A stretch of DNA of 64,000 nucleotides from Longimicrobiales bacterium (lineage in GTDB: Bacteria; Gemmatimonadota; Gemmatimonadetes; Longimicrobiales; Gaopeijiaceae). The notes under the pieces were generated by a model. That model made no database searches. It worked only from the letters and a program-made list of their open reading frames with translations, and was not told the origin of the DNA. Positions 1-64,000 of the stretch are shown here, piece after piece. The first letter of the stretch is position 1. Each line of letters starts with the position of its first letter. The translations under genes and the position numbers were made by a program. The stretch covers positions 1,632,001 through 1,696,000 of the forward strand of contig OZ250165.1 of the NCBI GenBank assembly GCA_965238005.1, read 5' to 3'.

Positions 1-770
1 AAGCCCTCGATGAAGTCGAACACGGCCATCTTCGCCTCGGCCTGGGTCCGGAAGCGCTGCCGGTCGAGTAGCTCGCACTCGAGCGTCGCGAAGAAGCTCT
101 CGCACATCGCGTTGTCGTAGGCGTCGCCCACGGAGCCCATCGAGGGCCGCACACCGACATCGTTGCAGCGTAGGCCGAAGGCGATCGAGGTGTACTGGGT
201 TCCCTGATCACTGTGATGGATGACGCATTCGGGCCGGCGCTGCCAGGTCGCCATGTTCAGCGCGTCCAGGACGAGCTCGGTGCGCAGGTGCGTAGCCATC
301 GACCACCCGACCACCCGCCTGCTCCAGACGTCGAGCACAACCGCGAGGTACAAGAACCCCGCCCAGGTCGGGATGTAGGTGATGTCGGCCACCCACAACT
401 GGTCTGGCCCGTCTGCGCTGAAGTCCCGCTCGATGAGATCCGGCGCGGGACGGGCGTCCTCGTTGCGCCTGGTCGTCTTCGGGCCGCGCCGCCTCCGGCT
501 AGCTCCCACAATCTCGGCCTGCTTCATGAGCCGGCCCACCCGCTTCTCACCGACCCGCTCGCCAGCTTCCTTGAGGTCCGCGTAGATGCGGGGCCGGCCA
601 TAGACCCTTCGGTTCTCGCGCCAGACCGTCTCGATCCGCTCTGTGAGCTCCTCATCTCGCTTCGCCCGAGCCGAAGGCTCGCGATCCAACCAGGCGTAGT
701 AGCCGCTGGGGGAGAGATCCAGCACACGGCACATCGCCCGCACAGGGAAGTCGGCCTGATTCGTCTTCAT
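1..770 (-). CDS. IS3 transposase OrfB (rve/DDE), partial at window edge
   Basis: WVADITYI, HHSDQGTQY and DNAMCESFF motifs; same as 39192-40043. Confidence 0.9.
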   Translation of the reverse strand, partial: MKTNQADFPVRAMCRVLDLSPSGYYAWLDREPSARAKRDEELTERIETVWRENRRVYGRPRIYADLKEAGERVGEKRVGRLMKQAEIVGASRRRRGPKTTRRNEDARPAPDLIERDFSADGPDQLWVADITYIPTWAGFLYLAVVLDVWSRRVVGWSMATHLRTELVLDALNMATWQRRPECVIHHSDQGTQYTSIAFGLRCNDVGVRPSMGSVGDAYDNAMCESFFATLECELLDRQRFRTQAEAKMAVFDFIEG

Positions 771-1081
771 GAACTCGAACCCCGTTCCGGGATCGAGTTG
801 CTCTCCCGAGCAAACCAGGCGGCGGCTTTTTTTAGAATCTCCTGCTCCATGCGCAGACGCTTGTTGTCACGCCGAAGCTGCCTGAGTTCCCCACGCTCCT
901 CCGTCGTCAGCCCGTCACTGCGACGGCCTTCATCCAAGTCAGCTTGTTTGACCCAGTTCCGTATCGCCCCGTTTGAGGGCTCGAACTCCCGGGCCAGCTC
1001 CTCCACGGAGCGGCCCGACCTGACCAACTCGACCATCTGCCGCCGAAACTCCGGCGGGTACGGCGCATGTGTTCTTGGCAT
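767..1081 (-). CDS. IS3 transposase OrfA (HTH)
   Basis: YPPEFRRQMVELV...EILKKAAAWFA; A7G slippery site. Confidence 0.9.
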   Translation of the reverse strand: MPRTHAPYPPEFRRQMVELVRSGRSVEELAREFEPSNGAIRNWVKQADLDEGRRSDGLTTEERGELRQLRRDNKRLRMEQEILKKAAAWFARESNSIPERGSSS

Positions 1082-1217
1082 CGTGGACTCCTCCTGTCTC
1101 CCTCACTACTGAGGTGTCCACCAAAGCGGGTCAACTCCACTAGCTCAGCACACAGTGGATCAAGGTGGATTGAGGTGGAATGGCGACCGTCTACTGAGAG
1201 CCGGCGGCCGGCTCGGC

Positions 1218-1601
1218 TCAGAACTCCTCCAGCAGCTTCTTGGCCTTCTTGGGGTTGTCGCAGACGATGGCGATCTCGACGAGGTCGCCCGTGATCCCGG
1301 TGACGTAGAGCGCCTCGAGGTTGATCCCCGCATCGCCGAGTCGGTTCGTGACGACAGCGAGCTCGCCCGGGCTGTTCTCGAGTAGCACGGTGTGCACTTC
1401 GCTCTCCTGGAAACGGATGTTCGCTTCCTGGAATGCGCGGCGTGCTACTTCGATATCGTCGGGGATGATGCGCGCGATCGCGTGGCCGCCGACACTGACC
1501 ACCGCGAGTGCCCTGATGTTGGCACCGCGTCGCGCGAGCGCCTGCGCCACCCGGGCGAGATCGCCGGGGTGATGCGTCAGTTGGATCGAGCAGTCCTTCA
1601 T
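1218..1601 (-). CDS. Tandem ACT-domain protein
   Basis: Two PG(D/E)LA...L...G.N(I/L) repeats; ATG at 1601 after a GAGAGGA RBS. Confidence 0.85.
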   Translation of the reverse strand: MKDCSIQLTHHPGDLARVAQALARRGANIRALAVVSVGGHAIARIIPDDIEVARRAFQEANIRFQESEVHTVLLENSPGELAVVTNRLGDAGINLEALYVTGITGDLVEIAIVCDNPKKAKKLLEEF

Positions 1602-2197
1602 GGTCCTCTCCTGTGAAGACAGCGGAAGCCACACCCGTCATCCCTAGAGTTTGATTCTTCGGGTACATCCGAAGGTGTCTGTGACTTGGCTAATCATGCA
1701 AGATTCTCGAACCAGCATACCAACAAGAGCCTCAGGTGTATCCTCGCACTTCTCCACGATGTCATTCCGTGCGCGCGCCGGTGCATCCGTGGCCTCAAGG
1801 CATTCCTGGGACTGACATTCCCGGAGGAGTTCGTCCTGCTGATCTGGGGGAAGGTCACGGAGGGATGGCTACACCGTCGCTCATGACTAGCTCCTCTTTC
1901 TACACAGGGGAATCCAGTGGTAACGCCCGGTGTTCATTCAATGTCCACCGGATGGTCGTGAAGGAGGGCATCTCCTACGACCCTCATGAGCTGCTCAGCT
2001 CGGTGAAGGGTAAGATCGGCCCCACGGGGCCGGAGGACCTGGCGAACTTGTAGCGTCATGAGGCTGGCCATGGATCGGCGTGGCCGTCGCGTGCTGGTTC
2101 ATGGACGCGGGGGTGATCTATCGCTTCGACGGGTTGAGGAGGGTAGACTTCGGGCAGCAGCGACCCTCATGCTCACACGATCACAAGGAGGGCATCC

Positions 2198-2623
2198 ATG
2201 TGGGTAGGGCGACTCGTGGACCTCATCGAGGACCATGCGGATGAGTTGACCGAGCGGCTCGTACGTAGGATGCGTGAAGATCCGCGGACGACCGGTTACC
2301 GCCAATTCGATGATGAAGAGATGGGAGAACGGGCCCGCGAAGTTTACTCCCACCTCGGGCGATGGCTCGGAGAGACCTCCGAGAGTGCCGTCGAGGCCGA
2401 GTACTTTCGTCTCGGCAAGATCAGGTGTGCGGAGGGGATACCGCTCTCCGAGGTGGTCATGGCGCTCCTCTTGGTCCGTCGCAATCTGTGGCAGTTCGTC
2501 GAATCCCGGGGCGCCGACACCATCCTGGAGCTCCGACAGGAGCTCGACCTCGAGCTGCTCGTGGTCCGTTTCTTCGACCGAGCCATTTTCCACACGGTAC
2601 GGGGGTATGAGTCCGGGGGCTGA
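2198..2623 (+). CDS. RsbRD N-terminal-like helical hypothetical protein
   Basis: AGGAGG RBS; YFRLGKIRCAEGIPLSEVV...FFDRAIFHTVRGYE. Confidence 0.7.
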   Translation: MWVGRLVDLIEDHADELTERLVRRMREDPRTTGYRQFDDEEMGERAREVYSHLGRWLGETSESAVEAEYFRLGKIRCAEGIPLSEVVMALLLVRRNLWQFVESRGADTILELRQELDLELLVVRFFDRAIFHTVRGYESGG

Positions 2624-2727
2624 CGGCGCATCCTGATCTCGCGGCGGTCATCATGAATCGGCGATGATCATGAAGTGGTCGGTCGGGATCGCCCAGGGCG
2701 AAGAGGCCTCTCGGCCCGTTGGCCGGC

Positions 2728-3852
2728 TCAGCAATGCACGAACTCGTGCCCCTTCGGCATCAGCCGGAAGGGGATCTCGTCGCACATTCCCGTCAGTTTC
2801 GGTCGTAGCGTATCCAGGACTTCGCGGTCCGGAGCGAACACCAGCACGCTGCCCCCGCCTCCAGCCCCCATCGGGAATGCCTCGGCGCCGAGTGCGGCGG
2901 CGTGCTCGCCCAGCGCCTCGGCCCCGGCCATGTAGGGTGGCACGAGATCGACCCGCACCTGCCTGAATCCGCGAATGCTCTCGAGCACGCGCTCCCAATC
3001 ACTCAGGCGCAGCCCCTCACGGTACTCGTAAGCGTATCCCGGGAGGTCCGTCAGTCGCGGGAAGGACTCCTCGTCGCGGAGCATGCCGCACCAGGTCTGG
3101 TTGACGGTGGAGCTGAACCGCGTCTTCCCGGTATGGAAGACCGCCATGCGTTCCTCCAAAGCTTGGTATTCGTCAGGCGGGACGAGCTCGTAACGCACGG
3201 ACGTACCGAGGCCCTGGCGAGGCTGCCCCGGGATCCCCCACGGCAGCCAGACGTAGTCCACGACGCCACCCCAGACCACGTTGGACTGTTCCTGGGTGCC
3301 GGTGAGACTGGTGCCCAGATCCTGCTCAAGACGTGAGGCCAGAGCAACGATCTGGGGTCCATCCATGGGGTCGCCGGCCAGACGATTGGCCAGGAGGCAC
3401 ACCGCGGTCATGGCCGTTGCCGAGCCCCCGAGGCCCGCCGACAGGAGCCCCGGGCGCAGGCTATGGAGATGAAAGGCCACGCCACTCAAGCCGAAGGCAT
3501 CGGCCGCTTTGACGAGCCAGTTCTGCTGCGTTGCCGCCACCTGCCCAGCCCGCGCCGCCACCTCCGTGCCATACTCGGACGAGCGGACTGCGATCATGCC
3601 GGTTTCGTAGGGGTGGGCCTCGACCCGCGACCCCGTGTCGATGGTCAGGCAGATGGTGCGGGGAAGCGCTGCGCTCCACGCTGCGGTGGGGTCGGAGTGC
3701 GGATCGTCAGGCCAGATGGGAGGTCGCCACAGCCCCTGCTGGAACTCACGCATGTCCAGAGTGGAGCCCGGTCCGTCGATGCGGTGGCGGGCGATGATCG
3801 TGGGGAGCTCACCCTTCTCCTGGGCGGCCTGCAGCCGGGCACGCAGGTCCAA
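2728..3852 (-). CDS. GHMP-family kinase (HddA-like sugar kinase)
   Basis: SAGLGGSA ATP loop and GAGGGGS motif; start uncertain. Confidence 0.8.
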   Translation of the reverse strand: MDLRARLQAAQEKGELPTIIARHRIDGPGSTLDMREFQQGLWRPPIWPDDPHSDPTAAWSAALPRTICLTIDTGSRVEAHPYETGMIAVRSSEYGTEVAARAGQVAATQQNWLVKAADAFGLSGVAFHLHSLRPGLLSAGLGGSATAMTAVCLLANRLAGDPMDGPQIVALASRLEQDLGTSLTGTQEQSNVVWGGVVDYVWLPWGIPGQPRQGLGTSVRYELVPPDEYQALEERMAVFHTGKTRFSSTVNQTWCGMLRDEESFPRLTDLPGYAYEYREGLRLSDWERVLESIRGFRQVRVDLVPPYMAGAEALGEHAAALGAEAFPMGAGGGGSVLVFAPDREVLDTLRPKLTGMCDEIPFRLMPKGHEFVHC

Positions 3853-3866
3853 GGGACTGAGGTTCC

Positions 3867-5252
3867 CTAGGGGAGCGAGGTGGGCTCGCTGGCCATCCAG
3901 CCCGTATTGCCACCCGGGGACTGCACGTACAGGAATCCCTCGAAAGTCCCCAGCACCGACACGCCCGTGCCGGCCTCCACAGCCTCCATCATCGGCGCGC
4001 CGTCACTGGGACCACTCACCAACGGGGAGGTCCGTGCCACGACCTGCCTCCGGAGAGGCTCACTCACGGCCTCGGTGAGGCGGGCGGCCACAAAACCGGC
4101 CTGTCCGTCCGGGAGGCGTACCCGATACCATGGCCCGGCAGCCGCCAGGACTCGCACGGGGGTGTGCTCCTCGAGCTCGACCACCACCGTGGCTCGACGG
4201 GTGGGCCCCCCTCTCAGCCGGATCCCTTCGTTGACCGTGCGGGTCCACGCGCCCAGATGGTCCAAGGGAGCGGAGGTCGCCACCAGGTCCTGGGAGGGCT
4301 TGTAGAGGAAGTAATACGGGTCCACCGGTCCCTCTCTCCGCCGGTACACCCCGAAGTGGAGGTGCGGCGGGGTGGTTCGGGCGTTGCCGGTGTTGCCCAC
4401 GAACCCGAGGAGGGTGCCCTTGGTGACCCGCTCCCCAGACTGAACGACCTGGCTGTCGAGGTGAGCGTAGTAGATCGAGTTGGGCTCCACGGAGTCGCGG
4501 ACCCAGACGGTTTTGCCGCCGATCGCGGTGTTCCGGACCCGACTGACCTGTCCGTCCGTGGCGGATAACACGGGCGTGCCCCTGGGAGCGAAGATGTCCA
4601 CGCCGTGATGGCTGCGCCGTCCGGCGTCCCGGTCGGCACCAAAGCCGCTCAGAATGGCCCGGTTGTTGCGGCCCTCTACCGGGAAGGCCATGGATGCTTC
4701 GGCCCTCAGGACTATGCGGTAACGGCCCCCTCGGAGGAGCTCGGGTTGCAGGCGGACCACGTAGCTGGCGCCGCGGCTCGCCACGTACTCCACCATCCCC
4801 GGAACCGAGTCAGACGAGAGTACGGGCAGTGGAGCCCGCTCCGGGGTGCTCTGCATTCGGTAGACGTCCACGAACAGCCTGGTAGGCTCACCGCCGTTCA
4901 GCTCCACGTCGATGGAGAGCCGCTGACCCCGCCTGAGCTCCACCAGATAGCTTCTGGCATCCGGTGACTCGGGAAAGAGGAAGCCCTCCTCTTCGAAGGG
5001 AAGCCCGACCGTGGGGGGTTCGTCGAGAGCGCGGGCCGCCGCCTCCGACCACGCCGTGCCCAGGGCGGTCTCGGCCAGACCTACGGCGCGAAGGGACTCG
5101 AAATACGCTTCATGAGGCGTCAGATCGCGGAACTCGTTCCGGATCTGATCGACCTGTTCGCAGGCGGAAATGAAGAGTAGGGCGCCAAGGATCCCGCCGA
5201 CACGACACGACCACACTCCGCCCCATCCTCTTCGATAGTGCTCAGTCCTCAT
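3867..5252 (-). CDS. M23 metallopeptidase with SH3b-like domains (probable lipoprotein)
   Basis: HHGVDIFAPRGTPV, YYAHL and PHLHF motifs; ISAC lipobox; LRGGP..WYRV SH3b pattern. Confidence 0.9.
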   Translation of the reverse strand: MRTEHYRRGWGGVWSCRVGGILGALLFISACEQVDQIRNEFRDLTPHEAYFESLRAVGLAETALGTAWSEAAARALDEPPTVGLPFEEEGFLFPESPDARSYLVELRRGQRLSIDVELNGGEPTRLFVDVYRMQSTPERAPLPVLSSDSVPGMVEYVASRGASYVVRLQPELLRGGRYRIVLRAEASMAFPVEGRNNRAILSGFGADRDAGRRSHHGVDIFAPRGTPVLSATDGQVSRVRNTAIGGKTVWVRDSVEPNSIYYAHLDSQVVQSGERVTKGTLLGFVGNTGNARTTPPHLHFGVYRRREGPVDPYYFLYKPSQDLVATSAPLDHLGAWTRTVNEGIRLRGGPTRRATVVVELEEHTPVRVLAAAGPWYRVRLPDGQAGFVAARLTEAVSEPLRRQVVARTSPLVSGPSDGAPMMEAVEAGTGVSVLGTFEGFLYVQSPGGNTGWMASEPTSLP

Positions 5253-5387
5253 GTGCCCAATCTACGCATTTTTGCCATTCGGGTTCCTGTCCTGCTCAAC
5301 GATGTCTACCGCCCTGTACCATAATTGAACGGAATTGTTGAGATTTCTATGATGCTCGACATCCTTCCTGACCAGAGGGCCCCTTAC

Positions 5388-6674
5388 ATGGTACGAATCG
5401 CCGAGATCGAAGCCGGCAGCATTGCGGACGAACTCCACCTCGAGATCGGGACGCGCGTCGTCCGGATCAACGGGCAGCGAGTCCGCGACGGCATCGACCT
5501 GACCTTCCTCCTGGCGGAGAGCACTCTCGAGCTCGAGACCGTGAACCCGCACGGGGACGCGGTCTTCTACGAGGTCGAGCGTGAGCCGGGGGAGCCCGTC
5601 GGCATCATCCCGGCGCCCGACACGATTCGTGAATGTGCGAACAAGTGCGTGTTCTGCTTCATCGACGGGAATCCCAAGGATGTGCGTGACACACTCTGGC
5701 TCAGGGACGACGACTTCCGGCTCTCGTTTACGTACGGCAGCTACGTGACGCTCACGAACCTGGGTCCCAGGGGGATGGAGCGCCTGGTGGAGCAACGAAT
5801 CAGCCCGCTCTACGTGAGCGTGCACGCCACGGAGCCCGAAGTACGTGAGCGTTTGCTGGTCAACGAACGGGCCGGCCTCATCATGGAGCAGCTCCGGTTT
5901 CTGCTCAAGGGCGGACTCGAGGTCCATATCCAGGTCGTGCTCTGTCCCGAGTGGAACGACCGTGAGCACTTGGACCGAACCATCGACGACCTCTACGCGC
6001 TGGGGGAGGGCGCTCGGTCATTGTCGGTCGTGCCAGTGGGGCTCACGAAGTACAATCTGGGCCGCCCCGTCCGGCTCCTGACACGGGAAGAGGCCTTGGC
6101 GGCCATCGGACAGGTGGATCGCATCCGGCAACGGGCCCTTGAGGAGCGGGGCCGAGGTTGGTGCTACGCCGCCGACGAGATGTACTTGATCGCCGGCGGC
6201 GATTTTCCCCCGGACGAATACTACGACGAGGCCTCCCTCACGGAGAACGGGGTGGGTGCCATGAATCGCTTCGTGCGCGAGTTCGAGAAGGGACTGCCCC
6301 ACGCGCCGGCCCTTCCGGGGCGTACGCTTCGCATCGTGACCGGACTGTCGATGGAGGGGCTGTTCCGGGAGAGGGCGCCGCGCCTGGCTGAGGCCACCGG
6401 AGCCCAGGTGGACGTGATCGGCGTGGTGAACGATTTCTACGGTGACAGCGTGACGATAGCCGGACTCCTCAGCGGTCGGGACATCGTACAGGCCGTGGGC
6501 GACACACGGGAAGACGAGCTAATGCTCCTGCCGGCCGAGGCGCTCAACGCCGATGACCTGTTCGTCGACAGCCTGCCGCTGGGAGAGGTTCGAGCCGCCC
6601 TGGCACCGGCGGACGTCGTGACCGGGTACGACCTCCTCGAGTGCCTCGGAAGCCTCTCGGAAACGCACGCATGA
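5388..6674 (+). CDS. DUF512 / PDZ radical-SAM-like Fe-S protein
   Basis: CANKCVFCF, DDDFRLSF, SVVPVGLT and ENGVG motifs; position upstream of der. Confidence 0.9.
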   Translation: MVRIAEIEAGSIADELHLEIGTRVVRINGQRVRDGIDLTFLLAESTLELETVNPHGDAVFYEVEREPGEPVGIIPAPDTIRECANKCVFCFIDGNPKDVRDTLWLRDDDFRLSFTYGSYVTLTNLGPRGMERLVEQRISPLYVSVHATEPEVRERLLVNERAGLIMEQLRFLLKGGLEVHIQVVLCPEWNDREHLDRTIDDLYALGEGARSLSVVPVGLTKYNLGRPVRLLTREEALAAIGQVDRIRQRALEERGRGWCYAADEMYLIAGGDFPPDEYYDEASLTENGVGAMNRFVREFEKGLPHAPALPGRTLRIVTGLSMEGLFRERAPRLAEATGAQVDVIGVVNDFYGDSVTIAGLLSGRDIVQAVGDTREDELMLLPAEALNADDLFVDSLPLGEVRAALAPADVVTGYDLLECLGSLSETHA

Positions 6675-6689
6675 GTCGGAAGCGCACGC

Positions 6690-8006
6690 ATGCGTAGGAC
6701 CTTGCCGGTGGTAGCCGTGGTGGGCAGGCCCAACGTGGGAAAGTCCACCTTTTTCAATCGCGTGATCGGCGGGCGCGTCGCCATCGTTGACGAGCGGCCC
6801 GGTGTCACCCGGGATCGGAATTTCAGCAAGGTCGACTGGGCCGGTCATCACTTCTACCTGGTCGATACCGGAGGCGTGATCGAGGGCAGTGACGAGCCCT
6901 TGGATCGGGCGATTCGAGAGCAGGCTTACGCCGCCGTGGCGGAGGCCGACGTCATACTCTTCCTCGTGGACGGCAAGGCCGGCGTCCATCCTCTGGACGA
7001 GCGCCTTGCGGAGATCCTCAGGAAGAGCGGCCCCCCCGTGCTGCTCGTCGTGAACAAGATGGACAACCTTCCCCGGGACCAGAGTCATCTGGACCTCTGG
7101 AGCCTGGGCATGGGCGAGCCAATTCCCGTGAGTGCCCTTTCGGGAAAAGGCTCGGGCGACCTCCTGGATGCCGTGGTGGCCAGTCTTCCCGAGCAGCAGG
7201 ACGTGGAGGAGGAGGCTGGTGTGATCCGGGTAGCCGTGGTTGGAAAGCCGAACGTCGGGAAGTCGAGTTTTGTGAACCGGCTCTTCGGGGAAGATCGGGT
7301 GGTGGTGAGTGAGGTGCCCGGCACCACCAGGGATCCGGTGGATTCACTCCTCCAGTATCACGGCAAGAACCTCGTTTTCGTGGACACGGCGGGGCTCCGC
7401 CGACAATCCAAGATCAAGGACTCGCTGGAGTACTATTCGGTCCTGCGGACGGCCAAGGTCGTGCGCGAAGCCGACGTGTGTCTCGTTCTCGTCGACGCCA
7501 CCGAGCCCATTCACGTGCAGGACCTCAAGGTGGCCGAGCAGGCCTGGGAGGCGGGCGCGGGCGTGATCCTCGTAGCCAACAAGTGGGATCTGGTCGAGAA
7601 GGATCACAAAACCGCCCCGCAGTTCGAGAAGGATCTGAAAGAGCGGGCACCTTTCCTTCGATGGATTCCGGCGCTGTTCACCTCCGCTCTATCCGGTCAA
7701 CGGGTCAGGAAGTGCCTCGACGTGATCCTCGAGGTCCAGGAGGAGCGGCACCGGAGGATCGCCACCGCCGACGTCAACGAGGCCCTGGCGGGACTGCTGC
7801 GCCACCAGCCACCTCCACACAGCCGGGGCCGTCGGGTGAAGATCCGATACGGGACGCAGGTCTCGGTCGCGCCTCCCACCTTCATCTTCTTCGCCAATCT
7901 CCCAAAGGCTCTTCCCGAGCACTACATTCGCTACGTCCACAACAACCTCAGAGATCGTTGGGGGTTCGTGGGAAGTCCCATCCGAGTCCGCTTCAGGGAG
8001 AACTGA
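6690..8006 (+). CDS. der: Ribosome biogenesis GTPase Der
   Basis: Two G domains (GRPNVGKS, GKPNVGKS) and a KH-like C-terminus. Confidence 0.97.
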   Translation: MRRTLPVVAVVGRPNVGKSTFFNRVIGGRVAIVDERPGVTRDRNFSKVDWAGHHFYLVDTGGVIEGSDEPLDRAIREQAYAAVAEADVILFLVDGKAGVHPLDERLAEILRKSGPPVLLVVNKMDNLPRDQSHLDLWSLGMGEPIPVSALSGKGSGDLLDAVVASLPEQQDVEEEAGVIRVAVVGKPNVGKSSFVNRLFGEDRVVVSEVPGTTRDPVDSLLQYHGKNLVFVDTAGLRRQSKIKDSLEYYSVLRTAKVVREADVCLVLVDATEPIHVQDLKVAEQAWEAGAGVILVANKWDLVEKDHKTAPQFEKDLKERAPFLRWIPALFTSALSGQRVRKCLDVILEVQEERHRRIATADVNEALAGLLRHQPPPHSRGRRVKIRYGTQVSVAPPTFIFFANLPKALPEHYIRYVHNNLRDRWGFVGSPIRVRFREN

Positions 8007-8011
8007 CCCTC

Positions 8012-8629
8012 GTGAGTCCGTACGTCCTCCTCGCGCTGGCGTACGTCGCCGGTGCGACCCCCACGAGCCACGTCGTCGGGAAGGGCGTGTACGGGATCGA
8101 CCTGCGGACCGAGGGAAGCGGGAACCTGGGAGGCACGAACGCATTCCGGGTGCTCGGCTGGAAGGCGGCGCTTCCGGTCATCGTGGTGGACATCTTGAAG
8201 GGCTGGTTCCCTGTGTGGTACTTCCCACAGATCCATGGTGACGCGCCATGGACGTGGGCTCTGGTGTATGGCGGCGCGGCCATCGTCGGGCACGTCTTCT
8301 CCTTTTGGGTGGGCTTCAAGGGAGGGAAGGGGATGGCCACCAGCGGCGGCGTATTCATTGCGGTGGCGCCCTTGGCGCTTCTCGCAGGTCTAGCGACCTG
8401 GCTGATAGCGGTGATCGGGACGCGCATCGCTTCCGTGGGCTCGCTGAGCGCAGCCCTGGTCGTGCCCGTGGTCGTCTACTTCACTCCGAACCAGGGTGGA
8501 GACATCACCTTTTGGTTCACAATAGGCCTGACCCTGTTCGTGATCTGGTCCCACCGCTCGAATATCGGGCGGCTCCTCAGGGGTGAGGAGCAAGCGTTGC
8601 GGACACGGGAATCGGGAGGCTCGGCTTGA
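8012..8629 (+). CDS. plsY: Glycerol-3-phosphate acyltransferase PlsY
   Basis: GSGNLGGTN, FKGGKGMAT and HRSNIGRL motifs; GTG start at 8012. Confidence 0.95.
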   Translation: MSPYVLLALAYVAGATPTSHVVGKGVYGIDLRTEGSGNLGGTNAFRVLGWKAALPVIVVDILKGWFPVWYFPQIHGDAPWTWALVYGGAAIVGHVFSFWVGFKGGKGMATSGGVFIAVAPLALLAGLATWLIAVIGTRIASVGSLSAALVVPVVVYFTPNQGGDITFWFTIGLTLFVIWSHRSNIGRLLRGEEQALRTRESGGSA

Positions 8630-9633
8630 CACAGGTCGCCGTCGTAGGTGCCGGAAGTTGGGGCACGGCCCTGGCTGCACTTCTGGCCAAGAAAGGACAC
8701 GAGGTGCGGTTGTGGGCGTACGAGCCGGAGGTCGCTGAGGAGATTAAAGGGCTGGGCGAGAACCGAACCTACCTACCCGGCGTCAAGCTCCCCTTGAACC
8801 TCGAGTGCACGACGGACATGGAGACGGCACTGGGTGACGCCGACGTCGTACTTTCGGTGAGCCCGTCCCAGTTCGTAGGCACCGTCATGGGCGAGGCGGC
8901 CGCCTACATGCGGGACGACGCCCTCGTGGTGAGCGCGTCGAAGGGGATCGAGACGTCCACGCTCCGACGAATGGACGAGGTCCTGTCGAGCGTCTTGGGT
9001 CCTGCCCAGATGGAGGGTTTCAGTGCTCTCTCCGGGCCGAGCTTCGCCGTCGAAGTGGCTCGAGAGGCGCCGACCGCCGTGGTGGTGGCCAGTAGCTCGG
9101 AGGAGGCGGCCCTCCAGGTACAGGACCTCTTCCAGACCGGGCATTTCCGTGTGTACACCGGGACCGACGTGGTTGGCGTGGAGCTGGGTGGAGCGCTCAA
9201 GAACGTCATCGCACTGGGGGCCGGGGTGACGGCGGGATTGGGCTTTGGACACAACACCCTGGCGGCCCTCATGACCCGAGGGCTGGCGGAGATTCGCAGG
9301 CTGGGAGTCGCCATGGGCGCTCAGGCGTCCACCTTCTCGGGCCTGGCCGGCATGGGAGACCTGGTCCTCACGTGCACGGGATCTTTGAGCAGGAACCGCA
9401 CGGTCGGGTATCGCCTCGGTCAGGGCGAGGCCCTCGAGTCGATCCTCGGCGACATGACGGCGGTGGCCGAGGGGGTCAGGACGGCCCAGGCCGTGCATGA
9501 TCTCGCCGAGCGTTACGGGGTAGAGATGCCCATCGCGGAAGAGGTTAACGGGATGCTGGTGTTAGGGACCGAGCCGAGGCAGGCTCTGCAGAACCTCATG
9601 GAGCGCGACCCGAAGCCCGAAGAGTGGTACTAG
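8626..9633 (+). CDS. gpsA: NAD(P)H-dependent glycerol-3-phosphate dehydrogenase
   Basis: GAGSWGTA, GGALKNVIA and GDLVLTC..SRN motifs. Confidence 0.97.
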   Translation: MTQVAVVGAGSWGTALAALLAKKGHEVRLWAYEPEVAEEIKGLGENRTYLPGVKLPLNLECTTDMETALGDADVVLSVSPSQFVGTVMGEAAAYMRDDALVVSASKGIETSTLRRMDEVLSSVLGPAQMEGFSALSGPSFAVEVAREAPTAVVVASSSEEAALQVQDLFQTGHFRVYTGTDVVGVELGGALKNVIALGAGVTAGLGFGHNTLAALMTRGLAEIRRLGVAMGAQASTFSGLAGMGDLVLTCTGSLSRNRTVGYRLGQGEALESILGDMTAVAEGVRTAQAVHDLAERYGVEMPIAEEVNGMLVLGTEPRQALQNLMERDPKPEEWY

Positions 9634-9765
9634 GGCCGGATGCATCGGTGCTCGAGCCGAGAGACCTTCATGTTCGCCGTGAGCGCCGAGTTGACCGCGA
9701 GACAATCGAGCGCAGCGAGATCAATGGCCGAGACACTTCTGGGACACCACACTAGCGACAGGGAA

Positions 9766-10143
9766 ATGATGATGGATGAGCCCATCGCCAAGAAGGAGTA
9801 CTACTCCATCGGTGAGGTCTGTGAGCTCACCGGCCTCAAACCTCACGTCCTTCGGTACTGGGAGACGCAGTTCGAGCTCCTGCACCCCACCAAGAACCGG
9901 GCCGGTAACCGGGTATTCCGTCCCAAGGAGATCGAGCTGGTGCTCCTGGTGAAGCACCTGCTCTACGAGAAGAAATTCACGATCGACGGGGCCCGGCAGA
10001 AGCTGCTCGACATGCGGCAGCGGGGCGAGATTATGGAGGGCAAGAAGGACGTGGTGGACCAGGAGTTCCTGGGCGGCATGAAGCAGGACCTGAATCACCT
10101 CAAGGAGGTTCTCACCGCCCCGCCGAGTCGGCTTCCGTCCTGA
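9766..10143 (+). CDS. MerR-family HTH regulator
   Basis: YYSIGEV...PHVLRYWE; start placed at the ATG cluster 9766-9772. Confidence 0.9.
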   Translation: MMMDEPIAKKEYYSIGEVCELTGLKPHVLRYWETQFELLHPTKNRAGNRVFRPKEIELVLLVKHLLYEKKFTIDGARQKLLDMRQRGEIMEGKKDVVDQEFLGGMKQDLNHLKEVLTAPPSRLPS

Positions 10144-10892
10144 TGCGGATCCTCTGCACCAACGACGATGGATTCCTGGCGCTGGGCATCCGCGTTTTGG
10201 CCTCGGCCGCCCGGAACTTCGGCGAGGTCACCATCGTGGCCCCCGATCGCGAGCAGAGTGCCACGAGTCACTCACTGACGCTTCATCACCCGCTCAGGGC
10301 CCGACGCTCCACGGACGGCGTCCTGGTCGTAGACGGGACGCCCACCGACTGCGTCATCCTAGCGGTGAGCGAGCTTCTGGAGGGTCGGCCGGACATGTGC
10401 CTCTCGGGTGTCAACCACGGCGCGAACATGGGCGAGGACGTGCTCTACTCCGGAACGGTGGCTGCCGCCATGGAGGCCACGGTCATCGGGATACCGGCCA
10501 TTGCCATCTCGTATACCGGTGACTCCTTCGAAGATCTCGAGGCGTGGGAGCCGATTCTCGTTGAGCTTCTGAGAGGCATCGTCGGCCAGGATGAGCTTCC
10601 AAAGGACACGTTGTTCAACGTGAACCTTCCTGAGGTGGATCCAGGCGACGTAAGAGGCATCCGCGTGACGTCCCTGGGAAAGCGGCGATACAGCGACAGC
10701 CTCACCCGAGCCCTCGATCCGTCGGGCAACGAGTATTACTGGATCGGCGGTGGCGAGATCAGCTGGAGTGGAGACGTGGACTCGGACTTCAGGGCGGTCG
10801 ATGAGGGGTATGTGTCCGTGACGCCCCTCCACCTCGACCTGACCAACTACCGGCTCCTCGAGGAGATTCGTGGGTGGCAGCTGACTCTCTAG
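10143..10892 (+). CDS. surE: 5'/3'-nucleotidase SurE
   Basis: ILCTNDDG, GTPTDCV, SGVNHGAN and YSGTV motifs. Confidence 0.97.
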   Translation: MRILCTNDDGFLALGIRVLASAARNFGEVTIVAPDREQSATSHSLTLHHPLRARRSTDGVLVVDGTPTDCVILAVSELLEGRPDMCLSGVNHGANMGEDVLYSGTVAAAMEATVIGIPAIAISYTGDSFEDLEAWEPILVELLRGIVGQDELPKDTLFNVNLPEVDPGDVRGIRVTSLGKRRYSDSLTRALDPSGNEYYWIGGGEISWSGDVDSDFRAVDEGYVSVTPLHLDLTNYRLLEEIRGWQLTL

Positions 10893-11560
10893 ACGATCGA
10901 AGCTTCGTCGGCTACCGGCGCAAGCTCATCGAGGAGATCCGGGAGCACGGCATCGACGACATGGAGATCCTCCACCTCTTCGACCAGGTGCCCCGCCACC
11001 TGTTCGTGCCCCAGGGCGTTTGGCCCAGAGCGTACGAGGACGCCCCGATCCCCATCGGGTACTCGCAGACGGCTTCCCAGCCGTCTCTTCAGGCCCTCTA
11101 CCTCTCGATCTTGAAGCCCACCACCGACGAGACCGTGCTCGAGATCGGTACCGGAAGCGGGTATCTGACGGCCCTGTTGGCTATGACAGCGAACCGCGTG
11201 TACTCGGTGGAACGGGTACGGGAGCTCTCGGCGCGTGCCCGGGTGGCTCTGGACGAGCTACGTCTGAAAAACGTGGCCCTCATGGTGGGAGATGGGACGA
11301 TCGGATGGAGGAAGTATGCTCCCTTCGACGTCATCGTGGTGTCCGCCGCGTCCCCATCGATTCCCAAGGCCTTCCTGGATCAACTGGGCGAGGGAGGCCG
11401 CATGCTCATCCCTGTGGGATCGAGGGAACACCAGGACCTCATCCTCGTTCGCCGAGAGGATGGAGAGATCCAGCAGGAGGTGATCCAGGGCGGGTGCACC
11501 TTCGTGCCGCTCCTCGGCCGATTCGCGTGGGCTTCGGAGCATCCGGAGGCCGGCGCTTGA
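10874..11560 (+). CDS. pcm: Protein-L-isoaspartate O-methyltransferase
   Basis: VLEIGTGSGY and FVPLLG motifs; follows surE. Confidence 0.95.
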   Translation: MAADSLDDRSFVGYRRKLIEEIREHGIDDMEILHLFDQVPRHLFVPQGVWPRAYEDAPIPIGYSQTASQPSLQALYLSILKPTTDETVLEIGTGSGYLTALLAMTANRVYSVERVRELSARARVALDELRLKNVALMVGDGTIGWRKYAPFDVIVVSAASPSIPKAFLDQLGEGGRMLIPVGSREHQDLILVRREDGEIQQEVIQGGCTFVPLLGRFAWASEHPEAGA

Positions 11561-12177
11561 CCTCTCTTGTGGCCGAGGGGCGCAGGGGACCCATCCGCAG
11601 ACTCTACGACTGGGTGCTCCGCTGGGCCGATACTCCTTACGGGCTACCCGCACTGGGTGCGCTTGCCCTGGCTGAGTCATCGGTCTTTCCCATCCCACCC
11701 GATCCGTTGCTCATGGCGCTCTGCCTGGGTGCTACGTCACGATCGCTCAGCTTCGCCGGGGTCGCCACGGCAACTTCCGTCATCGGAGGCATGATCGGGT
11801 ACGGGATCGGCTCGCTGGTCTGGCTCGGAGTGTCGGAATTCTTCTTCACGTACGTTCCGGGTGTCACGCCCGAGGCGTTCGGCAGCGTCCAGAGCCTATA
11901 CGAGCGGTGGGACTTCTGGGCCGTGTTCGCGGCCGGACTCACTCCGATCCCCTACAAGGTCTTCACCATTTCGGCCGGTGTGTTCGCCATCAACTTCCCG
12001 ATCTTCGTGCTGGCCAGCGTTCTGGGCCGTGGACTCAGGTTCTTCCTCGTTGCCGGCCTGATCTACCGGTTTGGATCGTCCATAAACGCCTTTATCGACC
12101 GCTACTTCAGCCTTCTCACCTGGGCTTTCGGCTTTCTGGTGGTCTTGGGCTTCGTGATCGTAGAGTTCGTTCTCTGA
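11557..12177 (+). CDS. YqaA/DedA-family membrane protein
   Basis: AESSVFPIPPD and TPIPYKVFTI motifs; TTG start overlapping the pcm stop. Confidence 0.9.
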   Translation: MTSLVAEGRRGPIRRLYDWVLRWADTPYGLPALGALALAESSVFPIPPDPLLMALCLGATSRSLSFAGVATATSVIGGMIGYGIGSLVWLGVSEFFFTYVPGVTPEAFGSVQSLYERWDFWAVFAAGLTPIPYKVFTISAGVFAINFPIFVLASVLGRGLRFFLVAGLIYRFGSSINAFIDRYFSLLTWAFGFLVVLGFVIVEFVL

Positions 12178-12270
12178 GAAACACGTTTGTTTACAGGGTC
12201 GTGGGAGGCCTATATTGACTGTGAGGAGCAGCCCCCAGCTGCAAGGCCCCCAGTCGGTCGGAGAACTTCT

Positions 12271-12678
12271 ATGAGCGACGAGGCAGGATCCGAGCGGGAG
12301 ATGATCGAGGCGGAGTCGACCAATGAGGACGGTCGCCTGACCGACGACGTCGACATCCCGAAGGAAGCGTTCATCTCTCCGGACGAGCCCCTCGTTCGGG
12401 ATGAGTTTCGAGATGCACTGATCTCTCCCGACGAGCCCATCGAACGAGCCGACGACGATAGTGGGGTCGTGGTGGGCATGGACGGATCGAGCGAGCATGA
12501 GTCGGTCCGCTTCTCCGGTGTGCATCTGGAGCCGGAGCAAATGGCCGCGGTCTTGGAGGACGTCGCGGCGGCGCTGAAGGAGCACGGAATCAACGGTCTT
12601 CGGCCAACGCCCGGCACACCCCACTTCGAGAGCGTGCTCAAGGCCTATATCGCCGGATACTATTCGACTGACTACTGA
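12271..12678 (+). CDS. Acidic hypothetical protein
   Basis: Co-oriented with the operon; internal repeat AFISPDEP/ALISPDEP. Confidence 0.65.
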   Translation: MSDEAGSEREMIEAESTNEDGRLTDDVDIPKEAFISPDEPLVRDEFRDALISPDEPIERADDDSGVVVGMDGSSEHESVRFSGVHLEPEQMAAVLEDVAAALKEHGINGLRPTPGTPHFESVLKAYIAGYYSTDY

Positions 12679-12768
12679 TCGACTGGGGCGTCGTCATACC
12701 CCAGACGGAATCGACCCTCGCGGCCTGGTGGCCCCGGGGGTCGACGCGTCGGTGCCGTCGCGGGCCTT

Positions 12769-13578
12769 ATGCAGCCAATGAGACCGATGATCGCGTCGGC
12801 GGCGCTGCTTGTGCTCGGGTTGGCGAGCCTTCTGAGCGCTCCTGCCGTCGGGCGCGCTCAGGAGGTGGTGCCGGACTGGCTGCTGAGCCTCCGTCTTCCG
12901 AACGCGGGCGCCAAGTCCGTCATGACTCCCACAGGATGGGGCGCGGCCTACGGCTCCTTCTTCGCCGGCGCAGGGGTCTCCGAGCGGAATCCCTATCTGC
13001 CCAGTTCGGATGGCGTGATGGCGCTGGGGGTCGGGGTCGGGGATCCTGTGCTCAATATCGGCCTCCAGCTTGGAGTTACGGTCTCCGACCTCAGTGAGTT
13101 TGACAACTATGCGTACTCGTTCAAGCTGCATCGCTACCTAGGGCAAGGGACCGCCATCGCAGTGGGTGGCGAGAGCCTACTTACCGGTGGTCCCCTCGTC
13201 GATGACTTGGGCGAGACGTTCTATCTGGTGGTGAGCCACGTCGTACAAGGGGTGGCATTGCCCCGCCCCGGTGTCGGCCGTCTCCACTTGAGCGCCGGCG
13301 TGGGGTCTGGACGCTTTGCCAATAGGAGCCCCCGGGACGTGTCGGAGGGGAAGGGTGACAACGGGACCTGGGTGTTCGGCAACGCGGCCGTGGAAGTGGC
13401 GAAGGACCTGAACCTCCTCGTGGAGTGGAGCGGGATCAACCTCCATGCGGGCGTGAGCAAGGCGTTTCAGGTCGGCGACGTGGCGATCTCGCTTTCGCTG
13501 GCCGCTGCGGACCTCACGGATTATTCGGGTGACGGTGCCCGCCTCCTGGGAGGTGGCGCCGTGGCGGTGGGGTTCTAG
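12769..13578 (+). CDS. Secreted / outer-membrane beta-barrel-like hypothetical protein
   Basis: Signal peptide, alternating beta pattern, C-terminal Phe. Confidence 0.7.
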   Translation: MQPMRPMIASAALLVLGLASLLSAPAVGRAQEVVPDWLLSLRLPNAGAKSVMTPTGWGAAYGSFFAGAGVSERNPYLPSSDGVMALGVGVGDPVLNIGLQLGVTVSDLSEFDNYAYSFKLHRYLGQGTAIAVGGESLLTGGPLVDDLGETFYLVVSHVVQGVALPRPGVGRLHLSAGVGSGRFANRSPRDVSEGKGDNGTWVFGNAAVEVAKDLNLLVEWSGINLHAGVSKAFQVGDVAISLSLAAADLTDYSGDGARLLGGGAVAVGF

Positions 13579-13631
13579 TGTTCCGTTGCCCACGGATGCA
13601 CCGTGCCCTCGACGGGCCGCGACACTTCTGG

Positions 13632-14053
13632 GACACCACAATAGGGTGCGGGTGATGACGATCCGGGCGTGCGTGCTGTTGTTGGTGATCGGTGGGGCCG
13701 TGTTAATGGCGCCTGGCGGTGTGGCGGGGCAGGAGGTTGCCGGCGACGTAATGATGCCTCCACCCAGGGAGCTGGCTACTTCTACTCCTGCGGCGAGCGG
13801 GCTGGGCATGGGCAGAGGTACCGCTGGTCTCGAGACCATGGCGGCGTACCGGACGGCGGTTGAGAACGTGGTGGCCCAGGTGCGGGCCGGCACTGTGAGT
13901 GAGAGTGAGGTCCGGGAGCGGCTCGGGGATGTGATCGTGTCGCTGCTGATCAAGGCCGGGGTGATGTCGTTCGGGGGTGACCGAGCCTCATGGCCCACAT
14001 TCTCAGCCCGCCGGAAGGCACCACGTTGCCTCACCTCCGGACGCAAGCCGTAG
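13632..14053 (+). CDS. Hypothetical secreted protein, 3' end possibly truncated or fused
   Basis: Signal-peptide-like N-terminus (MTIRACVLLLVIGGAVLMAPGGVAGQ). Confidence 0.4.
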
Positions 14054-14191
14054 GGTCCTTGATCCTCGCCAACCTCATCCCGCTTTGCGGTGCGCTCTTC
14101 CTGGGCTGGAGCGTCGGGCGCTCATGCTCGTGCCCTACCTGCGGATGGGCGTCATGTTCGGCAGCATCGTCCTGGGTGCGCTCATCATGGC
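13990..14191 (+). pseudogene. Internally deleted DUF6498-like membrane protein remnant
   Basis: LILANLIPLCGALFLGWSVG joined out of frame to LMLVPYLRMGVMFGSIVLGAL. Confidence 0.45.
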
Positions 14192-15670
14192 TTACTGCCT
14201 GCTCCCATCCGGCCGGATCTCGCTGATCGGGACCGTGGGCACCTTCTGGACCACTCCCGTCTGCCGCACCAGCCTCTCGATGTCGTCCAGCTCCATTGGC
14301 AGGAAGGCGGTGAAGTTCTCGACGCCGTCTTCGGTCACCACCACCGTGTCCTCATAGCGCAGGTACAGGTTCTCCTCCGGGACCCAGAGCTGGGGATCCA
14401 CCGAGAAGACGAGTCCCGGCTCGAGGGGCGCGCCCCGGTACCTCCCCACATCGTGCACGGTCATCCCAACGGTGTGGGAGAAGACGCCGCCCCCGGTCCC
14501 CACCAGCCGCCGCGCCGCCTGCTCGTAGATGGGCTTCGAGAAGCGGGTGCGGGCGAACACTGCCTCCATCGCCTCCGCCGCTTCCTCCATGATCTGCTCG
14601 GGTGTGACGCTGGGGCGGATCCGCAAGAGCACCGCCTTGTGGTACTCGAGGACAAACTGGAGCAGCTCCCGCTGCCGCGAGTCGTACCGCCCGTTTACTG
14701 GCCAGACGCGGCCGACATCCGACACGTAGTAGCGGTAGTCGGGGGCGTAGTCCATCAGCACCAGATCCCCGTCCTTCAGCTGCTCCGTGTTCCGGAAATA
14801 GTGCGCCCGGTTGATGTTTTCGGTGCCGGAGGCCGTGATGGACCGGTATGCCTCCAGTCGCGCCCCGTCTAGAAGAAAGACGTAGCGCGCCGCCGCGTCC
14901 AACTGATACTCGTACACTCCAGGCTCCGTGCTGCGCATGGCCTCCATCAGGCTGAGGCCCGACAGCTGAGCGGCACGGCGCAGCAGCGCGATCTCCCGGG
15001 GACTCTTGATGGTGCGCATCTCGTCCAGGATGGGGTTAAGATCCCGGAGCTCGGCCCGCCGGTGACGCGCGTGGAGAAGGGCTACGAACCGGCGCTGGCG
15101 CGAGAGACCGACGTCCCAGAAGTCCATGGCGCGCGCCACCTCGGCGGCGATCAGCTCGCCTCGGCTCTGCTGGGCGCCCTCCGCCGGGCTGAACTCGGCG
15201 TAAATCACCGGGGCAGGGCCTCCTCGCCGACCCCCAGCCGGCTCTCCCAGCGGCCAGTTCTGGGCCCTCATCGCCTCCACCGGCTCCACTGCGTCCACCC
15301 CGATCAGACGCCGGATCAGATCCGCATCGTCCGCCGATAGCTCGAGACCCTCGTTCTGCGCCAGCCGCTCGTCCCGACGCGGCAGATAAAGCGTGGCCTT
15401 CCGCCTTCGCCCGTCCAGCAGAAGATACGCTCCCGGCATCTCTACCCCCGACAGGTAGTACATCGTGTTGTACTGCCGCGGGTAGATGAAGCCATCGGTC
15501 TTGGGCATCCCCTGCACCACCGCCACGCCGTCGCTGCCGATGGCGTCGAACAGCTTCGCCCACCGCGCCTGGAACTCTTCGGGCGGGAAGTCGCTCTGGT
15601 AGAACTGCGCGGGGGCGGGCTCGACCCACGCGGCAGTCAGGGCAAGGACGATCAGCATTCGCGCGACCAT
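14192..15670 (-). CDS. Xaa-Pro aminopeptidase (M24B), secreted
   Basis: IKSPREI, DYAPD, HTVGMTVHD and RYEDTVVVT motifs; signal peptide. Confidence 0.92.
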   Translation of the reverse strand: MVARMLIVLALTAAWVEPAPAQFYQSDFPPEEFQARWAKLFDAIGSDGVAVVQGMPKTDGFIYPRQYNTMYYLSGVEMPGAYLLLDGRRRKATLYLPRRDERLAQNEGLELSADDADLIRRLIGVDAVEPVEAMRAQNWPLGEPAGGRRGGPAPVIYAEFSPAEGAQQSRGELIAAEVARAMDFWDVGLSRQRRFVALLHARHRRAELRDLNPILDEMRTIKSPREIALLRRAAQLSGLSLMEAMRSTEPGVYEYQLDAAARYVFLLDGARLEAYRSITASGTENINRAHYFRNTEQLKDGDLVLMDYAPDYRYYVSDVGRVWPVNGRYDSRQRELLQFVLEYHKAVLLRIRPSVTPEQIMEEAAEAMEAVFARTRFSKPIYEQAARRLVGTGGGVFSHTVGMTVHDVGRYRGAPLEPGLVFSVDPQLWVPEENLYLRYEDTVVVTEDGVENFTAFLPMELDDIERLVRQTGVVQKVPTVPISEIRPDGSRQ

Positions 15671-15861
15671 GGGATGCTCCTTTGGATGCCGGGCCGCTCA
15701 CGCCGACGCCCAATGCGTCAGCTGAGCCTGTCAAAGAACGGGGCTACTCCTCCTCCATGAACGTCCGAGTCTCTGAGCTGCAAGCACTACCGGCTCGGCC
15801 TCACCTGCAAGGCGTTCCCCGACGGCATCCCCGAGAAGATCATCACCGGCCCAGCACGACA

Positions 15862-18162
15862 TCACTGTCCGCCAGGAGGGAGATGTTCGAGGAAGTACCG
15901 CGCGATGAGTCGGCGTACGTGGGGGGTGGACCCGGGGCCTTCCCTCAGCCCATGGTTGCGATCGGGGTACACCATGTAGTCGAACGGCTTGCCGAGCTCG
16001 ACCAGACGATTTACCAGATGCTCGACGTGCTGGAGATGGGTATTCGTCTCTCCCGAGCCGTGCATGATGAGTAGGCGCCCCTTCAACCCCTCGGCGAAAT
16101 TAAGGGGGTCCGCCAGGCGGTAGCCCTCGGGATTATCCTCCCGGGTCCTCATGTACCGTTCCTGGAACCCTGCATTGTACAGATCGGGCCGCGGCTTCGG
16201 GGCGACCGCGACGCCCACGTGATACTGGTCCGGCTTGCGAAAGAGTGCGTTCAACGTGTTGGTCCCGCCCGCGCTCCAGCCCCAGATCCCCACCCGCGAG
16301 AGGTCGACGTACGGCCGCGTGCGCCCCAGCTCGCGCAGGCCGGCCGCCTGCTCTTCGGTCGACAGCGGCCCCATGCTGGGGAAGATAGCCCGGCGCCAGG
16401 CCGCACCCTTGAGCGCCGGCGTGCCCTGGTTGTCCCACGACACCACCAGATACCCCTCGTCGGCGATCGCCTGATGGAAGAGGTGATTGCGCTGCTGGGC
16501 ATCCCAAGCGTTCTCCACCACGTTGTCCGCCGGCTCGGCGTAGATGAAGACGATCACAGGGTATTTCTTGCCCGCATCGAAGTCCCGGGGCTTGATCATC
16601 AGCGCGTCCATCACGATGCCGTTGCCGATGTCCAGCGTGAAGAACTCGGTCGGGTTTATGATCCACGCTTTCAACTTCTCGCGAAGCGCCGCATTGTCCT
16701 CCAGCACGCGCACGATGCGGTGGGAGGGGAGCTCGACGAGGTCGGTCACCGGCGGTGTGTCGAAGGTCGAATAGCTATGGAAGGCGTACCGACCGTCGGG
16801 CGACGGAACATACTGGTGGAACCCCGAGGCCGTCGCCGGCGTCACCCGTTCGGCCTTTCCGCTGCCGTCCAATGGGACGCGATAGAGATGGGACTCAGTG
16901 GCATTGTCGGGCGAGGCATGATAGTAGAACCAGCCTCCCGCCTCGTCGACCATGCCGGTGGGGTACTCGCGGCGGTAGATGGCGGGTTGGATATCGTGCG
17001 GCCCGGGCGTCAGCAGCGTCTGCGTCTTGCCGTCACGCGACAGGAGAAATGCGTGCCGCCAGCCGTCTCGCTCGCTGATCAGCAGGAACCTCTTGCCATC
17101 GCGTAGCGGCTCGAGCGTGAGACGCACCCACGCCGAGTCGCTTTCGTGGTACATCGGGGTGACCGCACTGGTCCGTACGTTCACGTAGAAAGCGCTGAAC
17201 ACGTCCCGTCCCCGAGATTGCTGCTCCAGCAGCAGCTCGTCGGAACTACCTGCCCAACTCGCGCTGAGGTAATACGTACCCGGTTTTCCCGGAACGGCGA
17301 TCCACTGGGTCGGGCCGCCATCCGCGTTCACCACGCCCACCCGTGTCGTCGCGATTGGGGTGCCCACCTTGGCGTAACGGGTGTCTCTCACCACCGGATA
17401 CGTTGCCTCAGTAAATTTGACGATCGGGAACCTCCCGACGCTCCGTTGGTCTCGCTGCGTGTAAGCGACCTTCTGCCCGTCAGGACTCCAGTAACCAGTA
17501 TTCGTGACGCTATCCGGTAGCGCATCCCGCGTGAGCACCACGTGTCGCTCAGTGTCGAGATCGTACACGTACAGGTTGCCCCCCCTCACGTAGAGGAGGT
17601 GCCGCCCATCGGGGGAAAGACCCCCCGACAGATCCCCAGACCCGCTACACGACTCGGCGTCGGAGACGAGCTTCCGAAGGGTGTGTGCCCTGCGGTCCAG
17701 CAGCCAGCAATCGCCCCCAGTGCCACCCCCGGGCAGCGGGCGGGTGTTCGAACGAAAGAGCATGCGCCCTCCGTCGGCCGAGAGGGCATAATCTTCGATG
17801 GTGAGCGGCTGGGAGGTACCCGCCGGCACAAGATCCGAAGCCGACACGAGTGTGCTGCGCTCTCCCGTCGCGGCATCGTACTGCACTAGCTCTCTTGACC
17901 GGTCTGCGCCGAGCTCGAGGGCCAGGTAACCGGAGCCATCTGGGAGCCACCGCAAGTCAACCAAACGCCCCCGAGGCATGATCTGTTCGGCCTCGAGCTC
18001 ATTCGTCGTATAAAGGGAATGGATCCGCGCTTCCAACGCCGCCGGCAGCTCCGCGCTACGCACGGCCTGCCGCGTGGCGGCGTCTGGCCCGCAACCAGCA
18101 ACGACAGCACACAGCGCCAGCGTGGTCACGGTCACCGTGGACTTGTGGACATCGGTGGTCAT
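15862..18162 (-). CDS. S9B dipeptidyl-peptidase IV-like lipoprotein
   Basis: GIWGWSAGG nucleophile; DPP-IV propeller; VAGC lipobox; ATG at 18162 after GGAGG. Confidence 0.92.
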   Translation of the reverse strand: MTTDVHKSTVTVTTLALCAVVAGCGPDAATRQAVRSAELPAALEARIHSLYTTNELEAEQIMPRGRLVDLRWLPDGSGYLALELGADRSRELVQYDAATGERSTLVSASDLVPAGTSQPLTIEDYALSADGGRMLFRSNTRPLPGGGTGGDCWLLDRRAHTLRKLVSDAESCSGSGDLSGGLSPDGRHLLYVRGGNLYVYDLDTERHVVLTRDALPDSVTNTGYWSPDGQKVAYTQRDQRSVGRFPIVKFTEATYPVVRDTRYAKVGTPIATTRVGVVNADGGPTQWIAVPGKPGTYYLSASWAGSSDELLLEQQSRGRDVFSAFYVNVRTSAVTPMYHESDSAWVRLTLEPLRDGKRFLLISERDGWRHAFLLSRDGKTQTLLTPGPHDIQPAIYRREYPTGMVDEAGGWFYYHASPDNATESHLYRVPLDGSGKAERVTPATASGFHQYVPSPDGRYAFHSYSTFDTPPVTDLVELPSHRIVRVLEDNAALREKLKAWIINPTEFFTLDIGNGIVMDALMIKPRDFDAGKKYPVIVFIYAEPADNVVENAWDAQQRNHLFHQAIADEGYLVVSWDNQGTPALKGAAWRRAIFPSMGPLSTEEQAAGLRELGRTRPYVDLSRVGIWGWSAGGTNTLNALFRKPDQYHVGVAVAPKPRPDLYNAGFQERYMRTREDNPEGYRLADPLNFAEGLKGRLLIMHGSGETNTHLQHVEHLVNRLVELGKPFDYMVYPDRNHGLREGPGSTPHVRRLIARYFLEHLPPGGQ

Positions 18163-18445
18163 CTCGCCTCCAGAGAAATTGGTCTCCTGGATATGCGCCC
18201 CGAAATCTGAACCGGTTTCGGGGCCGCTCCTCATAGTGACACGTCATCTGCGCATCCGCCACCCGGCCGAGCTCCAAGAGGTCCTGAGCCTCCAGTAGCA
18301 AGGAGCGATTCTCCACATTGAAGCGGGCCCGGAAGATCCAGGGATTGTCAAAGTACCGTGCGGAGAGGCCGCGAGGAACGCGCTACTCGACCAAGAGCGC
18401 GTAGGGGGGAGGATTCGTCTGCTCGAAGTTTGCGGCGTCCAGCGG

Positions 18446-21079
18446 CTAGTCGACCGTCAGCGCCGTCCTGGGATGGATCTGCGTTGCCCGCCGGGCCGGC
18501 GCGTAGGCTGCCGCTACCGTGATCGTCAGGAGAAGCAGCCCTACCGCAATGAGTGTGACCGAGTCCAGGCCCGGCGTGTCGTAGAGAAGCCCCTCGATGA
18601 ACCGTTCTGTGGCCAACGCGCCAGCCAGCCCTATTCCCAGTCCCAGGACTCCGAGCTTCAGGCTCGATCGGATCACGGCCCAACGCACTAGTGTAACGTC
18701 TGCCCCCAGGGCTACTCGAATACCGATTTCGCGAGTGCGGCGTGCGACGCTGAACGCCATGACGCCGTAGATACCGACTGACGCCAACCCGAGCGCCAAC
18801 CCCGAAAATACTGTCAGTACGAGCAGGCTCAGCCGCGGACGGGCGACAGCGTCACGCACTCTCTCATTCACCGGACGGAGTTCCGGAACCGCCAGGCCCG
18901 GCGCCATCCTGCGCATCTCCTCGCGGATCCCCTCGCGGATCATCGCTCCATCCGTCACTGCACGAATAACCACGTTCATCCTGGCCCACGGAGACCATGC
19001 ATACGACAGGTAGATGGTTTCGCTGGACGAGTCCTGGAGGGTGACGTCTCGGACGTCTTCCACCACGCCGACAACGCGCATCCGAGTTCCCTCCACATTC
19101 CCCCAAACGATGCGCTTGCCGAGTGGGTCTCCGGCCGGCCACAACACTTCGGCCAGGGATCTGTTGACTATGGCGACGGGATCTTCCTCGGTGTCGAAAT
19201 CGTCGAAGTGACGGCCGGCCAGCAGCGCCACGCCCATCGCATCGAACCATCCCGGTGTGACGGAACGCCAGCGGACCGGGTGGAAGTCGTCGAGTCCGTG
19301 AAGGTCAGGTCTGTCTTCGGCCACGAAGTTCGACGGGTCCGAGCCTGAGAACGGTTCTACCATGGAGGCTCCAGCTGCTCGCACCTCCGGCAATTCCTGA
19401 AGCCGGTCCATCAGTTCCGGGAGGAATCGGGCTCGTTCGTGCGCCGGGTAGCTCTCGCTCGGCATCATCAATTGACCCGTGATCACATGTGTTGGGTCGA
19501 AGCCCGGGTCCACATCCTGAAGGCGTAGGAAGCTGCGTGCCAGGAGGCTTGCTCCCGAAAGGAGAACGACGGCAAGTGCCACCTCAGTGACGACCAGCCC
19601 CCCCCGTACACGCATGTCGGTGGGCGATCCTGAACCGGTCCCTGACCGCAGGGCCAAGAACGAACTGCCCCTTGCATGGAGCATCGGGGCGAGTCCGAAC
19701 ACCAGACCGGCTACCATGGTCGCTGCAAGGGCGACGCCGAGAACGGTGGGGTCCAGGGTCGCTTCGTCCAGGCGGGGCAGGCCCGGGACCGCCGTAGCTC
19801 GGACGAGTGAGAGTGCCCATAAAGCCGACAACACGCCCAGCATGCCGCCTGCCAGGGACAACACCATGCTCTCGGTTACGAGTTGACCAAGGATCCTGCC
19901 ACGCCCGGCACCGATGGCTCTCCGAATCGCCACTTCCCGACGTCTCGTCGTCGCCCTCGCGAGGAGGAGATTCGAGACGTTGAGGCAGGCGATGAGCAAC
20001 AACGATCCGACTGCCCCCATCATCAACAGGGTGCCGCGCTCCACAGGAAGGCCCACGAGCCATTCGCGGAGCGGCTGGACCTCTGCGCTCCAACCCTCCT
20101 GGTCCTCCGGATACTCCGCGGACAAGCGGGCTGCGATGCCGGCGATCTCCGCTTGAGCGGCCAATGGGTCAATTTTGTTGGCCAGTCGTGCGACCACGTC
20201 GAGTTCGTGATTCGACCGAGAGCCGTCCAGCGTCGCGGAGTACGGCAGGAAGAGGTCCGACAGGTCCAGGAACGAGGGGGTGGAAATGATTCCCACGATC
20301 TCGCGTGGCTCGGTGTCCAGGATGAGCGTCTGACCGATGACAGAAGCGTCACGCCCGTACCGAGTCGCCCAGAAGGACTCGGAAATCAGCACCACGGCTG
20401 GGCGTTCTCCCGCACGGGCGTCGTCCGGACCGAAGTCCCGACCGGCGACGGGGGTCAACCCGAGTGTCGCCATAAACGCCGGTGTCGTGTGCCAGGTGAA
20501 TACCCTCTCCGCCTCTCCCTCCCACAGCAGGACCATGTCACGTCCAGAGAGGCCGCCCATGGATTCGAACGACGACGACTGCTCCGTCCATTCCGCGTAG
20601 TCGGGATCGGAGACCTGGAATTCGTCTCCCTGAGGTGTGAGCTCCACGATCCGGACAAGCCGGTCGGGCTCGTGGAAAGGCAACGGTTGCAGGACCACGG
20701 CCTGCAGAATGCCGAACATGGTCGTGGCCGCACCGATACCCAGGGCCAGAGTAGTCACCGCGACGAAGGTGAAACCGCGGGCACGACGTAGCTGTCGGAG
20801 GGTGAAGTTGACGTCCTGCCTGACGTGATCGACAAAGGCGCGGAGGCCGTCGATCTGGGTGTTGCGACGCTTCTCCTGCCGAAGTCGGAGCGAGATCCCC
20901 GTGACGTCCCCGAACATCGACTCGGCCTGTCTTCGCGCCGCGTCGGGAGCGACGCCCTCCTCAATCAGGTCCCGGGTCCGTGCCTCGATGTGGAAGCGGA
21001 CCTCTTCATGGACCTCGTCTCCAACGCTGCTTTCCCGTGAGCGGTCGTCCAACCGGAGAACTCTTCGAATTCCCTTCAT
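18446..21079 (-). CDS. ADOP-type duplicated ABC permease (MacB/FtsX)
   Basis: TLALGIGA, RRREVAIRRAIGA and RTREIGIRVALGA motifs. Confidence 0.92.
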   Translation of the reverse strand: MKGIRRVLRLDDRSRESSVGDEVHEEVRFHIEARTRDLIEEGVAPDAARRQAESMFGDVTGISLRLRQEKRRNTQIDGLRAFVDHVRQDVNFTLRQLRRARGFTFVAVTTLALGIGAATTMFGILQAVVLQPLPFHEPDRLVRIVELTPQGDEFQVSDPDYAEWTEQSSSFESMGGLSGRDMVLLWEGEAERVFTWHTTPAFMATLGLTPVAGRDFGPDDARAGERPAVVLISESFWATRYGRDASVIGQTLILDTEPREIVGIISTPSFLDLSDLFLPYSATLDGSRSNHELDVVARLANKIDPLAAQAEIAGIAARLSAEYPEDQEGWSAEVQPLREWLVGLPVERGTLLMMGAVGSLLLIACLNVSNLLLARATTRRREVAIRRAIGAGRGRILGQLVTESMVLSLAGGMLGVLSALWALSLVRATAVPGLPRLDEATLDPTVLGVALAATMVAGLVFGLAPMLHARGSSFLALRSGTGSGSPTDMRVRGGLVVTEVALAVVLLSGASLLARSFLRLQDVDPGFDPTHVITGQLMMPSESYPAHERARFLPELMDRLQELPEVRAAGASMVEPFSGSDPSNFVAEDRPDLHGLDDFHPVRWRSVTPGWFDAMGVALLAGRHFDDFDTEEDPVAIVNRSLAEVLWPAGDPLGKRIVWGNVEGTRMRVVGVVEDVRDVTLQDSSSETIYLSYAWSPWARMNVVIRAVTDGAMIREGIREEMRRMAPGLAVPELRPVNERVRDAVARPRLSLLVLTVFSGLALGLASVGIYGVMAFSVARRTREIGIRVALGADVTLVRWAVIRSSLKLGVLGLGIGLAGALATERFIEGLLYDTPGLDSVTLIAVGLLLLTITVAAAYAPARRATQIHPRTALTVD

Positions 21080-21420
21080 ACTGCCGACTCCCCCGAGGCA
21101 GGGCGCAACACTTTGGCCACCGCCTCCACGTACCGGTCCCAGGAGATCGTCTCATCAGCCAGTGCTTCCCAACCTCTGTCGGTAAGCTCGTAATACTTTG
21201 CCCGCCGATTGTTTTCGGAGAGCCCCCACGCCGACCCGATCCAGCCCTTGCTCTGGAGACGATGCAAGGCAGGGTACAGCGCGCCCTCCTCAACCTGCAG
21301 CACCTCCTCGGTGGCCGCTTTGATCGAACGTGTGATCTGGTATCCGTGCATGGGCTGTCTCACGAGCGTCTTCAAGATCAGCACGTCGAGAGTCCCTTGC
21401 AGGATATCGACACGGGTCAT
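21076..21420 (-). CDS. PadR-family regulator (acidobacterial type)
   Basis: LQGTLDVLIL, GALYPALHRL and NNRRAKYY motifs; overlaps the permease start. Confidence 0.93.
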   Translation of the reverse strand: MTRVDILQGTLDVLILKTLVRQPMHGYQITRSIKAATEEVLQVEEGALYPALHRLQSKGWIGSAWGLSENNRRAKYYELTDRGWEALADETISWDRYVEAVAKVLRPASGESAV

Positions 21421-21428
21421 CACGGAGC

Positions 21429-21482
21429 CTCCCATAAGATGAATAGGGGAATCTCGATCGACTCCCATAAGATGTCAAGGGG
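21429..21482. promoter_or_regulatory. Tandem putative PadR operators
   Basis: CTCCCATAAGATG twice (21429, 21462), each followed by AGGGGA, directly upstream of padR. Confidence 0.55.
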
Positions 21483-21499
21483 ACGGCCGTGGGGCGGGT

Positions 21500-21681
21500 C
21501 TCCAGCCTACCCCAGACTACCGAATAAAGCCCGAGTGTTTGCAGGCATCTGAGGGGCTTCTGCTTGCGCCTCCCGGCCCCCCAATAGGAGATTGACCTCG
21601 GTCTGATCCCGGAGTGCGCCCCTGTCCGATCCAGTTGCCCGCCTTAATGCGGCCCTGGAGGGCCGCTACCGCGTCGAGTGA
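21500..21681 (+). repeat. Kinase leader repeat plus kinase 5' stub (copy 1)
   Basis: Homologous to 45850-46040; encodes SDPVARLNAALEGRYRVE*. Confidence 0.85.
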
Positions 21682-21714
21682 CAGGTCGATCACCATTCAC
21701 CGGGAGGCCACCAG

Positions 21715-22029
21715 ATGAAATACTTGGTTGAGGCTCACGCATCTATGGAGCGAGGCAACGCGCTCGACGCGGAGGGTGGACCAGGTCCAATCTTCGCCCA
21801 CATCGCGGAACGTTTCAAGCCAGAGGCTATCTACGGGAACCCAATGCGACGACAGGCATTCCTCATCGTTGATCTGGACACCGCGGCCGACGTAGCTGAG
21901 CTCATGTATCTCTTCACGTGGGCGACGGGCAATGGGCCCACCTTCACACCGATCATGCCTGCTGAAGCGTTCGGACCAGCAATCGAGAGCGCGTTGAACG
22001 GGCCAGCTATCGGGAGACCGTGGTCGTGA
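21715..22029 (+). CDS. Small hypothetical protein (ferredoxin-like / DUF3303-like)
   Basis: GGAGG RBS; FKPEAIY...AFLIVDL..FTPIM. Confidence 0.7.
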   Translation: MKYLVEAHASMERGNALDAEGGPGPIFAHIAERFKPEAIYGNPMRRQAFLIVDLDTAADVAELMYLFTWATGNGPTFTPIMPAEAFGPAIESALNGPAIGRPWS

Positions 22030-22080
22030 TTGAGCCCGCGGCGGCGCCCACGCAGGTTCCTTGGCCTTGAGCTTTGCCCA

Positions 22081-22215
22081 ATGTCCGACCCGATCACCCG
22101 CCTTAATGCGGCCCTCGAAGGCCGCTACGCCATCGAGCGCGAGCTGGGCGAAGGCGGGATGGCTACGGTCTACCTGGCCGACGACCTGAAGCACGAGGGC
22201 CAGGTGGCTCGCAAG
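22081..22215 (+). pseudogene. Ser/Thr kinase 5' stub (copy 2)
   Basis: MSDPITRLNAALEGRYAIERELGEGGMATVYLADDLKHEGQVARK, then homology ends. Confidence 0.85.
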
Positions 22216-22250
22216 TCGTCGTACACCCTCTTCACACGTGTGACATTTTA

Positions 22251-23714
22251 GTGGGGTTCCGCGAAGTGCGTCGAATCGGGTGGGCGACATGCCTGATGGT
22301 GGCCGCTTGCAGCGGCGGTGACGCGACCTCCCCCGAGCTCCCTGCAGAGGGGCCGGTCGCATCCGTTCGCATGACGCTGGACACGATCACGATGGAGGTG
22401 GGCGTACTTCACGAGGGCCGGGCTACTCCGATCGATTCGCAAGGCGTCACCCTAGACGGTCGTGAGATCACGTGGTCGGTCGACCGCCCCGAGATCGCCA
22501 CGGTAACGGCAGAGGGTACGGTGACTTCTCTGGCAGTCGGCTCGACGACGCTGACAGCCACCAGCGAAGGCATCTCCGGGACGGCGCAGATCGTCGTCGT
22601 GACCTCGGCCTCACAGCCACCCTCGGTATGCGCGTTGGTCGGGAGCGGGCCGGAGAGTTACTGGAAACCCCGCTTCGCCCAATCCTCGCTAGGCGCCCTC
22701 AAGGTCGTGATGCTCTTCGCGGACTTCTCCGACGCCCCGGCCTCCGAATCGACCTCCGATCTCTACGATCTGCTTGTACCGACGGCGCAGGCCTGGTTCT
22801 GGGAGGTCTCCACCGGGAATTTTTCGTTGTCGGTGGACCGTGTCGACCCATGGTTCCGAGCGCCGCAGCCCTCCGGGTCCTACGACTGGAGCACCTTCGG
22901 GGGTCATCACCTTTACATATCGCAGGTGATGGGACTCGCGGATTCGGCCGTCGATTTCAGCCTGTACGACGCGGTTTTCATCGTCGCCAGTCGTGGTGCA
23001 GACCAGGTGGGATCGTCCGCGTTCCGTGCCTTCCCTGGCGGTGGGGTCGTGTTGGACGGACATGAGATCCGTTCCGCCGTCACCTTCGGAGTGGGTATCC
23101 ATAGCACGTCCTCCCCGGACTTCGGTGCGTTCGTCACCGTTCACGAGACCGGTCACATGCTCGGGCTGCCTGACCTCTACCTGTACGACGCCCCCAACTG
23201 GTTGGCGTCGCAGGCGGCGGTGGGCATGTGGGATCCAATGGCGTGGCTCGGTCTCGGCACCCATTTCGTCACTTGGCAAAAATGGAAGCTCCGCTGGCTC
23301 GATGATGACCGCATCGATTGCCTCGGACGTGCGAGCGTCGAGCGCACCGTCTTCCCTTTCGATGCCGCCAGTGGAACGCAGGCCCTCGTGCTCCCCACGA
23401 GCCTTGAAAGCGCAGTGGTGGTGGAAGTGCGAAGGGCTCGCGGATTCGACTCCCGTATCTGCGAGGAGGGCGTGCTCGTTTACTCCGTGTACGTGAACAT
23501 TCCGAATGGCCGTTTCCCCATCAGAGTCCAGTCGGCTCGCCCTGACAGAGACCCCGTGCTAGTTCAGGGCGAGGCATGCGGTCCACTCTATGAAAGCTCG
23601 TTCGGCCTCGGGGACGAACGAATTTCACTGTTCACGGACGAGTCCTCGGGCGTCACGGTGGAGGTGATAGAAGATCTCGGAGACGGGTACCGGGTGCGCA
23701 TCGATCGGAACTGA
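22251..23714 (+). CDS. M6-like metalloprotease with Ig-like (Big_2) domain, lipoprotein
   Basis: HETGHMLGLPDLY zinc motif; VAAC lipobox; ITWS..IATV Big_2 pattern. Confidence 0.88.
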   Translation: MGFREVRRIGWATCLMVAACSGGDATSPELPAEGPVASVRMTLDTITMEVGVLHEGRATPIDSQGVTLDGREITWSVDRPEIATVTAEGTVTSLAVGSTTLTATSEGISGTAQIVVVTSASQPPSVCALVGSGPESYWKPRFAQSSLGALKVVMLFADFSDAPASESTSDLYDLLVPTAQAWFWEVSTGNFSLSVDRVDPWFRAPQPSGSYDWSTFGGHHLYISQVMGLADSAVDFSLYDAVFIVASRGADQVGSSAFRAFPGGGVVLDGHEIRSAVTFGVGIHSTSSPDFGAFVTVHETGHMLGLPDLYLYDAPNWLASQAAVGMWDPMAWLGLGTHFVTWQKWKLRWLDDDRIDCLGRASVERTVFPFDAASGTQALVLPTSLESAVVVEVRRARGFDSRICEEGVLVYSVYVNIPNGRFPIRVQSARPDRDPVLVQGEACGPLYESSFGLGDERISLFTDESSGVTVEVIEDLGDGYRVRIDRN

Positions 23715-23850
23715 CCGGCACTCCAGTGTTGGGGGGGCTGATTCGCTTGCAGCCCGACACGCCTTAGACGCATCTTGTCCACCATGTTCGATCCCATCGC
23801 TCGCCTGAACGCAGCCCTCGAAGGCCGCTACACCATCGAGCGTGAGCTAG

Positions 23851-25452
23851 GAGTCTGCGCCGCAGAACCCTGCGGCGGCTATCTTTGGTGGTAGCGAAGG
23901 CATTGGGAAGGCTTGCGGATCACCGAGGGGGGTGAATGGGAACGACATTTCGACCGTACGATCCGGAGCAGATGTTGTTGCTGCCTCCGGATCTTCGGGA
24001 GTGGGTGTCGGAGGGTCATTTGGCGCACCATGTGAGCGACCTGGTGGACGCGGTGGAGCTGAGCGCGTTCTACGGGCGGTACCGGGGGGACGGGCGGCGC
24101 AACTCGCCGTACGACCCTCGGATGATGGTCAAGGTGCTGATCTACGCGTATGCGACGGGCACCTTCTCGTCGCGGAAGATGGCGAGGAAGCTGGAGGAGG
24201 ATGTCGCGTTTCGGATGCTGGCGGCGGAGAACTTCCCGAAGCACCGGACGCTGTGCGAGTTCCGCAAGCGCCATCTCGGGGATTTCCGGGCGGTGTTTGT
24301 GGAGGTGGTGATGCTCGCGCGGGCCTTGGGGCTGGCGGGGCTTGGCAGGGTGTCGGTGGACGGGACGAAGGTTCGGGCGAACGCGAACAAGCGCAAGGCG
24401 ATGAGCTACGGCCGGATGGTGACCGGGGAGCCTCGGCTGGAGGCGGAGATCCGGGGGCTGTTGGAGAGGGCCGAGGCGGTGGACGAAGCGGAAGACGAGC
24501 GCTACGGCGAGGAAGCATGCGGAGACGAGGTGCCGGAGGAGCTCAAGCGGCGCGAGGACCGGCTGGCGGCGATCCGGGAGGCGAAGGCGCGCCTGGAAGC
24601 CGAGCAGAGAGCGGCGGACGACGCACGGGGCCGCAAGCCGGGGCAGACGCGCAACCCGAAGGGCGGCAGGCCCTACAAGCGGGAGTACGGAGAGCCGGAC
24701 GAGGCGGCGCAGAGCAACTTCACGGACCCTGAGAGCCGGATCATGAAGACGAGTTCGGAGGGGTTCCAGCAGTGCTACAACGCACAGACGGTCGTGGAGG
24801 GGGAGAACCAGCTGGTGGTCGGGGCCGAGGTGACGGACAACGCGAGCGACCAGGGCCAGCTGGTGCCCATGGTCGACGCGGTGGCGCAAGCGTACGGCGA
24901 GACGCCGGCGCAGGTGCTGGCGGACACGGGCTATTGCAACGAGCGGGATCTCGAGGAACTGGAAGAGCGAGACATCGACGGGTATGTGGCGCTGGCCCGG
25001 GAGGGCAAGGCCGCCCCCACGGTTGACAAGGAGGAATATCCGGCGAAAGTCCGCATGGCGGAGAAGCTGGCGAGCGAAGATGGCCGCAGACGCTACGCAC
25101 GGCGAAAGTCGCAGGCCGAGGCGCCCATCGGCTGGATCAAGGAAGTGATGGGCTTTCGACGATTCAGCTTCCGGGGCCTCGAGAAGGTCCGGGCCGAGTG
25201 GACCCTCGTGTGCCTGGCACTCAATGTGAAGCGGCTGCACACCCTTCAGGCGGCATGACTGCACGAGGGTTCACCCGCATCTGCCGGCGCGAGGGCTCTC
25301 GTAGCTCTCTTGCCCCCCCCAACGCATCCATTCCGCTCTCCCGATCCGTCGCAGACACAAGTCCTCAACCTCCCAATCACCCGGATCCGCCTCGCCGCGG
25401 ACGGCTCGATGACCATTCGGCTCAGTCAGCTGTGCTTCTGCGGCGCAGACTC
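23851..25452 (+). mobile_element. IS1182-family element, copy 1
   Basis: 17-bp terminal IR GAGTCTGCGCCGCAGAA; CTAG direct repeats at 23847-23850 and 25453-25456. Confidence 0.92.
23936..25258 (+). CDS. IS1182-family transposase (DUF772 + DDE)
   Basis: YDPRMMVKVLIYAY..SSR, VDGTK, TDPESRIM, ADTGY and FRRFSFRGL motifs. Confidence 0.93.
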   Translation: MGTTFRPYDPEQMLLLPPDLREWVSEGHLAHHVSDLVDAVELSAFYGRYRGDGRRNSPYDPRMMVKVLIYAYATGTFSSRKMARKLEEDVAFRMLAAENFPKHRTLCEFRKRHLGDFRAVFVEVVMLARALGLAGLGRVSVDGTKVRANANKRKAMSYGRMVTGEPRLEAEIRGLLERAEAVDEAEDERYGEEACGDEVPEELKRREDRLAAIREAKARLEAEQRAADDARGRKPGQTRNPKGGRPYKREYGEPDEAAQSNFTDPESRIMKTSSEGFQQCYNAQTVVEGENQLVVGAEVTDNASDQGQLVPMVDAVAQAYGETPAQVLADTGYCNERDLEELEERDIDGYVALAREGKAAPTVDKEEYPAKVRMAEKLASEDGRRRYARRKSQAEAPIGWIKEVMGFRRFSFRGLEKVRAEWTLVCLALNVKRLHTLQAA

Positions 25453-25758
25453 CTAGGCGAGGGCGGCATGGCTACGGTTTTCCTGGCCGATGACCTCATT
25501 GCGCTCTGAGATTGCTCGATCAAGGGGCACGAGCCGATTCCCGGACACCTGCGATCTGGAGACTATAGAAGCATTGTTGGTCGCAGGCGCCGATCTGAAC
25601 GGGGCAATCTGCTTCCGACGCCCCTCAGGATCCGCTACATAGTATACGTAGCGCCAGGGTGTCTGCCGTAATCCCGGCGCTCGTTTTCCCGGCGAGCCTG
25701 GCAGCCCAGGAGATGGGTTCGCCGGGCAAGGAAACCCTTCCGTGAGGCTGCTCGAGCG

Positions 25759-28398
25759 TTACAGGTTTGGCCGTGCCCCAGTCAATGCCGGACCATAGTA
25801 CAAGGAGTTGAACAACAGCATGAAAGTCCCATGAGTTTGAGCGCGGTTCTGGGGTCGAAAACCAAATAGAATGATCTTGCCCTGTCCATAATCGACTTCG
25901 ACCAAAGCCGGCTTGTTGTGTAAGATTTGATCTCCGATAAGACGACCGCTCATGAAAGGGTTGCTGTTGGGATAACTTGCGACGACTCGCAGACCCGATA
26001 GGAGGGCGTTGGTATCTTCTGAATTCATCTCATCGGTGTCGAGGAGTTCAAAGACCGGACTTCCATAGGAGAGCACGTTGGCGGTTTCTCCCATTCCATA
26101 TGCAATGGGATGCGCGTTGTCCACATCGACTTTGAGAATCGCGCTGGGTAAGAAGAACTCTGTGGAAGGATAGCTTCGAGACACATCCCGCAGCGGGACA
26201 TTGAAATGGTCTATGGGTAGCAGGCTAGAAACGTTAAAGGTGACTAGAGTCCCCCCGTCTCGCACAAATTGGAGCAATGCGGCCAAGCCGTTTTCTCCGA
26301 TTCCGCCGGCATATTGAGAGGGGACCGTTCCCTCCCGGTGACCACCGATAATGCGCTCAGAAGAAATATTCGGTAGAACGATGACATCGTATTTTTGATT
26401 GAGTCGTCCAGTGCGGATCTCTGCATCTTGAAGCGTCGTGTAGGGAAACTCCCAATTCTCGAAGATCCACCGGGTCCAGCCCTCGTCCATGTTGGCAACC
26501 CAAGGCTTATAGAGACCCAGCCGCAAAGGCCTCAGCTGCATGAGCCCACCGGGGGAGCGGCCGGACTGTATTTGAAGATTGAACTCTCCTGCTAAGGATT
26601 GGATCTTGCTGCCAATCCCGGTTCCGGAAGCAACGACCGTCCCTGCTGGGTATGTCGTCCCACCAGAAGTGAAGGATGTCACAGCCCACCCGACTTCGGC
26701 ACCCTCCTCCAAAAGCCGGTTGACGGCCCGGTAACTATCCAGGACGTTGTGGTCGAGAAAATAGGTATTCCCGCTGTCAGAGACTCTCCCCGCCGGGGGC
26801 TCCGCCCGTTCGATCGGCGTCAATTGTGCCTCGAAAGGAGAGTCCACCCTGATGGCCTCGACACCCATCTGGTAAGGAAGTGTCCACCCCGTCAAATCAA
26901 AAGTCCCTTCCGGCGGACCCCCCGGGTACTGTCGCCGGTCTGGATAGATCTGCGGGCCAAGCATGTCGATCAAATAAGGTCGATAGGCTTGGGACGCCAA
27001 AGCGACGTAAGTCCCGGCCGGAAATTCCCTGTTCTGGGTCTGGAAGGGTTCCACTGCTTCGTGGAACTCGATTCCACCTGCAATTAGCGTGTTGACCATC
27101 TTGGCAACTGTGTTGGGGTCTTTCTGGGCCTCAGGGATAAGATAGGCATACGGAGCTTCGCTTTCCCCCTTCTCGATGGAGTTCCTGGCCATGCGGTACA
27201 TGTTCAGTAAGTACTTGTCTTTGTGGATGGCCCCCGCCTCCAAGAAGCCAATCGCTGACCAGTAGCCATACTCAACGATGTCTCGCAGTCTCCACCATCC
27301 ACCGGGCCAAGGGCTAGGGTAATTGATGGTCTGGGTGTTCCCTTGTTGTTTGCCCAGTCCACCTCGCCGGCCAAGGTCGGCTGCGTCTTGAAATATCGGT
27401 GTGGCCAAAGAAGCGCTCGCAGCTTCGAAAAGAACGGTGGAAACGTTGTGCCAGAGGGAGTTCGTGTGGATCGCCGACATCCGCCAGTGGTTCCAGGCGG
27501 CGTAATGTATGACGCCTATTTTTCCCTGCTCTTCCAACACTGTTCGCATGTAGGCGCCGGTCAGTTCGATCTCACGGGTGAGTAAGGGGTCCAGAGAGTG
27601 ATGTCGCGGCTCGTATAGAGGTGAAAGAAACAAACGGGCATCCGAATTTCCCATTTGATGCATGTCCATGAAGAGCTGCGGGAACCACTCATGATAGAGG
27701 ATGTCGTTGACATACCTTGTCTCGATTTGAGTGTGCATGAATGAATCGCGGTTGTTATCATGTCCGACGTAATGGTGGTATAGCCAGGGCATCGGCGCGT
27801 TCTCGTAGGGTGTTCCCAGATTCTCGCGATACCAATCGACGATCATGATATTGCCGTCTGGGTTCCAGCTGGGAACGAACAAGAAGATCACGTCGTCCAG
27901 GATGGCCTGGATCTCCGGAGATTCATCAGTTGCCAGGACGTAGCCCAGCTCCGGGGACATCTGAGTAGCTCCGAGTTCGGTGGCATGCATGCTTGCGGTG
28001 ATCAGCGCAATGGTTTTGCCTTCTCCGGCCAACCGACCCGCCTCTTCTTCGGAGACACTGCCTTGGGCGAGTTTCTTGGCAATCTCCTTATACTTTTCTT
28101 TCTGGGATAGATTCTCCGGGGACGAGATGATGGCCAGCAGAAATGGATTGTCCAAAGTGGTCTTCCCTAACTCCACGACCTCGATGCGGTCACTTCCTTT
28201 CCCCAGAAGCTGGTAGTAGTCGACGATCTGGTCCCAACGAATCAATCTGGAATCAGCACCAGGTTGGTGCCCAAAGAATTCAACCGGTGTCGGGATATTC
28301 GCGACGTCGATCACCTGGCTACCGGCCGTCACGGGTAGGAGGAAAGCCAAGGTCAATACGTGAGTGAAAACTGATATTCTCTTTGATAATTTCTTCAC
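25759..28398 (-). CDS. M14 zinc carboxypeptidase-family secreted protein
   Basis: HATE, NPDG, HDNNRD and DMHQM motifs; GTG start probably at 28398. Confidence 0.9.
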   Translation of the reverse strand: MKKLSKRISVFTHVLTLAFLLPVTAGSQVIDVANIPTPVEFFGHQPGADSRLIRWDQIVDYYQLLGKGSDRIEVVELGKTTLDNPFLLAIISSPENLSQKEKYKEIAKKLAQGSVSEEEAGRLAGEGKTIALITASMHATELGATQMSPELGYVLATDESPEIQAILDDVIFLFVPSWNPDGNIMIVDWYRENLGTPYENAPMPWLYHHYVGHDNNRDSFMHTQIETRYVNDILYHEWFPQLFMDMHQMGNSDARLFLSPLYEPRHHSLDPLLTREIELTGAYMRTVLEEQGKIGVIHYAAWNHWRMSAIHTNSLWHNVSTVLFEAASASLATPIFQDAADLGRRGGLGKQQGNTQTINYPSPWPGGWWRLRDIVEYGYWSAIGFLEAGAIHKDKYLLNMYRMARNSIEKGESEAPYAYLIPEAQKDPNTVAKMVNTLIAGGIEFHEAVEPFQTQNREFPAGTYVALASQAYRPYLIDMLGPQIYPDRRQYPGGPPEGTFDLTGWTLPYQMGVEAIRVDSPFEAQLTPIERAEPPAGRVSDSGNTYFLDHNVLDSYRAVNRLLEEGAEVGWAVTSFTSGGTTYPAGTVVASGTGIGSKIQSLAGEFNLQIQSGRSPGGLMQLRPLRLGLYKPWVANMDEGWTRWIFENWEFPYTTLQDAEIRTGRLNQKYDVIVLPNISSERIIGGHREGTVPSQYAGGIGENGLAALLQFVRDGGTLVTFNVSSLLPIDHFNVPLRDVSRSYPSTEFFLPSAILKVDVDNAHPIAYGMGETANVLSYGSPVFELLDTDEMNSEDTNALLSGLRVVASYPNSNPFMSGRLIGDQILHNKPALVEVDYGQGKIILFGFRPQNRAQTHGTFMLLFNSLYYGPALTGARPNL

Positions 28399-28644
28399 TT
28401 GGGGCCCCCTCGATTTGACAGCGGTGCTATACGCAGATCCCATTCCTCATCTGGACCGGCCCAAAGTCACTGGAGCGGATAGGAAAATCAAGGGCCCTAC
28501 GAGGCCGAAGCCGGAGCTAGAGGAGGAGGCCGGATCGGAAGATCGAGGTAGGAGGACGGGACCACAGCGGCCTCGAACACCTCCTGGTTGGGTTCCATGT
28601 GCACATCCTCATGTGCCTCTGACCCGTCCATACACGGGGTTAGA

Positions 28645-28685
28645 GCACACCAACGTGCACACCAACGTGCACACCAACGTGCACA
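28645..28685. repeat. 12-bp tandem repeat GCACACCAACGT (~3.4 units)
   Basis: Read directly; related to 40845-40869. Confidence 0.9.
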
Positions 28686-28695
28686 TTCTTCGGCG

Positions 28696-28715
28696 GGGGA
28701 GGCTTCGGTCTCCCC
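28696..28715 (+). terminator. TTCG-loop hairpin, possible terminator
   Basis: GGGGAGGC-TTCG-GTCTCCCC. Confidence 0.4.
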
Positions 28716-28793
28716 TGTCCTGCTTTTCCCCAGTGACGCAACAGACGAGTACCCAGTGCGCTGATGGCGCTTTGCGACCTCAGCGCGAGGCAT

Positions 28794-28909
28794 GCTTCTG
28801 CTTGCGCCTACCGGCCCACTCTCGGATGTTGAACGCGGTCTGATCCCGGAGTGCGCCCGTGTCCGATCCAGTCACCGGTCTGAACGCTGCTTTGGAAGGC
28901 CGCTACGCC
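28794..28909 (+). repeat. Kinase leader (promoter part) plus 5' stub (copy 4)
   Basis: CTTGCGCC..GATGTTGA..TGATCCCGGAGTG then VSDPVTGLNAALEGRYA. Confidence 0.85.
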
Positions 28910-29055
28910 GGCTGAGGCCTACCGCTATCTGTAGACGTCCCGCCGGTGACCAGTCTTCACGACCAATCTTCACGACTGTAGCCCTTCCCTAGCAGCCCGC
29001 GGTACCTTCATCAGGGGCTGCCCAACCGAAAGACGAGGGAAACGATGAGAAGGCG

Positions 29056-29712
29056 ATGGGAACGATCCGACTTCTTGCGCTCTGCCTGCTCCTGAGCGTC
29101 AGTGCTTGCGGCGACACCGTGGGGGAGGCCGCGCAGATTGATCTCGCCGCAGTGAGCGCGAACCTCCAGGGCAGAGCGCCCGACGTCTTCCGGGCCAGGT
29201 TCGAGACGAGCAAGGGAGACTTCGTGGTCGAGGTCACGCGTGCCTGGTCGCCTGCGGGGGCCGATCGCTTCTACAATCTCGTGAGTCACGGCTACCTCGA
29301 CGGTGTGCGCTTCTTCCGGGTCATAGAGGGTTTCATGGCTCAGTTCGGCATCAACGGTGACCCGGCACTGGCGGCCCTCCTTCGGGAAGAGAACATTCAG
29401 GACGACCCCGTCGCCGAGAGCAACACGCGAGGCAAGATGACCTTCGCGAAGACGGGCCAACCCAACTCACGGTCGACACAGATTTTCATAAACTTGGTCC
29501 CCAACACGAACCTCGACGACCTCGGCTTTTCCCCCTTCGGTGAGATCGTCGAGGGCATGGAAGTCGTGGACCAGCTGTACTCCGGCTATGGAGAGGGGGC
29601 ACCGCAGGGGACCGGGCCGAACCAAGGCCGCGTTCAGGCGGAAGGGAACGCGTACCTGAACGCCGAATTTCCCAACCTCGACTACGTGGAGCGGGCGTCG
29701 ATCGAAGGCTAG
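29056..29712 (+). CDS. Cyclophilin-type peptidyl-prolyl isomerase, lipoprotein
   Basis: FETSKG, FFRVIEGFMAQFG and NSRSTQIFINL motifs; VSAC lipobox. Confidence 0.93.
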   Translation: MGTIRLLALCLLLSVSACGDTVGEAAQIDLAAVSANLQGRAPDVFRARFETSKGDFVVEVTRAWSPAGADRFYNLVSHGYLDGVRFFRVIEGFMAQFGINGDPALAALLREENIQDDPVAESNTRGKMTFAKTGQPNSRSTQIFINLVPNTNLDDLGFSPFGEIVEGMEVVDQLYSGYGEGAPQGTGPNQGRVQAEGNAYLNAEFPNLDYVERASIEG

Positions 29713-29857
29713 CCACTTCGAACGAGGGGACGCATGCAGCGACTCATACGCCCCTACCGCGAACAGGGCCGCTGCGAGAGTGCTCGAAGAGGCGTGGATT
29801 ACGTCGTGAGGTCTAGATGGAGAATTCCGTGGACAATGAACACGAAGGAGATGAGAC

Positions 29858-30136
29858 ATGCCTAGGGTAGTGGTCACCGCGCAGGTTGAAGAGCTGGTCA
29901 AGTGGGAAGAGGGCTTCCGGACTCACGGAGACCTGTTCAGGAGTCAGACTGTATCCGGACCTATTGGTATCGCGACGAATGAGGACAACGAAGTTGCTGT
30001 CTGCTTCGATGCGAGCGATTTGGACAGGTTCCTCCAGGGGATGGATTCTCCGGAGACAGCCGAGGCCATGGCCCTCGATGGTGTCAAGCGGGAAACGGTG
30101 AAGGTCTTTGTCTTGGACAAGGAGTTCGTAGTCTAG
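29858..30136 (+). CDS. Small hypothetical protein (dimeric alpha/beta-barrel-like)
   Basis: AAGGAG RBS; KWEEGFRTHGDLF...AMALDGVK. Confidence 0.7.
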   Translation: MPRVVVTAQVEELVKWEEGFRTHGDLFRSQTVSGPIGIATNEDNEVAVCFDASDLDRFLQGMDSPETAEAMALDGVKRETVKVFVLDKEFVV

Positions 30137-30150
30137 CTGGTGCCGGACCC

Positions 30151-30272
30151 ATGACCGATCCTATCTCTCGCCTGAACGTAGCCCTCGAAGGCCGCTACGC
30201 CATCGAGCGTGAGTTGGGCGAAGGCGGGATGGCTACGGGGTCTACTTGGCCGACGACCTGAAGCACGAGCGC
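30151..30272 (+). pseudogene. Ser/Thr kinase 5' stub (copy 5), frameshifted
   Basis: MTDPISRLNVALEGRYAIERELGEGGMAT / VYLADDLKHER. Confidence 0.85.
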
Positions 30273-30420
30273 GAACAAGAGCGGAGTGAATGCCGATGCA
30301 GATGAGCGCCGTTTCTACCGGGATGACGGCAGTCATCGTGTTGGTAATGCTCTACCTGTTCTTCCGAGCGTTCTCAAGGCATAGGGTAGCGTTGAAGGCG
30401 AAGGCGACGTTCCCTTCGTA

Positions 30421-31239
30421 GAGGGCAGCGAAGAAACCGAAGAGTCAGGGCCATCTACGACCAGATCCAGTCAACACTCCGACGAATACGGCGACGAAGG
30501 TTCCGGCGGTGTAGGAGACGGACCGACTACCGATGCGACGGGCATGGGTGACGGCGATCACCAGTTCGACGAAGTTTACGACGAGACTGGCACACCGTAT
30601 CCCTAAAATCCCAACACGACGCCGGGCCTCGAGGGCGCCGCGCAGAACGCGCCCAGCTGGGACGCCGCGAACGACGCCTACAACTACGCGCAGCAAAACC
30701 CCGACGATCCCTTCGCCCAGCAGCAGCTTTACAGTAGCCTGGGCGCGATGGGCAGCAGCGAGACCGGTGGCAGCATCATGGAGGTCCTCCACATCATCAT
30801 GAAGGAGAGCATCAAGGAGGACAACGAGACCAAGCACATGAAGCTGCAAAAGCTCGACGAGTACAACAAGATCTCGAAGGCGTACGGTAACTCTTTGGAC
30901 ACTCTCTAGCAGATTTCCTCGGCGAAACTCGCGTTGAGGGAAAACAAAGATGAATCTGATGCGAAGGTGCGAGTGAACTACGATTTGTATGACACGTCCA
31001 CCGTGGGCCCCGACGGTAGGCCGATCAAGACCGACACGATCACCAAGAACGTCTCACGCAACGGCTTGAGCACCGAGACGAAGCGGCTCGAAAACCGGAT
31101 GGAAGAGCTGCGCAACGCTAAATAGAAGGTCACGAACGAGCTTCAACATCTGGATCAGATTGTGAATCAGACGATGCAAGGCATTGCGCGGATTTTGCGA
31201 GCTCTGGGTCAGATGCGGAGGCAAACTCAGCGAGACTAA
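30421..31239 (+). pseudogene. Decayed gene: acidic N-region plus helical C-region, three in-frame stops
   Basis: One frame reads as coherent protein through TAA 30604, TAG 30907 and TAG 31123 to TAA 31239. Confidence 0.6.
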
Positions 31240-31330
31240 AGACGGAGCGAGCCCGTTTAGCGCTGCGCTGCCGCACACCGCATGATGAGGCTTGGAACGC
31301 CCTGCCTAACCGCCCGCGTGAGGTGGTGGT

Positions 31331-31445
31331 ATGGCCATCATCTATGAGAATCCGTCCAACGGCTACCGCGAGGTCTCCTCGGCTCCCTGGCTGTGGACGC
31401 TCGTGTTTGGCCCCTTCTATTTCGGTGTAAAGGGGTGGTTGCGTA
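31331..31445 (+). pseudogene. N-terminal fragment of a small membrane protein
   Basis: GAGG RBS; YENPSNGYRE..PWLWTLVFGPFYFGVKGW, then abrupt loss of coding character. Confidence 0.4.
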
Positions 31446-31569
31446 CAACCCCTTCCGCAAAAAACGGGTATAACAGCCACGAGAGCCCCACCCCGACCAA
31501 CTGTCCCTTCAACAAGGCAAGGTGGCTCTGGCGCGGAGGCGCCTGCGCAACGCCACGGTTTGGGCGGCT

Positions 31570-31852
31570 TCAGTCTGCGGGCGGCGCGCCACCGCTGGTT
31601 TGCTTGCGACGTTGAAGCAGGTAGCTCGCGAAAGAACCCAGTCCGCTGAACTTGTATTGGCCATCGACGTATTTCTCGATCACATAGAACGCGAAGTAAT
31701 AGAACCGCATGAATCCCCAGAGGGCGACGCCCAGAAGCAGCGCCACGCGGAAACTCGGGTTTTCCCAGAGGAGTATGGCGGAGGCGACCAGCCCGGTGAG
31801 AAGCATGAGAATGCCTTTGACAATAATCAGGCGGGAGTTGGAGATCTTTCAT
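31570..31852 (-). pseudogene. Small membrane protein with frameshift near the 5' end
   Basis: MKDL / NSRLIIVKGILMLLTGLV...RFYYFAFYVIEKYVDGQYKFSGL. Confidence 0.55.
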
Positions 31853-31906
31853 GGCGTTCATGGCGCGGGCGGGATTCGTCGAGGTTTGCCCTGAATGTCG
31901 CATTGA

Positions 31907-33364
31907 ATGTCCGGGTTCACCAGTCGATTTGGACTCAGTGGGGCGGCGGATAGGAAAGTGAACCGCCCTCTGGGGCCAGGAAGCAAAGAAGCGAAAACAA
32001 AGATCTACCGCAAGCGACTGAGCGACAGCGATGACCAAGATGAGGAGCTTGGCAGGTTTCTCGAAAGGGTAGGCCACACGGCCACTGGACACACAATCAA
32101 GCTGTTCGATTCCTCAGTCGATCTTGCTGGCTGCGTCAAACAGGACGTGGCCGCGTGGCAGACACGAGTCATCCGCGACCGAAATCTTTCGGTTCGCCGA
32201 CCCACCTTGCCCGGCGACGAGATGCGCCGGCGCCTGCTGATCTTGCTCGGCAAGGTACGAAAATTCTGGATAGAGGGCGTACTCGAGAGGTCCCTCCACA
32301 ACACGGCCCTGATCGAGCTCGGGCGGGAAGAGTCATCCGACCTCGTGGACAATCCGTGGCACGGGGTGATGGAGCTTCCCGATCAAACGCGCCGCGGTAT
32401 GCCTACGGCCACGAAGCTGCTGGACGTATTTGAAGAGGCTGGGCGCGCCCTACTCATTCTCGGTGACCCCGGCGCCGGAAAAACCACGACGCTGTTGCAG
32501 CTCGCACGTGCCCTGGCAACCCGAGCTGAGCGCGACGCTACCGAGCCCATTCCGGTGGTGTTCAACCTATCCTCTTGGGGCCTCTCCCGGCCGGCTTTGC
32601 GCGACTGGATGGTCGCAGAGACGAACCGCCAGTATCAGATCCCCAAAGGAGTGGCACGTCAATGGATCGACGGAAATCACATCCTGCCATTGCTCGATGG
32701 TCTCGACGAGGTGGAGGAGGGTGCCCGGGTCGAGTGCGTTGAGGCCGTCAACGCCTTTGCAGAAGACAGCGGACTCGCGGGCCTGATCGTGTGCAGCCGG
32801 CTAGACGAATACCAAGGGTTGCCTCTGCGCCTGACACTCAATGCAGCGGTTTGCCTTCAACCGCTCGCTCTCGTTCAAGCGGATCTCTATCTGCACCAGC
32901 TAGGCCCGGGGTCGGCGGGACTTCGCAGCCAGCTCGAAGCTGATCAGACGCTGCAAATTCTCAACGAGGGCATCCGGCTCTCGCTTCGGACCATGTCGTA
33001 CTGCTTTCTAGCCACGATAGGACTGTTGAGCATCGTGGGCGCAGCCGTGGGGCTAGGTTTGGGCAACGGTCTGCTAGGTCTCGGGCTGGGAGCGGTGGGG
33101 GGACTGGTACTCGCTCTACCCGTAAGTCTCTGGTTTGGTGGCTTTGACGTCATTCAACATTACGCGCTTCGCCTGGAGCTTCTTCGCCGCAGGCACATGC
33201 CTCTCAGGTACGCACGCTTCCTCGATCACGCCTCTCGGATCGGAATCCTGCAGAAAGTGGGCAGCGGCTATTTGTTTAGCCAAGCGCGCCTGCGGCAGCA
33301 CTTCGAAGCAATGACCCCGATCGCTGGATCGGGAGCTGCCCCCATCCGTCGCCAGCCTTCTTGA
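31907..33364 (+). pseudogene. NACHT NTPase with C-terminal TM segments, likely 5'-truncated and internally deleted
   Basis: Walker A GDPGAGKTT, Walker B LLDGLDE; abrupt join DQTLQ-ILNEGIRLS; C-terminal FLDHA..ILQKVGSGY. Confidence 0.7.
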
Positions 33365-33595
33365 CTATAATAGGGAGGCTCCCTCGCATAGTACCGGCCG
33401 CAGGGATTAGGCATGAAAAGGCCCTTTCCGAGTGCGGCACGCTGCTTGCGCGAGCCGATACACCCCACCAACCTCCCGTCGCGAGGCCGTGCCCAGGCCA
33501 AGGTGCCCGCTCGCTGTATCCGCATACAAGGATGGGATGAGCGATGCGTGGATGGGCGATTCACGGCTTCGGATCAATCCCATTGTAGCCCTGTA

Positions 33596-33855
33596 CAGAT
33601 GAGCAAGCCGATAACGGCCCTCTAAGCCACGAGGGTACTCCAGCCTACCCTGGATACCGAATAAAGCCCGAAGACGCTCGGAACACCTTTACGGGCGTCT
33701 GAACGGGTTCAGCTTGCGCCTCCCAGCCCCCTCATAGGACATTGACCACGGTCTGATCCCGGAGTGCGCCCGTATCTGATCGAGTTACCCGCCTCAATGC
33801 CGCCCTCTCGGATCGCTACACCATCGAGCGTGAGCTGGGCGAGGGTGGCATGGCG
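33596..33855 (+). repeat. Full kinase leader repeat plus 5' stub (copy 6)
   Basis: Homologous to 54465-54720 and 45826-46066; SDRVTRLNAALSDRYTIERELGEGGMA. Confidence 0.88.
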
Positions 33856-33898
33856 CAGGCCCACTTCCGTCGTGTCCTAGAAAGGGGAGATCTGCGAG

Positions 33899-34567
33899 AT
33901 GGCTGATCAATGGCTGTTCAAGAGCGAAACTTATGATAACTGCAATTGCGCTGTGAATTGCGGTTGCCAGTTCAACTTGGCGAGCACCCACGGCTATTGT
34001 CAGTCGGCCTTCGTCGGTAACATCGTAGAAGGCCATTTCAACGATACGCCGCTCGCTGGGCTGAATTGGGCGGGGCTGTACAAGTGGCCTGGGGAAATCG
34101 CGGAGGGAAACGGAAAGCGCCAGATCGTTATCGACGAACGTGCGGATAAAGCCCAACGGGTTGCACTTGAAAAAATTATCTCGGGCGGCGCATGCGAACC
34201 ATTGAGCAATCTTTTCTCCGTATTCGCGCACACATGCTCGGAATTTTGCGAGACATTGTTTCTTCCGATAGGTCTCGAAGCGAACTTGGAACTGAGAACC
34301 GCAAGGGTTGATATACCGGGCATCATGACGAGCAGCGGCGGACCGATAATCAACGAATTTAATGGCCAACCGTTCCACGTTGCGCTGGCACGCCCTAGTG
34401 GCAGTTTCGAGTTTACTTACGCAGAAATCGGACTAGGCACGACCTCGGTGACGGGTGATATGGAGATGGCGTTCGAAGATTCATGGGCGCATTATTGTGT
34501 TCACCACTTCAATCAGGATGGCTTGGTCCGCGAAAGATCAAGGCTCACAGCATGGCTTGACGCATGA
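33899..34567 (+). CDS. DUF1326 domain protein
   Basis: NCNCAVNCGCQF..T.GYC and IDERADKAQRVALEKI motifs. Confidence 0.88.
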   Translation: MADQWLFKSETYDNCNCAVNCGCQFNLASTHGYCQSAFVGNIVEGHFNDTPLAGLNWAGLYKWPGEIAEGNGKRQIVIDERADKAQRVALEKIISGGACEPLSNLFSVFAHTCSEFCETLFLPIGLEANLELRTARVDIPGIMTSSGGPIINEFNGQPFHVALARPSGSFEFTYAEIGLGTTSVTGDMEMAFEDSWAHYCVHHFNQDGLVRERSRLTAWLDA

Positions 34568-34647
34568 GTCTGCGCTCCCGTGAAATGGTTCGATGAATCC
34601 GGCGAGCCCTACGCGATGTTTGAGAAGAGTGATCTACGGTGTACCGC

Positions 34648-34690
34648 CGACCCTGAGCATCACCCATAGCTTGAGCGCATGGGCATGTAC
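34648..34690 (+). repeat. Kinase downstream repeat R (partial)
   Basis: AGCATCACCCATAGCTTGAGCGCATGGGC, also at 62127 and (variant) 48853. Confidence 0.8.
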
Positions 34691-34754
34691 TCGTGGGACC
34701 TCGGTCGCGAGCAGATTCGCGAGACGGTAGGCGTCGAGGGAGAAGCAACATCGA

Positions 34755-35180
34755 GTGATTCGTAAGTACGCCCCCAACGACCTCGCCGAGTTGTTGCAGG
34801 TTTGGCATGACGCTTCGCAGATCGCTCATCCGTTCTGGACTCGCGATTTGTTCGAGCAGGAACGGAGGGATATCACGCAAGAATTCCTCCCGATTGCGGA
34901 GACCTGGGTCTTTGAGAGGCAGGGGCATGTGGTCGGATTCGTTTCATTGTTGGGCGACGAGGTAGGGGGACTCTTTGTAGCTCCGACGTGCCACAGACAG
35001 GGGATTGCTCGTGCGCTGATGGACCATGCCAGAGCGTCCCGCGATCACCTCGAGCTTGACGTGTTTGAGGCCAACGAGATTGGCAGGGCATTTTACGATG
35101 CCTATGGCTTCGCACTCATCGAAAAGCGACGGGACGAAAAGACGGGGCTGCGGCTGCTCCGGTTACAGCTCGACTCGTGA
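34755..35180 (+). CDS. GNAT acetyltransferase
   Basis: LFVAP..HRQGIARALM and N..GRAFY..YGF motifs. Confidence 0.9.
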   Translation: MIRKYAPNDLAELLQVWHDASQIAHPFWTRDLFEQERRDITQEFLPIAETWVFERQGHVVGFVSLLGDEVGGLFVAPTCHRQGIARALMDHARASRDHLELDVFEANEIGRAFYDAYGFALIEKRRDEKTGLRLLRLQLDS

Positions 35181-35190
35181 CAGGCGATTG

Positions 35191-35250
35191 CTGAACGGGC
35201 TCCTGCTTGCGCCTCCCGGACCGCTCTCGGATGTTGACCTCGGTCTGATC
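35191..35250 (+). repeat. Kinase leader repeat, promoter part only (copy 7)
   Basis: CTGCTTGCGCCTCCCGG..CTCTCGGATGTTGACCTCGGTCTGATC. Confidence 0.8.
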
Positions 35251-35393
35251 ATTCCATTCGGAGCGGGTTACGATGTCCGATGCCATTTCGACCACTGAGG
35301 GCGTCCCGGCGGCGGCTCCCGGAGTTCCCTAGGTGCTATACATATCTCGAATCAAGCTCGTGGACATCAAGTGCTTCCCGGGCAAGACGGTGA

Positions 35394-35575
35394 TTGATCG
35401 GCTTAGAGGGCAGATTGGTGAGCGGCCCCGAGGCCATAGCTGAATTCTACCGCGACGAGTTCAGTCGGAGCTTCGAGGGTTTATCGCTCCGCGACTTTGA
35501 GTTCGACTCGCCTCGGCCATTGAGCCCGCAGGTCGGGCTTGTGAACGGTGGATGGATCGTCGACGGCGTGGCTGT
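35394..35575 (+). pseudogene. SnoaL/DUF4440-like fragment
   Basis: GRLVSGPEAIAEFY...RPLSPQVGLVNGGW. Confidence 0.4.
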
Positions 35576-35826
35576 CGTGGCTTGGATTCACTACTCACCG
35601 CGGTTTTGCTCCGTTACACCCTTTGTTCGCCGGTGTTACTGGAAGACGCATGCCAGGAACTCCATTTTGTGTGCTCTCGAATTCTCAACGGGATTGCCGA
35701 CCTCGAGCACGTGCGTTCGTTACGCCGGCGTAAGGTGAGGGGGTACCGCCGTTACCGCAGGTGGGAACGAATTTCGCAACGGAGGGATAAAGAAACGCAC
35801 CAACCCGCAAGAGCACGGAGTCGAGA

Positions 35827-36225
35827 ATGAGACACACTCGAAGAAAGTTTCTCGCGACCACCTTGACCGTTCTCGCCACCAGCGCGTTGTCGTGCGGCGG
35901 CGGCGGCGGCGACGAGGGCTCCGACGGCCTCACCCCACCGACCGATGTGGACTGCCTTTCCAACGGAGCTGGGGCGATGATTGGGGGGGCCGCCGGGGCG
36001 CACCGCCACCTGTTGTCGGTCCCCCCAGAAGACGTGCGGGCAGGCGTGGACAAGACCTACGTAGCCCAAAGCCCGAGCACCCACCCACACAGCGTGACGC
36101 TCACGGCCGACCACTTCGCCTCGCTCCAGGCCAATCAGTCCGTATCGGTCGGCGTCACCACCTGGACCAGCCCCACCTCCGGTAATCAACACAGTCACAA
36201 CTTCGCAGTGATCAGCTGCTCCTGA
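35827..36225 (+). CDS. Tat-type lipoprotein with His-x-His motifs
   Basis: TRRKFL twin-arginine signal, ALSC lipobox; HRH, HPH and HSH motifs. Confidence 0.75.
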   Translation: MRHTRRKFLATTLTVLATSALSCGGGGGDEGSDGLTPPTDVDCLSNGAGAMIGGAAGAHRHLLSVPPEDVRAGVDKTYVAQSPSTHPHSVTLTADHFASLQANQSVSVGVTTWTSPTSGNQHSHNFAVISCS

Positions 36226-36754
36226 CGAGTGGAGCTAATCACCTTGCTGCGCGTGCCGGCGCCTGGTCCATGCCCGACGCCAGCGTCTCGGAGTCTCGTC
36301 GAAGAGCTGTGAAACGTTCCGCAGGTTTGTTCTCGACGAATGCCCGGCCATGGAGACGATGCAATGCATCTGTGAGGGCTCGAAACACTTCGGAGGAACG
36401 ACGGGCGAGGGTGTTACCATGACGCGGGAACACGGTGGAGCATTCTCCTCCGGCTTCACCAAGGGCTTCGACATCTCGCGGCTGGAAGTCGAGAGAAGCG
36501 ACGGGTCCACAGTGTTCTTTGACGTTCGAACTCGATACCGTCCTTCAGTTCTGGGAGGACTTCTTCGAGAAGTCCCTTGAGCCGCGAGGTGACCTGACCG
36601 TCTAGCGAGCCCCAGTAGCCGCACAACCTAACCGCAAATATCAGGGATTTCCCCACTAGCGCAGAATCACGGTGGGGGCGCATAGTGACGGGAAGAGCAG
36701 TAGGACCGACGACCTACTTGCGTGTCCACCAAAATTCGGCCTAGGGGGTCCGAC

Positions 36755-36940
36755 ATGGTAAGTCACACGGGCGTACCCGGTAGGGTAGCGCTCGGCACGC
36801 TTGGAATCGTCCTCTGCGCCCCGCATCCTGCTGCGAGCCAAGTGACGAGACCCTGCCGGGAGCTCTCCATGAACGCGCCACTTGACGCCGTAGTTGCTTG
36901 CGCCGAGAGCGGGGATGCTCAGGCGGCGTACATTATCGGG
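36755..36940 (+). pseudogene. Signal peptide plus first Sel1-like repeat, truncated
   Basis: AESGDAQAAYIIG then fused to the DUF4145 fragment. Confidence 0.4.
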
Positions 36941-37355
36941 GCACCATCCCCAGAACCCCAAGGTTAGTGACCACATCCCGTCGCCGGCGACGGACTATCT
37001 GCAACAGGCTCAGGAGAGTATCCATGCGCCAGCCGGTGCGATCATGCTGTGTGGCAGTGCCGTAGACGCTATGCTGAAAGCTCACAACTACACCACGGGG
37101 TCGCTCTATTCCCGAATCGACAAGGCCAAGGAAGACGGCATCATAACGGAGGGCATGGCCAAGTGGTCGCATAGGGTCAGGCTTGACGCAAACAAGCCTC
37201 GCCACGCTGACAAGGACGCTCCACTACCAGATGAGAAGGACGCGAAACGATCCTTCGAATTCTCCATGGCCCTCGGTGAGATTCTGTTCGTGCTCCCAGC
37301 CCGGGTCACGAGCGGGATCGCCAGTGGTACCGGCGGTGAAGACGAATCCAACTAG
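36940..37355 (+). pseudogene. DUF4145 protein C-terminal fragment
   Basis: AIMLCGSAVDAML..GSLYSRIDKA..G.IT..MAKWSHRVRLDAN..RH. Confidence 0.7.
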
Positions 37356-37617
37356 GGGGACGAACTACTCCGCAGCCTCCCGCAACTCCCGCGCTAGTTC
37401 AAGCCCGCGCTCGCGTGCTATGGCGTGCAGTTGGTCGATGAGCGCACGCACCTCATCGTCCTCGAGGTCCTTAGTGCACGTAGCAAGTGGGCGCGTTTTG
37501 GGCACCAACACCCTCTGCTCACCGTCGTCCGTGAGGACCGTCACGCTACGCCAATAGGTGATGCCGGGGGGGGGGTATGTAGGCGAGGGCGTTCTTTTCC
37601 CGAAGGGAGTCACCACC

Positions 37618-38180
37618 ATGGACGACACCAGCCAAGCCAAGCTCACCGCGGCCCTACGTACCATCATACCGGATGGGCCACAACGGACCCACGTGCAGGC
37701 CCGACCGGGTCATGTAGAGTACTCTGGGAGCCCCCTTTCGTACGAAGCCTACTACGGCACGCGGGACATCGAGGGCACGCCCGTACGTGAGGGCGACTTC
37801 CTAATCAAGGCACGGCTCTCGGGTGGGAAGTTCATCAACGATGGGCGGACAGCCATACACGGCACCTTCGAGCGCGTACCCCGAGGCTGCTTTCCTGTTA
37901 TCGCCGAGCACGCCGATAGCGCTCTACGGTTCCTAGAGGGCACCTACGGCAGGGACGTGGCCGACCTAGCGACGTACCTGACCCACCGCATGGCGCTTCG
38001 TGGGTCCGACGCCACGTCCCAGATTCTGATAGTGCGCCCGTTTAGCGCCCCCGGTGAGCGAACCGATCCAGGCCAGCACCGACGACGCGGCGATCTTCGA
38101 GTTGATTACCGCGACGGGCGGGCGGATGCCGGAGGTGGGGGGCGATTCCGAATGGGCGCGTACGTCGTTGCTTGGGTCGG
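37618..38180 (+). pseudogene. Hypothetical protein, probably frameshifted near 38050
   Basis: GGAG-preceded ATG at 37618; coding character continues in another frame. Confidence 0.35.
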
Positions 38181-38187
38181 TGGCTTG

Positions 38188-38822
38188 CTATCTCCTTACG
38201 CTGAAAATGGCACTGTGCCGTGTGACTCCACTGACTCGTACTTCGGCGCGATACGTGCCGGCGGCCAACTCGAAGGCCCTGTATGAATTTGTGCCAGGAG
38301 TAACGTATTCAGTGGCCTGCTCTACTGTCCGCCCAGTTTGGAGGTCCATGATGACCAGTGTGACTGTTTCTCCTCCATAGCCGTAGACGTAGAGAATCGG
38401 AGCTTCTCCAGGGCCGAAGCTGTCCTTTGCGGGCGGTCGAGACTCGACCTCCACGTCCTGAAGCCGAGTGACGATGAGGCCGGACTCTGCGACTGCTTGT
38501 GAGCCACTTAGGCCACGCACTGAAAGTTCATAACGTCCCGTCGGGAGAGAACCTATCCGCGGCTCCATGGTCAAGGCGGCGAGTCGGTACGTTCCCGTGT
38601 AGCGCAGAGTGTAAGAGAACTCTGCCTTATCTCTCCGTGTCGTTCCCACGTCCCGTACCACTTCCTGACCGTCCGGGTCCTGTAGGATGAGTCCGGGGCT
38701 TACTGCCCTCGATGTCATGATAACATGTATGCGCCGACCTTCATCGCCGCTGAACTCCCAAAGATGATATGGGTTGGCTCCTCCAAGTAGGGGATCTGCC
38801 GACGTCAGGCGCGCCTCCAGCA
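38188..38822 (-). pseudogene. PPC (pre-peptidase C-terminal)-like domain protein, 5' end disrupted by IS3
   Basis: YHLWEFSGDEGRRIHVIMTS..LILQDPDG..GTYRL..GRYELSV; frame runs into the IS end. Confidence 0.7.
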
Positions 38823-38880
38823 TGGAGTTGACCCGCTTTGGTGGACACCTCAGTAGTGAGGGAGACAGGAGGAGTCCACG

Positions 38881-39195
38881 ATGCCAAGAACACATGCGCC
38901 GTACCCGCCGGAGTTTCGGCGGCAGATGGTCGAGTTGGTCAGGTCGGGCCGCTCCGTGGAGGAGCTGGCCCGGGAGTTCGAGCCCTCAAACGGGGCGATA
39001 CGGAACTGGGTCAAACAAGCTGACTTGGATGAAGGCCGTCGCAGTGACGGGCTGACGACGGAGGAGCGTGGGGAACTCAGGCAGCTTCGGCGTGACAACA
39101 AGCGTCTGCGCATGGAGCAGGAGATTCTAAAAAAAGCCGCCGCCTGGTTTGCTCGGGAGAGCAACTCGATCCCGGAACGGGGTTCGAGTTCATGA
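38881..39195 (+). CDS. IS3 OrfA
   Basis: HTH; A7G -1 frameshift motif at 39129-39136. Confidence 0.92.
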   Translation: MPRTHAPYPPEFRRQMVELVRSGRSVEELAREFEPSNGAIRNWVKQADLDEGRRSDGLTTEERGELRQLRRDNKRLRMEQEILKKAAAWFARESNSIPERGSSS

Positions 39196-40043
39196 AGACG
39201 AATCAGGCCGACTTCCCTGTGCGGGCGATGTGCCGTGTGCTGGATCTCTCCCCCAGCGGCTACTACGCCTGGTTGGATCGCGAGCCTTCGGCTCGGGCGA
39301 AGCGAGATGAGGAGCTCACAGAGCGGATCGAGACGGTCTGGCGCGAGAACCGAAGGGTCTATGGCCGGCCCCGCATCTACGCGGACCTCAAGGAAGCTGG
39401 CGAGCGGGTCGGTGAGAAGCGGGTGGGCCGGCTCATGAAGCAGGCCGAGATTGTGGGAGCTAGCCGGAGGCGGCGCGGCCCGAAGACGACCAGGCGCAAC
39501 GAGGACGCCCGTCCCGCGCCGGATCTCATCGAGCGGGACTTCAGCGCAGACGGGCCAGACCAGTTGTGGGTGGCCGACATCACCTACATCCCGACCTGGG
39601 CGGGGTTCTTGTACCTCGCGGTTGTGCTCGACGTCTGGAGCAGGCGGGTGGTCGGGTGGTCGATGGCTACGCACCTGCGCACCGAGCTCGTCCTGGACGC
39701 GCTGAACATGGCGACCTGGCAGCGCCGGCCCGAATGCGTCATCCATCACAGTGATCAGGGAACCCAGTACACCTCGATCGCCTTCGGCCTACGCTGCAAC
39801 GATGTCGGTGTGCGGCCCTCGATGGGCTCCGTGGGCGACGCCTACGACAACGCGATGTGCGAGAGCTTCTTCGCGACGCTCGAGTGCGAGCTACTCGACC
39901 GGCAGCGCTTCCGGACCCAGGCCGAGGCGAAGATGGCCGTGTTCGACTTCATCGAGGGCTTCTACAACCCCCGGAGGCGACACTCGGCACTGGGTCAGCT
40001 GTCGCCCATCAACTTCGAGCGTCGCCACGGAGCGGCAGCATGA
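39192..40043 (+). CDS. IS3 OrfB integrase core
   Basis: DITY, HSDQG and ESFF DDE motifs. Confidence 0.93.
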   Translation: MKTNQADFPVRAMCRVLDLSPSGYYAWLDREPSARAKRDEELTERIETVWRENRRVYGRPRIYADLKEAGERVGEKRVGRLMKQAEIVGASRRRRGPKTTRRNEDARPAPDLIERDFSADGPDQLWVADITYIPTWAGFLYLAVVLDVWSRRVVGWSMATHLRTELVLDALNMATWQRRPECVIHHSDQGTQYTSIAFGLRCNDVGVRPSMGSVGDAYDNAMCESFFATLECELLDRQRFRTQAEAKMAVFDFIEGFYNPRRRHSALGQLSPINFERRHGAAA

Positions 40044-40700
40044 GAAACCTGCGTGGCCAAGTTGCCCTTTACTCCCCCGCTGCGCGGGGGAAGCTTTCCT
40101 CTCCCCAGCGAGGGGGACAGACTATAAACCTCAGTGTTCACCCGTCCACTGAAACGGGACAGCTCCAGCAATAGCAGTGCACTCTCGCTCCTCGACGCAC
40201 CGCATGTTCTCGAAATGCCGGACGAGTGAGGGTAAGGGGGTGATCAGCGGCTCGGGGACGACTCCGCATCCACCCACCAACATTGCGGCTGCTGTGATCC
40301 ATAATAAGCGCGAGACGTAGGGGAACTCCATGAGGGGGTATTCCCTCCTGTGTCATGCCCCGCTCCCGCGAGCTCCACGGACATCAGGACTCCTGCAAGC
40401 GCACGTGGGACCGGAGGCGGTTGCTTTGTGCCCCCACCATTCTGGCATCTCAGGGGGAGGGGCACCAGTGGAGTTGAGGCACTCGCCCCTGAAATGACGG
40501 TAGAGTAATTTGTGGGCACACCTTTCGACCCGACTGAAACAGCGCATGGACGAAGGCTCTGCCACTGGCGACCTTTCAGCACCATGACGATATCAACCGG
40601 TAGACGTGTGTGCCCTATACGGTCCCTAAACGTGATTGGTGCCCTGAACGGGCTTAGGGTACAGAGTCGTAAAACATTTATAACATAGCAGTTATAAGGT

Positions 40701-40743
40701 TTGTCCCCGTAGCTCAGCTGGATAGAGCGACTGCCTCCTAAGC
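40701..40743 (+). repeat. Duplicate of tRNA-Arg 5' half (att-like site)
   Basis: 43-bp identity with 63154-63196, ending just past the anticodon loop. Confidence 0.9.
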
Positions 40744-40844
40744 CCTGTCGGGCTTGGGGGGCTTTCGCATCTTTGGCGTACTTCTGCGGATTTCTTCACT
40801 ATGACTGTGAACTGTTCAATGGCGTTTCACAGGGTTTCCGCATC

Positions 40845-40869
40845 CCAACATGCACACCAACATGCACAC
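40845..40869. repeat. CCAACATGCACA x2
   Basis: Read directly; ~100 bp inside the att-like site. Confidence 0.8.
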
Positions 40870-40892
40870 ACCTGACTCGACTAGGGATCTGA

Positions 40893-41260
40893 TCTCTCTC
40901 CTCATCCCCATCCTCAAATCCGCCCGATGCCCCCCAATTGGGTCCCATACGCACCCTTTAGATATTGATACCCCCTGCGAGGCTACATCGGCGACTGAAA
41001 AGAATGTTCAGCGGATAATGTTCGGGAATTGGTGAGGCGGGCATATCAGCCCCACCTGCCGAAGCCCCCCAAACGGGACTCCTATTCTATGGATGTTAGA
41101 AACTACCCTAGGCGAGGCTGGATGAGCGGTTGGGATTAATGTTCAGTGGATATTGTTTTGGAGATCCGGCAGAGGAATCAGGCTGAGAAGATTCATGCCG
41201 CTGAAGCATGAGGCCGTGAGTTCGACTCTGGTCGCTGTCAGCATCGGCAGCGGCGAGTAC
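40893..41260 (+). repeat. ~370-bp segment duplicated at 51360-51624 plus 54357-54459
   Basis: Near-identical sequence; the second copy is split by IS3. Confidence 0.9.
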
Positions 41261-41276
41261 CGTTAGGTTTACGGTC

Positions 41277-41480
41277 ATGGACTTGACACCTGATGAGCAA
41301 CCCGTCGTCCGTCGTGCTGTGGTGGCGTACCACGAGGCGAAGAAGGGGCACAAGGGGCTGTTCAGAGGCACAACTGCCGACGAGATTCTCGAAGAATTGA
41401 AGCCGTCTGCCGTCCGTTGGGCTGAACTCGCCGCGTTTGTGATCGGAACGGCGGAAGGACCCAAACGAGGGAATCGATAA
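41277..41480 (+). CDS. Small hypothetical protein
   Basis: 67-aa ORF with plausible composition. Confidence 0.35.
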   Translation: MDLTPDEQPVVRRAVVAYHEAKKGHKGLFRGTTADEILEELKPSAVRWAELAAFVIGTAEGPKRGNR

Positions 41481-41491
41481 CCGAGGACTTC

Positions 41492-42523
41492 GTGATGTCT
41501 GCTCTCAGCTCGTGCCTCGATTTCGCCCCTAATCTCGGTCGGCCCTGGGTAGGCGCTTTGGTCGTGCCACTGTTGTTGTCCGGTTGCTCTGGGGACACGA
41601 ACGGTGAGGCCGGGGCGACCCAGTCACAGTTGCTGAGATCCATCCGATCGCAGACCTACGCGTACAAGACCGTCGATGGGCTCCAGATCAAGGCAGATGT
41701 CCATCGCTTTGACGACGATGTGGCTCGTCCGGTGGTCATATGGATTCACGGCGGTGCGCTGATCATGGGCAACCGTGGAGGGGTGTTTGGCGTCACCGAG
41801 ATGATGCTGGAGGCCGGCTACGTGGTCGTGTCGATCGATTATCGTCTCGCGCCGGAGACGGGGCTCTCCTCCATCATCGAAGATCTAGAAGACGCGTTCG
41901 CTTGGGTGCGCACACAAGGGCGTGAGTTGTTCAATGCGGAAACGAGCAAGATCGCGGTAATGGGATCGTCGGCGGGTGGGTATCTGACACTCACAGCCGG
42001 ATTCCGCACCGAGCCCCGACCAACGGTCTTGGTCTCGTTCTGGGGCTACGGCGATCTTGTCGGAGACTGGTATAGCCAACCGAGCGAATATCCCCGACAC
42101 AATCAGAGAGCGATCTCGGCGGAGGAAGCCTATACGCAGGTCGGCGGACCGCCCATCTCGGACGCCCGTGATCGCGACGGGAATGGAGGGATCTTCTACA
42201 ACTACACCCGCCAGAACGGGCTTTGGCCGAGAGAGGTGTCCGGATGGGACCCGCACACGGAGACTGAGAAATTCTACCCTTTCATGGCTGTAAGGAACGT
42301 GACGGGTGACTATCCACCGACGATGCTCGTTCACGGGACCGACGACACTGATGTGCCGTACGAACAATCGCTGATGATGGCCTCGGAGCTTGAAGAGCAC
42401 GGTGTGTCCTACGAACTCGTCACGATTAGGGAAGCCGAGCACGGATTAGCAGGTGCGGACCCAGAACGCGTGGCCACTGTGTACGATGAGGCGTTGGCCT
42501 GGGTGAACCGATACATGCGTTAA
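41492..42523 (+). CDS. Alpha/beta hydrolase (HSL/BD-FAE-like esterase)
   Basis: HGGA, DYRLAPE, GSSAGG, HGTDD and AEHG motifs; LSGC lipobox. Confidence 0.9.
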   Translation: MMSALSSCLDFAPNLGRPWVGALVVPLLLSGCSGDTNGEAGATQSQLLRSIRSQTYAYKTVDGLQIKADVHRFDDDVARPVVIWIHGGALIMGNRGGVFGVTEMMLEAGYVVVSIDYRLAPETGLSSIIEDLEDAFAWVRTQGRELFNAETSKIAVMGSSAGGYLTLTAGFRTEPRPTVLVSFWGYGDLVGDWYSQPSEYPRHNQRAISAEEAYTQVGGPPISDARDRDGNGGIFYNYTRQNGLWPREVSGWDPHTETEKFYPFMAVRNVTGDYPPTMLVHGTDDTDVPYEQSLMMASELEEHGVSYELVTIREAEHGLAGADPERVATVYDEALAWVNRYMR

Positions 42524-42652
42524 AGAGACCCAATCAGCCGGTTCGTAGGCTGAGTTCGATCAACTGAAAGAGCGGGCTCCAACTGATGTCCGATCCCATC
42601 GTCCGCCTGAACACAGCCCTAGAAGGCCGCTACGCTATCGAGCGTGAGCTAG

Positions 42653-44253
42653 GAGTCTGCGCCGCAGAACCCTGCGGCGGCTATCTTTGGTGGTAGCGAA
42701 GGCATTGGGAAGGCTTGCGGATCACCGAGGGGGGTGAATGGGAACGACATTTCGACCGTACGATCCGGAGCAGATGTTGTTGCTGCCTCCGGATCTTCGG
42801 GAGTGGGTGTCGGAGGGTCATTTGGCGCACCATGTGAGCGACCTGGTGGACGCGGTGGAGCTGAGCGCGTTCTACGGGCGGTACCGGGGGGACGGGCGGC
42901 GCAACTCGCCGTACGACCCTCGGATGATGGTCAAGGTGCTGATCTACGCGTATGCGACGGGCACCTTCTCGTCGCGGAAGATGGCGAGGAAGCTGGAGGA
43001 GGATGTCGCGTTTCGGATGCTGGCGGCGGAGAACTTCCCGAAGCACCGGACGCTGTGCGAGTTCCGCAAGCGCCATCTCGGGGATTTCCGGGCGGTGTTT
43101 GTGGAGGTGGTGATGCTCGCGCGGGCCTTGGGGCTGGCGGGGCTTGGCAGGGTGTCGGTGGACGGGACGAAGGTTCGGGCGAACGCGAACAAGCGCAAGG
43201 CGATGAGCTACGGCCGGATGGTGACCGGGGAGCCTCGGCTGGAGGCGGAGATCCGGGGGCTGTTGGAGAGGGCCGAGGCGGTGGACGAAGCGGAAGACGA
43301 GCGCTACGGCGAGGAAGCATGCGGAGACGAGGTGCCGGAGGAGCTCAAGCGGCGCGAGGACCGGCTGGCGGCGATCCGGGAGGCGAAGGCGCGCCTGGAA
43401 GCCGAGCAGAGAGCGGCGGACGACGCACGGGGCCGCAAGCCGGGGCAGACGCGCAACCCGAAGGGCGGCAGGCCCTACAAGCGGGAGTACGGAGAGCCGG
43501 ACGAGGCGGCGCAGAGCAACTTCACGGACCCTGAGAGCCGGATCATGAAGACGAGTTCGGAGGGGTTCCAGCAGTGCTACAACGCACAGACGGTCGTGGA
43601 GGGGGAGAACCAGCTGGTGGTCGGGGCCGAGGTGACGGACAACGCGAGCGACCAGGGCCAGCTGGTGCCCATGGTCGACGCGGTGGCGCAAGCGTACGGC
43701 GAGACGCCGGCGCAGGTGCTGGCGGACACGGGCTATTGCAACGAGCGGGATCTCGAGGAACTGGAAGAGCGAGACATCGACGGGTATGTGGCGCTGGCCC
43801 GGGAGGGCAAGGCCGCCCCCACGGTTGACAAGGAGGAATATCCGGCGAAAGTCCGCATGGCGGAGAAGCTGGCGAGCGAAGATGGCCGCAGACGCTACGC
43901 ACGGCGAAAGTCGCAGGCCGAGGCGCCCATCGGCTGGATCAAGGAAGTGATGGGCTTTCGACGATTCAGCTTCCGGGGCCTCGAGAAGGTCCGGGCCGAG
44001 TGGACCCTCGTGTGCCTGGCACTCAATGTGAAGCGGCTGCACACCCTTCAGGCGGCATGACTGCACGAGGGTTCACCCGCATCTGCCGGCGCGAGGGCTC
44101 TCGTAGCTCTCTTGCCCCCCCAACGCATCCATTCCGCTCTCCCGATCCGTCGCAGACACAAGTCCTCAACCTCCCAATCACCCGGATCCGCCTCGCCGCG
44201 GACGGCTCGATGACCATTCGGCTCAGTCAGCTGTGCTTCTGCGGCGCAGAACC
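42653..44253 (+). mobile_element. IS1182-family element, copy 2
   Basis: CTAG duplications at 42649-42652 and 44254-44257. Confidence 0.92.
42738..44060 (+). CDS. IS1182-family transposase
   Basis: Same protein as 23936-25258. Confidence 0.93.
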   Translation: MGTTFRPYDPEQMLLLPPDLREWVSEGHLAHHVSDLVDAVELSAFYGRYRGDGRRNSPYDPRMMVKVLIYAYATGTFSSRKMARKLEEDVAFRMLAAENFPKHRTLCEFRKRHLGDFRAVFVEVVMLARALGLAGLGRVSVDGTKVRANANKRKAMSYGRMVTGEPRLEAEIRGLLERAEAVDEAEDERYGEEACGDEVPEELKRREDRLAAIREAKARLEAEQRAADDARGRKPGQTRNPKGGRPYKREYGEPDEAAQSNFTDPESRIMKTSSEGFQQCYNAQTVVEGENQLVVGAEVTDNASDQGQLVPMVDAVAQAYGETPAQVLADTGYCNERDLEELEERDIDGYVALAREGKAAPTVDKEEYPAKVRMAEKLASEDGRRRYARRKSQAEAPIGWIKEVMGFRRFSFRGLEKVRAEWTLVCLALNVKRLHTLQAA

Positions 44254-44348
44254 CTAGGTGAAGGCGGGATGGCTACGGTCTATCTGGCCGACGACCGACG
44301 CGATGAACGGAAAGTCGTGCTAAAGGTCCTCAAACGTGAGGAAAATCG

Positions 44349-44741
44349 GTGAGTACGGACGACGGCGGCGTTTGGGATCGTGCCCAGAAAGCCCTGGACG
44401 AGAGCTCGTCGCACATGGCCGAGCGGAGCGCCCTCAGGGTGCGACTCACGGCGTACATCGCTGAGCGGAGCGCCTGCGAGGCTAAGGGCACAGTCCCTCG
44501 CGGCGTTCGGAGACGGGGGGAGCGGCTCCTCGAGGAAGTCTCCGCTCTTGAGGAGCGCTTAGACCCGGTCGCCGATCGGATAGCAGAAGGAGACGCAGCC
44601 GTCCTCGTGGACGATGGAGCCACAAAAGCAACCGCCCCCACACGCCGCCTTGACACGGTGGGGGGAGAGGCTAAGCCTCCGCCTCCGCCACCTCCTTCGC
44701 CTCGAGTAACGCGTCCTCCGAGCCGAGGGTGTGGGGGTTGA
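44349..44741 (+). CDS. Hypothetical protein or fragment
   Basis: 130-aa ORF after a GAGG; helical N-part. Confidence 0.35.
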   Translation: MSTDDGGVWDRAQKALDESSSHMAERSALRVRLTAYIAERSACEAKGTVPRGVRRRGERLLEEVSALEERLDPVADRIAEGDAAVLVDDGATKATAPTRRLDTVGGEAKPPPPPPPSPRVTRPPSRGCGG

Positions 44742-44995
44742 GAAGGCGCTCGAAGTCCCGGCGAGGTCTGAGTAGCATCCACTCAGGAGGGCATATGTCG
44801 GGCAAAGCGATACGGGAGACACTTGGGTTCGTCGCAGTTCTCGCGGGACTGGTGCTCGTCAGGCTCTGCCCGAGTTGTCCTTAGAGATGATTCTGACTAT
44901 CGCCTGGGGAGGTCCTGCCAATCCGACCGCTTGGGGGGCAAGCTCTGCAAATCCCTCAGTGCCCCGTGTGCGTCGGCCCAGCCGCTCTCAGCTAA

Positions 44996-45547
44996 CTATT
45001 CGCAGTAAGACGCATCTTGGGGCTCAGGCGCAGGGAAATCGAAACTTCCGGTCACGGTTGCTCGCTCGCCCGAGCTGTTGCTCGCACTGAACTCGAAAGA
45101 ACCCCGAACCGGGTCCATCGAGCCGCCCAACGTTCCCTCAGGCAGCGATACAAGAGTGAGAGTTCCCTCAACCTGCCTGTTGAAGTAATCGACGGTCGAC
45201 CCCAGCTCTGCCCGTACCTCGAATTTGGTGCCAGTCTCGAACGGATTGACGTTCTCCAATGCGTATGTGCCTGCGTTTAGCGCACTCCCGATCGGGATCG
45301 TGAACGTGATGCCATTCTCACGGACGCCACGAGCGTCGGCAACAACCGAGTAACGGGGCAGCTTGACTACACGAGACTCATAGGCTGCGACGCAGAAGAA
45401 CGTCCCTGGGCCGGATAGTGCTGCCTCCCGATCCCCACTCACGCTGGCCACGAATCCTTCTTGCTGATAGCTGCCACCAGCGCCTTGCAGAAGCGTCATC
45501 GCGCCAAGAGCCGTTACAGCGACTGTGAGCAATGGAACCGGACGCAT
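44996..45547 (-). CDS. Secreted beta-rich hypothetical protein
   Basis: AAGGAG RBS; signal peptide; VRGSFEFSA..VTGSFDF. Confidence 0.7.
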   Translation of the reverse strand: MRPVPLLTVAVTALGAMTLLQGAGGSYQQEGFVASVSGDREAALSGPGTFFCVAAYESRVVKLPRYSVVADARGVRENGITFTIPIGSALNAGTYALENVNPFETGTKFEVRAELGSTVDYFNRQVEGTLTLVSLPEGTLGGSMDPVRGSFEFSASNSSGERATVTGSFDFPAPEPQDASYCE

Positions 45548-45825
45548 GTTTATCTCCTTCTCAACGTGCTACGGACCCGGTCCCCAAGGATGCGTGGAAC
45601 GCATCGTCGGGCCGCATCTCGCATGAGGGTTAGGCGCACCGCGCGGGGCGGGCTCGCATGGCAATGCCGGTGAAGCAACCAATCATCCGCTCATTGTGTT
45701 GTCAAACGACTTGGGCGCGGCGCTGGAGACGGTGGGCTTCGTGAGCGTGATCATCGTGTCGGGGATCTCCGCGCTGGGGCTGCCGTTCGTGCTGCTGTAG
45801 GCGCGTACACCGCAAGCGCAGCGCG

Positions 45826-45984
45826 TTAACGCCCCTCTAGGCCACGAGGACGCTCCAGCCTACCCAGGATACCCGAATAAAGCCCGAAGACGCTCAAAAC
45901 GTGTTTGCAGGCGTCTAACAGGCTTCTCCTTGCGCCTACCGGCCCGCTCTCGGATGTTGACCTCGATCTGATCCCGGAGTGCCC
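45826..45984 (+). promoter_or_regulatory. Kinase leader: hairpin, sigma70-like promoter and RBS (copy 9)
   Basis: AGACGC...GCGTCT stem; TTGCGC-N17-GATGTT; GGAG before GTG. Confidence 0.6.
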
Positions 45985-48744
45985 GTGTCCGATCCAGTTG
46001 TCCGCCTTAATGCCGCCTTAGAAGGTCGCTACTCCATCGAGCGTGAGTTGGGCACTGGTGGCATGGCCACGGTCTACCTCGCCGCCGACCTCAAGCACGA
46101 ACGCAAGGTGGCCCTCAAGGTCTTGAAGCCTGAATTGGCTGCAGTAGTCGGCGCCAAGCGGTTCCTCTCCGAGATCAAGGTCACCGCCAACCTGAATCAT
46201 CCGCACATCCTGCCTCTCCACGATTCCGGGGAAGCAGACAGCTTCCTCTTCTATGTGATGCCCTACGTCGAGGGCGAGTCGCTCAGGGACCGCATCGACC
46301 GCGAGAAGCAGCTTCCGGTGGATGAGGCCGTTCGGATTGCCACAGCTGTGGCCAACGCACTCGACCACGCCCATCGCCACAACGTCATCCACCGGGACAT
46401 CAAACCTGCCAACATCCTGCTCCAGGACGGCGAGCCAGTGGTCGCGGACTTCGGGATCGCGCTGGCTGTCGGAGCAGGAGGCGGCACCCGACTCACCAAG
46501 ACGGGAGCCAGCGTCGGCACGCCGCACTACATGAGCCCGGAGCAAGCGACGGGTGATCAGCGGGTGGGCGCTTCCACCGACACCTACGCGCTGGGGTCCG
46601 TGCTGTACGAGATGCTGGTGGGAGAGCCTCCCTATCCGGGCACGACCGCCCAGGCGGTCCTCGGCAAGATCATCCAGAGCAAACCCGTCTCGGCTTCGGA
46701 ACGGCGGCCATCGATTCCCGCGAACGTGGATGCGGCGATCCGTTGTGCGCTGGAGAAGCTCCCGGCGGATCGGTTCACTTCGGCGCAGGACTTCGTGAGG
46801 GCGCTGGGGGATGAGCACTTCCGGTACGGGGAAGAGGCAGCGGCAGGCGCAGGTGCCGCCTCGGGTCCGTGGAAGCGACTGAGCATTGGGCTCACGGGAC
46901 TCGCGACACTGCTCGCGGTGACCGTGGTCGTACTCACTTCGAGACCGCCCGAGCGGCTGACGCCCGAGGTGGTGCGCTTCAGCGTGCCGGTGGGTCGGGA
47001 CTCTGAAGTCTACTTGGGTGGATTCGACGCGTTTGTCGGGCCTCCCGCTTACACGTCACTGGCGTTCTCACCCGATGGGGACCTATTGGTCTATTCGGCC
47101 CGGGACGAGGACTCGTGGCAGCTGTACCAGCAGAGACTGGACCAGGAGAGTGCCGAGCCCATCGAAGGTACGGAGGGTGGCTTTGCCCCGTTCTTTTCGC
47201 CGGACGGTGCATGGATCTGTTTCTTCGACGGGTCGTCGTGGAAGCGAGTCTCACTGGCTGGCGGCAATGCGGAAACAATCGCCCCGGACATTGAGAGTCG
47301 GTTTCCTTATGGGGCGACATGGGGCGACGACGAGACGATCGTAGTTGCCGTTAGCGGTGCTAGCGATGCTCTGTACCAGGTAGCGGCTACCGGTGGGGAA
47401 CTGGAGTTGCTGGCCGAGGCAGACCCGCTGCCGGGCGAGTTTTTCGTCTACTCCCAGCCTCACATGCTACCGGGCAGCGAGGCACTCCTGTTCCAGGTCA
47501 TGCGATCTCGCGATCCGGAGCAAGCCGAGATCGTCGCGTTGGACCTCGCCACCGGAACGCAGAAGACGGTGCTGACCGACGCCATGGACCCGCGCTTTGT
47601 GGAGACGGGACATCTTCTCTTCATGCGCCAGGGCACGCTCATGGCCGTCGGGTTCGACCTCGAACGAGTCGAAGTACAAGGCCAGCCAGTGATCATGCTT
47701 GGGGGGGTCATGCACTCGCTGTTCATGCCGAATTCCAATTGGAATACGGGCGCCGCGCAGGTTGCCGTCTCGGCGTCCGGTCATCTCGCCTATGCGCTCG
47801 GTGGTGTCTATCCGGAGGTACCTAACATGGCCGTGCGCGTCACCAGTACCGGTGACACCATGCCTCTCGACATGGACAGACGTGAGTACGGCCGCTTTCG
47901 GGTTTCCCCCGAGGGCGACCGTCTCGCCTTTGCCGCCGGACCGGGACTGCATAAAGAGATCTGGGTGCACGATCTAATCCGAGGTGTGAGTCAGCGTCTG
48001 AACACCGGGGGCTTCGTCAATTTTTTAATGGAATGGAGCCCTGATGGCCGATCGATCGCTTTCAGCTCGGACCATGACCAGGCTCGAAGCAATCTGTATC
48101 GCCTCCCGGCGGACGGCAGCGGCGAGCCGGAGCGGTTGGCTCCTTCTGACCGAACTCAACAGATGTCATCGTGGTCTTCCGAGGGGGTCATCGCCTGGCT
48201 GGAGGCAGGCAACATCTGGCTGTTGCCGCCCGACGGTGCTCCGGCACCCTTCTTTACGTCGGAGGCAACTGAGAGGTACCCGACCTTTTCTCCCGACGGT
48301 CGGTGGCTTGCGTATACGTCGAACGAAAGCGGGCGGTTTGAAGTCTACGTGCGACCCTATCCAGGCCCGGAACCTGCGACGCTGATCTCCGGCGACGGCG
48401 GCTCGGATCCGGCTTGGTCGCCCGATGGTCGGCAGATCTACTACGCACAGCCTCCCGATCCGCCCTCCGTTTTGATGGCTGTCGACGTAGCCCCGGGGGA
48501 TGAGTTTCAGGCGGGTCGCCCGGTGCCACTCATCGATGGCTGGACTTTCCTACGGACCCCCGTGCGGGGCTACGATGTCTTCGCCGACGGCTCGTTTGTC
48601 ATCGCCGTGCAGGACGATGACAACAGCCAGACGGGCGGGGATGGACAGTCGATTGTCGCGAGGAGGCTCGAGCGGTTCGGGGCTACTGAGTTGCACGTCA
48701 TCCTCAACTGGTTCGAGGAACTCAAGGCACGGGTGCCCAATTGA
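45985..48744 (+). CDS. Ser/Thr protein kinase with TM helix and TolB-like (PD40) beta-propeller
   Basis: GTGGMATV, VALKVL, HRDIKPANI, DFG and YMSPE motifs; repeated (F/W)SPDG; GTG at 45985 after GGAG. Confidence 0.95.
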   Translation: MSDPVVRLNAALEGRYSIERELGTGGMATVYLAADLKHERKVALKVLKPELAAVVGAKRFLSEIKVTANLNHPHILPLHDSGEADSFLFYVMPYVEGESLRDRIDREKQLPVDEAVRIATAVANALDHAHRHNVIHRDIKPANILLQDGEPVVADFGIALAVGAGGGTRLTKTGASVGTPHYMSPEQATGDQRVGASTDTYALGSVLYEMLVGEPPYPGTTAQAVLGKIIQSKPVSASERRPSIPANVDAAIRCALEKLPADRFTSAQDFVRALGDEHFRYGEEAAAGAGAASGPWKRLSIGLTGLATLLAVTVVVLTSRPPERLTPEVVRFSVPVGRDSEVYLGGFDAFVGPPAYTSLAFSPDGDLLVYSARDEDSWQLYQQRLDQESAEPIEGTEGGFAPFFSPDGAWICFFDGSSWKRVSLAGGNAETIAPDIESRFPYGATWGDDETIVVAVSGASDALYQVAATGGELELLAEADPLPGEFFVYSQPHMLPGSEALLFQVMRSRDPEQAEIVALDLATGTQKTVLTDAMDPRFVETGHLLFMRQGTLMAVGFDLERVEVQGQPVIMLGGVMHSLFMPNSNWNTGAAQVAVSASGHLAYALGGVYPEVPNMAVRVTSTGDTMPLDMDRREYGRFRVSPEGDRLAFAAGPGLHKEIWVHDLIRGVSQRLNTGGFVNFLMEWSPDGRSIAFSSDHDQARSNLYRLPADGSGEPERLAPSDRTQQMSSWSSEGVIAWLEAGNIWLLPPDGAPAPFFTSEATERYPTFSPDGRWLAYTSNESGRFEVYVRPYPGPEPATLISGDGGSDPAWSPDGRQIYYAQPPDPPSVLMAVDVAPGDEFQAGRPVPLIDGWTFLRTPVRGYDVFADGSFVIAVQDDDNSQTGGDGQSIVARRLERFGATELHVILNWFEELKARVPN

Positions 48745-48805
48745 CCCGCCCGGTCCCCTGGCTTCGCGTCATGGTGGAAGGCGCGGTGATCGGGGGCAAA
48801 TTGGA

Positions 48806-48930
48806 GAACTAGCGGCCCTCGCATCAGCCCCATCCAGCCATCGCCCAACATCAGCATCACCCATAGCTTCAGAGCATGGGTATACCTCCTGGGGCAGCTT
48901 CGGGTTTAGCTCGGGCCGTTTCACTGCCGA
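48806..48930 (+). repeat. Kinase downstream repeat R
   Basis: CCAGCCATCGCCCAAC.TCAGCATCACCCATAGCTT...CTGGGGCAGCTTCGGGTTT. Confidence 0.8.
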
Positions 48931-49023
48931 CCCTGCCCCGTCCCCCTGTCACATTCGGGGCTCCTCATTCGTTTCCATGGGCGATGAGAACTCCTAGCCG
49001 GGACTGAAGTAACGGAGTAACCA

Positions 49024-49377
49024 ATGAGATCAGGTTGTGTCTTCGCGCTGGTGGCCGCGGTGGTAGTGGCGTGCGGTGACGGCCCGACCGGCCCTGAGAT
49101 GGGAACCGTCGAAGTGGAGGTGACTGCGTCAGGGGAAAGCATCGACATAGGCGGACTGGTCGTCAGTCTGGACGATGGCGCCCAGATCAAGGACCTCGAC
49201 GCCTCAGGCAGCGTCACCTTTGAGGTGGAGGCCGGCGATCACACCGTGGAGCTGACCGATATCGCCTCGAACTGCACGGTGGATGGCGACAACCCCGTCT
49301 CCGTGACGGTGACAGCGGAAGAGACCTCCACCGTGAGCTTCGCGCTTACCTGCGCGCCTATCCCTCCCCCAACCTAG
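49024..49377 (+). CDS. Small Ig-like lipoprotein
   Basis: VVAC lipobox; GDHTVELTDIASNCTV..NP...F.LTC. Confidence 0.8.
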   Translation: MRSGCVFALVAAVVVACGDGPTGPEMGTVEVEVTASGESIDIGGLVVSLDDGAQIKDLDASGSVTFEVEAGDHTVELTDIASNCTVDGDNPVSVTVTAEETSTVSFALTCAPIPPPT

Positions 49378-49671
49378 GCAGGAGTTCGAGGTGGAGACGG
49401 ATCAGCCAGGGGAGTGGCCGGTGCCGTTTTGTAGTGAGACGGTACGGCGGGTGGTGGTGGAGTAGCTTTCAGCTCTTTGGTTGTATCTCTATAAGGGAGA
49501 TGATGACGACCATCTTCAACGTGCCGACGAATCCACCGAGCGAGCCGTCCATCCGGCACGATGCCGGTGAGCAGCTTAGGGACGCAAGCCCGGTGCGTCA
49601 TCGCGCCTCCTGAACGAGAAGACGGCCACCTCCGAACGATGGGGGTGGCCGTCGCTCGAACTTCGATCCGT

Positions 49672-50922
49672 CTATTGCCTGGGATCGACCATCCTGCCCA
49701 TGAAGAGGATCGTCCCGGAGAGGCGCTCACGAATAGCGAAGAGGAACGGGCGGTCGATGACGAACGTCGCCGGCGCGCTTCTCTCATTGACTACGACGGA
49801 CGTGACGGCGGCCGCCTCGGTGCCTTCCTCGTTCACCTGGACAAACGTCTTGTGCTTCACCTCGCTGATGTAGAGATCACCCGCGGGGTTGATCTTGGTG
49901 AAATCGGCGGCTCCCGTGAAAGCAACGCCCATTCCCAGGGAAGTCAGCACGTCGTTCAGGCTGATCTCGTACTCGAACGAAAACTTCGGCATTACGACGA
50001 ACGCCTCGGTCTCGTGAAGATTCGCGATCCACAAGGCCCACCGTTCGGCGTCGAGCGCCCCGACCACCGATTGGAGCGAGACGTCAGGGTGCGGCAACAG
50101 CACCGTCATCGTGAATGCGTCCCCGCCGTACGGCATCTCGACAACGGATACCAGATCGTCCCAGGCCGTGCGTACGTCGGCTTTCTCCTTGTGAGACATC
50201 GTGGACGTCGTGATTTCGGTACCGTCGAGCAGCGTGAACGGAGCGTCTCGTGTCAGGTCCTTGTCGAACTGATGCCTCCAATTGCCCTTGAAGTAGACCG
50301 CGTTGATCAGGAACATGACGGTCAGGGGATCAATCGGATCGTCGACGATCTCCTCGATCCGTCTATTCGTACCATCGCTCACCCACTGGTTCATGACGTC
50401 TGCGGCACCGGGCGCGCTGAAATCCAGAGCTTCCACCTGAGCGTCGAAGAAGGTGCGGTTGATATCGAGGAATGAGGGTTCAACGAAGAAGCCCTCCCGG
50501 TACCAGATGGAATTGGCCAACTGCCACTCGATCTGAGGGTCCAGATCGAACAGCAAGTCGATGAGATCCCGGTAGCCCTGATTGACGTCGTCCAAGTTCA
50601 GGCCCTGGAACTCGAGCGTCTGAGCCATGGCCTGCTGCGTCTCGCCGGCGGCGCCGTTGTAGGTCATCCCGAGCGCCATGCTGACGCTAAGCGGCGACAC
50701 GAAGATGTTGGAGCCGGCAGCCTCCTGCGCATCGATCTCACGGAACAACTTCAATGCGAAAGCATTGTCCGCCTCGATCAGATTGAGCTCCGCCTGGCTC
50801 AAGCTTCGCGGCAACTCGGTGATGAGGGCCGGCAGTGAACCCGGTCCGGTGGGATCGCTAAAGCAACTGATGGCGATCAGTGTGATGAGGCCTACGAGCG
50901 GCAAACAAAGAACGGGTTTCAT
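49672..50922 (-). CDS. Serpin (lipoprotein)
   Basis: NIFVSPLS, NAVYFKGNW, VNEEGTEAAAVT and DRPFLFAI..ILFMG motifs; ATG at 50922. Confidence 0.95.
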   Translation of the reverse strand: MKPVLCLPLVGLITLIAISCFSDPTGPGSLPALITELPRSLSQAELNLIEADNAFALKLFREIDAQEAAGSNIFVSPLSVSMALGMTYNGAAGETQQAMAQTLEFQGLNLDDVNQGYRDLIDLLFDLDPQIEWQLANSIWYREGFFVEPSFLDINRTFFDAQVEALDFSAPGAADVMNQWVSDGTNRRIEEIVDDPIDPLTVMFLINAVYFKGNWRHQFDKDLTRDAPFTLLDGTEITTSTMSHKEKADVRTAWDDLVSVVEMPYGGDAFTMTVLLPHPDVSLQSVVGALDAERWALWIANLHETEAFVVMPKFSFEYEISLNDVLTSLGMGVAFTGAADFTKINPAGDLYISEVKHKTFVQVNEEGTEAAAVTSVVVNERSAPATFVIDRPFLFAIRERLSGTILFMGRMVDPRQ

Positions 50923-51034
50923 ATGACCTTCCGACCGAAGGTAGTCTCCTAGTCTAGGAAGAAACGCTCGAGGGCCAGCATTTGTGACAAGACGCTTACG
51001 CAGCTCGTACCGGGAGCGGTAACAATGGAGCCAC

Positions 51035-51130
51035 CGCATCGCCCGATCATCGCACCTAGCTTGAGGCGCTTGGGCATTTCATCCTGGGGCAGCTTCGGGT
51101 TTGGCTCAGTTCAGCCGCAGACTCGTACTC
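51035..51130 (+). repeat. Repeat R, diverged copy
   Basis: CTGGGGCAGCTTCGGGTTT shared with 48889; TTTGGCTCAGTTCAGCCGCAGACTCG shared with 62171. Confidence 0.75.
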
Positions 51131-51189
51131 CTTGGCTCGCGGTCCGATGCGAACCCTTCGGTGACACCCGCACGCTCACGACACTGACG

Positions 51190-51358
51190 GGGCCGGTGAA
51201 GACGTTCCGGGCAGGCTTCTTCGTAAGCGACCGAGTATCGATCGAACCGAGGATCGACTTCGATTACATCAAGCCTGAGGGTGGGGATGCTTTCACCAAC
51301 GTGGGCCTTTCGCTCGGTGGTCTCTTTCATTTCACTCCGGAGCGGGAGCGTTCTCAGA
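51190..51358 (+). pseudogene. Outer-membrane beta-barrel fragment
   Basis: FRAGFFVSDRVSIEPRIDFDYI..VGLSLGGLFHF with no start. Confidence 0.45.
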
Positions 51359-52253
51359 CTCTCTCTCCTCATCCCCATCCTCAAATCCGCCCGATGACCC
51401 CCATTTAGGATCCATACGCACCCTTTAGATATTGATACCCCCTGCGAGGCTACATCGGCGACTGAAAAGAATGTTCAGCGGATAATGTTCGGGAATTGGT
51501 GAGGCGGGCATATCAGCCCCACCTGCCGATGACCCCCAAAAGGGACTCCTATTCTATGGATGTTAGAAACTACCCTAGGCGAGGCTGGATGAGTGGTTGG
51601 GATTAATGTTCAGTGGATATTGTTTGGAGCTGTCCCGTTTCAGTGGACGGGTGAACACTGAGGTTTATAGTCTGTCCCCCTCGCTGGGGAGAGGAAAGCT
51701 TCCCCCGCGCAGCGGGGGAGTAAAGGGCAACTTGGCCACGCAGGTTTCTCATGCTGCCGCTCCGTGGCGACGCTCGAAGTTGATGGGCGACAGCTGACCC
51801 AGTGCCGAGTGTCGCCTCCGGGGGTTGTAGAAGCCCTCGATGAAGTCGAACACGGCCATCTTCGCCTCGGCCTGGGTCCGGAAGCGCTGCCGGTCGAGTA
51901 GCTCGCACTCGAGCGTCGCGAAGAAGCTCTCGCACATCGCGTTGTCGTAGGCGTCGCCCACGGAGCCCATCGAGGGCCGCACACCGACATCGTTGCAGCG
52001 TAGGCCGAAGGCGATCGAGGTGTACTGGGTTCCCTGATCACTGTGATGGATGACGCATTCGGGCCGGCGCTGCCAGGTCGCCATGTTCAGCGCGTCCAGG
52101 ACGAGCTCGGTGCGCAGGTGCGTAGCCATCGACCACCCGACCACCCGCCTGCTCCAGACGTCGAGCACAACCGCGAGGTACAAGAACCCCGCCCAGGTCG
52201 GGATGTAGGTGATGTCGGCCACCCACAACTGGTCTGGCCCGTCTGCGCTGAAG

Positions 52254-53629
52254 GGTCAAGTCCCGATTTGTGTGTAAAAGCGGAGGAAGCTCCTCGCCTT
52301 CGGCTAGGCTGCTTGGGCGACCTCCTGTTTCTGGAGGAGTGACAGGTCGAGGTAACGCCGGTCGCCCCAGACGTGTGTGGTCCTGAGTGCGACGGCCGTG
52401 ATGAGCCTGAGGGCGCTGGCCCGGTCCGGGAAGGCGCCGGCGGCCTTGATCCTGCGTTTGATCTCGCCGTGCAGCCGCTCGAGGCTGTTGGTGGTACGCA
52501 GCCGGGGCCAGTGCGCCTCGGGGAACGCGTAGAACTGCGTCGCTGCCCCGAAGCCCCGCTCCAGGACCTCCACGGCCTCGGGCAGCTCCTTCTTCCAGCG
52601 TGCGCCGAACTCGCCCAGGAGCTTCTTCGCCTCGGCGAGTCCGGATGTCTGGAAGATCACCGAGACCTCACGCGCCACGCGCTTGCGTAGGCGGTGGGGG
52701 ACCCTCGCCCCCACATTACGCTGCAGATGGACCGTACACCTCTGACGGCGTGCCTCGGGCAGGAAGCGGCGGACCGCAGCTGCCAGGCCTGCGTGCTCAT
52801 CGGCGATCACGAGCTCGACACCGCCGAGGCCGCGGTCCTGGAGTTGCTCGAGGAGCTCCGACCAGCTCTGCTGCGACTCCTCAGCGCCCAGCGTGACGGC
52901 CAGGAGCCGTCGGTGACCCTCAGGGCCCACTGCATACGCCACGAGCGCACTCACGTTCTCGACTTTGCGGGCCCAGCGGGCGTCCAAGAACGTGGCGTCC
53001 AGGTACAGATAGGGGTGAGGCCCCTCGATCGGCGCACGGCGCAGCCCTTCCACGGCCTCGTCGAGCCGTTTTGCCACACGACTCACCGTCGAGCGCCCAA
53101 CACGCTCGCCCATCAGCGCCTCGGTGACGTCGCCCATCTTGCGCTGTGACACGCCGCTCACATACGCCTCGACCATCATCTCGTCGAGCTCGGGGCTCCT
53201 GCGCTGGTAGCGGCCGATCACGTCGGCCGGCGAACCGTTGTCCCGGCTCCGGGGCATGGCGACCTCGATCTGCCCCAGGCTCGTCAGCAGCCGCCTCAGG
53301 TATGTGCCGTTCCTATGGTCCTTCCGGCTTCCCACCCGCTCGAAGCGGCGTGCACCTACCATGGCCTTCAGCTCCTCTTCCAGCACCATCTCGAGCGTCA
53401 GCCGGATCGCGCCTTGAAACAGCTCGCGCAAATCATCGCGTAGCTCGTCTTGCGTGGCCCGACCGATCTCCACAATCTCTTGCATCGGAAGCTCCTCTCC
53501 GGTTCCGAGCCTGCTCTGCAGACCCGGACTCCCGGGTTCATGTGACAGTGAACAACAACAGAGGAGCTTCCGTTTTTCTTTCCCTCCTGTCCAGCTTATC
53601 CGCTTTTACACAAATCTAGGGACACTACC
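52254..53629 (-). mobile_element. IS256-family element
   Basis: Imperfect IRs (GGT..GTCCC..TGTGTAAAAGCGGA); 8-bp duplication CGCTGAAG. Confidence 0.92.
52304..53485 (-). CDS. IS256-family (Mutator) transposase
   Basis: RNGTY.R, YLDA, QRCTVH and RTTNSLER..EIKRR motifs. Confidence 0.95.
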   Translation of the reverse strand: MQEIVEIGRATQDELRDDLRELFQGAIRLTLEMVLEEELKAMVGARRFERVGSRKDHRNGTYLRRLLTSLGQIEVAMPRSRDNGSPADVIGRYQRRSPELDEMMVEAYVSGVSQRKMGDVTEALMGERVGRSTVSRVAKRLDEAVEGLRRAPIEGPHPYLYLDATFLDARWARKVENVSALVAYAVGPEGHRRLLAVTLGAEESQQSWSELLEQLQDRGLGGVELVIADEHAGLAAAVRRFLPEARRQRCTVHLQRNVGARVPHRLRKRVAREVSVIFQTSGLAEAKKLLGEFGARWKKELPEAVEVLERGFGAATQFYAFPEAHWPRLRTTNSLERLHGEIKRRIKAAGAFPDRASALRLITAVALRTTHVWGDRRYLDLSLLQKQEVAQAA

Positions 53630-53980
53630 CGCTGAAGTCCCGCTCGATGAGATCCGGCGCGGGACGGGCGTCCTCGTTGCGCCTGGTCGTCTTCGGGCCG
53701 CGCCGCCTCCGGCTAGCTCCCACAATCTCGGCCTGCTTCATGAGCCGGCCCACCCGCTTCTCACCGACCCGCTCGCCAGCTTCCTTGAGGTCCGCGTAGA
53801 TGCGGGGCCGGCCATAGACCCTTCGGTTCTCGCGCCAGACCGTCTCGATCCGCTCTGTGAGCTCCTCATCTCGCTTCGCCCGAGCCGAAGGCTCGCGATC
53901 CAACCAGGCGTAGTAGCCGCTGGGGGAGAGATCCAGCACACGGCACATCGCCCGCACAGGGAAGTCGGCCTGATTCGTCT

Positions 53981-54295
53981 TCATGAACTCGAACCCCGTT
54001 CCGGGATCGAGTTGCTCTCCCGAGCAAACCAGGCGGCGGCTTTTTTTAGAATCTCCTGCTCCATGCGCAGACGCTTGTTGTCACGCCGAAGCTGCCTGAG
54101 TTCCCCACGCTCCTCCGTCGTCAGCCCGTCACTGCGACGGCCTTCATCCAAGTCAGCTTGTTTGACCCAGTTCCGTATCGCCCCGTTTGAGGGCTCGAAC
54201 TCCCGGGCCAGCTCCTCCACGGAGCGGCCCGACCTGACCAACTCGACCATCTGCCGCCGAAACTCCGGCGGGTACGGCGCATGTGTTCTTGGCAT
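53981..54295 (-). CDS. IS3 OrfA
   Basis: Same as the other copies. Confidence 0.9.
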   Translation of the reverse strand: MPRTHAPYPPEFRRQMVELVRSGRSVEELAREFEPSNGAIRNWVKQADLDEGRRSDGLTTEERGELRQLRRDNKRLRMEQEILKKAAAWFARESNSIPERGSSS

Positions 54296-54464
54296 CGTGG
54301 ACTCCTCCTGTCTCCCTCACTACTGAGGTGTCCACCAAAGCGGGTCAACTCCAGTTTTGGAGATCCGGCAGAGGAATCAGGCTGAGAAGATTCATGCCGC
54401 TGAAGCATGAGGCCGTGAGTTCGACTCTAGTCGCTGTCAGCATCGGCAGCGGCGAGTACTCCTT

Positions 54465-54745
54465 CAGATCAGCAAGCCGATAACGGCCCTCTAAGCCACG
54501 AGAACGCTCTGGCCTACCTCGAAACCCGAAGAAGCCCGAAGACGCTTAGAACGTGTTTGCAAGCGTCTGACAGGGTTCTGCTTGCGCCTCCCGGCCCACT
54601 TTCAGATGTTGACCACGGCTGATCCCGGAGTGCGCCCGTGTCCGATCCAGTCGCCCGCCTGAACGCAGCCCTGGAGGGCCGCTACGCCATCGAGCGTGAG
54701 CTGGGCGAAGGCGGGATGGCGACGGTCTACGTGGCCGACGACCTG
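54465..54745 (+). repeat. Full kinase leader plus 5' stub (copy 10)
   Basis: VSDPVARLNAALEGRYAIERELGEGGMATVYVADDL from GTG 54638. Confidence 0.88.
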
Positions 54746-54855
54746 CTCCGTTGGGAGGCACGGTTGCATGGGCGCGGGCGTATGGCGTGTAGGACCACTC
54801 CTAGGAGGAAACTGAAGAGGACGGCTCACCCGCAAAGGAGTAGCCACCGAGCAGA

Positions 54856-54948
54856 ATGATCTACAACTTCACCGATGGCGTTCGAAAGGTGTTGGCCACG
54901 GCCCGTGAAGAAGCCATCCGCCGCCAACGTGACTACATAGGCGGCTGA
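54856..54948 (+). pseudogene. ClpC/Clp-N domain 5' stub
   Basis: MIYNFTDGVRKVLATAREEAIRRQRDYIG. Confidence 0.6.
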
Positions 54949-57465
54949 TAGGGATGAACCCGAGGACGACGTGCACCGGGGGCGCACGGGATAGCCGACT
55001 GCCCTGTGGATTACTCGGAGAACATGAAGCTGACCGAGAAGCTGGGGAATCTGGTGTGTCCGATATGAGGGGGTCCGCTCTATCCCTGCGGTCTGAGGAA
55101 TTCCTCAGCGAACGGCGGATAGTCCCTCAGCGACTCGAACCGGCGCCACGATACATACGGGTCGTGCCCTTTGGTGGGCCTATATCCAGTTTCACGCAAT
55201 AGCTCCATCGCTCGCTCCCGCTCGCCTAGAGCCGCCTCAATCCAAGCGCGAACAACGAGGTTGTTCGACCAACCGGTTACGCCGACCGCCCTGTAGGCTT
55301 GGTCACGCTGGCCCTGGCTTGCCAACACATACGCCAGCTCCAATGCAGCGTTGTTATGCTCGCTGCTTGGAAAAGGAACGGCCTTCAGTACGTCTTCCAG
55401 GATTGCCTGGGACTCGTCCCAACGTCCGGCTTGACTGAGCAACGTCGCATATACGTAGGACTGGCCGGGATCCTGTCTCCAATCGGAGGTCCTGCCTTCA
55501 AACCATTCCAGGGTATTGTCCGCCAAGTTTGAGGCTGCCGCCGGATCTCCGTGGACGCGAAGCTCCTCGAAAGCCCTACGCGGGATCCCGTTCACAAAGA
55601 GGTTGGTGGGGGAACGTTGGATTTCCTCTGGAATACGGGCGGCCAGTTCCTCGATGCGCCCCAACGCAGCCAAGGTACGGAACTCAACCATTTTCGTCCT
55701 ATATGATTCGGGGTGCAGCTGACGCATGCGGTCGAGGGCCTCGAGCTCCGCCTCGTAGTTGTCGATCTGGTGATAAGCCCGGGTCAGTCTAACCCAATAG
55801 CGAACCCGCTTGCGCAACCATCGGCCTTCAGGATCGGCCCGCGTCAAGAACTCGATTCCCTCTTCGGGGCGGTTGAGCTGGAGCGCAGCATATCCGGCCC
55901 ACAAGAGGAACTGAGAACCGGGAGCGATTTCCACAAACCGACGCATGGCCTCCAGAGCGCCCTGTACATTACGGAGGCCCTTGTGATCACGGCGATAAAA
56001 GGCCAGCTGATAATCCAGGAATAGACGCTCCAGATGGGCCAGTTGAGCACGCCGCCCATTGAGCGCCTGGCGTATGGAATCTCCCGAGTATCCGTATCCG
56101 AAGGCGGCCCAAAGCAACGCCATCGGGAAGTCGGGATCCAGGGCCGCCGCCCGCAGGAAATACGGAACCGCCTCCCCCGTTTTCAGATTCGAGTGGAGCT
56201 CGATTCCCTCGACAAACTCCGCATACGCTTCGAGCGTCGGCGGTTGGCTGGCATTGCGCATCCACTTGGCCAGCCGGGGATCGGTGAGGGTGGCCAGGGC
56301 GGTCATCACCCTGTTGCGTAGGCGCTCGAGGGCGGCAAGGGGAGCATCGACCGGCCCGCGTACCGAATCGATGGTCGCCAGCTCCTCACCCGTGGCGGCG
56401 TTGGTCACGTGTGCGAGGAAGTGCAGACTATCGTCCCGCAACTCGTAGCTGCCCCACACCACCGTCCCCGTCCGATTGGCCCGAGCGAGGGCCTGCAGGT
56501 CGACATGCTCCAGCGAAAAACTCGTGCCTGCACCCACGGGCTCGAGCGACAGCAGCCGCGTGCCGAGGCTGACGACGTCTACGAAGTAGGTATTGGTGAG
56601 GCCCGCCGTGATCAGGTCCGTGGCCATGCGCCCCAAAGCATCGAACGAAGGATCACCGGTTTCATTCTGGAAGATGTCCACCAGGACGCGGGTGGGATCG
56701 AGCGCCGGCGCGTCGCCTCGGCCATTGCTCATGACGCTTGCACCGACCGCCGCGATGGCACCCAGCACCACGATCGCAGCGGCCGCACGCACACGAGTGC
56801 GCCAGGAAGCGCGTGGTTGGGTCGTGATACTCGCGAGCGCCGCGTCGACCGGTTGTTTCGTGAGCGGAGCACTCGGTAGCACGGCTGCGTTCGCCTCCTC
56901 CCTAGCCCGCACCGATTCGATCAGTGCCGTCGTCTCCGGCGCCGGTTCCGCCTCGTAATCCTCGTGTAGCCGCTAAAGCTTGGCGAACGCCTCGTATTCC
57001 CGGATCGCCCCGGCGCGATCACCCAGGCGGTCCAGAAGGTCGATGACACGGCGCAACACGCCCTCGTCGTCGGGAGAAAACGCCAGGGCTCGCCGGCCCC
57101 ACTGCGTCGCCTGCGCCGTCCGTCCCTCGGCTAGGGCTTGCAGAGCGAGTGACCACGTGGCCTCCGCCGCCCGCTGCTCTAATCGCCGCCGCTCATCCTC
57201 CAACCAGCGCTCGAACTCGAGACACCCCGAGAGATGAAAGCCGTCCAACAGTGCGCCGCGATAGAGGGCTAGGAGTCTGCGCCGCAGAAGCACAGCTGAC
57301 TGAGCCGAATGGTCATCGAGCCGTCCGCGGCGAGGCGGATCCGGGTGATTGGGAGGTTGAGGACTTGTGTCTGCGACGGATCGGGAGAGCGGAATGGATG
57401 CGTTGGGGGGGCAAGAGAGCTACGAGAGCCCTCGCGCCGGCAGATGCGGGTGAACCCTCGTGCAG

Positions 57466-58788
57466 TCATGCCGCCTGAAGGGTGTGCAGCCGCTTCACAT
57501 TGAGTGCCAGGCACACGAGGGTCCACTCGGCCCGGACCTTCTCGAGGCCCCGGAAGCTGAATCGTCGAAAGCCCATCACTTCCTTGATCCAGCCGATGGG
57601 CGCCTCGGCCTGCGACTTTCGCCGTGCGTAGCGTCTGCGGCCATCTTCGCTCGCCAGCTTCTCCGCCATGCGGACTTTCGCCGGATATTCCTCCTTGTCA
57701 ACCGTGGGGGCGGCCTTGCCCTCCCGGGCCAGCGCCACATACCCGTCGATGTCTCGCTCTTCCAGTTCCTCGAGATCCCGCTCGTTGCAATAGCCCGTGT
57801 CCGCCAGCACCTGCGCCGGCGTCTCGCCGTACGCTTGCGCCACCGCGTCGACCATGGGCACCAGCTGGCCCTGGTCGCTCGCGTTGTCCGTCACCTCGGC
57901 CCCGACCACCAGCTGGTTCTCCCCCTCCACGACCGTCTGTGCGTTGTAGCACTGCTGGAACCCCTCCGAACTCGTCTTCATGATCCGGCTCTCAGGGTCC
58001 GTGAAGTTGCTCTGCGCCGCCTCGTCCGGCTCTCCGTACTCCCGCTTGTAGGGCCTGCCGCCCTTCGGGTTGCGCGTCTGCCCCGGCTTGCGGCCCCGTG
58101 CGTCGTCCGCCGCTCTCTGCTCGGCTTCCAGGCGCGCCTTCGCCTCCCGGATCGCCGCCAGCCGGTCCTCGCGCCGCTTGAGCTCCTCCGGCACCTCGTC
58201 TCCGCATGCTTCCTCGCCGTAGCGCTCGTCTTCCGCTTCGTCCACCGCCTCGGCCCTCTCCAACAGCCCCCGGATCTCCGCCTCCAGCCGAGGCTCCCCG
58301 GTCACCATCCGGCCGTAGCTCATCGCCTTGCGCTTGTTCGCGTTCGCCCGAACCTTCGTCCCGTCCACCGACACCCTGCCAAGCCCCGCCAGCCCCAAGG
58401 CCCGCGCGAGCATCACCACCTCCACAAACACCGCCCGGAAATCCCCGAGATGGCGCTTGCGGAACTCGCACAGCGTCCGGTGCTTCGGGAAGTTCTCCGC
58501 CGCCAGCATCCGAAACGCGACATCCTCCTCCAGCTTCCTCGCCATCTTCCGCGACGAGAAGGTGCCCGTCGCATACGCGTAGATCAGCACCTTGACCATC
58601 ATCCGAGGGTCGTACGGCGAGTTGCGCCGCCCGTCCCCCCGGTACCGCCCGTAGAACGCGCTCAGCTCCACCGCGTCCACCAGGTCGCTCACATGGTGCG
58701 CCAAATGACCCTCCGACACCCACTCCCGAAGATCCGGAGGCAGCAACAACATCTGCTCCGGATCGTACGGTCGAAATGTCGTTCCCAT
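57466..58788 (-). CDS. IS1182-family transposase
   Basis: Same protein as the other copies. Confidence 0.93.
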   Translation of the reverse strand: MGTTFRPYDPEQMLLLPPDLREWVSEGHLAHHVSDLVDAVELSAFYGRYRGDGRRNSPYDPRMMVKVLIYAYATGTFSSRKMARKLEEDVAFRMLAAENFPKHRTLCEFRKRHLGDFRAVFVEVVMLARALGLAGLGRVSVDGTKVRANANKRKAMSYGRMVTGEPRLEAEIRGLLERAEAVDEAEDERYGEEACGDEVPEELKRREDRLAAIREAKARLEAEQRAADDARGRKPGQTRNPKGGRPYKREYGEPDEAAQSNFTDPESRIMKTSSEGFQQCYNAQTVVEGENQLVVGAEVTDNASDQGQLVPMVDAVAQAYGETPAQVLADTGYCNERDLEELEERDIDGYVALAREGKAAPTVDKEEYPAKVRMAEKLASEDGRRRYARRKSQAEAPIGWIKEVMGFRRFSFRGLEKVRAEWTLVCLALNVKRLHTLQAA

Positions 58789-59034
58789 TCACCCCCCTCG
58801 GTGATCCGCAAGCCTTCCCAATGCCTTCGCTACCACCAAAGATAGCCGCCGCAGAAGCACAGCTGACTGAGCCGAATGGTCATCGAGCCGTCCGCGGCGA
58901 GGCGGATCCGGGTGATTGGGAGGTTGAGGACTTGTGTCTGCGACGGATCGGGAGAGCGGAATGGATGCGTTGGGGGGGGGCAAGAGAGCTACGAGAGCCC
59001 TCGCGCCGGCAGATGCGGGTGAACCCTCGTGCAG

Positions 59035-60357
59035 TCATGCCGCCTGAAGGGTGTGCAGCCGCTTCACATTGAGTGCCAGGCACACGAGGGTCCACTCGGC
59101 CCGGACCTTCTCGAGGCCCCGGAAGCTGAATCGTCGAAAGCCCATCACTTCCTTGATCCAGCCGATGGGCGCCTCGGCCTGCGACTTTCGCCGTGCGTAG
59201 CGTCTGCGGCCATCTTCGCTCGCCAGCTTCTCCGCCATGCGGACTTTCGCCGGATATTCCTCCTTGTCAACCGTGGGGGCGGCCTTGCCCTCCCGGGCCA
59301 GCGCCACATACCCGTCGATGTCTCGCTCTTCCAGTTCCTCGAGATCCCGCTCGTTGCAATAGCCCGTGTCCGCCAGCACCTGCGCCGGCGTCTCGCCGTA
59401 CGCTTGCGCCACCGCGTCGACCATGGGCACCAGCTGGCCCTGGTCGCTCGCGTTGTCCGTCACCTCGGCCCCGACCACCAGCTGGTTCTCCCCCTCCACG
59501 ACCGTCTGTGCGTTGTAGCACTGCTGGAACCCCTCCGAACTCGTCTTCATGATCCGGCTCTCAGGGTCCGTGAAGTTGCTCTGCGCCGCCTCGTCCGGCT
59601 CTCCGTACTCCCGCTTGTAGGGCCTGCCGCCCTTCGGGTTGCGCGTCTGCCCCGGCTTGCGGCCCCGTGCGTCGTCCGCCGCTCTCTGCTCGGCTTCCAG
59701 GCGCGCCTTCGCCTCCCGGATCGCCGCCAGCCGGTCCTCGCGCCGCTTGAGCTCCTCCGGCACCTCGTCTCCGCATGCTTCCTCGCCGTAGCGCTCGTCT
59801 TCCGCTTCGTCCACCGCCTCGGCCCTCTCCAACAGCCCCCGGATCTCCGCCTCCAGCCGAGGCTCCCCGGTCACCATCCGGCCGTAGCTCATCGCCTTGC
59901 GCTTGTTCGCGTTCGCCCGAACCTTCGTCCCGTCCACCGACACCCTGCCAAGCCCCGCCAGCCCCAAGGCCCGCGCGAGCATCACCACCTCCACAAACAC
60001 CGCCCGGAAATCCCCGAGATGGCGCTTGCGGAACTCGCACAGCGTCCGGTGCTTCGGGAAGTTCTCCGCCGCCAGCATCCGAAACGCGACATCCTCCTCC
60101 AGCTTCCTCGCCATCTTCCGCGACGAGAAGGTGCCCGTCGCATACGCGTAGATCAGCACCTTGACCATCATCCGAGGGTCGTACGGCGAGTTGCGCCGCC
60201 CGTCCCCCCGGTACCGCCCGTAGAACGCGCTCAGCTCCACCGCGTCCACCAGGTCGCTCACATGGTGCGCCAAATGACCCTCCGACACCCACTCCCGAAG
60301 ATCCGGAGGCAGCAACAACATCTGCTCCGGATCGTACGGTCGAAATGTCGTTCCCAT
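59035..60357 (-). CDS. IS1182-family transposase
   Basis: Same protein as the other copies. Confidence 0.93.
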   Translation of the reverse strand: MGTTFRPYDPEQMLLLPPDLREWVSEGHLAHHVSDLVDAVELSAFYGRYRGDGRRNSPYDPRMMVKVLIYAYATGTFSSRKMARKLEEDVAFRMLAAENFPKHRTLCEFRKRHLGDFRAVFVEVVMLARALGLAGLGRVSVDGTKVRANANKRKAMSYGRMVTGEPRLEAEIRGLLERAEAVDEAEDERYGEEACGDEVPEELKRREDRLAAIREAKARLEAEQRAADDARGRKPGQTRNPKGGRPYKREYGEPDEAAQSNFTDPESRIMKTSSEGFQQCYNAQTVVEGENQLVVGAEVTDNASDQGQLVPMVDAVAQAYGETPAQVLADTGYCNERDLEELEERDIDGYVALAREGKAAPTVDKEEYPAKVRMAEKLASEDGRRRYARRKSQAEAPIGWIKEVMGFRRFSFRGLEKVRAEWTLVCLALNVKRLHTLQAA

Positions 60358-61154
60358 TCACCCCCCTCGGTGATCCGCAAGCCTTCCCAATGCCTTCGCT
60401 ACCACCAAAGATAGCCGCCGCAGGGTTCTGCGGCGCAGACTCCTAGCGCCTCTTCCTCTTTTCCGCCGTCCAGCAGCAGCTCGAACGCCACGGCGTCGCA
60501 CCACACCATGGCTTCATCGAGCGCGATACGGTTGCCGCTGCCGGTCGCGAAGACGTCGTCCCCGAGATCACGTCGCAGCGATCGAAGGAGCTGGTTCAGG
60601 GCGTCGCGTGCGTGCCGCTCGTCCGACTCGGGCCAGAGGAGCGCGATCAGCGTATCACGCGAGTGTGGGCCGCTCGACTGCGAGATAGGTGAGGAGCGCG
60701 TTCCGCTTGACGTGTGCCAGCGCGATCGCCGAGTCAGAACCGGCATCCTTCCGGACCGCGAGTCCACCGAGCGTGAACAGTCGAATCATTCGTGGGCACC
60801 TCGAATCGGCTCGAGTGCGACACACGAGCCCGCGCACCTGAATAATGCGCTCCCGACAGTCTTTCCCCGTAGCCTACACCCTCGGTGGAAAGAATGCCCA
60901 CTCGGGAAGCAACCACGCAAGTAACGCGGGGCGGACGGGAGGGCGAGAGATGGTCACGAATCACCGGAGAATCACCGGGGAATCAGTAGTCTCGTTCATA
61001 TTGCCTTCCATGTCAGACGCGACCTCGGTCCAGATCGAGGTGCCTGGGCCCAATTCGATCACCGACCCGGGCACACCAAGGGTCGGAGGCGGCGAAACGG
61101 CCATCGTGGCTGAGCTCACCGACTTGTCGCGACACTCGAACGATGGAGGAACGC

Positions 61155-61905
61155 ATGAAGTCTAATCTCACGAAGGTATCGGTCGCCCTCTTGTCCGCGG
61201 CGTTCCTGCTCAGCTGTCAGGAGCAGGGATCGGAGCCGGTGGGGCCGGATGGTCTGGAGATTCAGGCCATGAAGGGAGGCAACGGAAAGGGAGGCAAGGG
61301 AAAGGGAGGCGGCGGTGGCACTACAGCGGCCAGGTTGGACCTAGCAGGCGGCATGCAGGCCCACGGCCCTTCCCGTGGGCGTGAAGGACACCGACACGAG
61401 GCTCACCGTCAACAACGGCGACTTCACGCACGACATCCAGATGAAGTTCATGAAGCCGGACTCAGCAGACTATCAAGTCGGCGATTGCACAGTGATTGCG
61501 GGGGACAACGGGAGCCGTGGCCTCCCCCTCGATAAAGGGGTCTACGGTAATCTCCTGGATGAGCTCACAGCGCCGGTGGACGGCGGGTTCTTCACAATGG
61601 AGTTCCTCAAGAGGAACCTGGGCTTGCCTTCCGGCGATCACCTGCTTCTCGTCGAACGAGACGGCACATTCGAAAGCGGCACACATGGGAACACCCGGAT
61701 CATGCTCGGCCCCACTGATGATGAGGTTGGGGTCGGGCCCGGCACCGTAACGGGCGGGCCCGACACGTTCGTGTTCACCGGCCCGGTCTGGGTGTGGGCA
61801 CACGGAGTGGGCGGCGGCGGCGGCAAAAGGAGCGACCGCATAATAGCCTGTGGGGGGGCCGGCGACAACACGGTGACGGCGACCATCGACCGGTCTCCAG
61901 CTTAA
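61155..61905 (+). pseudogene. Lipoprotein with Gly/Lys-rich linker, frameshift near 61360 (or sequencing error)
   Basis: GGAGG RBS; LLSC lipobox; frame switch joins ...GGMQA to TALPVGVKDTD... Confidence 0.6.
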
Positions 61906-61932
61906 TCAAGAAGATCGGGTTTCCAAACCCCG

Positions 61933-61961
61933 ACCAGAGCCTGGTCCGACCAGGCTCTGGT
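61933..61961. terminator. 13-bp perfect hairpin
   Basis: ACCAGAGCCTGGT-CCG-ACCAGGCTCTGGT after the gene end. Confidence 0.55.
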
Positions 61962-62059
61962 TGACAGAGGGGCGGTTGCTTCGTGGGGCGCCCCTTTTCA
62001 TCCTGGCCTCGGGCGTAGTGCCCCGAGCGCCCCAGCGCCGTTCGGGGCTTTCCGCCGAT

Positions 62060-62200
62060 AACTTCTTCGAGGAGTTGAAGGAGCGGGTGCCGAACTAGCG
62101 TATCAGTCCAGCCATCGCCCAACCTCAGCATCACCCATAGCTTGAGCGCATGGGCGTAGCTTCCTTCGGATTTGGCTCAGTTCAGCCGCAGACTCGCACC
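62060..62200 (+). repeat. Kinase 3' stub (NFFEELKERVPN*) followed by repeat R
   Basis: Matches the C-terminus NWFEELKARVPN* of 45985-48744 and its downstream sequence. Confidence 0.85.
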
Positions 62201-62607
62201 GCTCGCCTCACGATCCGCTGCGAGTATCCAGGCACGCTCATGCCACCCACCGAGTCCGATGCTCACCTTCGTGCAGTTGCATGGATTGGGCACGGAGCAG
62301 ATCACCCTCCACGTGGATCGGCTCGATGAGGCGCTAATGGACGACGGCGCGTTAGAGGGACTCTATGTGCAGTCACGGAACGAGCGTAAGACCTCGCTAG
62401 CCTGGCGGAGGTGACTGTCAGCGGTCCATGACTTAAGCGAGCCGCCCAAGCATCGTTCGATCTAAGAATTCTTCAACGACCATGCGTTATCCATTCATTA
62501 CGTTGGCCCTTGCAAATTGTCGGGGTTTTCAGTCTTGAGCCGGGACGCCAAGAACAACCCACGGTTGATGGCCATCGCTGACGGTCCGCTTTGCTCATCT
62601 CCTGAAG

Positions 62608-62952
62608 GTGTGTCCCGATTGTGTCCCGGAGGGCGGCGATGGCCAGAACACGGAGGTTAAGGTGAAGGAGATCAAGGACAAGCTCAGCCCGGAAGAGCAG
62701 GCACTAGCGACGGCAGCCAACACGCCCAACACAGGCCAAGGGATTGAGGCCCGCGTCGTGACGGACCTTTGGGTTTCCCACCGGCTGCGAGAGATGACCG
62801 ACCAGATGATTCAATCGAATGAGAAGCTGGCCGGTGCCAATGATAAGCACACCGAGGCGCTGGTGAGGGCCACCAACTGGCTGGCGGTCCTGACTGGGCT
62901 TCTCGTGCTTGTGACGTTGGCCCAGTTCCTGCCCCTACTCCCCTGGCCATAA
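62608..62952 (+). CDS. Hypothetical protein with C-terminal TM helix
   Basis: Coiled-coil segment then hydrophobic helix; start uncertain. Confidence 0.45.
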   Translation: MCPDCVPEGGDGQNTEVKVKEIKDKLSPEEQALATAANTPNTGQGIEARVVTDLWVSHRLREMTDQMIQSNEKLAGANDKHTEALVRATNWLAVLTGLLVLVTLAQFLPLLPWP

Positions 62953-63155
62953 TGGGGAAGTAACCGGTTTCATCTTGGGACCGGTTTTGGGTCGCCCGTC
63001 CCGTCGTTATCTTCCCCACATGACCATGTTCTCGGTATTCACGGCTGAGGGTTATAGCGGAGTGGTGAGTGTACCCCATGAGCACCCCAGGCAGGAAAAA
63101 TGCCCGAAGAAACGGAGGTTCTGAAGACATCTAAAATCTTGCTAGACAACCACTT

Positions 63156-63229
<74 letters not shown>

Positions 63230-63639
63230 CTTGTAAGAGAGTAAAGGACAAAGAGTTACGAGGTAGGGCGAGAATCCTCTGGTGAGAGGACTTCAGGTGC
63301 GTGCGCCGTGCGTGCGCGGCCGAGAGTGATTCGGGGTGACTCGTATGACTCACTGGGCCACTCTCCCCGCGGCGAATGGCACGCTCGTGGTCACGCAGCG
63401 ATAGATCACGAGACGTCAGAAAACACCCTGGGGGACACATGCCCAACGAGAGTACGGAAGCTCTTATCGAGGCGGTAGGGGCACCTGCAGCGGCTCGGGT
63501 CCATGCGGACATGGCGGCCCTCGAACACATCCTCCCACTGGAGACCATCCGGCGCGAGTACCTGGAACCCATTCTCCGGTGAGAGGCAAGTCAAGGCAGA
63601 GCGGGCTGGGCGCACGGAGGTGAGCCGGTCGTGGAATGG

Positions 63640-64000
63640 GACCATCGATGCGGTCGGTCTTGAGGCGTCGTCGTCGTCGGTTGACCTCGATGGATGCGGA
63701 GTCGACGACGAGGTTGAAGCAGGCTGGCTGGGCCTCGAGGAAGCGATGGATCCAGAAGCCATCGCGGCCGGCCTCGTAGCACGAGATGAGAGGCGCGGAG
63801 TCGGGGAGGCGGAAGCGAATGCGAGCGAGAACGATCTCCCGGATCAGGGCGTCGAGGTCTCGGGCCGGAACGTTGTGGAGGCGGGGCTGCTGGCCGTGGC
63901 CGGTGGAGAAGGCCAGTTTCCAGGAGCGGGTGGAGAGTTCGAGCGCGAGATAGAGTGCGGGTGGCTCCGGCAGCGTGGGATCAGTGAAGCGGGTCGTCGC
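63640..64000 (-). pseudogene. IS110-family transposase, N-terminal DEDD part, truncated
   Basis: LYLALELS..W, CYEAGRDGFWIHR and VVDSASIEVNRRRRRLKTDRID, then homology stops. Confidence 0.85.

Follow-up and report, generated by a model that had tools for sequence, protein, structure and literature searches.

The tRNA-Arg-adjacent region of the window (i.e. the whole stretch of 64,000 nucleotides that was analysed) is a patchwork of insertion sequence (IS) copies, imported genes and truncated 5' ends of kinase genes that belong to a single, very large family. With moderate confidence, the window is read here as a tRNA-Arg-linked, IS-laden genome plasticity zone and not as a dedicated cassette system, in which the truncated 5' ends (stubs) would be scars of illegitimate gene replacement and the kinase leader would be reused as a 5' module. 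The original prediction had described recurring kinase ends and interpreted them as an integron-like array; the recurrence was confirmed and parts of the wider interpretation are supported, but the integron-like reading is not. The same truncated kinase ends are found genome-wide, indicating that there is no special gene-capture machine in the window.

In the bacterial family to which the organism belongs, one membrane Ser/Thr kinase type (i.e. Pkinase domain plus PD40 beta-propeller) is hugely paralogous. The intact gene in the window is a Hanks-type Ser/Thr protein kinase with a full Pkinase domain (PF00069, E=1.8e-50, amino acids 18-270 against positions 1-256 of the 263-position profile) and C-terminal PD40 repeats. 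Each gene of this type carries a conserved leader of ~155 nt and a conserved 3' trailer (the R motif), and identity among five paralogues is ~0.75-0.8 and is maintained well past codon 55. In this genus the copies are mostly broken, with only 3 uninterrupted full-length members in the genome and a further 5 truncated at amino acids 117-154. Comparison of window positions 45800-46300 with the window by blastn gave plus-strand matches of 75.5-89.5% identity at 21500, 22082, 23782, 28791, 30137, 33609, 35194, 42587 and 54478, together with two extra kinase 5' pieces at 25462 and 44263. All ten of the 5' copies originally claimed are present on the plus strand, diverged (73-89% identity) and with different break-off points. 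A leader plus 5'-end profile produced 12 matches in the window, all on the plus strand. In a tblastn search with the 921-aa kinase, the stubs spanned only amino acids 2-52 and no other kinase-domain pieces were detected in the window. Coding stub and leader are separable from each other, a point overlooked in the original prediction. The kinase-derived features are as follows.

21500-21686, plus strand: stub A, leader beginning at profile position 54 and containing a 13-nt gap, followed by ~21 kinase codons with an in-frame stop
22077-22215, plus strand: stub B, start codon and 47 kinase codons, no leader; conserved in congener G001
23782-25498, plus strand: stub C (profile positions 185-257 and 250-295), interrupted at CTAG by IS1182-family copy 1
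28783-28909, plus strand: stub D, 3' part of the leader and ~17 codons
30143-30272, plus strand: stub E, ~43 codons with a frameshift, no leader
33593-33855, plus strand: stub F, full leader and 28 codons
34645-34709, plus strand: R motif (kinase 3' trailer) without preceding kinase codons
35183-35287, plus strand: leader fragment G, profile positions 100-201, no kinase codons
42530-44339, plus strand: codons resembling a kinase 3' end (by eye), followed by stub H (profile positions 151-257 and 250-335), interrupted by IS1182-family copy 2
45730-45800, then 45824-45975, plus strand: remnant of the end of an ORF upstream, followed by the conserved leader (~155 nt) of the intact kinase
45979-48744, plus strand: intact kinase, 921 aa, Pkinase domain then PD40/TolB-like beta-propeller repeats
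48807-48912, plus strand: R motif, conserved kinase-family 3' trailer, behind the intact kinase
51046-51152, plus strand: R motif copy without kinase codons
54462-54744, plus strand: stub I, full leader and 37 codons; next gene on the opposite strand
62025-62254, plus strand: 3' stub, last kinase codons (62025-62074) and R motif (62107-62254)

The short ORF of stub B (22081-22251) terminates at the start of the next ORF, and an uninterrupted version of stub C is found in G001. Clustering at the tRNA-linked locus is strong, as 12 of the 76 genome matches to the profile lie within 33.2 kb where 0.52 would be expected (Poisson P=5e-13).

As originally described, the recurring kinase 5' ends mark the boundaries of unrelated genes. 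The names given to this cargo were confirmed by Pfam and NCBIfam, with the M6 assignment falling slightly under its cut-off.

22251-23714, plus strand: M6-domain/Big_2 protein, 487 aa (Pfam Big_2; TIGR03296, 109.4 bits against a cut-off of 110.8)
25759-28443, minus strand: M14 zinc carboxypeptidase-like protein, in a block 97% identical in G001
29056-29712, plus strand: cyclophilin-type peptidyl-prolyl isomerase
33899-34567, plus strand: DUF1326 protein, between stub F and an R motif
34755-35180, plus strand: GNAT acetyltransferase
41492-42523, plus strand: alpha/beta-hydrolase esterase
49672-51039, minus strand: serpin
55080-57293, minus strand (beyond the named cargo): TPR/BTAD regulator pieces abutting the IS

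Cargo is often strain-specific. Searches of G001, G002 and G011 for the DUF1326 gene gave no match at E<=1e-10. In at least one former kinase unit, a foreign gene now lies between the 5' stub (33593-33855) and the R motif (34645), so that the proposal of gene capture stands in this respect, but no homology-driven joining was seen.

The R motif recurrences were found at all four places. The last kinase codons were likewise found at 62025-62074, but the copy claimed at 42555 was seen by eye only (string TTCGATCAACTGAAAGAGCGGGCTCCAAC) and not by blastn at E<=0.01. Kinase 5' pieces are far commoner than 3' pieces: genome blastn searches with equal settings gave 65 matches for the 5' query and 21 for the 3' query. 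3' remnants beside cargo are few, and this counts against the favoured explanation, since a larger number would be expected from simple erosion at both ends. The alternative that the original prediction had offered, namely a former tandem kinase array in which stubs mark lost kinases and the intervening genes were always there, is partly right but very improbable as a process of pure erosion. Abutting tandem intact kinases do occur in sister genera (in G011 at 2825345 and 2828016 and at 2139678 and 2142415), the joint at 42530-42590 resembles a kinase 3' end joined to the start of the next kinase, and the members of clusters elsewhere in the genome share one orientation within each cluster. 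The orthologous locus in G011, however, has one kinase in ~8 kb, the stretches between stubs contain no remnant of a kinase body, and erosion alone does not explain foreign cargo that is low in GC, partly strain-specific and, for DUF1326, flanked by a 5' stub on one side and a 3' trailer on the other.

Seven IS copies (i.e. four IS1182, two IS3 and one IS256), overlooked in the original prediction, were found in the window together with the tRNA gene and a partial tRNA copy.

About 23847-25456: IS1182-family copy 1, within stub C, at CTAG
38815-40177, plus strand: IS3-family element with up to 21 matching genome copies
40703-40743, plus strand: nt 1-41 of tRNA-Arg(CCT) repeated without mismatch, forming the left border of a tRNA-bounded island of 22.4 kb, also overlooked
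42649-44257: IS1182-family copy 2, within stub H
51640-54330 (approximate borders), minus strand: IS3-family element with an IS256-family element inserted in it (transposase 52304-53485)
57253-60456, minus strand: IS1182-family copies 3 and 4, abutting
63156-63230, plus strand: tRNA-Arg(CCT), right island border

Membership of the IS1182 family was indicated by a score of 370.2 bits to NF033551 (cut-off 270) and by inverted-repeat ends. This element has 43 near-identical full copies in the genome, all 43 of which, as delimited, are flanked on both sides by CTAG; five of the 43 lie inside kinase 5' pieces. This same IS splits both the stub at 23782 and the one at 42587, in each case at the same CTAG, which had also gone unnoticed.

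The features of a tRNA-linked island are largely present. Partial direct repeats accompany the adjacent tRNA gene, a copy of tRNA-Arg nt 30-75 (93.5% over 46 nt) being located at 1698635-1698680, 3.4 kb downstream and outside the window. Composition is deviant (GC of 55-62% over 26-62 kb against 64.8% for the genome) and presence in relatives is variable. No integrase was found at either end in a Pfam scan of 120 window ORFs or among the genome PF00589 matches. Flank and tRNA-Arg are ~8 kb apart at the orthologous locus of G011, with one intact kinase, and ~50 kb apart here, and most of 28.5-62 kb is non-syntenic in both G001 and G002. A block at 22040-28512 with two stubs (i.e. stub-cargo-stub-cargo) is conserved at 94-97% in the congener G001. 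As had been anticipated, congeners were found to differ in content at stub-bearing tRNA-linked loci.

A site-specific, integron-like system with a putative unrecognised recombinase and a site in the kinase 5' end is close to refuted. The co-oriented array lies upstream of one intact gene, and the next ORF is co-oriented in eight of nine stubs, as originally claimed and reproduced here with crude gene calls; in two of these eight cases the ORF is an IS transposase. Genome-wide, co-orientation of the gene behind stubs does not exceed the baseline (27/36 vs 69.6%, P=0.31), which removes it as support both here and for the favoured explanation, and stubs and leader-only copies together are weakly above it (46/58, P=0.068). 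Among 46 printed junctions no shared motif was seen by eye; breakpoints scatter across ~150 nt (profile positions 210-352) and have no core in common. The search for a co-occurring recombinase found no tyrosine recombinase in the window (0 of 48 genome PF00589 matches inside and 0 of 120 ORFs scanned with Pfam), and comparison of coordinates placed a PF00589 match within 5 kb of only 2 of 58 fragments genome-wide. The stability of one array segment in G001 also argues against such a system.

Homology-anchored capture, which is the original idea stripped of its integron comparison, is unlikely but not negligible. Here leader/5' end and 3' trailer would serve as anchors for recombination, new genes would be installed behind the kinase 5' end by homology-facilitated illegitimate recombination, and double crossovers would spread such units between loci or strains. 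Several observations agree with this explanation. Stub F, the DUF1326 gene and the R motif form a kinase unit with a replaced body. Positions 42585-44818 without the IS share a stub and 480 bp with 2681629-2682259 elsewhere in the genome (97-98.6% identity), with a left border that coincides with the start codon. In comparisons of congeners, the limits of synteny blocks often match leader or stub edges precisely; for G000 and G001 the paired ends are 8678 vs 8673 at locus L056 and 8085 vs 8084 and 9743 vs 9742 at L057, and the orthologous block at L049 ends inside the leader. Such block ends count against the favoured explanation and are also expected under the anchor model. Three congeners have a common tRNA-Asn flank followed by different content and different stubs, ComEC is present, and the stubs appear young or homogenised. 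At one junction that could be paired between two genomes, the breakpoint lies 27 nt ahead of the start of a shared cargo gene in both. It is preceded by the leader and 8 codons in G001 and by unrelated DNA here, with microhomology GCC(T)GA at the joint.

The same comparisons weigh against the anchors themselves. No chimeric anchor or anchor-side crossover was found in the two junction pairs compared: in both, orthology ends exactly at the stub or leader end, indicating that joining was illegitimate and not by crossover within the stub, contrary to the joining role that had been assigned to stub homology. A 5'-end crossover between two kinases yields a hybrid kinase and not a stub, and the anchor model therefore needs a pre-existing stub-cargo joint. 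The block at 22040-28512 is stable between congeners, and at one locus an entire kinase was replaced between conserved flanks with no stub remaining. Paralogue identity of ~80% would be low for efficient homologous recombination.

Genome-wide, the 76 profile matches comprised 8 reaching the model end, 36 stubs (8-55 codons), 22 leader-only copies and 10 internal matches, distributed over both strands (41 plus, 35 minus). The genome-wide dispersal in either orientation that was to speak against the original prediction is thus partly observed, yet clustering in the window remains strong. Stubs end anywhere from codon 8 to codon 55 and hardly ever beyond, a limit that is not predicted by random deletion and that counts against the favoured explanation. 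Differences from the consensus by codon position were 7.3/5.4/23.6% for stubs and 7.6/4.0/30.2% for intact genes; this similarity suggests that the stubs are young or homogenised, and a fast ongoing process would fit better than old scars, which again counts against the favoured explanation. The same fragment classes (i.e. stubs and leader-only) are present in two other genera, where 24 of 29 sampled leader loci (G011 and G039) were stubs or leader-only.

Leader-only copies precede genes of unrelated Pfam families (e.g. cyclases, FHA-GGDEF proteins, hydrolases, peptidases). Examples are located at 4328726-4328877 (83.1% over 154 nt), 2688145-2688284 (83.6% over 152 nt) and 2849892-2849738 (84.6% over 156 nt). 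A sigma-70 scan of the leader gave no site, no Rfam match was obtained for it, and the consensus fold of 22 leaders was weak (-6.5) with almost no covariation; these results weigh against the promoter role given to the leader in the favoured explanation. A leader that is itself a propagating element (i.e. a mobile promoter or MITE-like repeat), copied before genes and at times with the first kinase codons so that many 'stubs' were born short, is improbable. The 22 leader-only copies (~81-85% identity over ~150 nt), the occurrence of the leader in three genera and the variability of both copy ends, as copied patches would show, are consistent with propagation, and the copies satisfy the published sequence definition of putative mobile promoters (>=80% identity over >=50 nt upstream of non-homologous genes; PMC3575422). 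Conversely, no terminal inverted repeats or target duplications were seen by eye in the 22-copy alignment, the 'sharp' 3' border (profile positions 173-177) is partly the divergence point of two leader variants, the entire upstream context and not a small patch differs at the loci compared between congeners, and at least nine stubs begin at the start codon without a leader.

Under the favoured reading of illegitimate replacement in a plasticity zone, and with the direction that we infer for each event, kinase bodies would have been deleted or replaced through illegitimate recombination, with foreign DNA insertion, deletion, IS insertion or exchange as likely routes. The leader and the first 8-55 kinase codons would be left as scars. 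A probable role of the ~155-nt leader is that of a reused 5' expression module: the leader, which brings a ribosome-binding site and a start, may keep acting as promoter/5' UTR for the co-oriented gene behind it. Such reuse, akin to that of putative mobile promoters, might be selected and lead to persistence of the 5' pieces. The array itself would have been built by island accretion at tRNA-Arg and IS-mediated shuffling. This explanation draws on the genome-wide distribution of mostly broken copies, the junctions lacking a shared motif, the lack of a tyrosine recombinase in the window, the IS copies, the island features, the leader-only copies before unrelated genes, the excess of 5' over 3' pieces and the paired junction with its microhomology. 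Ku and ComEC, both encoded in the genome, are in keeping with it.

The region shares with tRNA-linked islands formed by tandem accretion its position next to tRNA-Arg, partial tRNA copies on both sides, low GC, density of IS and congener-variable content, but differs in that an integrase is absent from the window and the internal repeated landmarks are pieces of a protein-coding gene and not att sites. As in IS expansion with pseudogene formation, some IS1182-family copies are embedded in kinase stubs and others are bordered by kinase sequence on a single side, whereas all but about five of the stub ends here are not IS-adjacent. Integrons similarly contain a co-oriented run of unrelated short genes split by a recurring sequence; here there is no IntI, attC-like site, fixed crossover point, attI or Pc, and the recurring sequence is a ragged-ended gene fragment. 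With respect to the reshuffling of units, the block at 22040-28512 has kept its form in G001, and rearrangements affect other blocks. Homology-facilitated illegitimate recombination, reportedly described by de Vries and Wackernagel and by Prudhomme et al., may resemble the present case in its illegitimate microhomology joints adjoining a stretch conserved in donor and recipient, one joint with microhomology having been compared here in two genomes. Antigenic variation draws on silent arrays of partial-gene cassettes such as pilS and vls, which are likewise partial, mutually diverged, co-oriented copies close to one expressed gene; here, in contrast, the conserved catalytic N-terminus is copied, unrelated genes lie between the copies and these occur genome-wide. 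A silent cassette array for gene conversion was rejected, as the copies cover amino acids 2-52 (i.e. the conserved glycine loop and lysine region) and not the variable part. Putative mobile promoters form families that are mostly pairs (PMC3575422, a commentary on Matus-Garcia, Nijveen and van Passel 2012); the leader resembles them in its identity before non-homologous genes but, with its promoter activity putative, has tens of copies per genome in three genera, many of which include the initial 8-55 codons of the gene they derive from.

Copies of the 5' end of the kinase gene were located by comparing the region around the start of the intact copy (i.e. 45800-46300, from the 921-aa membrane Ser/Thr kinase gene at 45979-48744) with the window using blastn. 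Nine + strand matches were obtained (21500, 22082, 23782, 28791, 30137, 33609, 35194, 42587 and 54478) with identities of 75.5-89.5%, together with two weaker pieces at 25462 and 44263. The recurrent 5' ends claimed in the original prediction are real, and the matches differed in extent in a multiple alignment. The last codons of the kinase and the R motif (i.e. the kinase 3' trailer) also recur as claimed, with the 3' codons at about 42555 being discernible by eye alone, and the names given to the cargo (i.e. the unrelated genes between the stubs) were borne out by Pfam and NCBIfam.

33593 and 54462, + strand: full leader (i.e. the conserved sequence before the kinase start) plus 28-37 codons (multiple alignment)
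21500 and 28783, + strand: partial leader plus 17-21 codons (multiple alignment)
22077, 30143, 23782 and 42586, + strand: 43-52 codons without leader (multiple alignment)
35183, + strand: leader without codons (multiple alignment)
34645, 48807, 51046 and 62107: R motif (blastn)
62025-62074: last codons of the kinase

A tblastn search of the window with the 921-aa kinase indicated that the stubs (i.e. 5' ends cut off in the early codons) cover just aa 2-52 and detected no further kinase-domain piece. Four dispersed repeats are also present in the window (35631-36723, 40893-41481, 49380-49474 and 33396-33557) with 5, 5, 10 and 5 copies, respectively, at 72-94% identity; some of these adjoin kinase trailers elsewhere in the genome.

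The genome, a single contig of 4.84 Mb in which the window occupies 1632001-1696000, was searched with a profile of five paralogues spanning the leader and 420 nt from the coding start. Seventy-six matches were found, comprising eight that reached the end of the model, 36 stubs ending at codons 8-55, 22 leader-only matches and 10 internal pieces. Just three uninterrupted full-length family members are present in the genome (open frames of 909-1120 aa), and five further members end at aa 117-154. Random dispersal of stubs in either orientation had been put forward as evidence against an array. Matches were indeed present genome-wide on both strands (41 on + and 35 on -). The window contained 12 of the 76 as compared to 0.52 expected (P=5e-13), and the cluster of kinase 5' pieces in the window is therefore real. 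Smaller co-oriented clusters were observed at 356-361 kb, 2681-2690 kb, 4167-4173 kb and 4326-4330 kb of the genome, and tRNA genes (Asn, Ile) lie near two of the loci scanned. The next gene was co-oriented with 27/36 stubs and 19/22 leader-only pieces. As the baseline from 4627 crude gene calls genome-wide was 69.6% (P=0.31 for stubs; P=0.068 for stubs and leader-only pieces together), the co-orientation of eight of nine next ORFs noted in the original prediction is not a special feature. A kinase remnant at genome positions 1704846-1705220, among the few 3' remnants, has lost about 1.27 kb internally, so that a stretch resembling 47106-47301 runs straight into one resembling 48567-48748 (88-90% identity). 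At 4366470-4368470 of the genome (i.e. locus L044), ~17 initial codons of a kinase stub share their reading frame with a PQQ-dependent dehydrogenase (PF01011, E=1e-199); either the start codon was captured or the frame is open by chance.

Kinases of this type occurred in 29 of 31 sampled genomes of the family at as many as 68 matches in a single genome, mostly as open frames of ~900 aa and with some abutting tandem pairs; the genus of the window is unusual in that its copies are mostly broken. For two genomes of other genera (i.e. G011 and G039), the 30 best leader matches were taken, a choice made by leader query and not a random sample of kinases, and the 29 with a profile match comprised five intact kinases, 14 stubs and 10 leader-only pieces. 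Plausible starts of unrelated genes were found about 0-50 nt past these stubs and leader-only pieces. At the orthologous locus of G011, a single intact kinase of 876 aa accompanies the left-flank genes and tRNA-Arg within about 8 kb, as compared to about 50 kb in the genome studied (i.e. G000). The congener G001 retains the stub-cargo block of 22040-28512 (i.e. 22040-23851, 25453-25550 and 25551-28512) at 94-97%, with the same two stubs, another context and no IS. No synteny was detected there for the remaining 28.5-62 kb. No orthologue of the intact window kinase with >86% identity was found in G001 or in G002, a second congener.

At a tRNA-Asn locus, the flank common to three congeners ends at one shared position, beyond which they differ, with different stubs in each. 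Orthologous blocks of G000 and G001 often stop at leader or stub edges. At two paired junctions, the DNA preceding the same downstream gene differs: it is a leader, alone or with 8 codons, in G001 and unrelated sequence in G000, the joints being at the same base with a microhomology, GCC(T)GA, at one of them; G002, the third genome of the genus compared, has neither cargo gene. A kinase of G002 corresponds to about 2 kb of unrelated DNA in G000, between conserved flanks and without a remaining stub.

The leader proved to be a separate module. Alignment of 22 full leaders delimited a conserved block of ~155 nt, and nine of the 22 also have, ahead of this block, the conserved final ~25 codons of an upstream ORF. 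These codons occupy 45730-45800 in the window, where they would encode a hydrophobic C-terminal helix, and no intact copy of the ORF was found in the window. The leader element itself (45824-45975) occurs at about 40 further sites in the genome and also in G001, G002, G011 and G039. Genes behind leader-only copies encode four adenylate/guanylate cyclases (one with a kinase fusion), an FHA-GGDEF protein, an alpha/beta hydrolase, a sortilin/BNR protein, a creatininase, an amidase, an AMP-binding enzyme and M28, M20 and S9 peptidases. Under the published sequence criterion for 'putative mobile promoters' (PMC3575422), the leader-only copies before unrelated genes qualify as such. The leader is an unusually large family of upstream sequences, and its presence before kinases, cyclases and secreted hydrolases may denote a regulon. 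A 1082-aa protein behind a leader at genome positions 4328898-4332146 (i.e. L042) combines a class III cyclase domain, a kinase domain and PD40 repeats; a 91% identical copy in G001 lies behind a different upstream gene.

A structured RNA was rejected as an explanation of the leader, as the consensus fold of the 22 copies scored -6.5 and compensatory changes were nearly absent. An inverted repeat (AGACGC..GCGTCT) exhibits some paired changes by eye, a hairpin that the consensus fold did not pick up. Rfam returned the tRNA alone for the whole window at gathering score and nothing for the leader at E<=1, whilst a scan of 45600-46100 detected no sigma-70 promoter or terminator. A translational link between stub ORFs and the cargo was considered for about 8/27 stubs whose stop is <=7 nt from the next called start, and was rejected because one case is an IS transposase and the crude gene finder favours early starts. 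If the leader truly drives expression, the large family of dispensable paralogues would provide ready-made landing pads for new genes, so that horizontally transferred genes could be expressed by a simple route that dispenses with a dedicated recombinase. The boldest reading, which we regard as improbable, is that the leader and first kinase codons form a portable 5' expression module, i.e. a recombinase-free, distributed platform for gene capture anchored by conserved ends. If so, ORFs would have been placed repeatedly behind kinase leaders, about 0-50 nt from their own starts, in at least three genera, and the 40-70 kinase genes per genome would act as an integron analogue without its enzymology.

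Seven IS copies were identified in the window, i.e. four of the IS1182 family, two of the IS3 family and one of the IS256 family.

About 23847-25456 and 42649-44257, + strand: IS1182-family, 1609 bp (including CTAG at both ends)
57253-58860 and 58847-60456, - strand: IS1182-family, 1609 bp
38815-40177 and about 51640-54330: IS3-family
Inside the second IS3-family copy, which it interrupts: IS256-family

Full copies of the IS1182-family element number 43 in the genome, each with CTAG at either side, and their near-identity (about 99.5-99.9%) points to a recent burst. This element interrupts two stubs (23782 and 42586) at the same CTAG, with kinase codons resuming past the IS, and the 23782 stub is uninterrupted in G001. 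Kinase 5' sequence was present on one or both flanks of 5/43 copies; of 3736 CTAG sites genome-wide, just 28 fall inside kinase 5' pieces. Three or four copies have a common flank, TGTCCCGTTACC, which results either from reuse of one target or from exchange among the IS copies.

Partial copies of tRNA-Arg(CCT) (63156-63230) were detected on both sides of this gene. Nucleotides 1-41 are copied perfectly at 40703-40743, 22.4 kb upstream, and 40744-63155 therefore looks like a 22.4-kb island with tRNA sequence at both bounds; it holds the intact kinase and the stubs at 42586 and 54462. Nucleotides 30-75 have a 93.5% copy at genome positions 1698635-1698680, 3.4 kb downstream of the tRNA. Together, the partial copies suggest two integration events at the tRNA with a crossover near the anticodon loop. 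The GC content of 26-62 kb is 55-62% as compared to 64.8% for the genome. Elsewhere, a tRNA-like 3' half lies on the reverse strand at 4332140-4332560 of the genome (i.e. L060), where it separates a kinase trailer from the next block, and is possibly another integration scar. Tyrosine-recombinase (PF00589) matches number 48 genome-wide, unusually many for a 4.8-Mb genome, with many grouped at 665-880 kb and 2.73-2.84 Mb.

The original prediction of an integron-like array was not upheld. No common sequence was evident by eye among 46 junctions, no integrase was found in the window, and the kinase 5' pieces have ragged breakpoints at either end; these findings make a site-specific, integron-like system very unlikely, and the joints are illegitimate. 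Both Ku and ComEC are encoded in the genome, which makes end joining and uptake of DNA at least feasible in this organism. A recognisable defence island was also rejected, as PADLOC returned, for 29 window proteins, generic kinase-domain matches to the intact kinase alone. On balance, we lean towards the array being composed of scars of kinase loss or replacement combined with leader reuse, tRNA-linked accretion and IS shuffling. Kinase genes would be numerous, dispensable and often island-borne, and illegitimate events and IS activity would remove or replace their bodies. The 5' pieces would persist because the leader continues to express the gene behind, and tRNA-linked accretion and IS shuffling would pile the pieces into an array.

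Four observations are poorly explained by this scar reading. Stubs of >55 codons are nearly absent, whilst paralogue identity remains near 0.75-0.8 well past codon 55; a model of homology-limited breakpoints was rejected, as there is no fall in identity at this codon. Remnants of the 3' end are scarce, with 21 matches for a 3' query versus 65 for a 5' query. Differences from consensus by codon position were 7.3/5.4/23.6% for stubs and 7.6/4.0/30.2% for intact genes, and the stubs look young or homogenised. Finally, block borders coincide with stub edges. The same four points keep in play a model in which conserved kinase ends serve as anchors for gene capture, which we consider unlikely, and they leave room for the leader as a self-propagating element, which we consider highly improbable.

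The scale of 5'-end reuse is striking, with tens of copies per genome in three genera, and no description of such reuse was found in a literature search that was far from exhaustive. On the plain reading too, the short 'kinase' ORFs, of which these genomes have dozens, are scars and not genes, and arrays of gene fragments beside a tRNA can mimic cassette systems in genome scans. As two defining features of integrons were tested for and found absent, the region is excluded from this class. The closest match among known systems is a tRNA-linked genomic island with promoter reuse and IS-driven decay.
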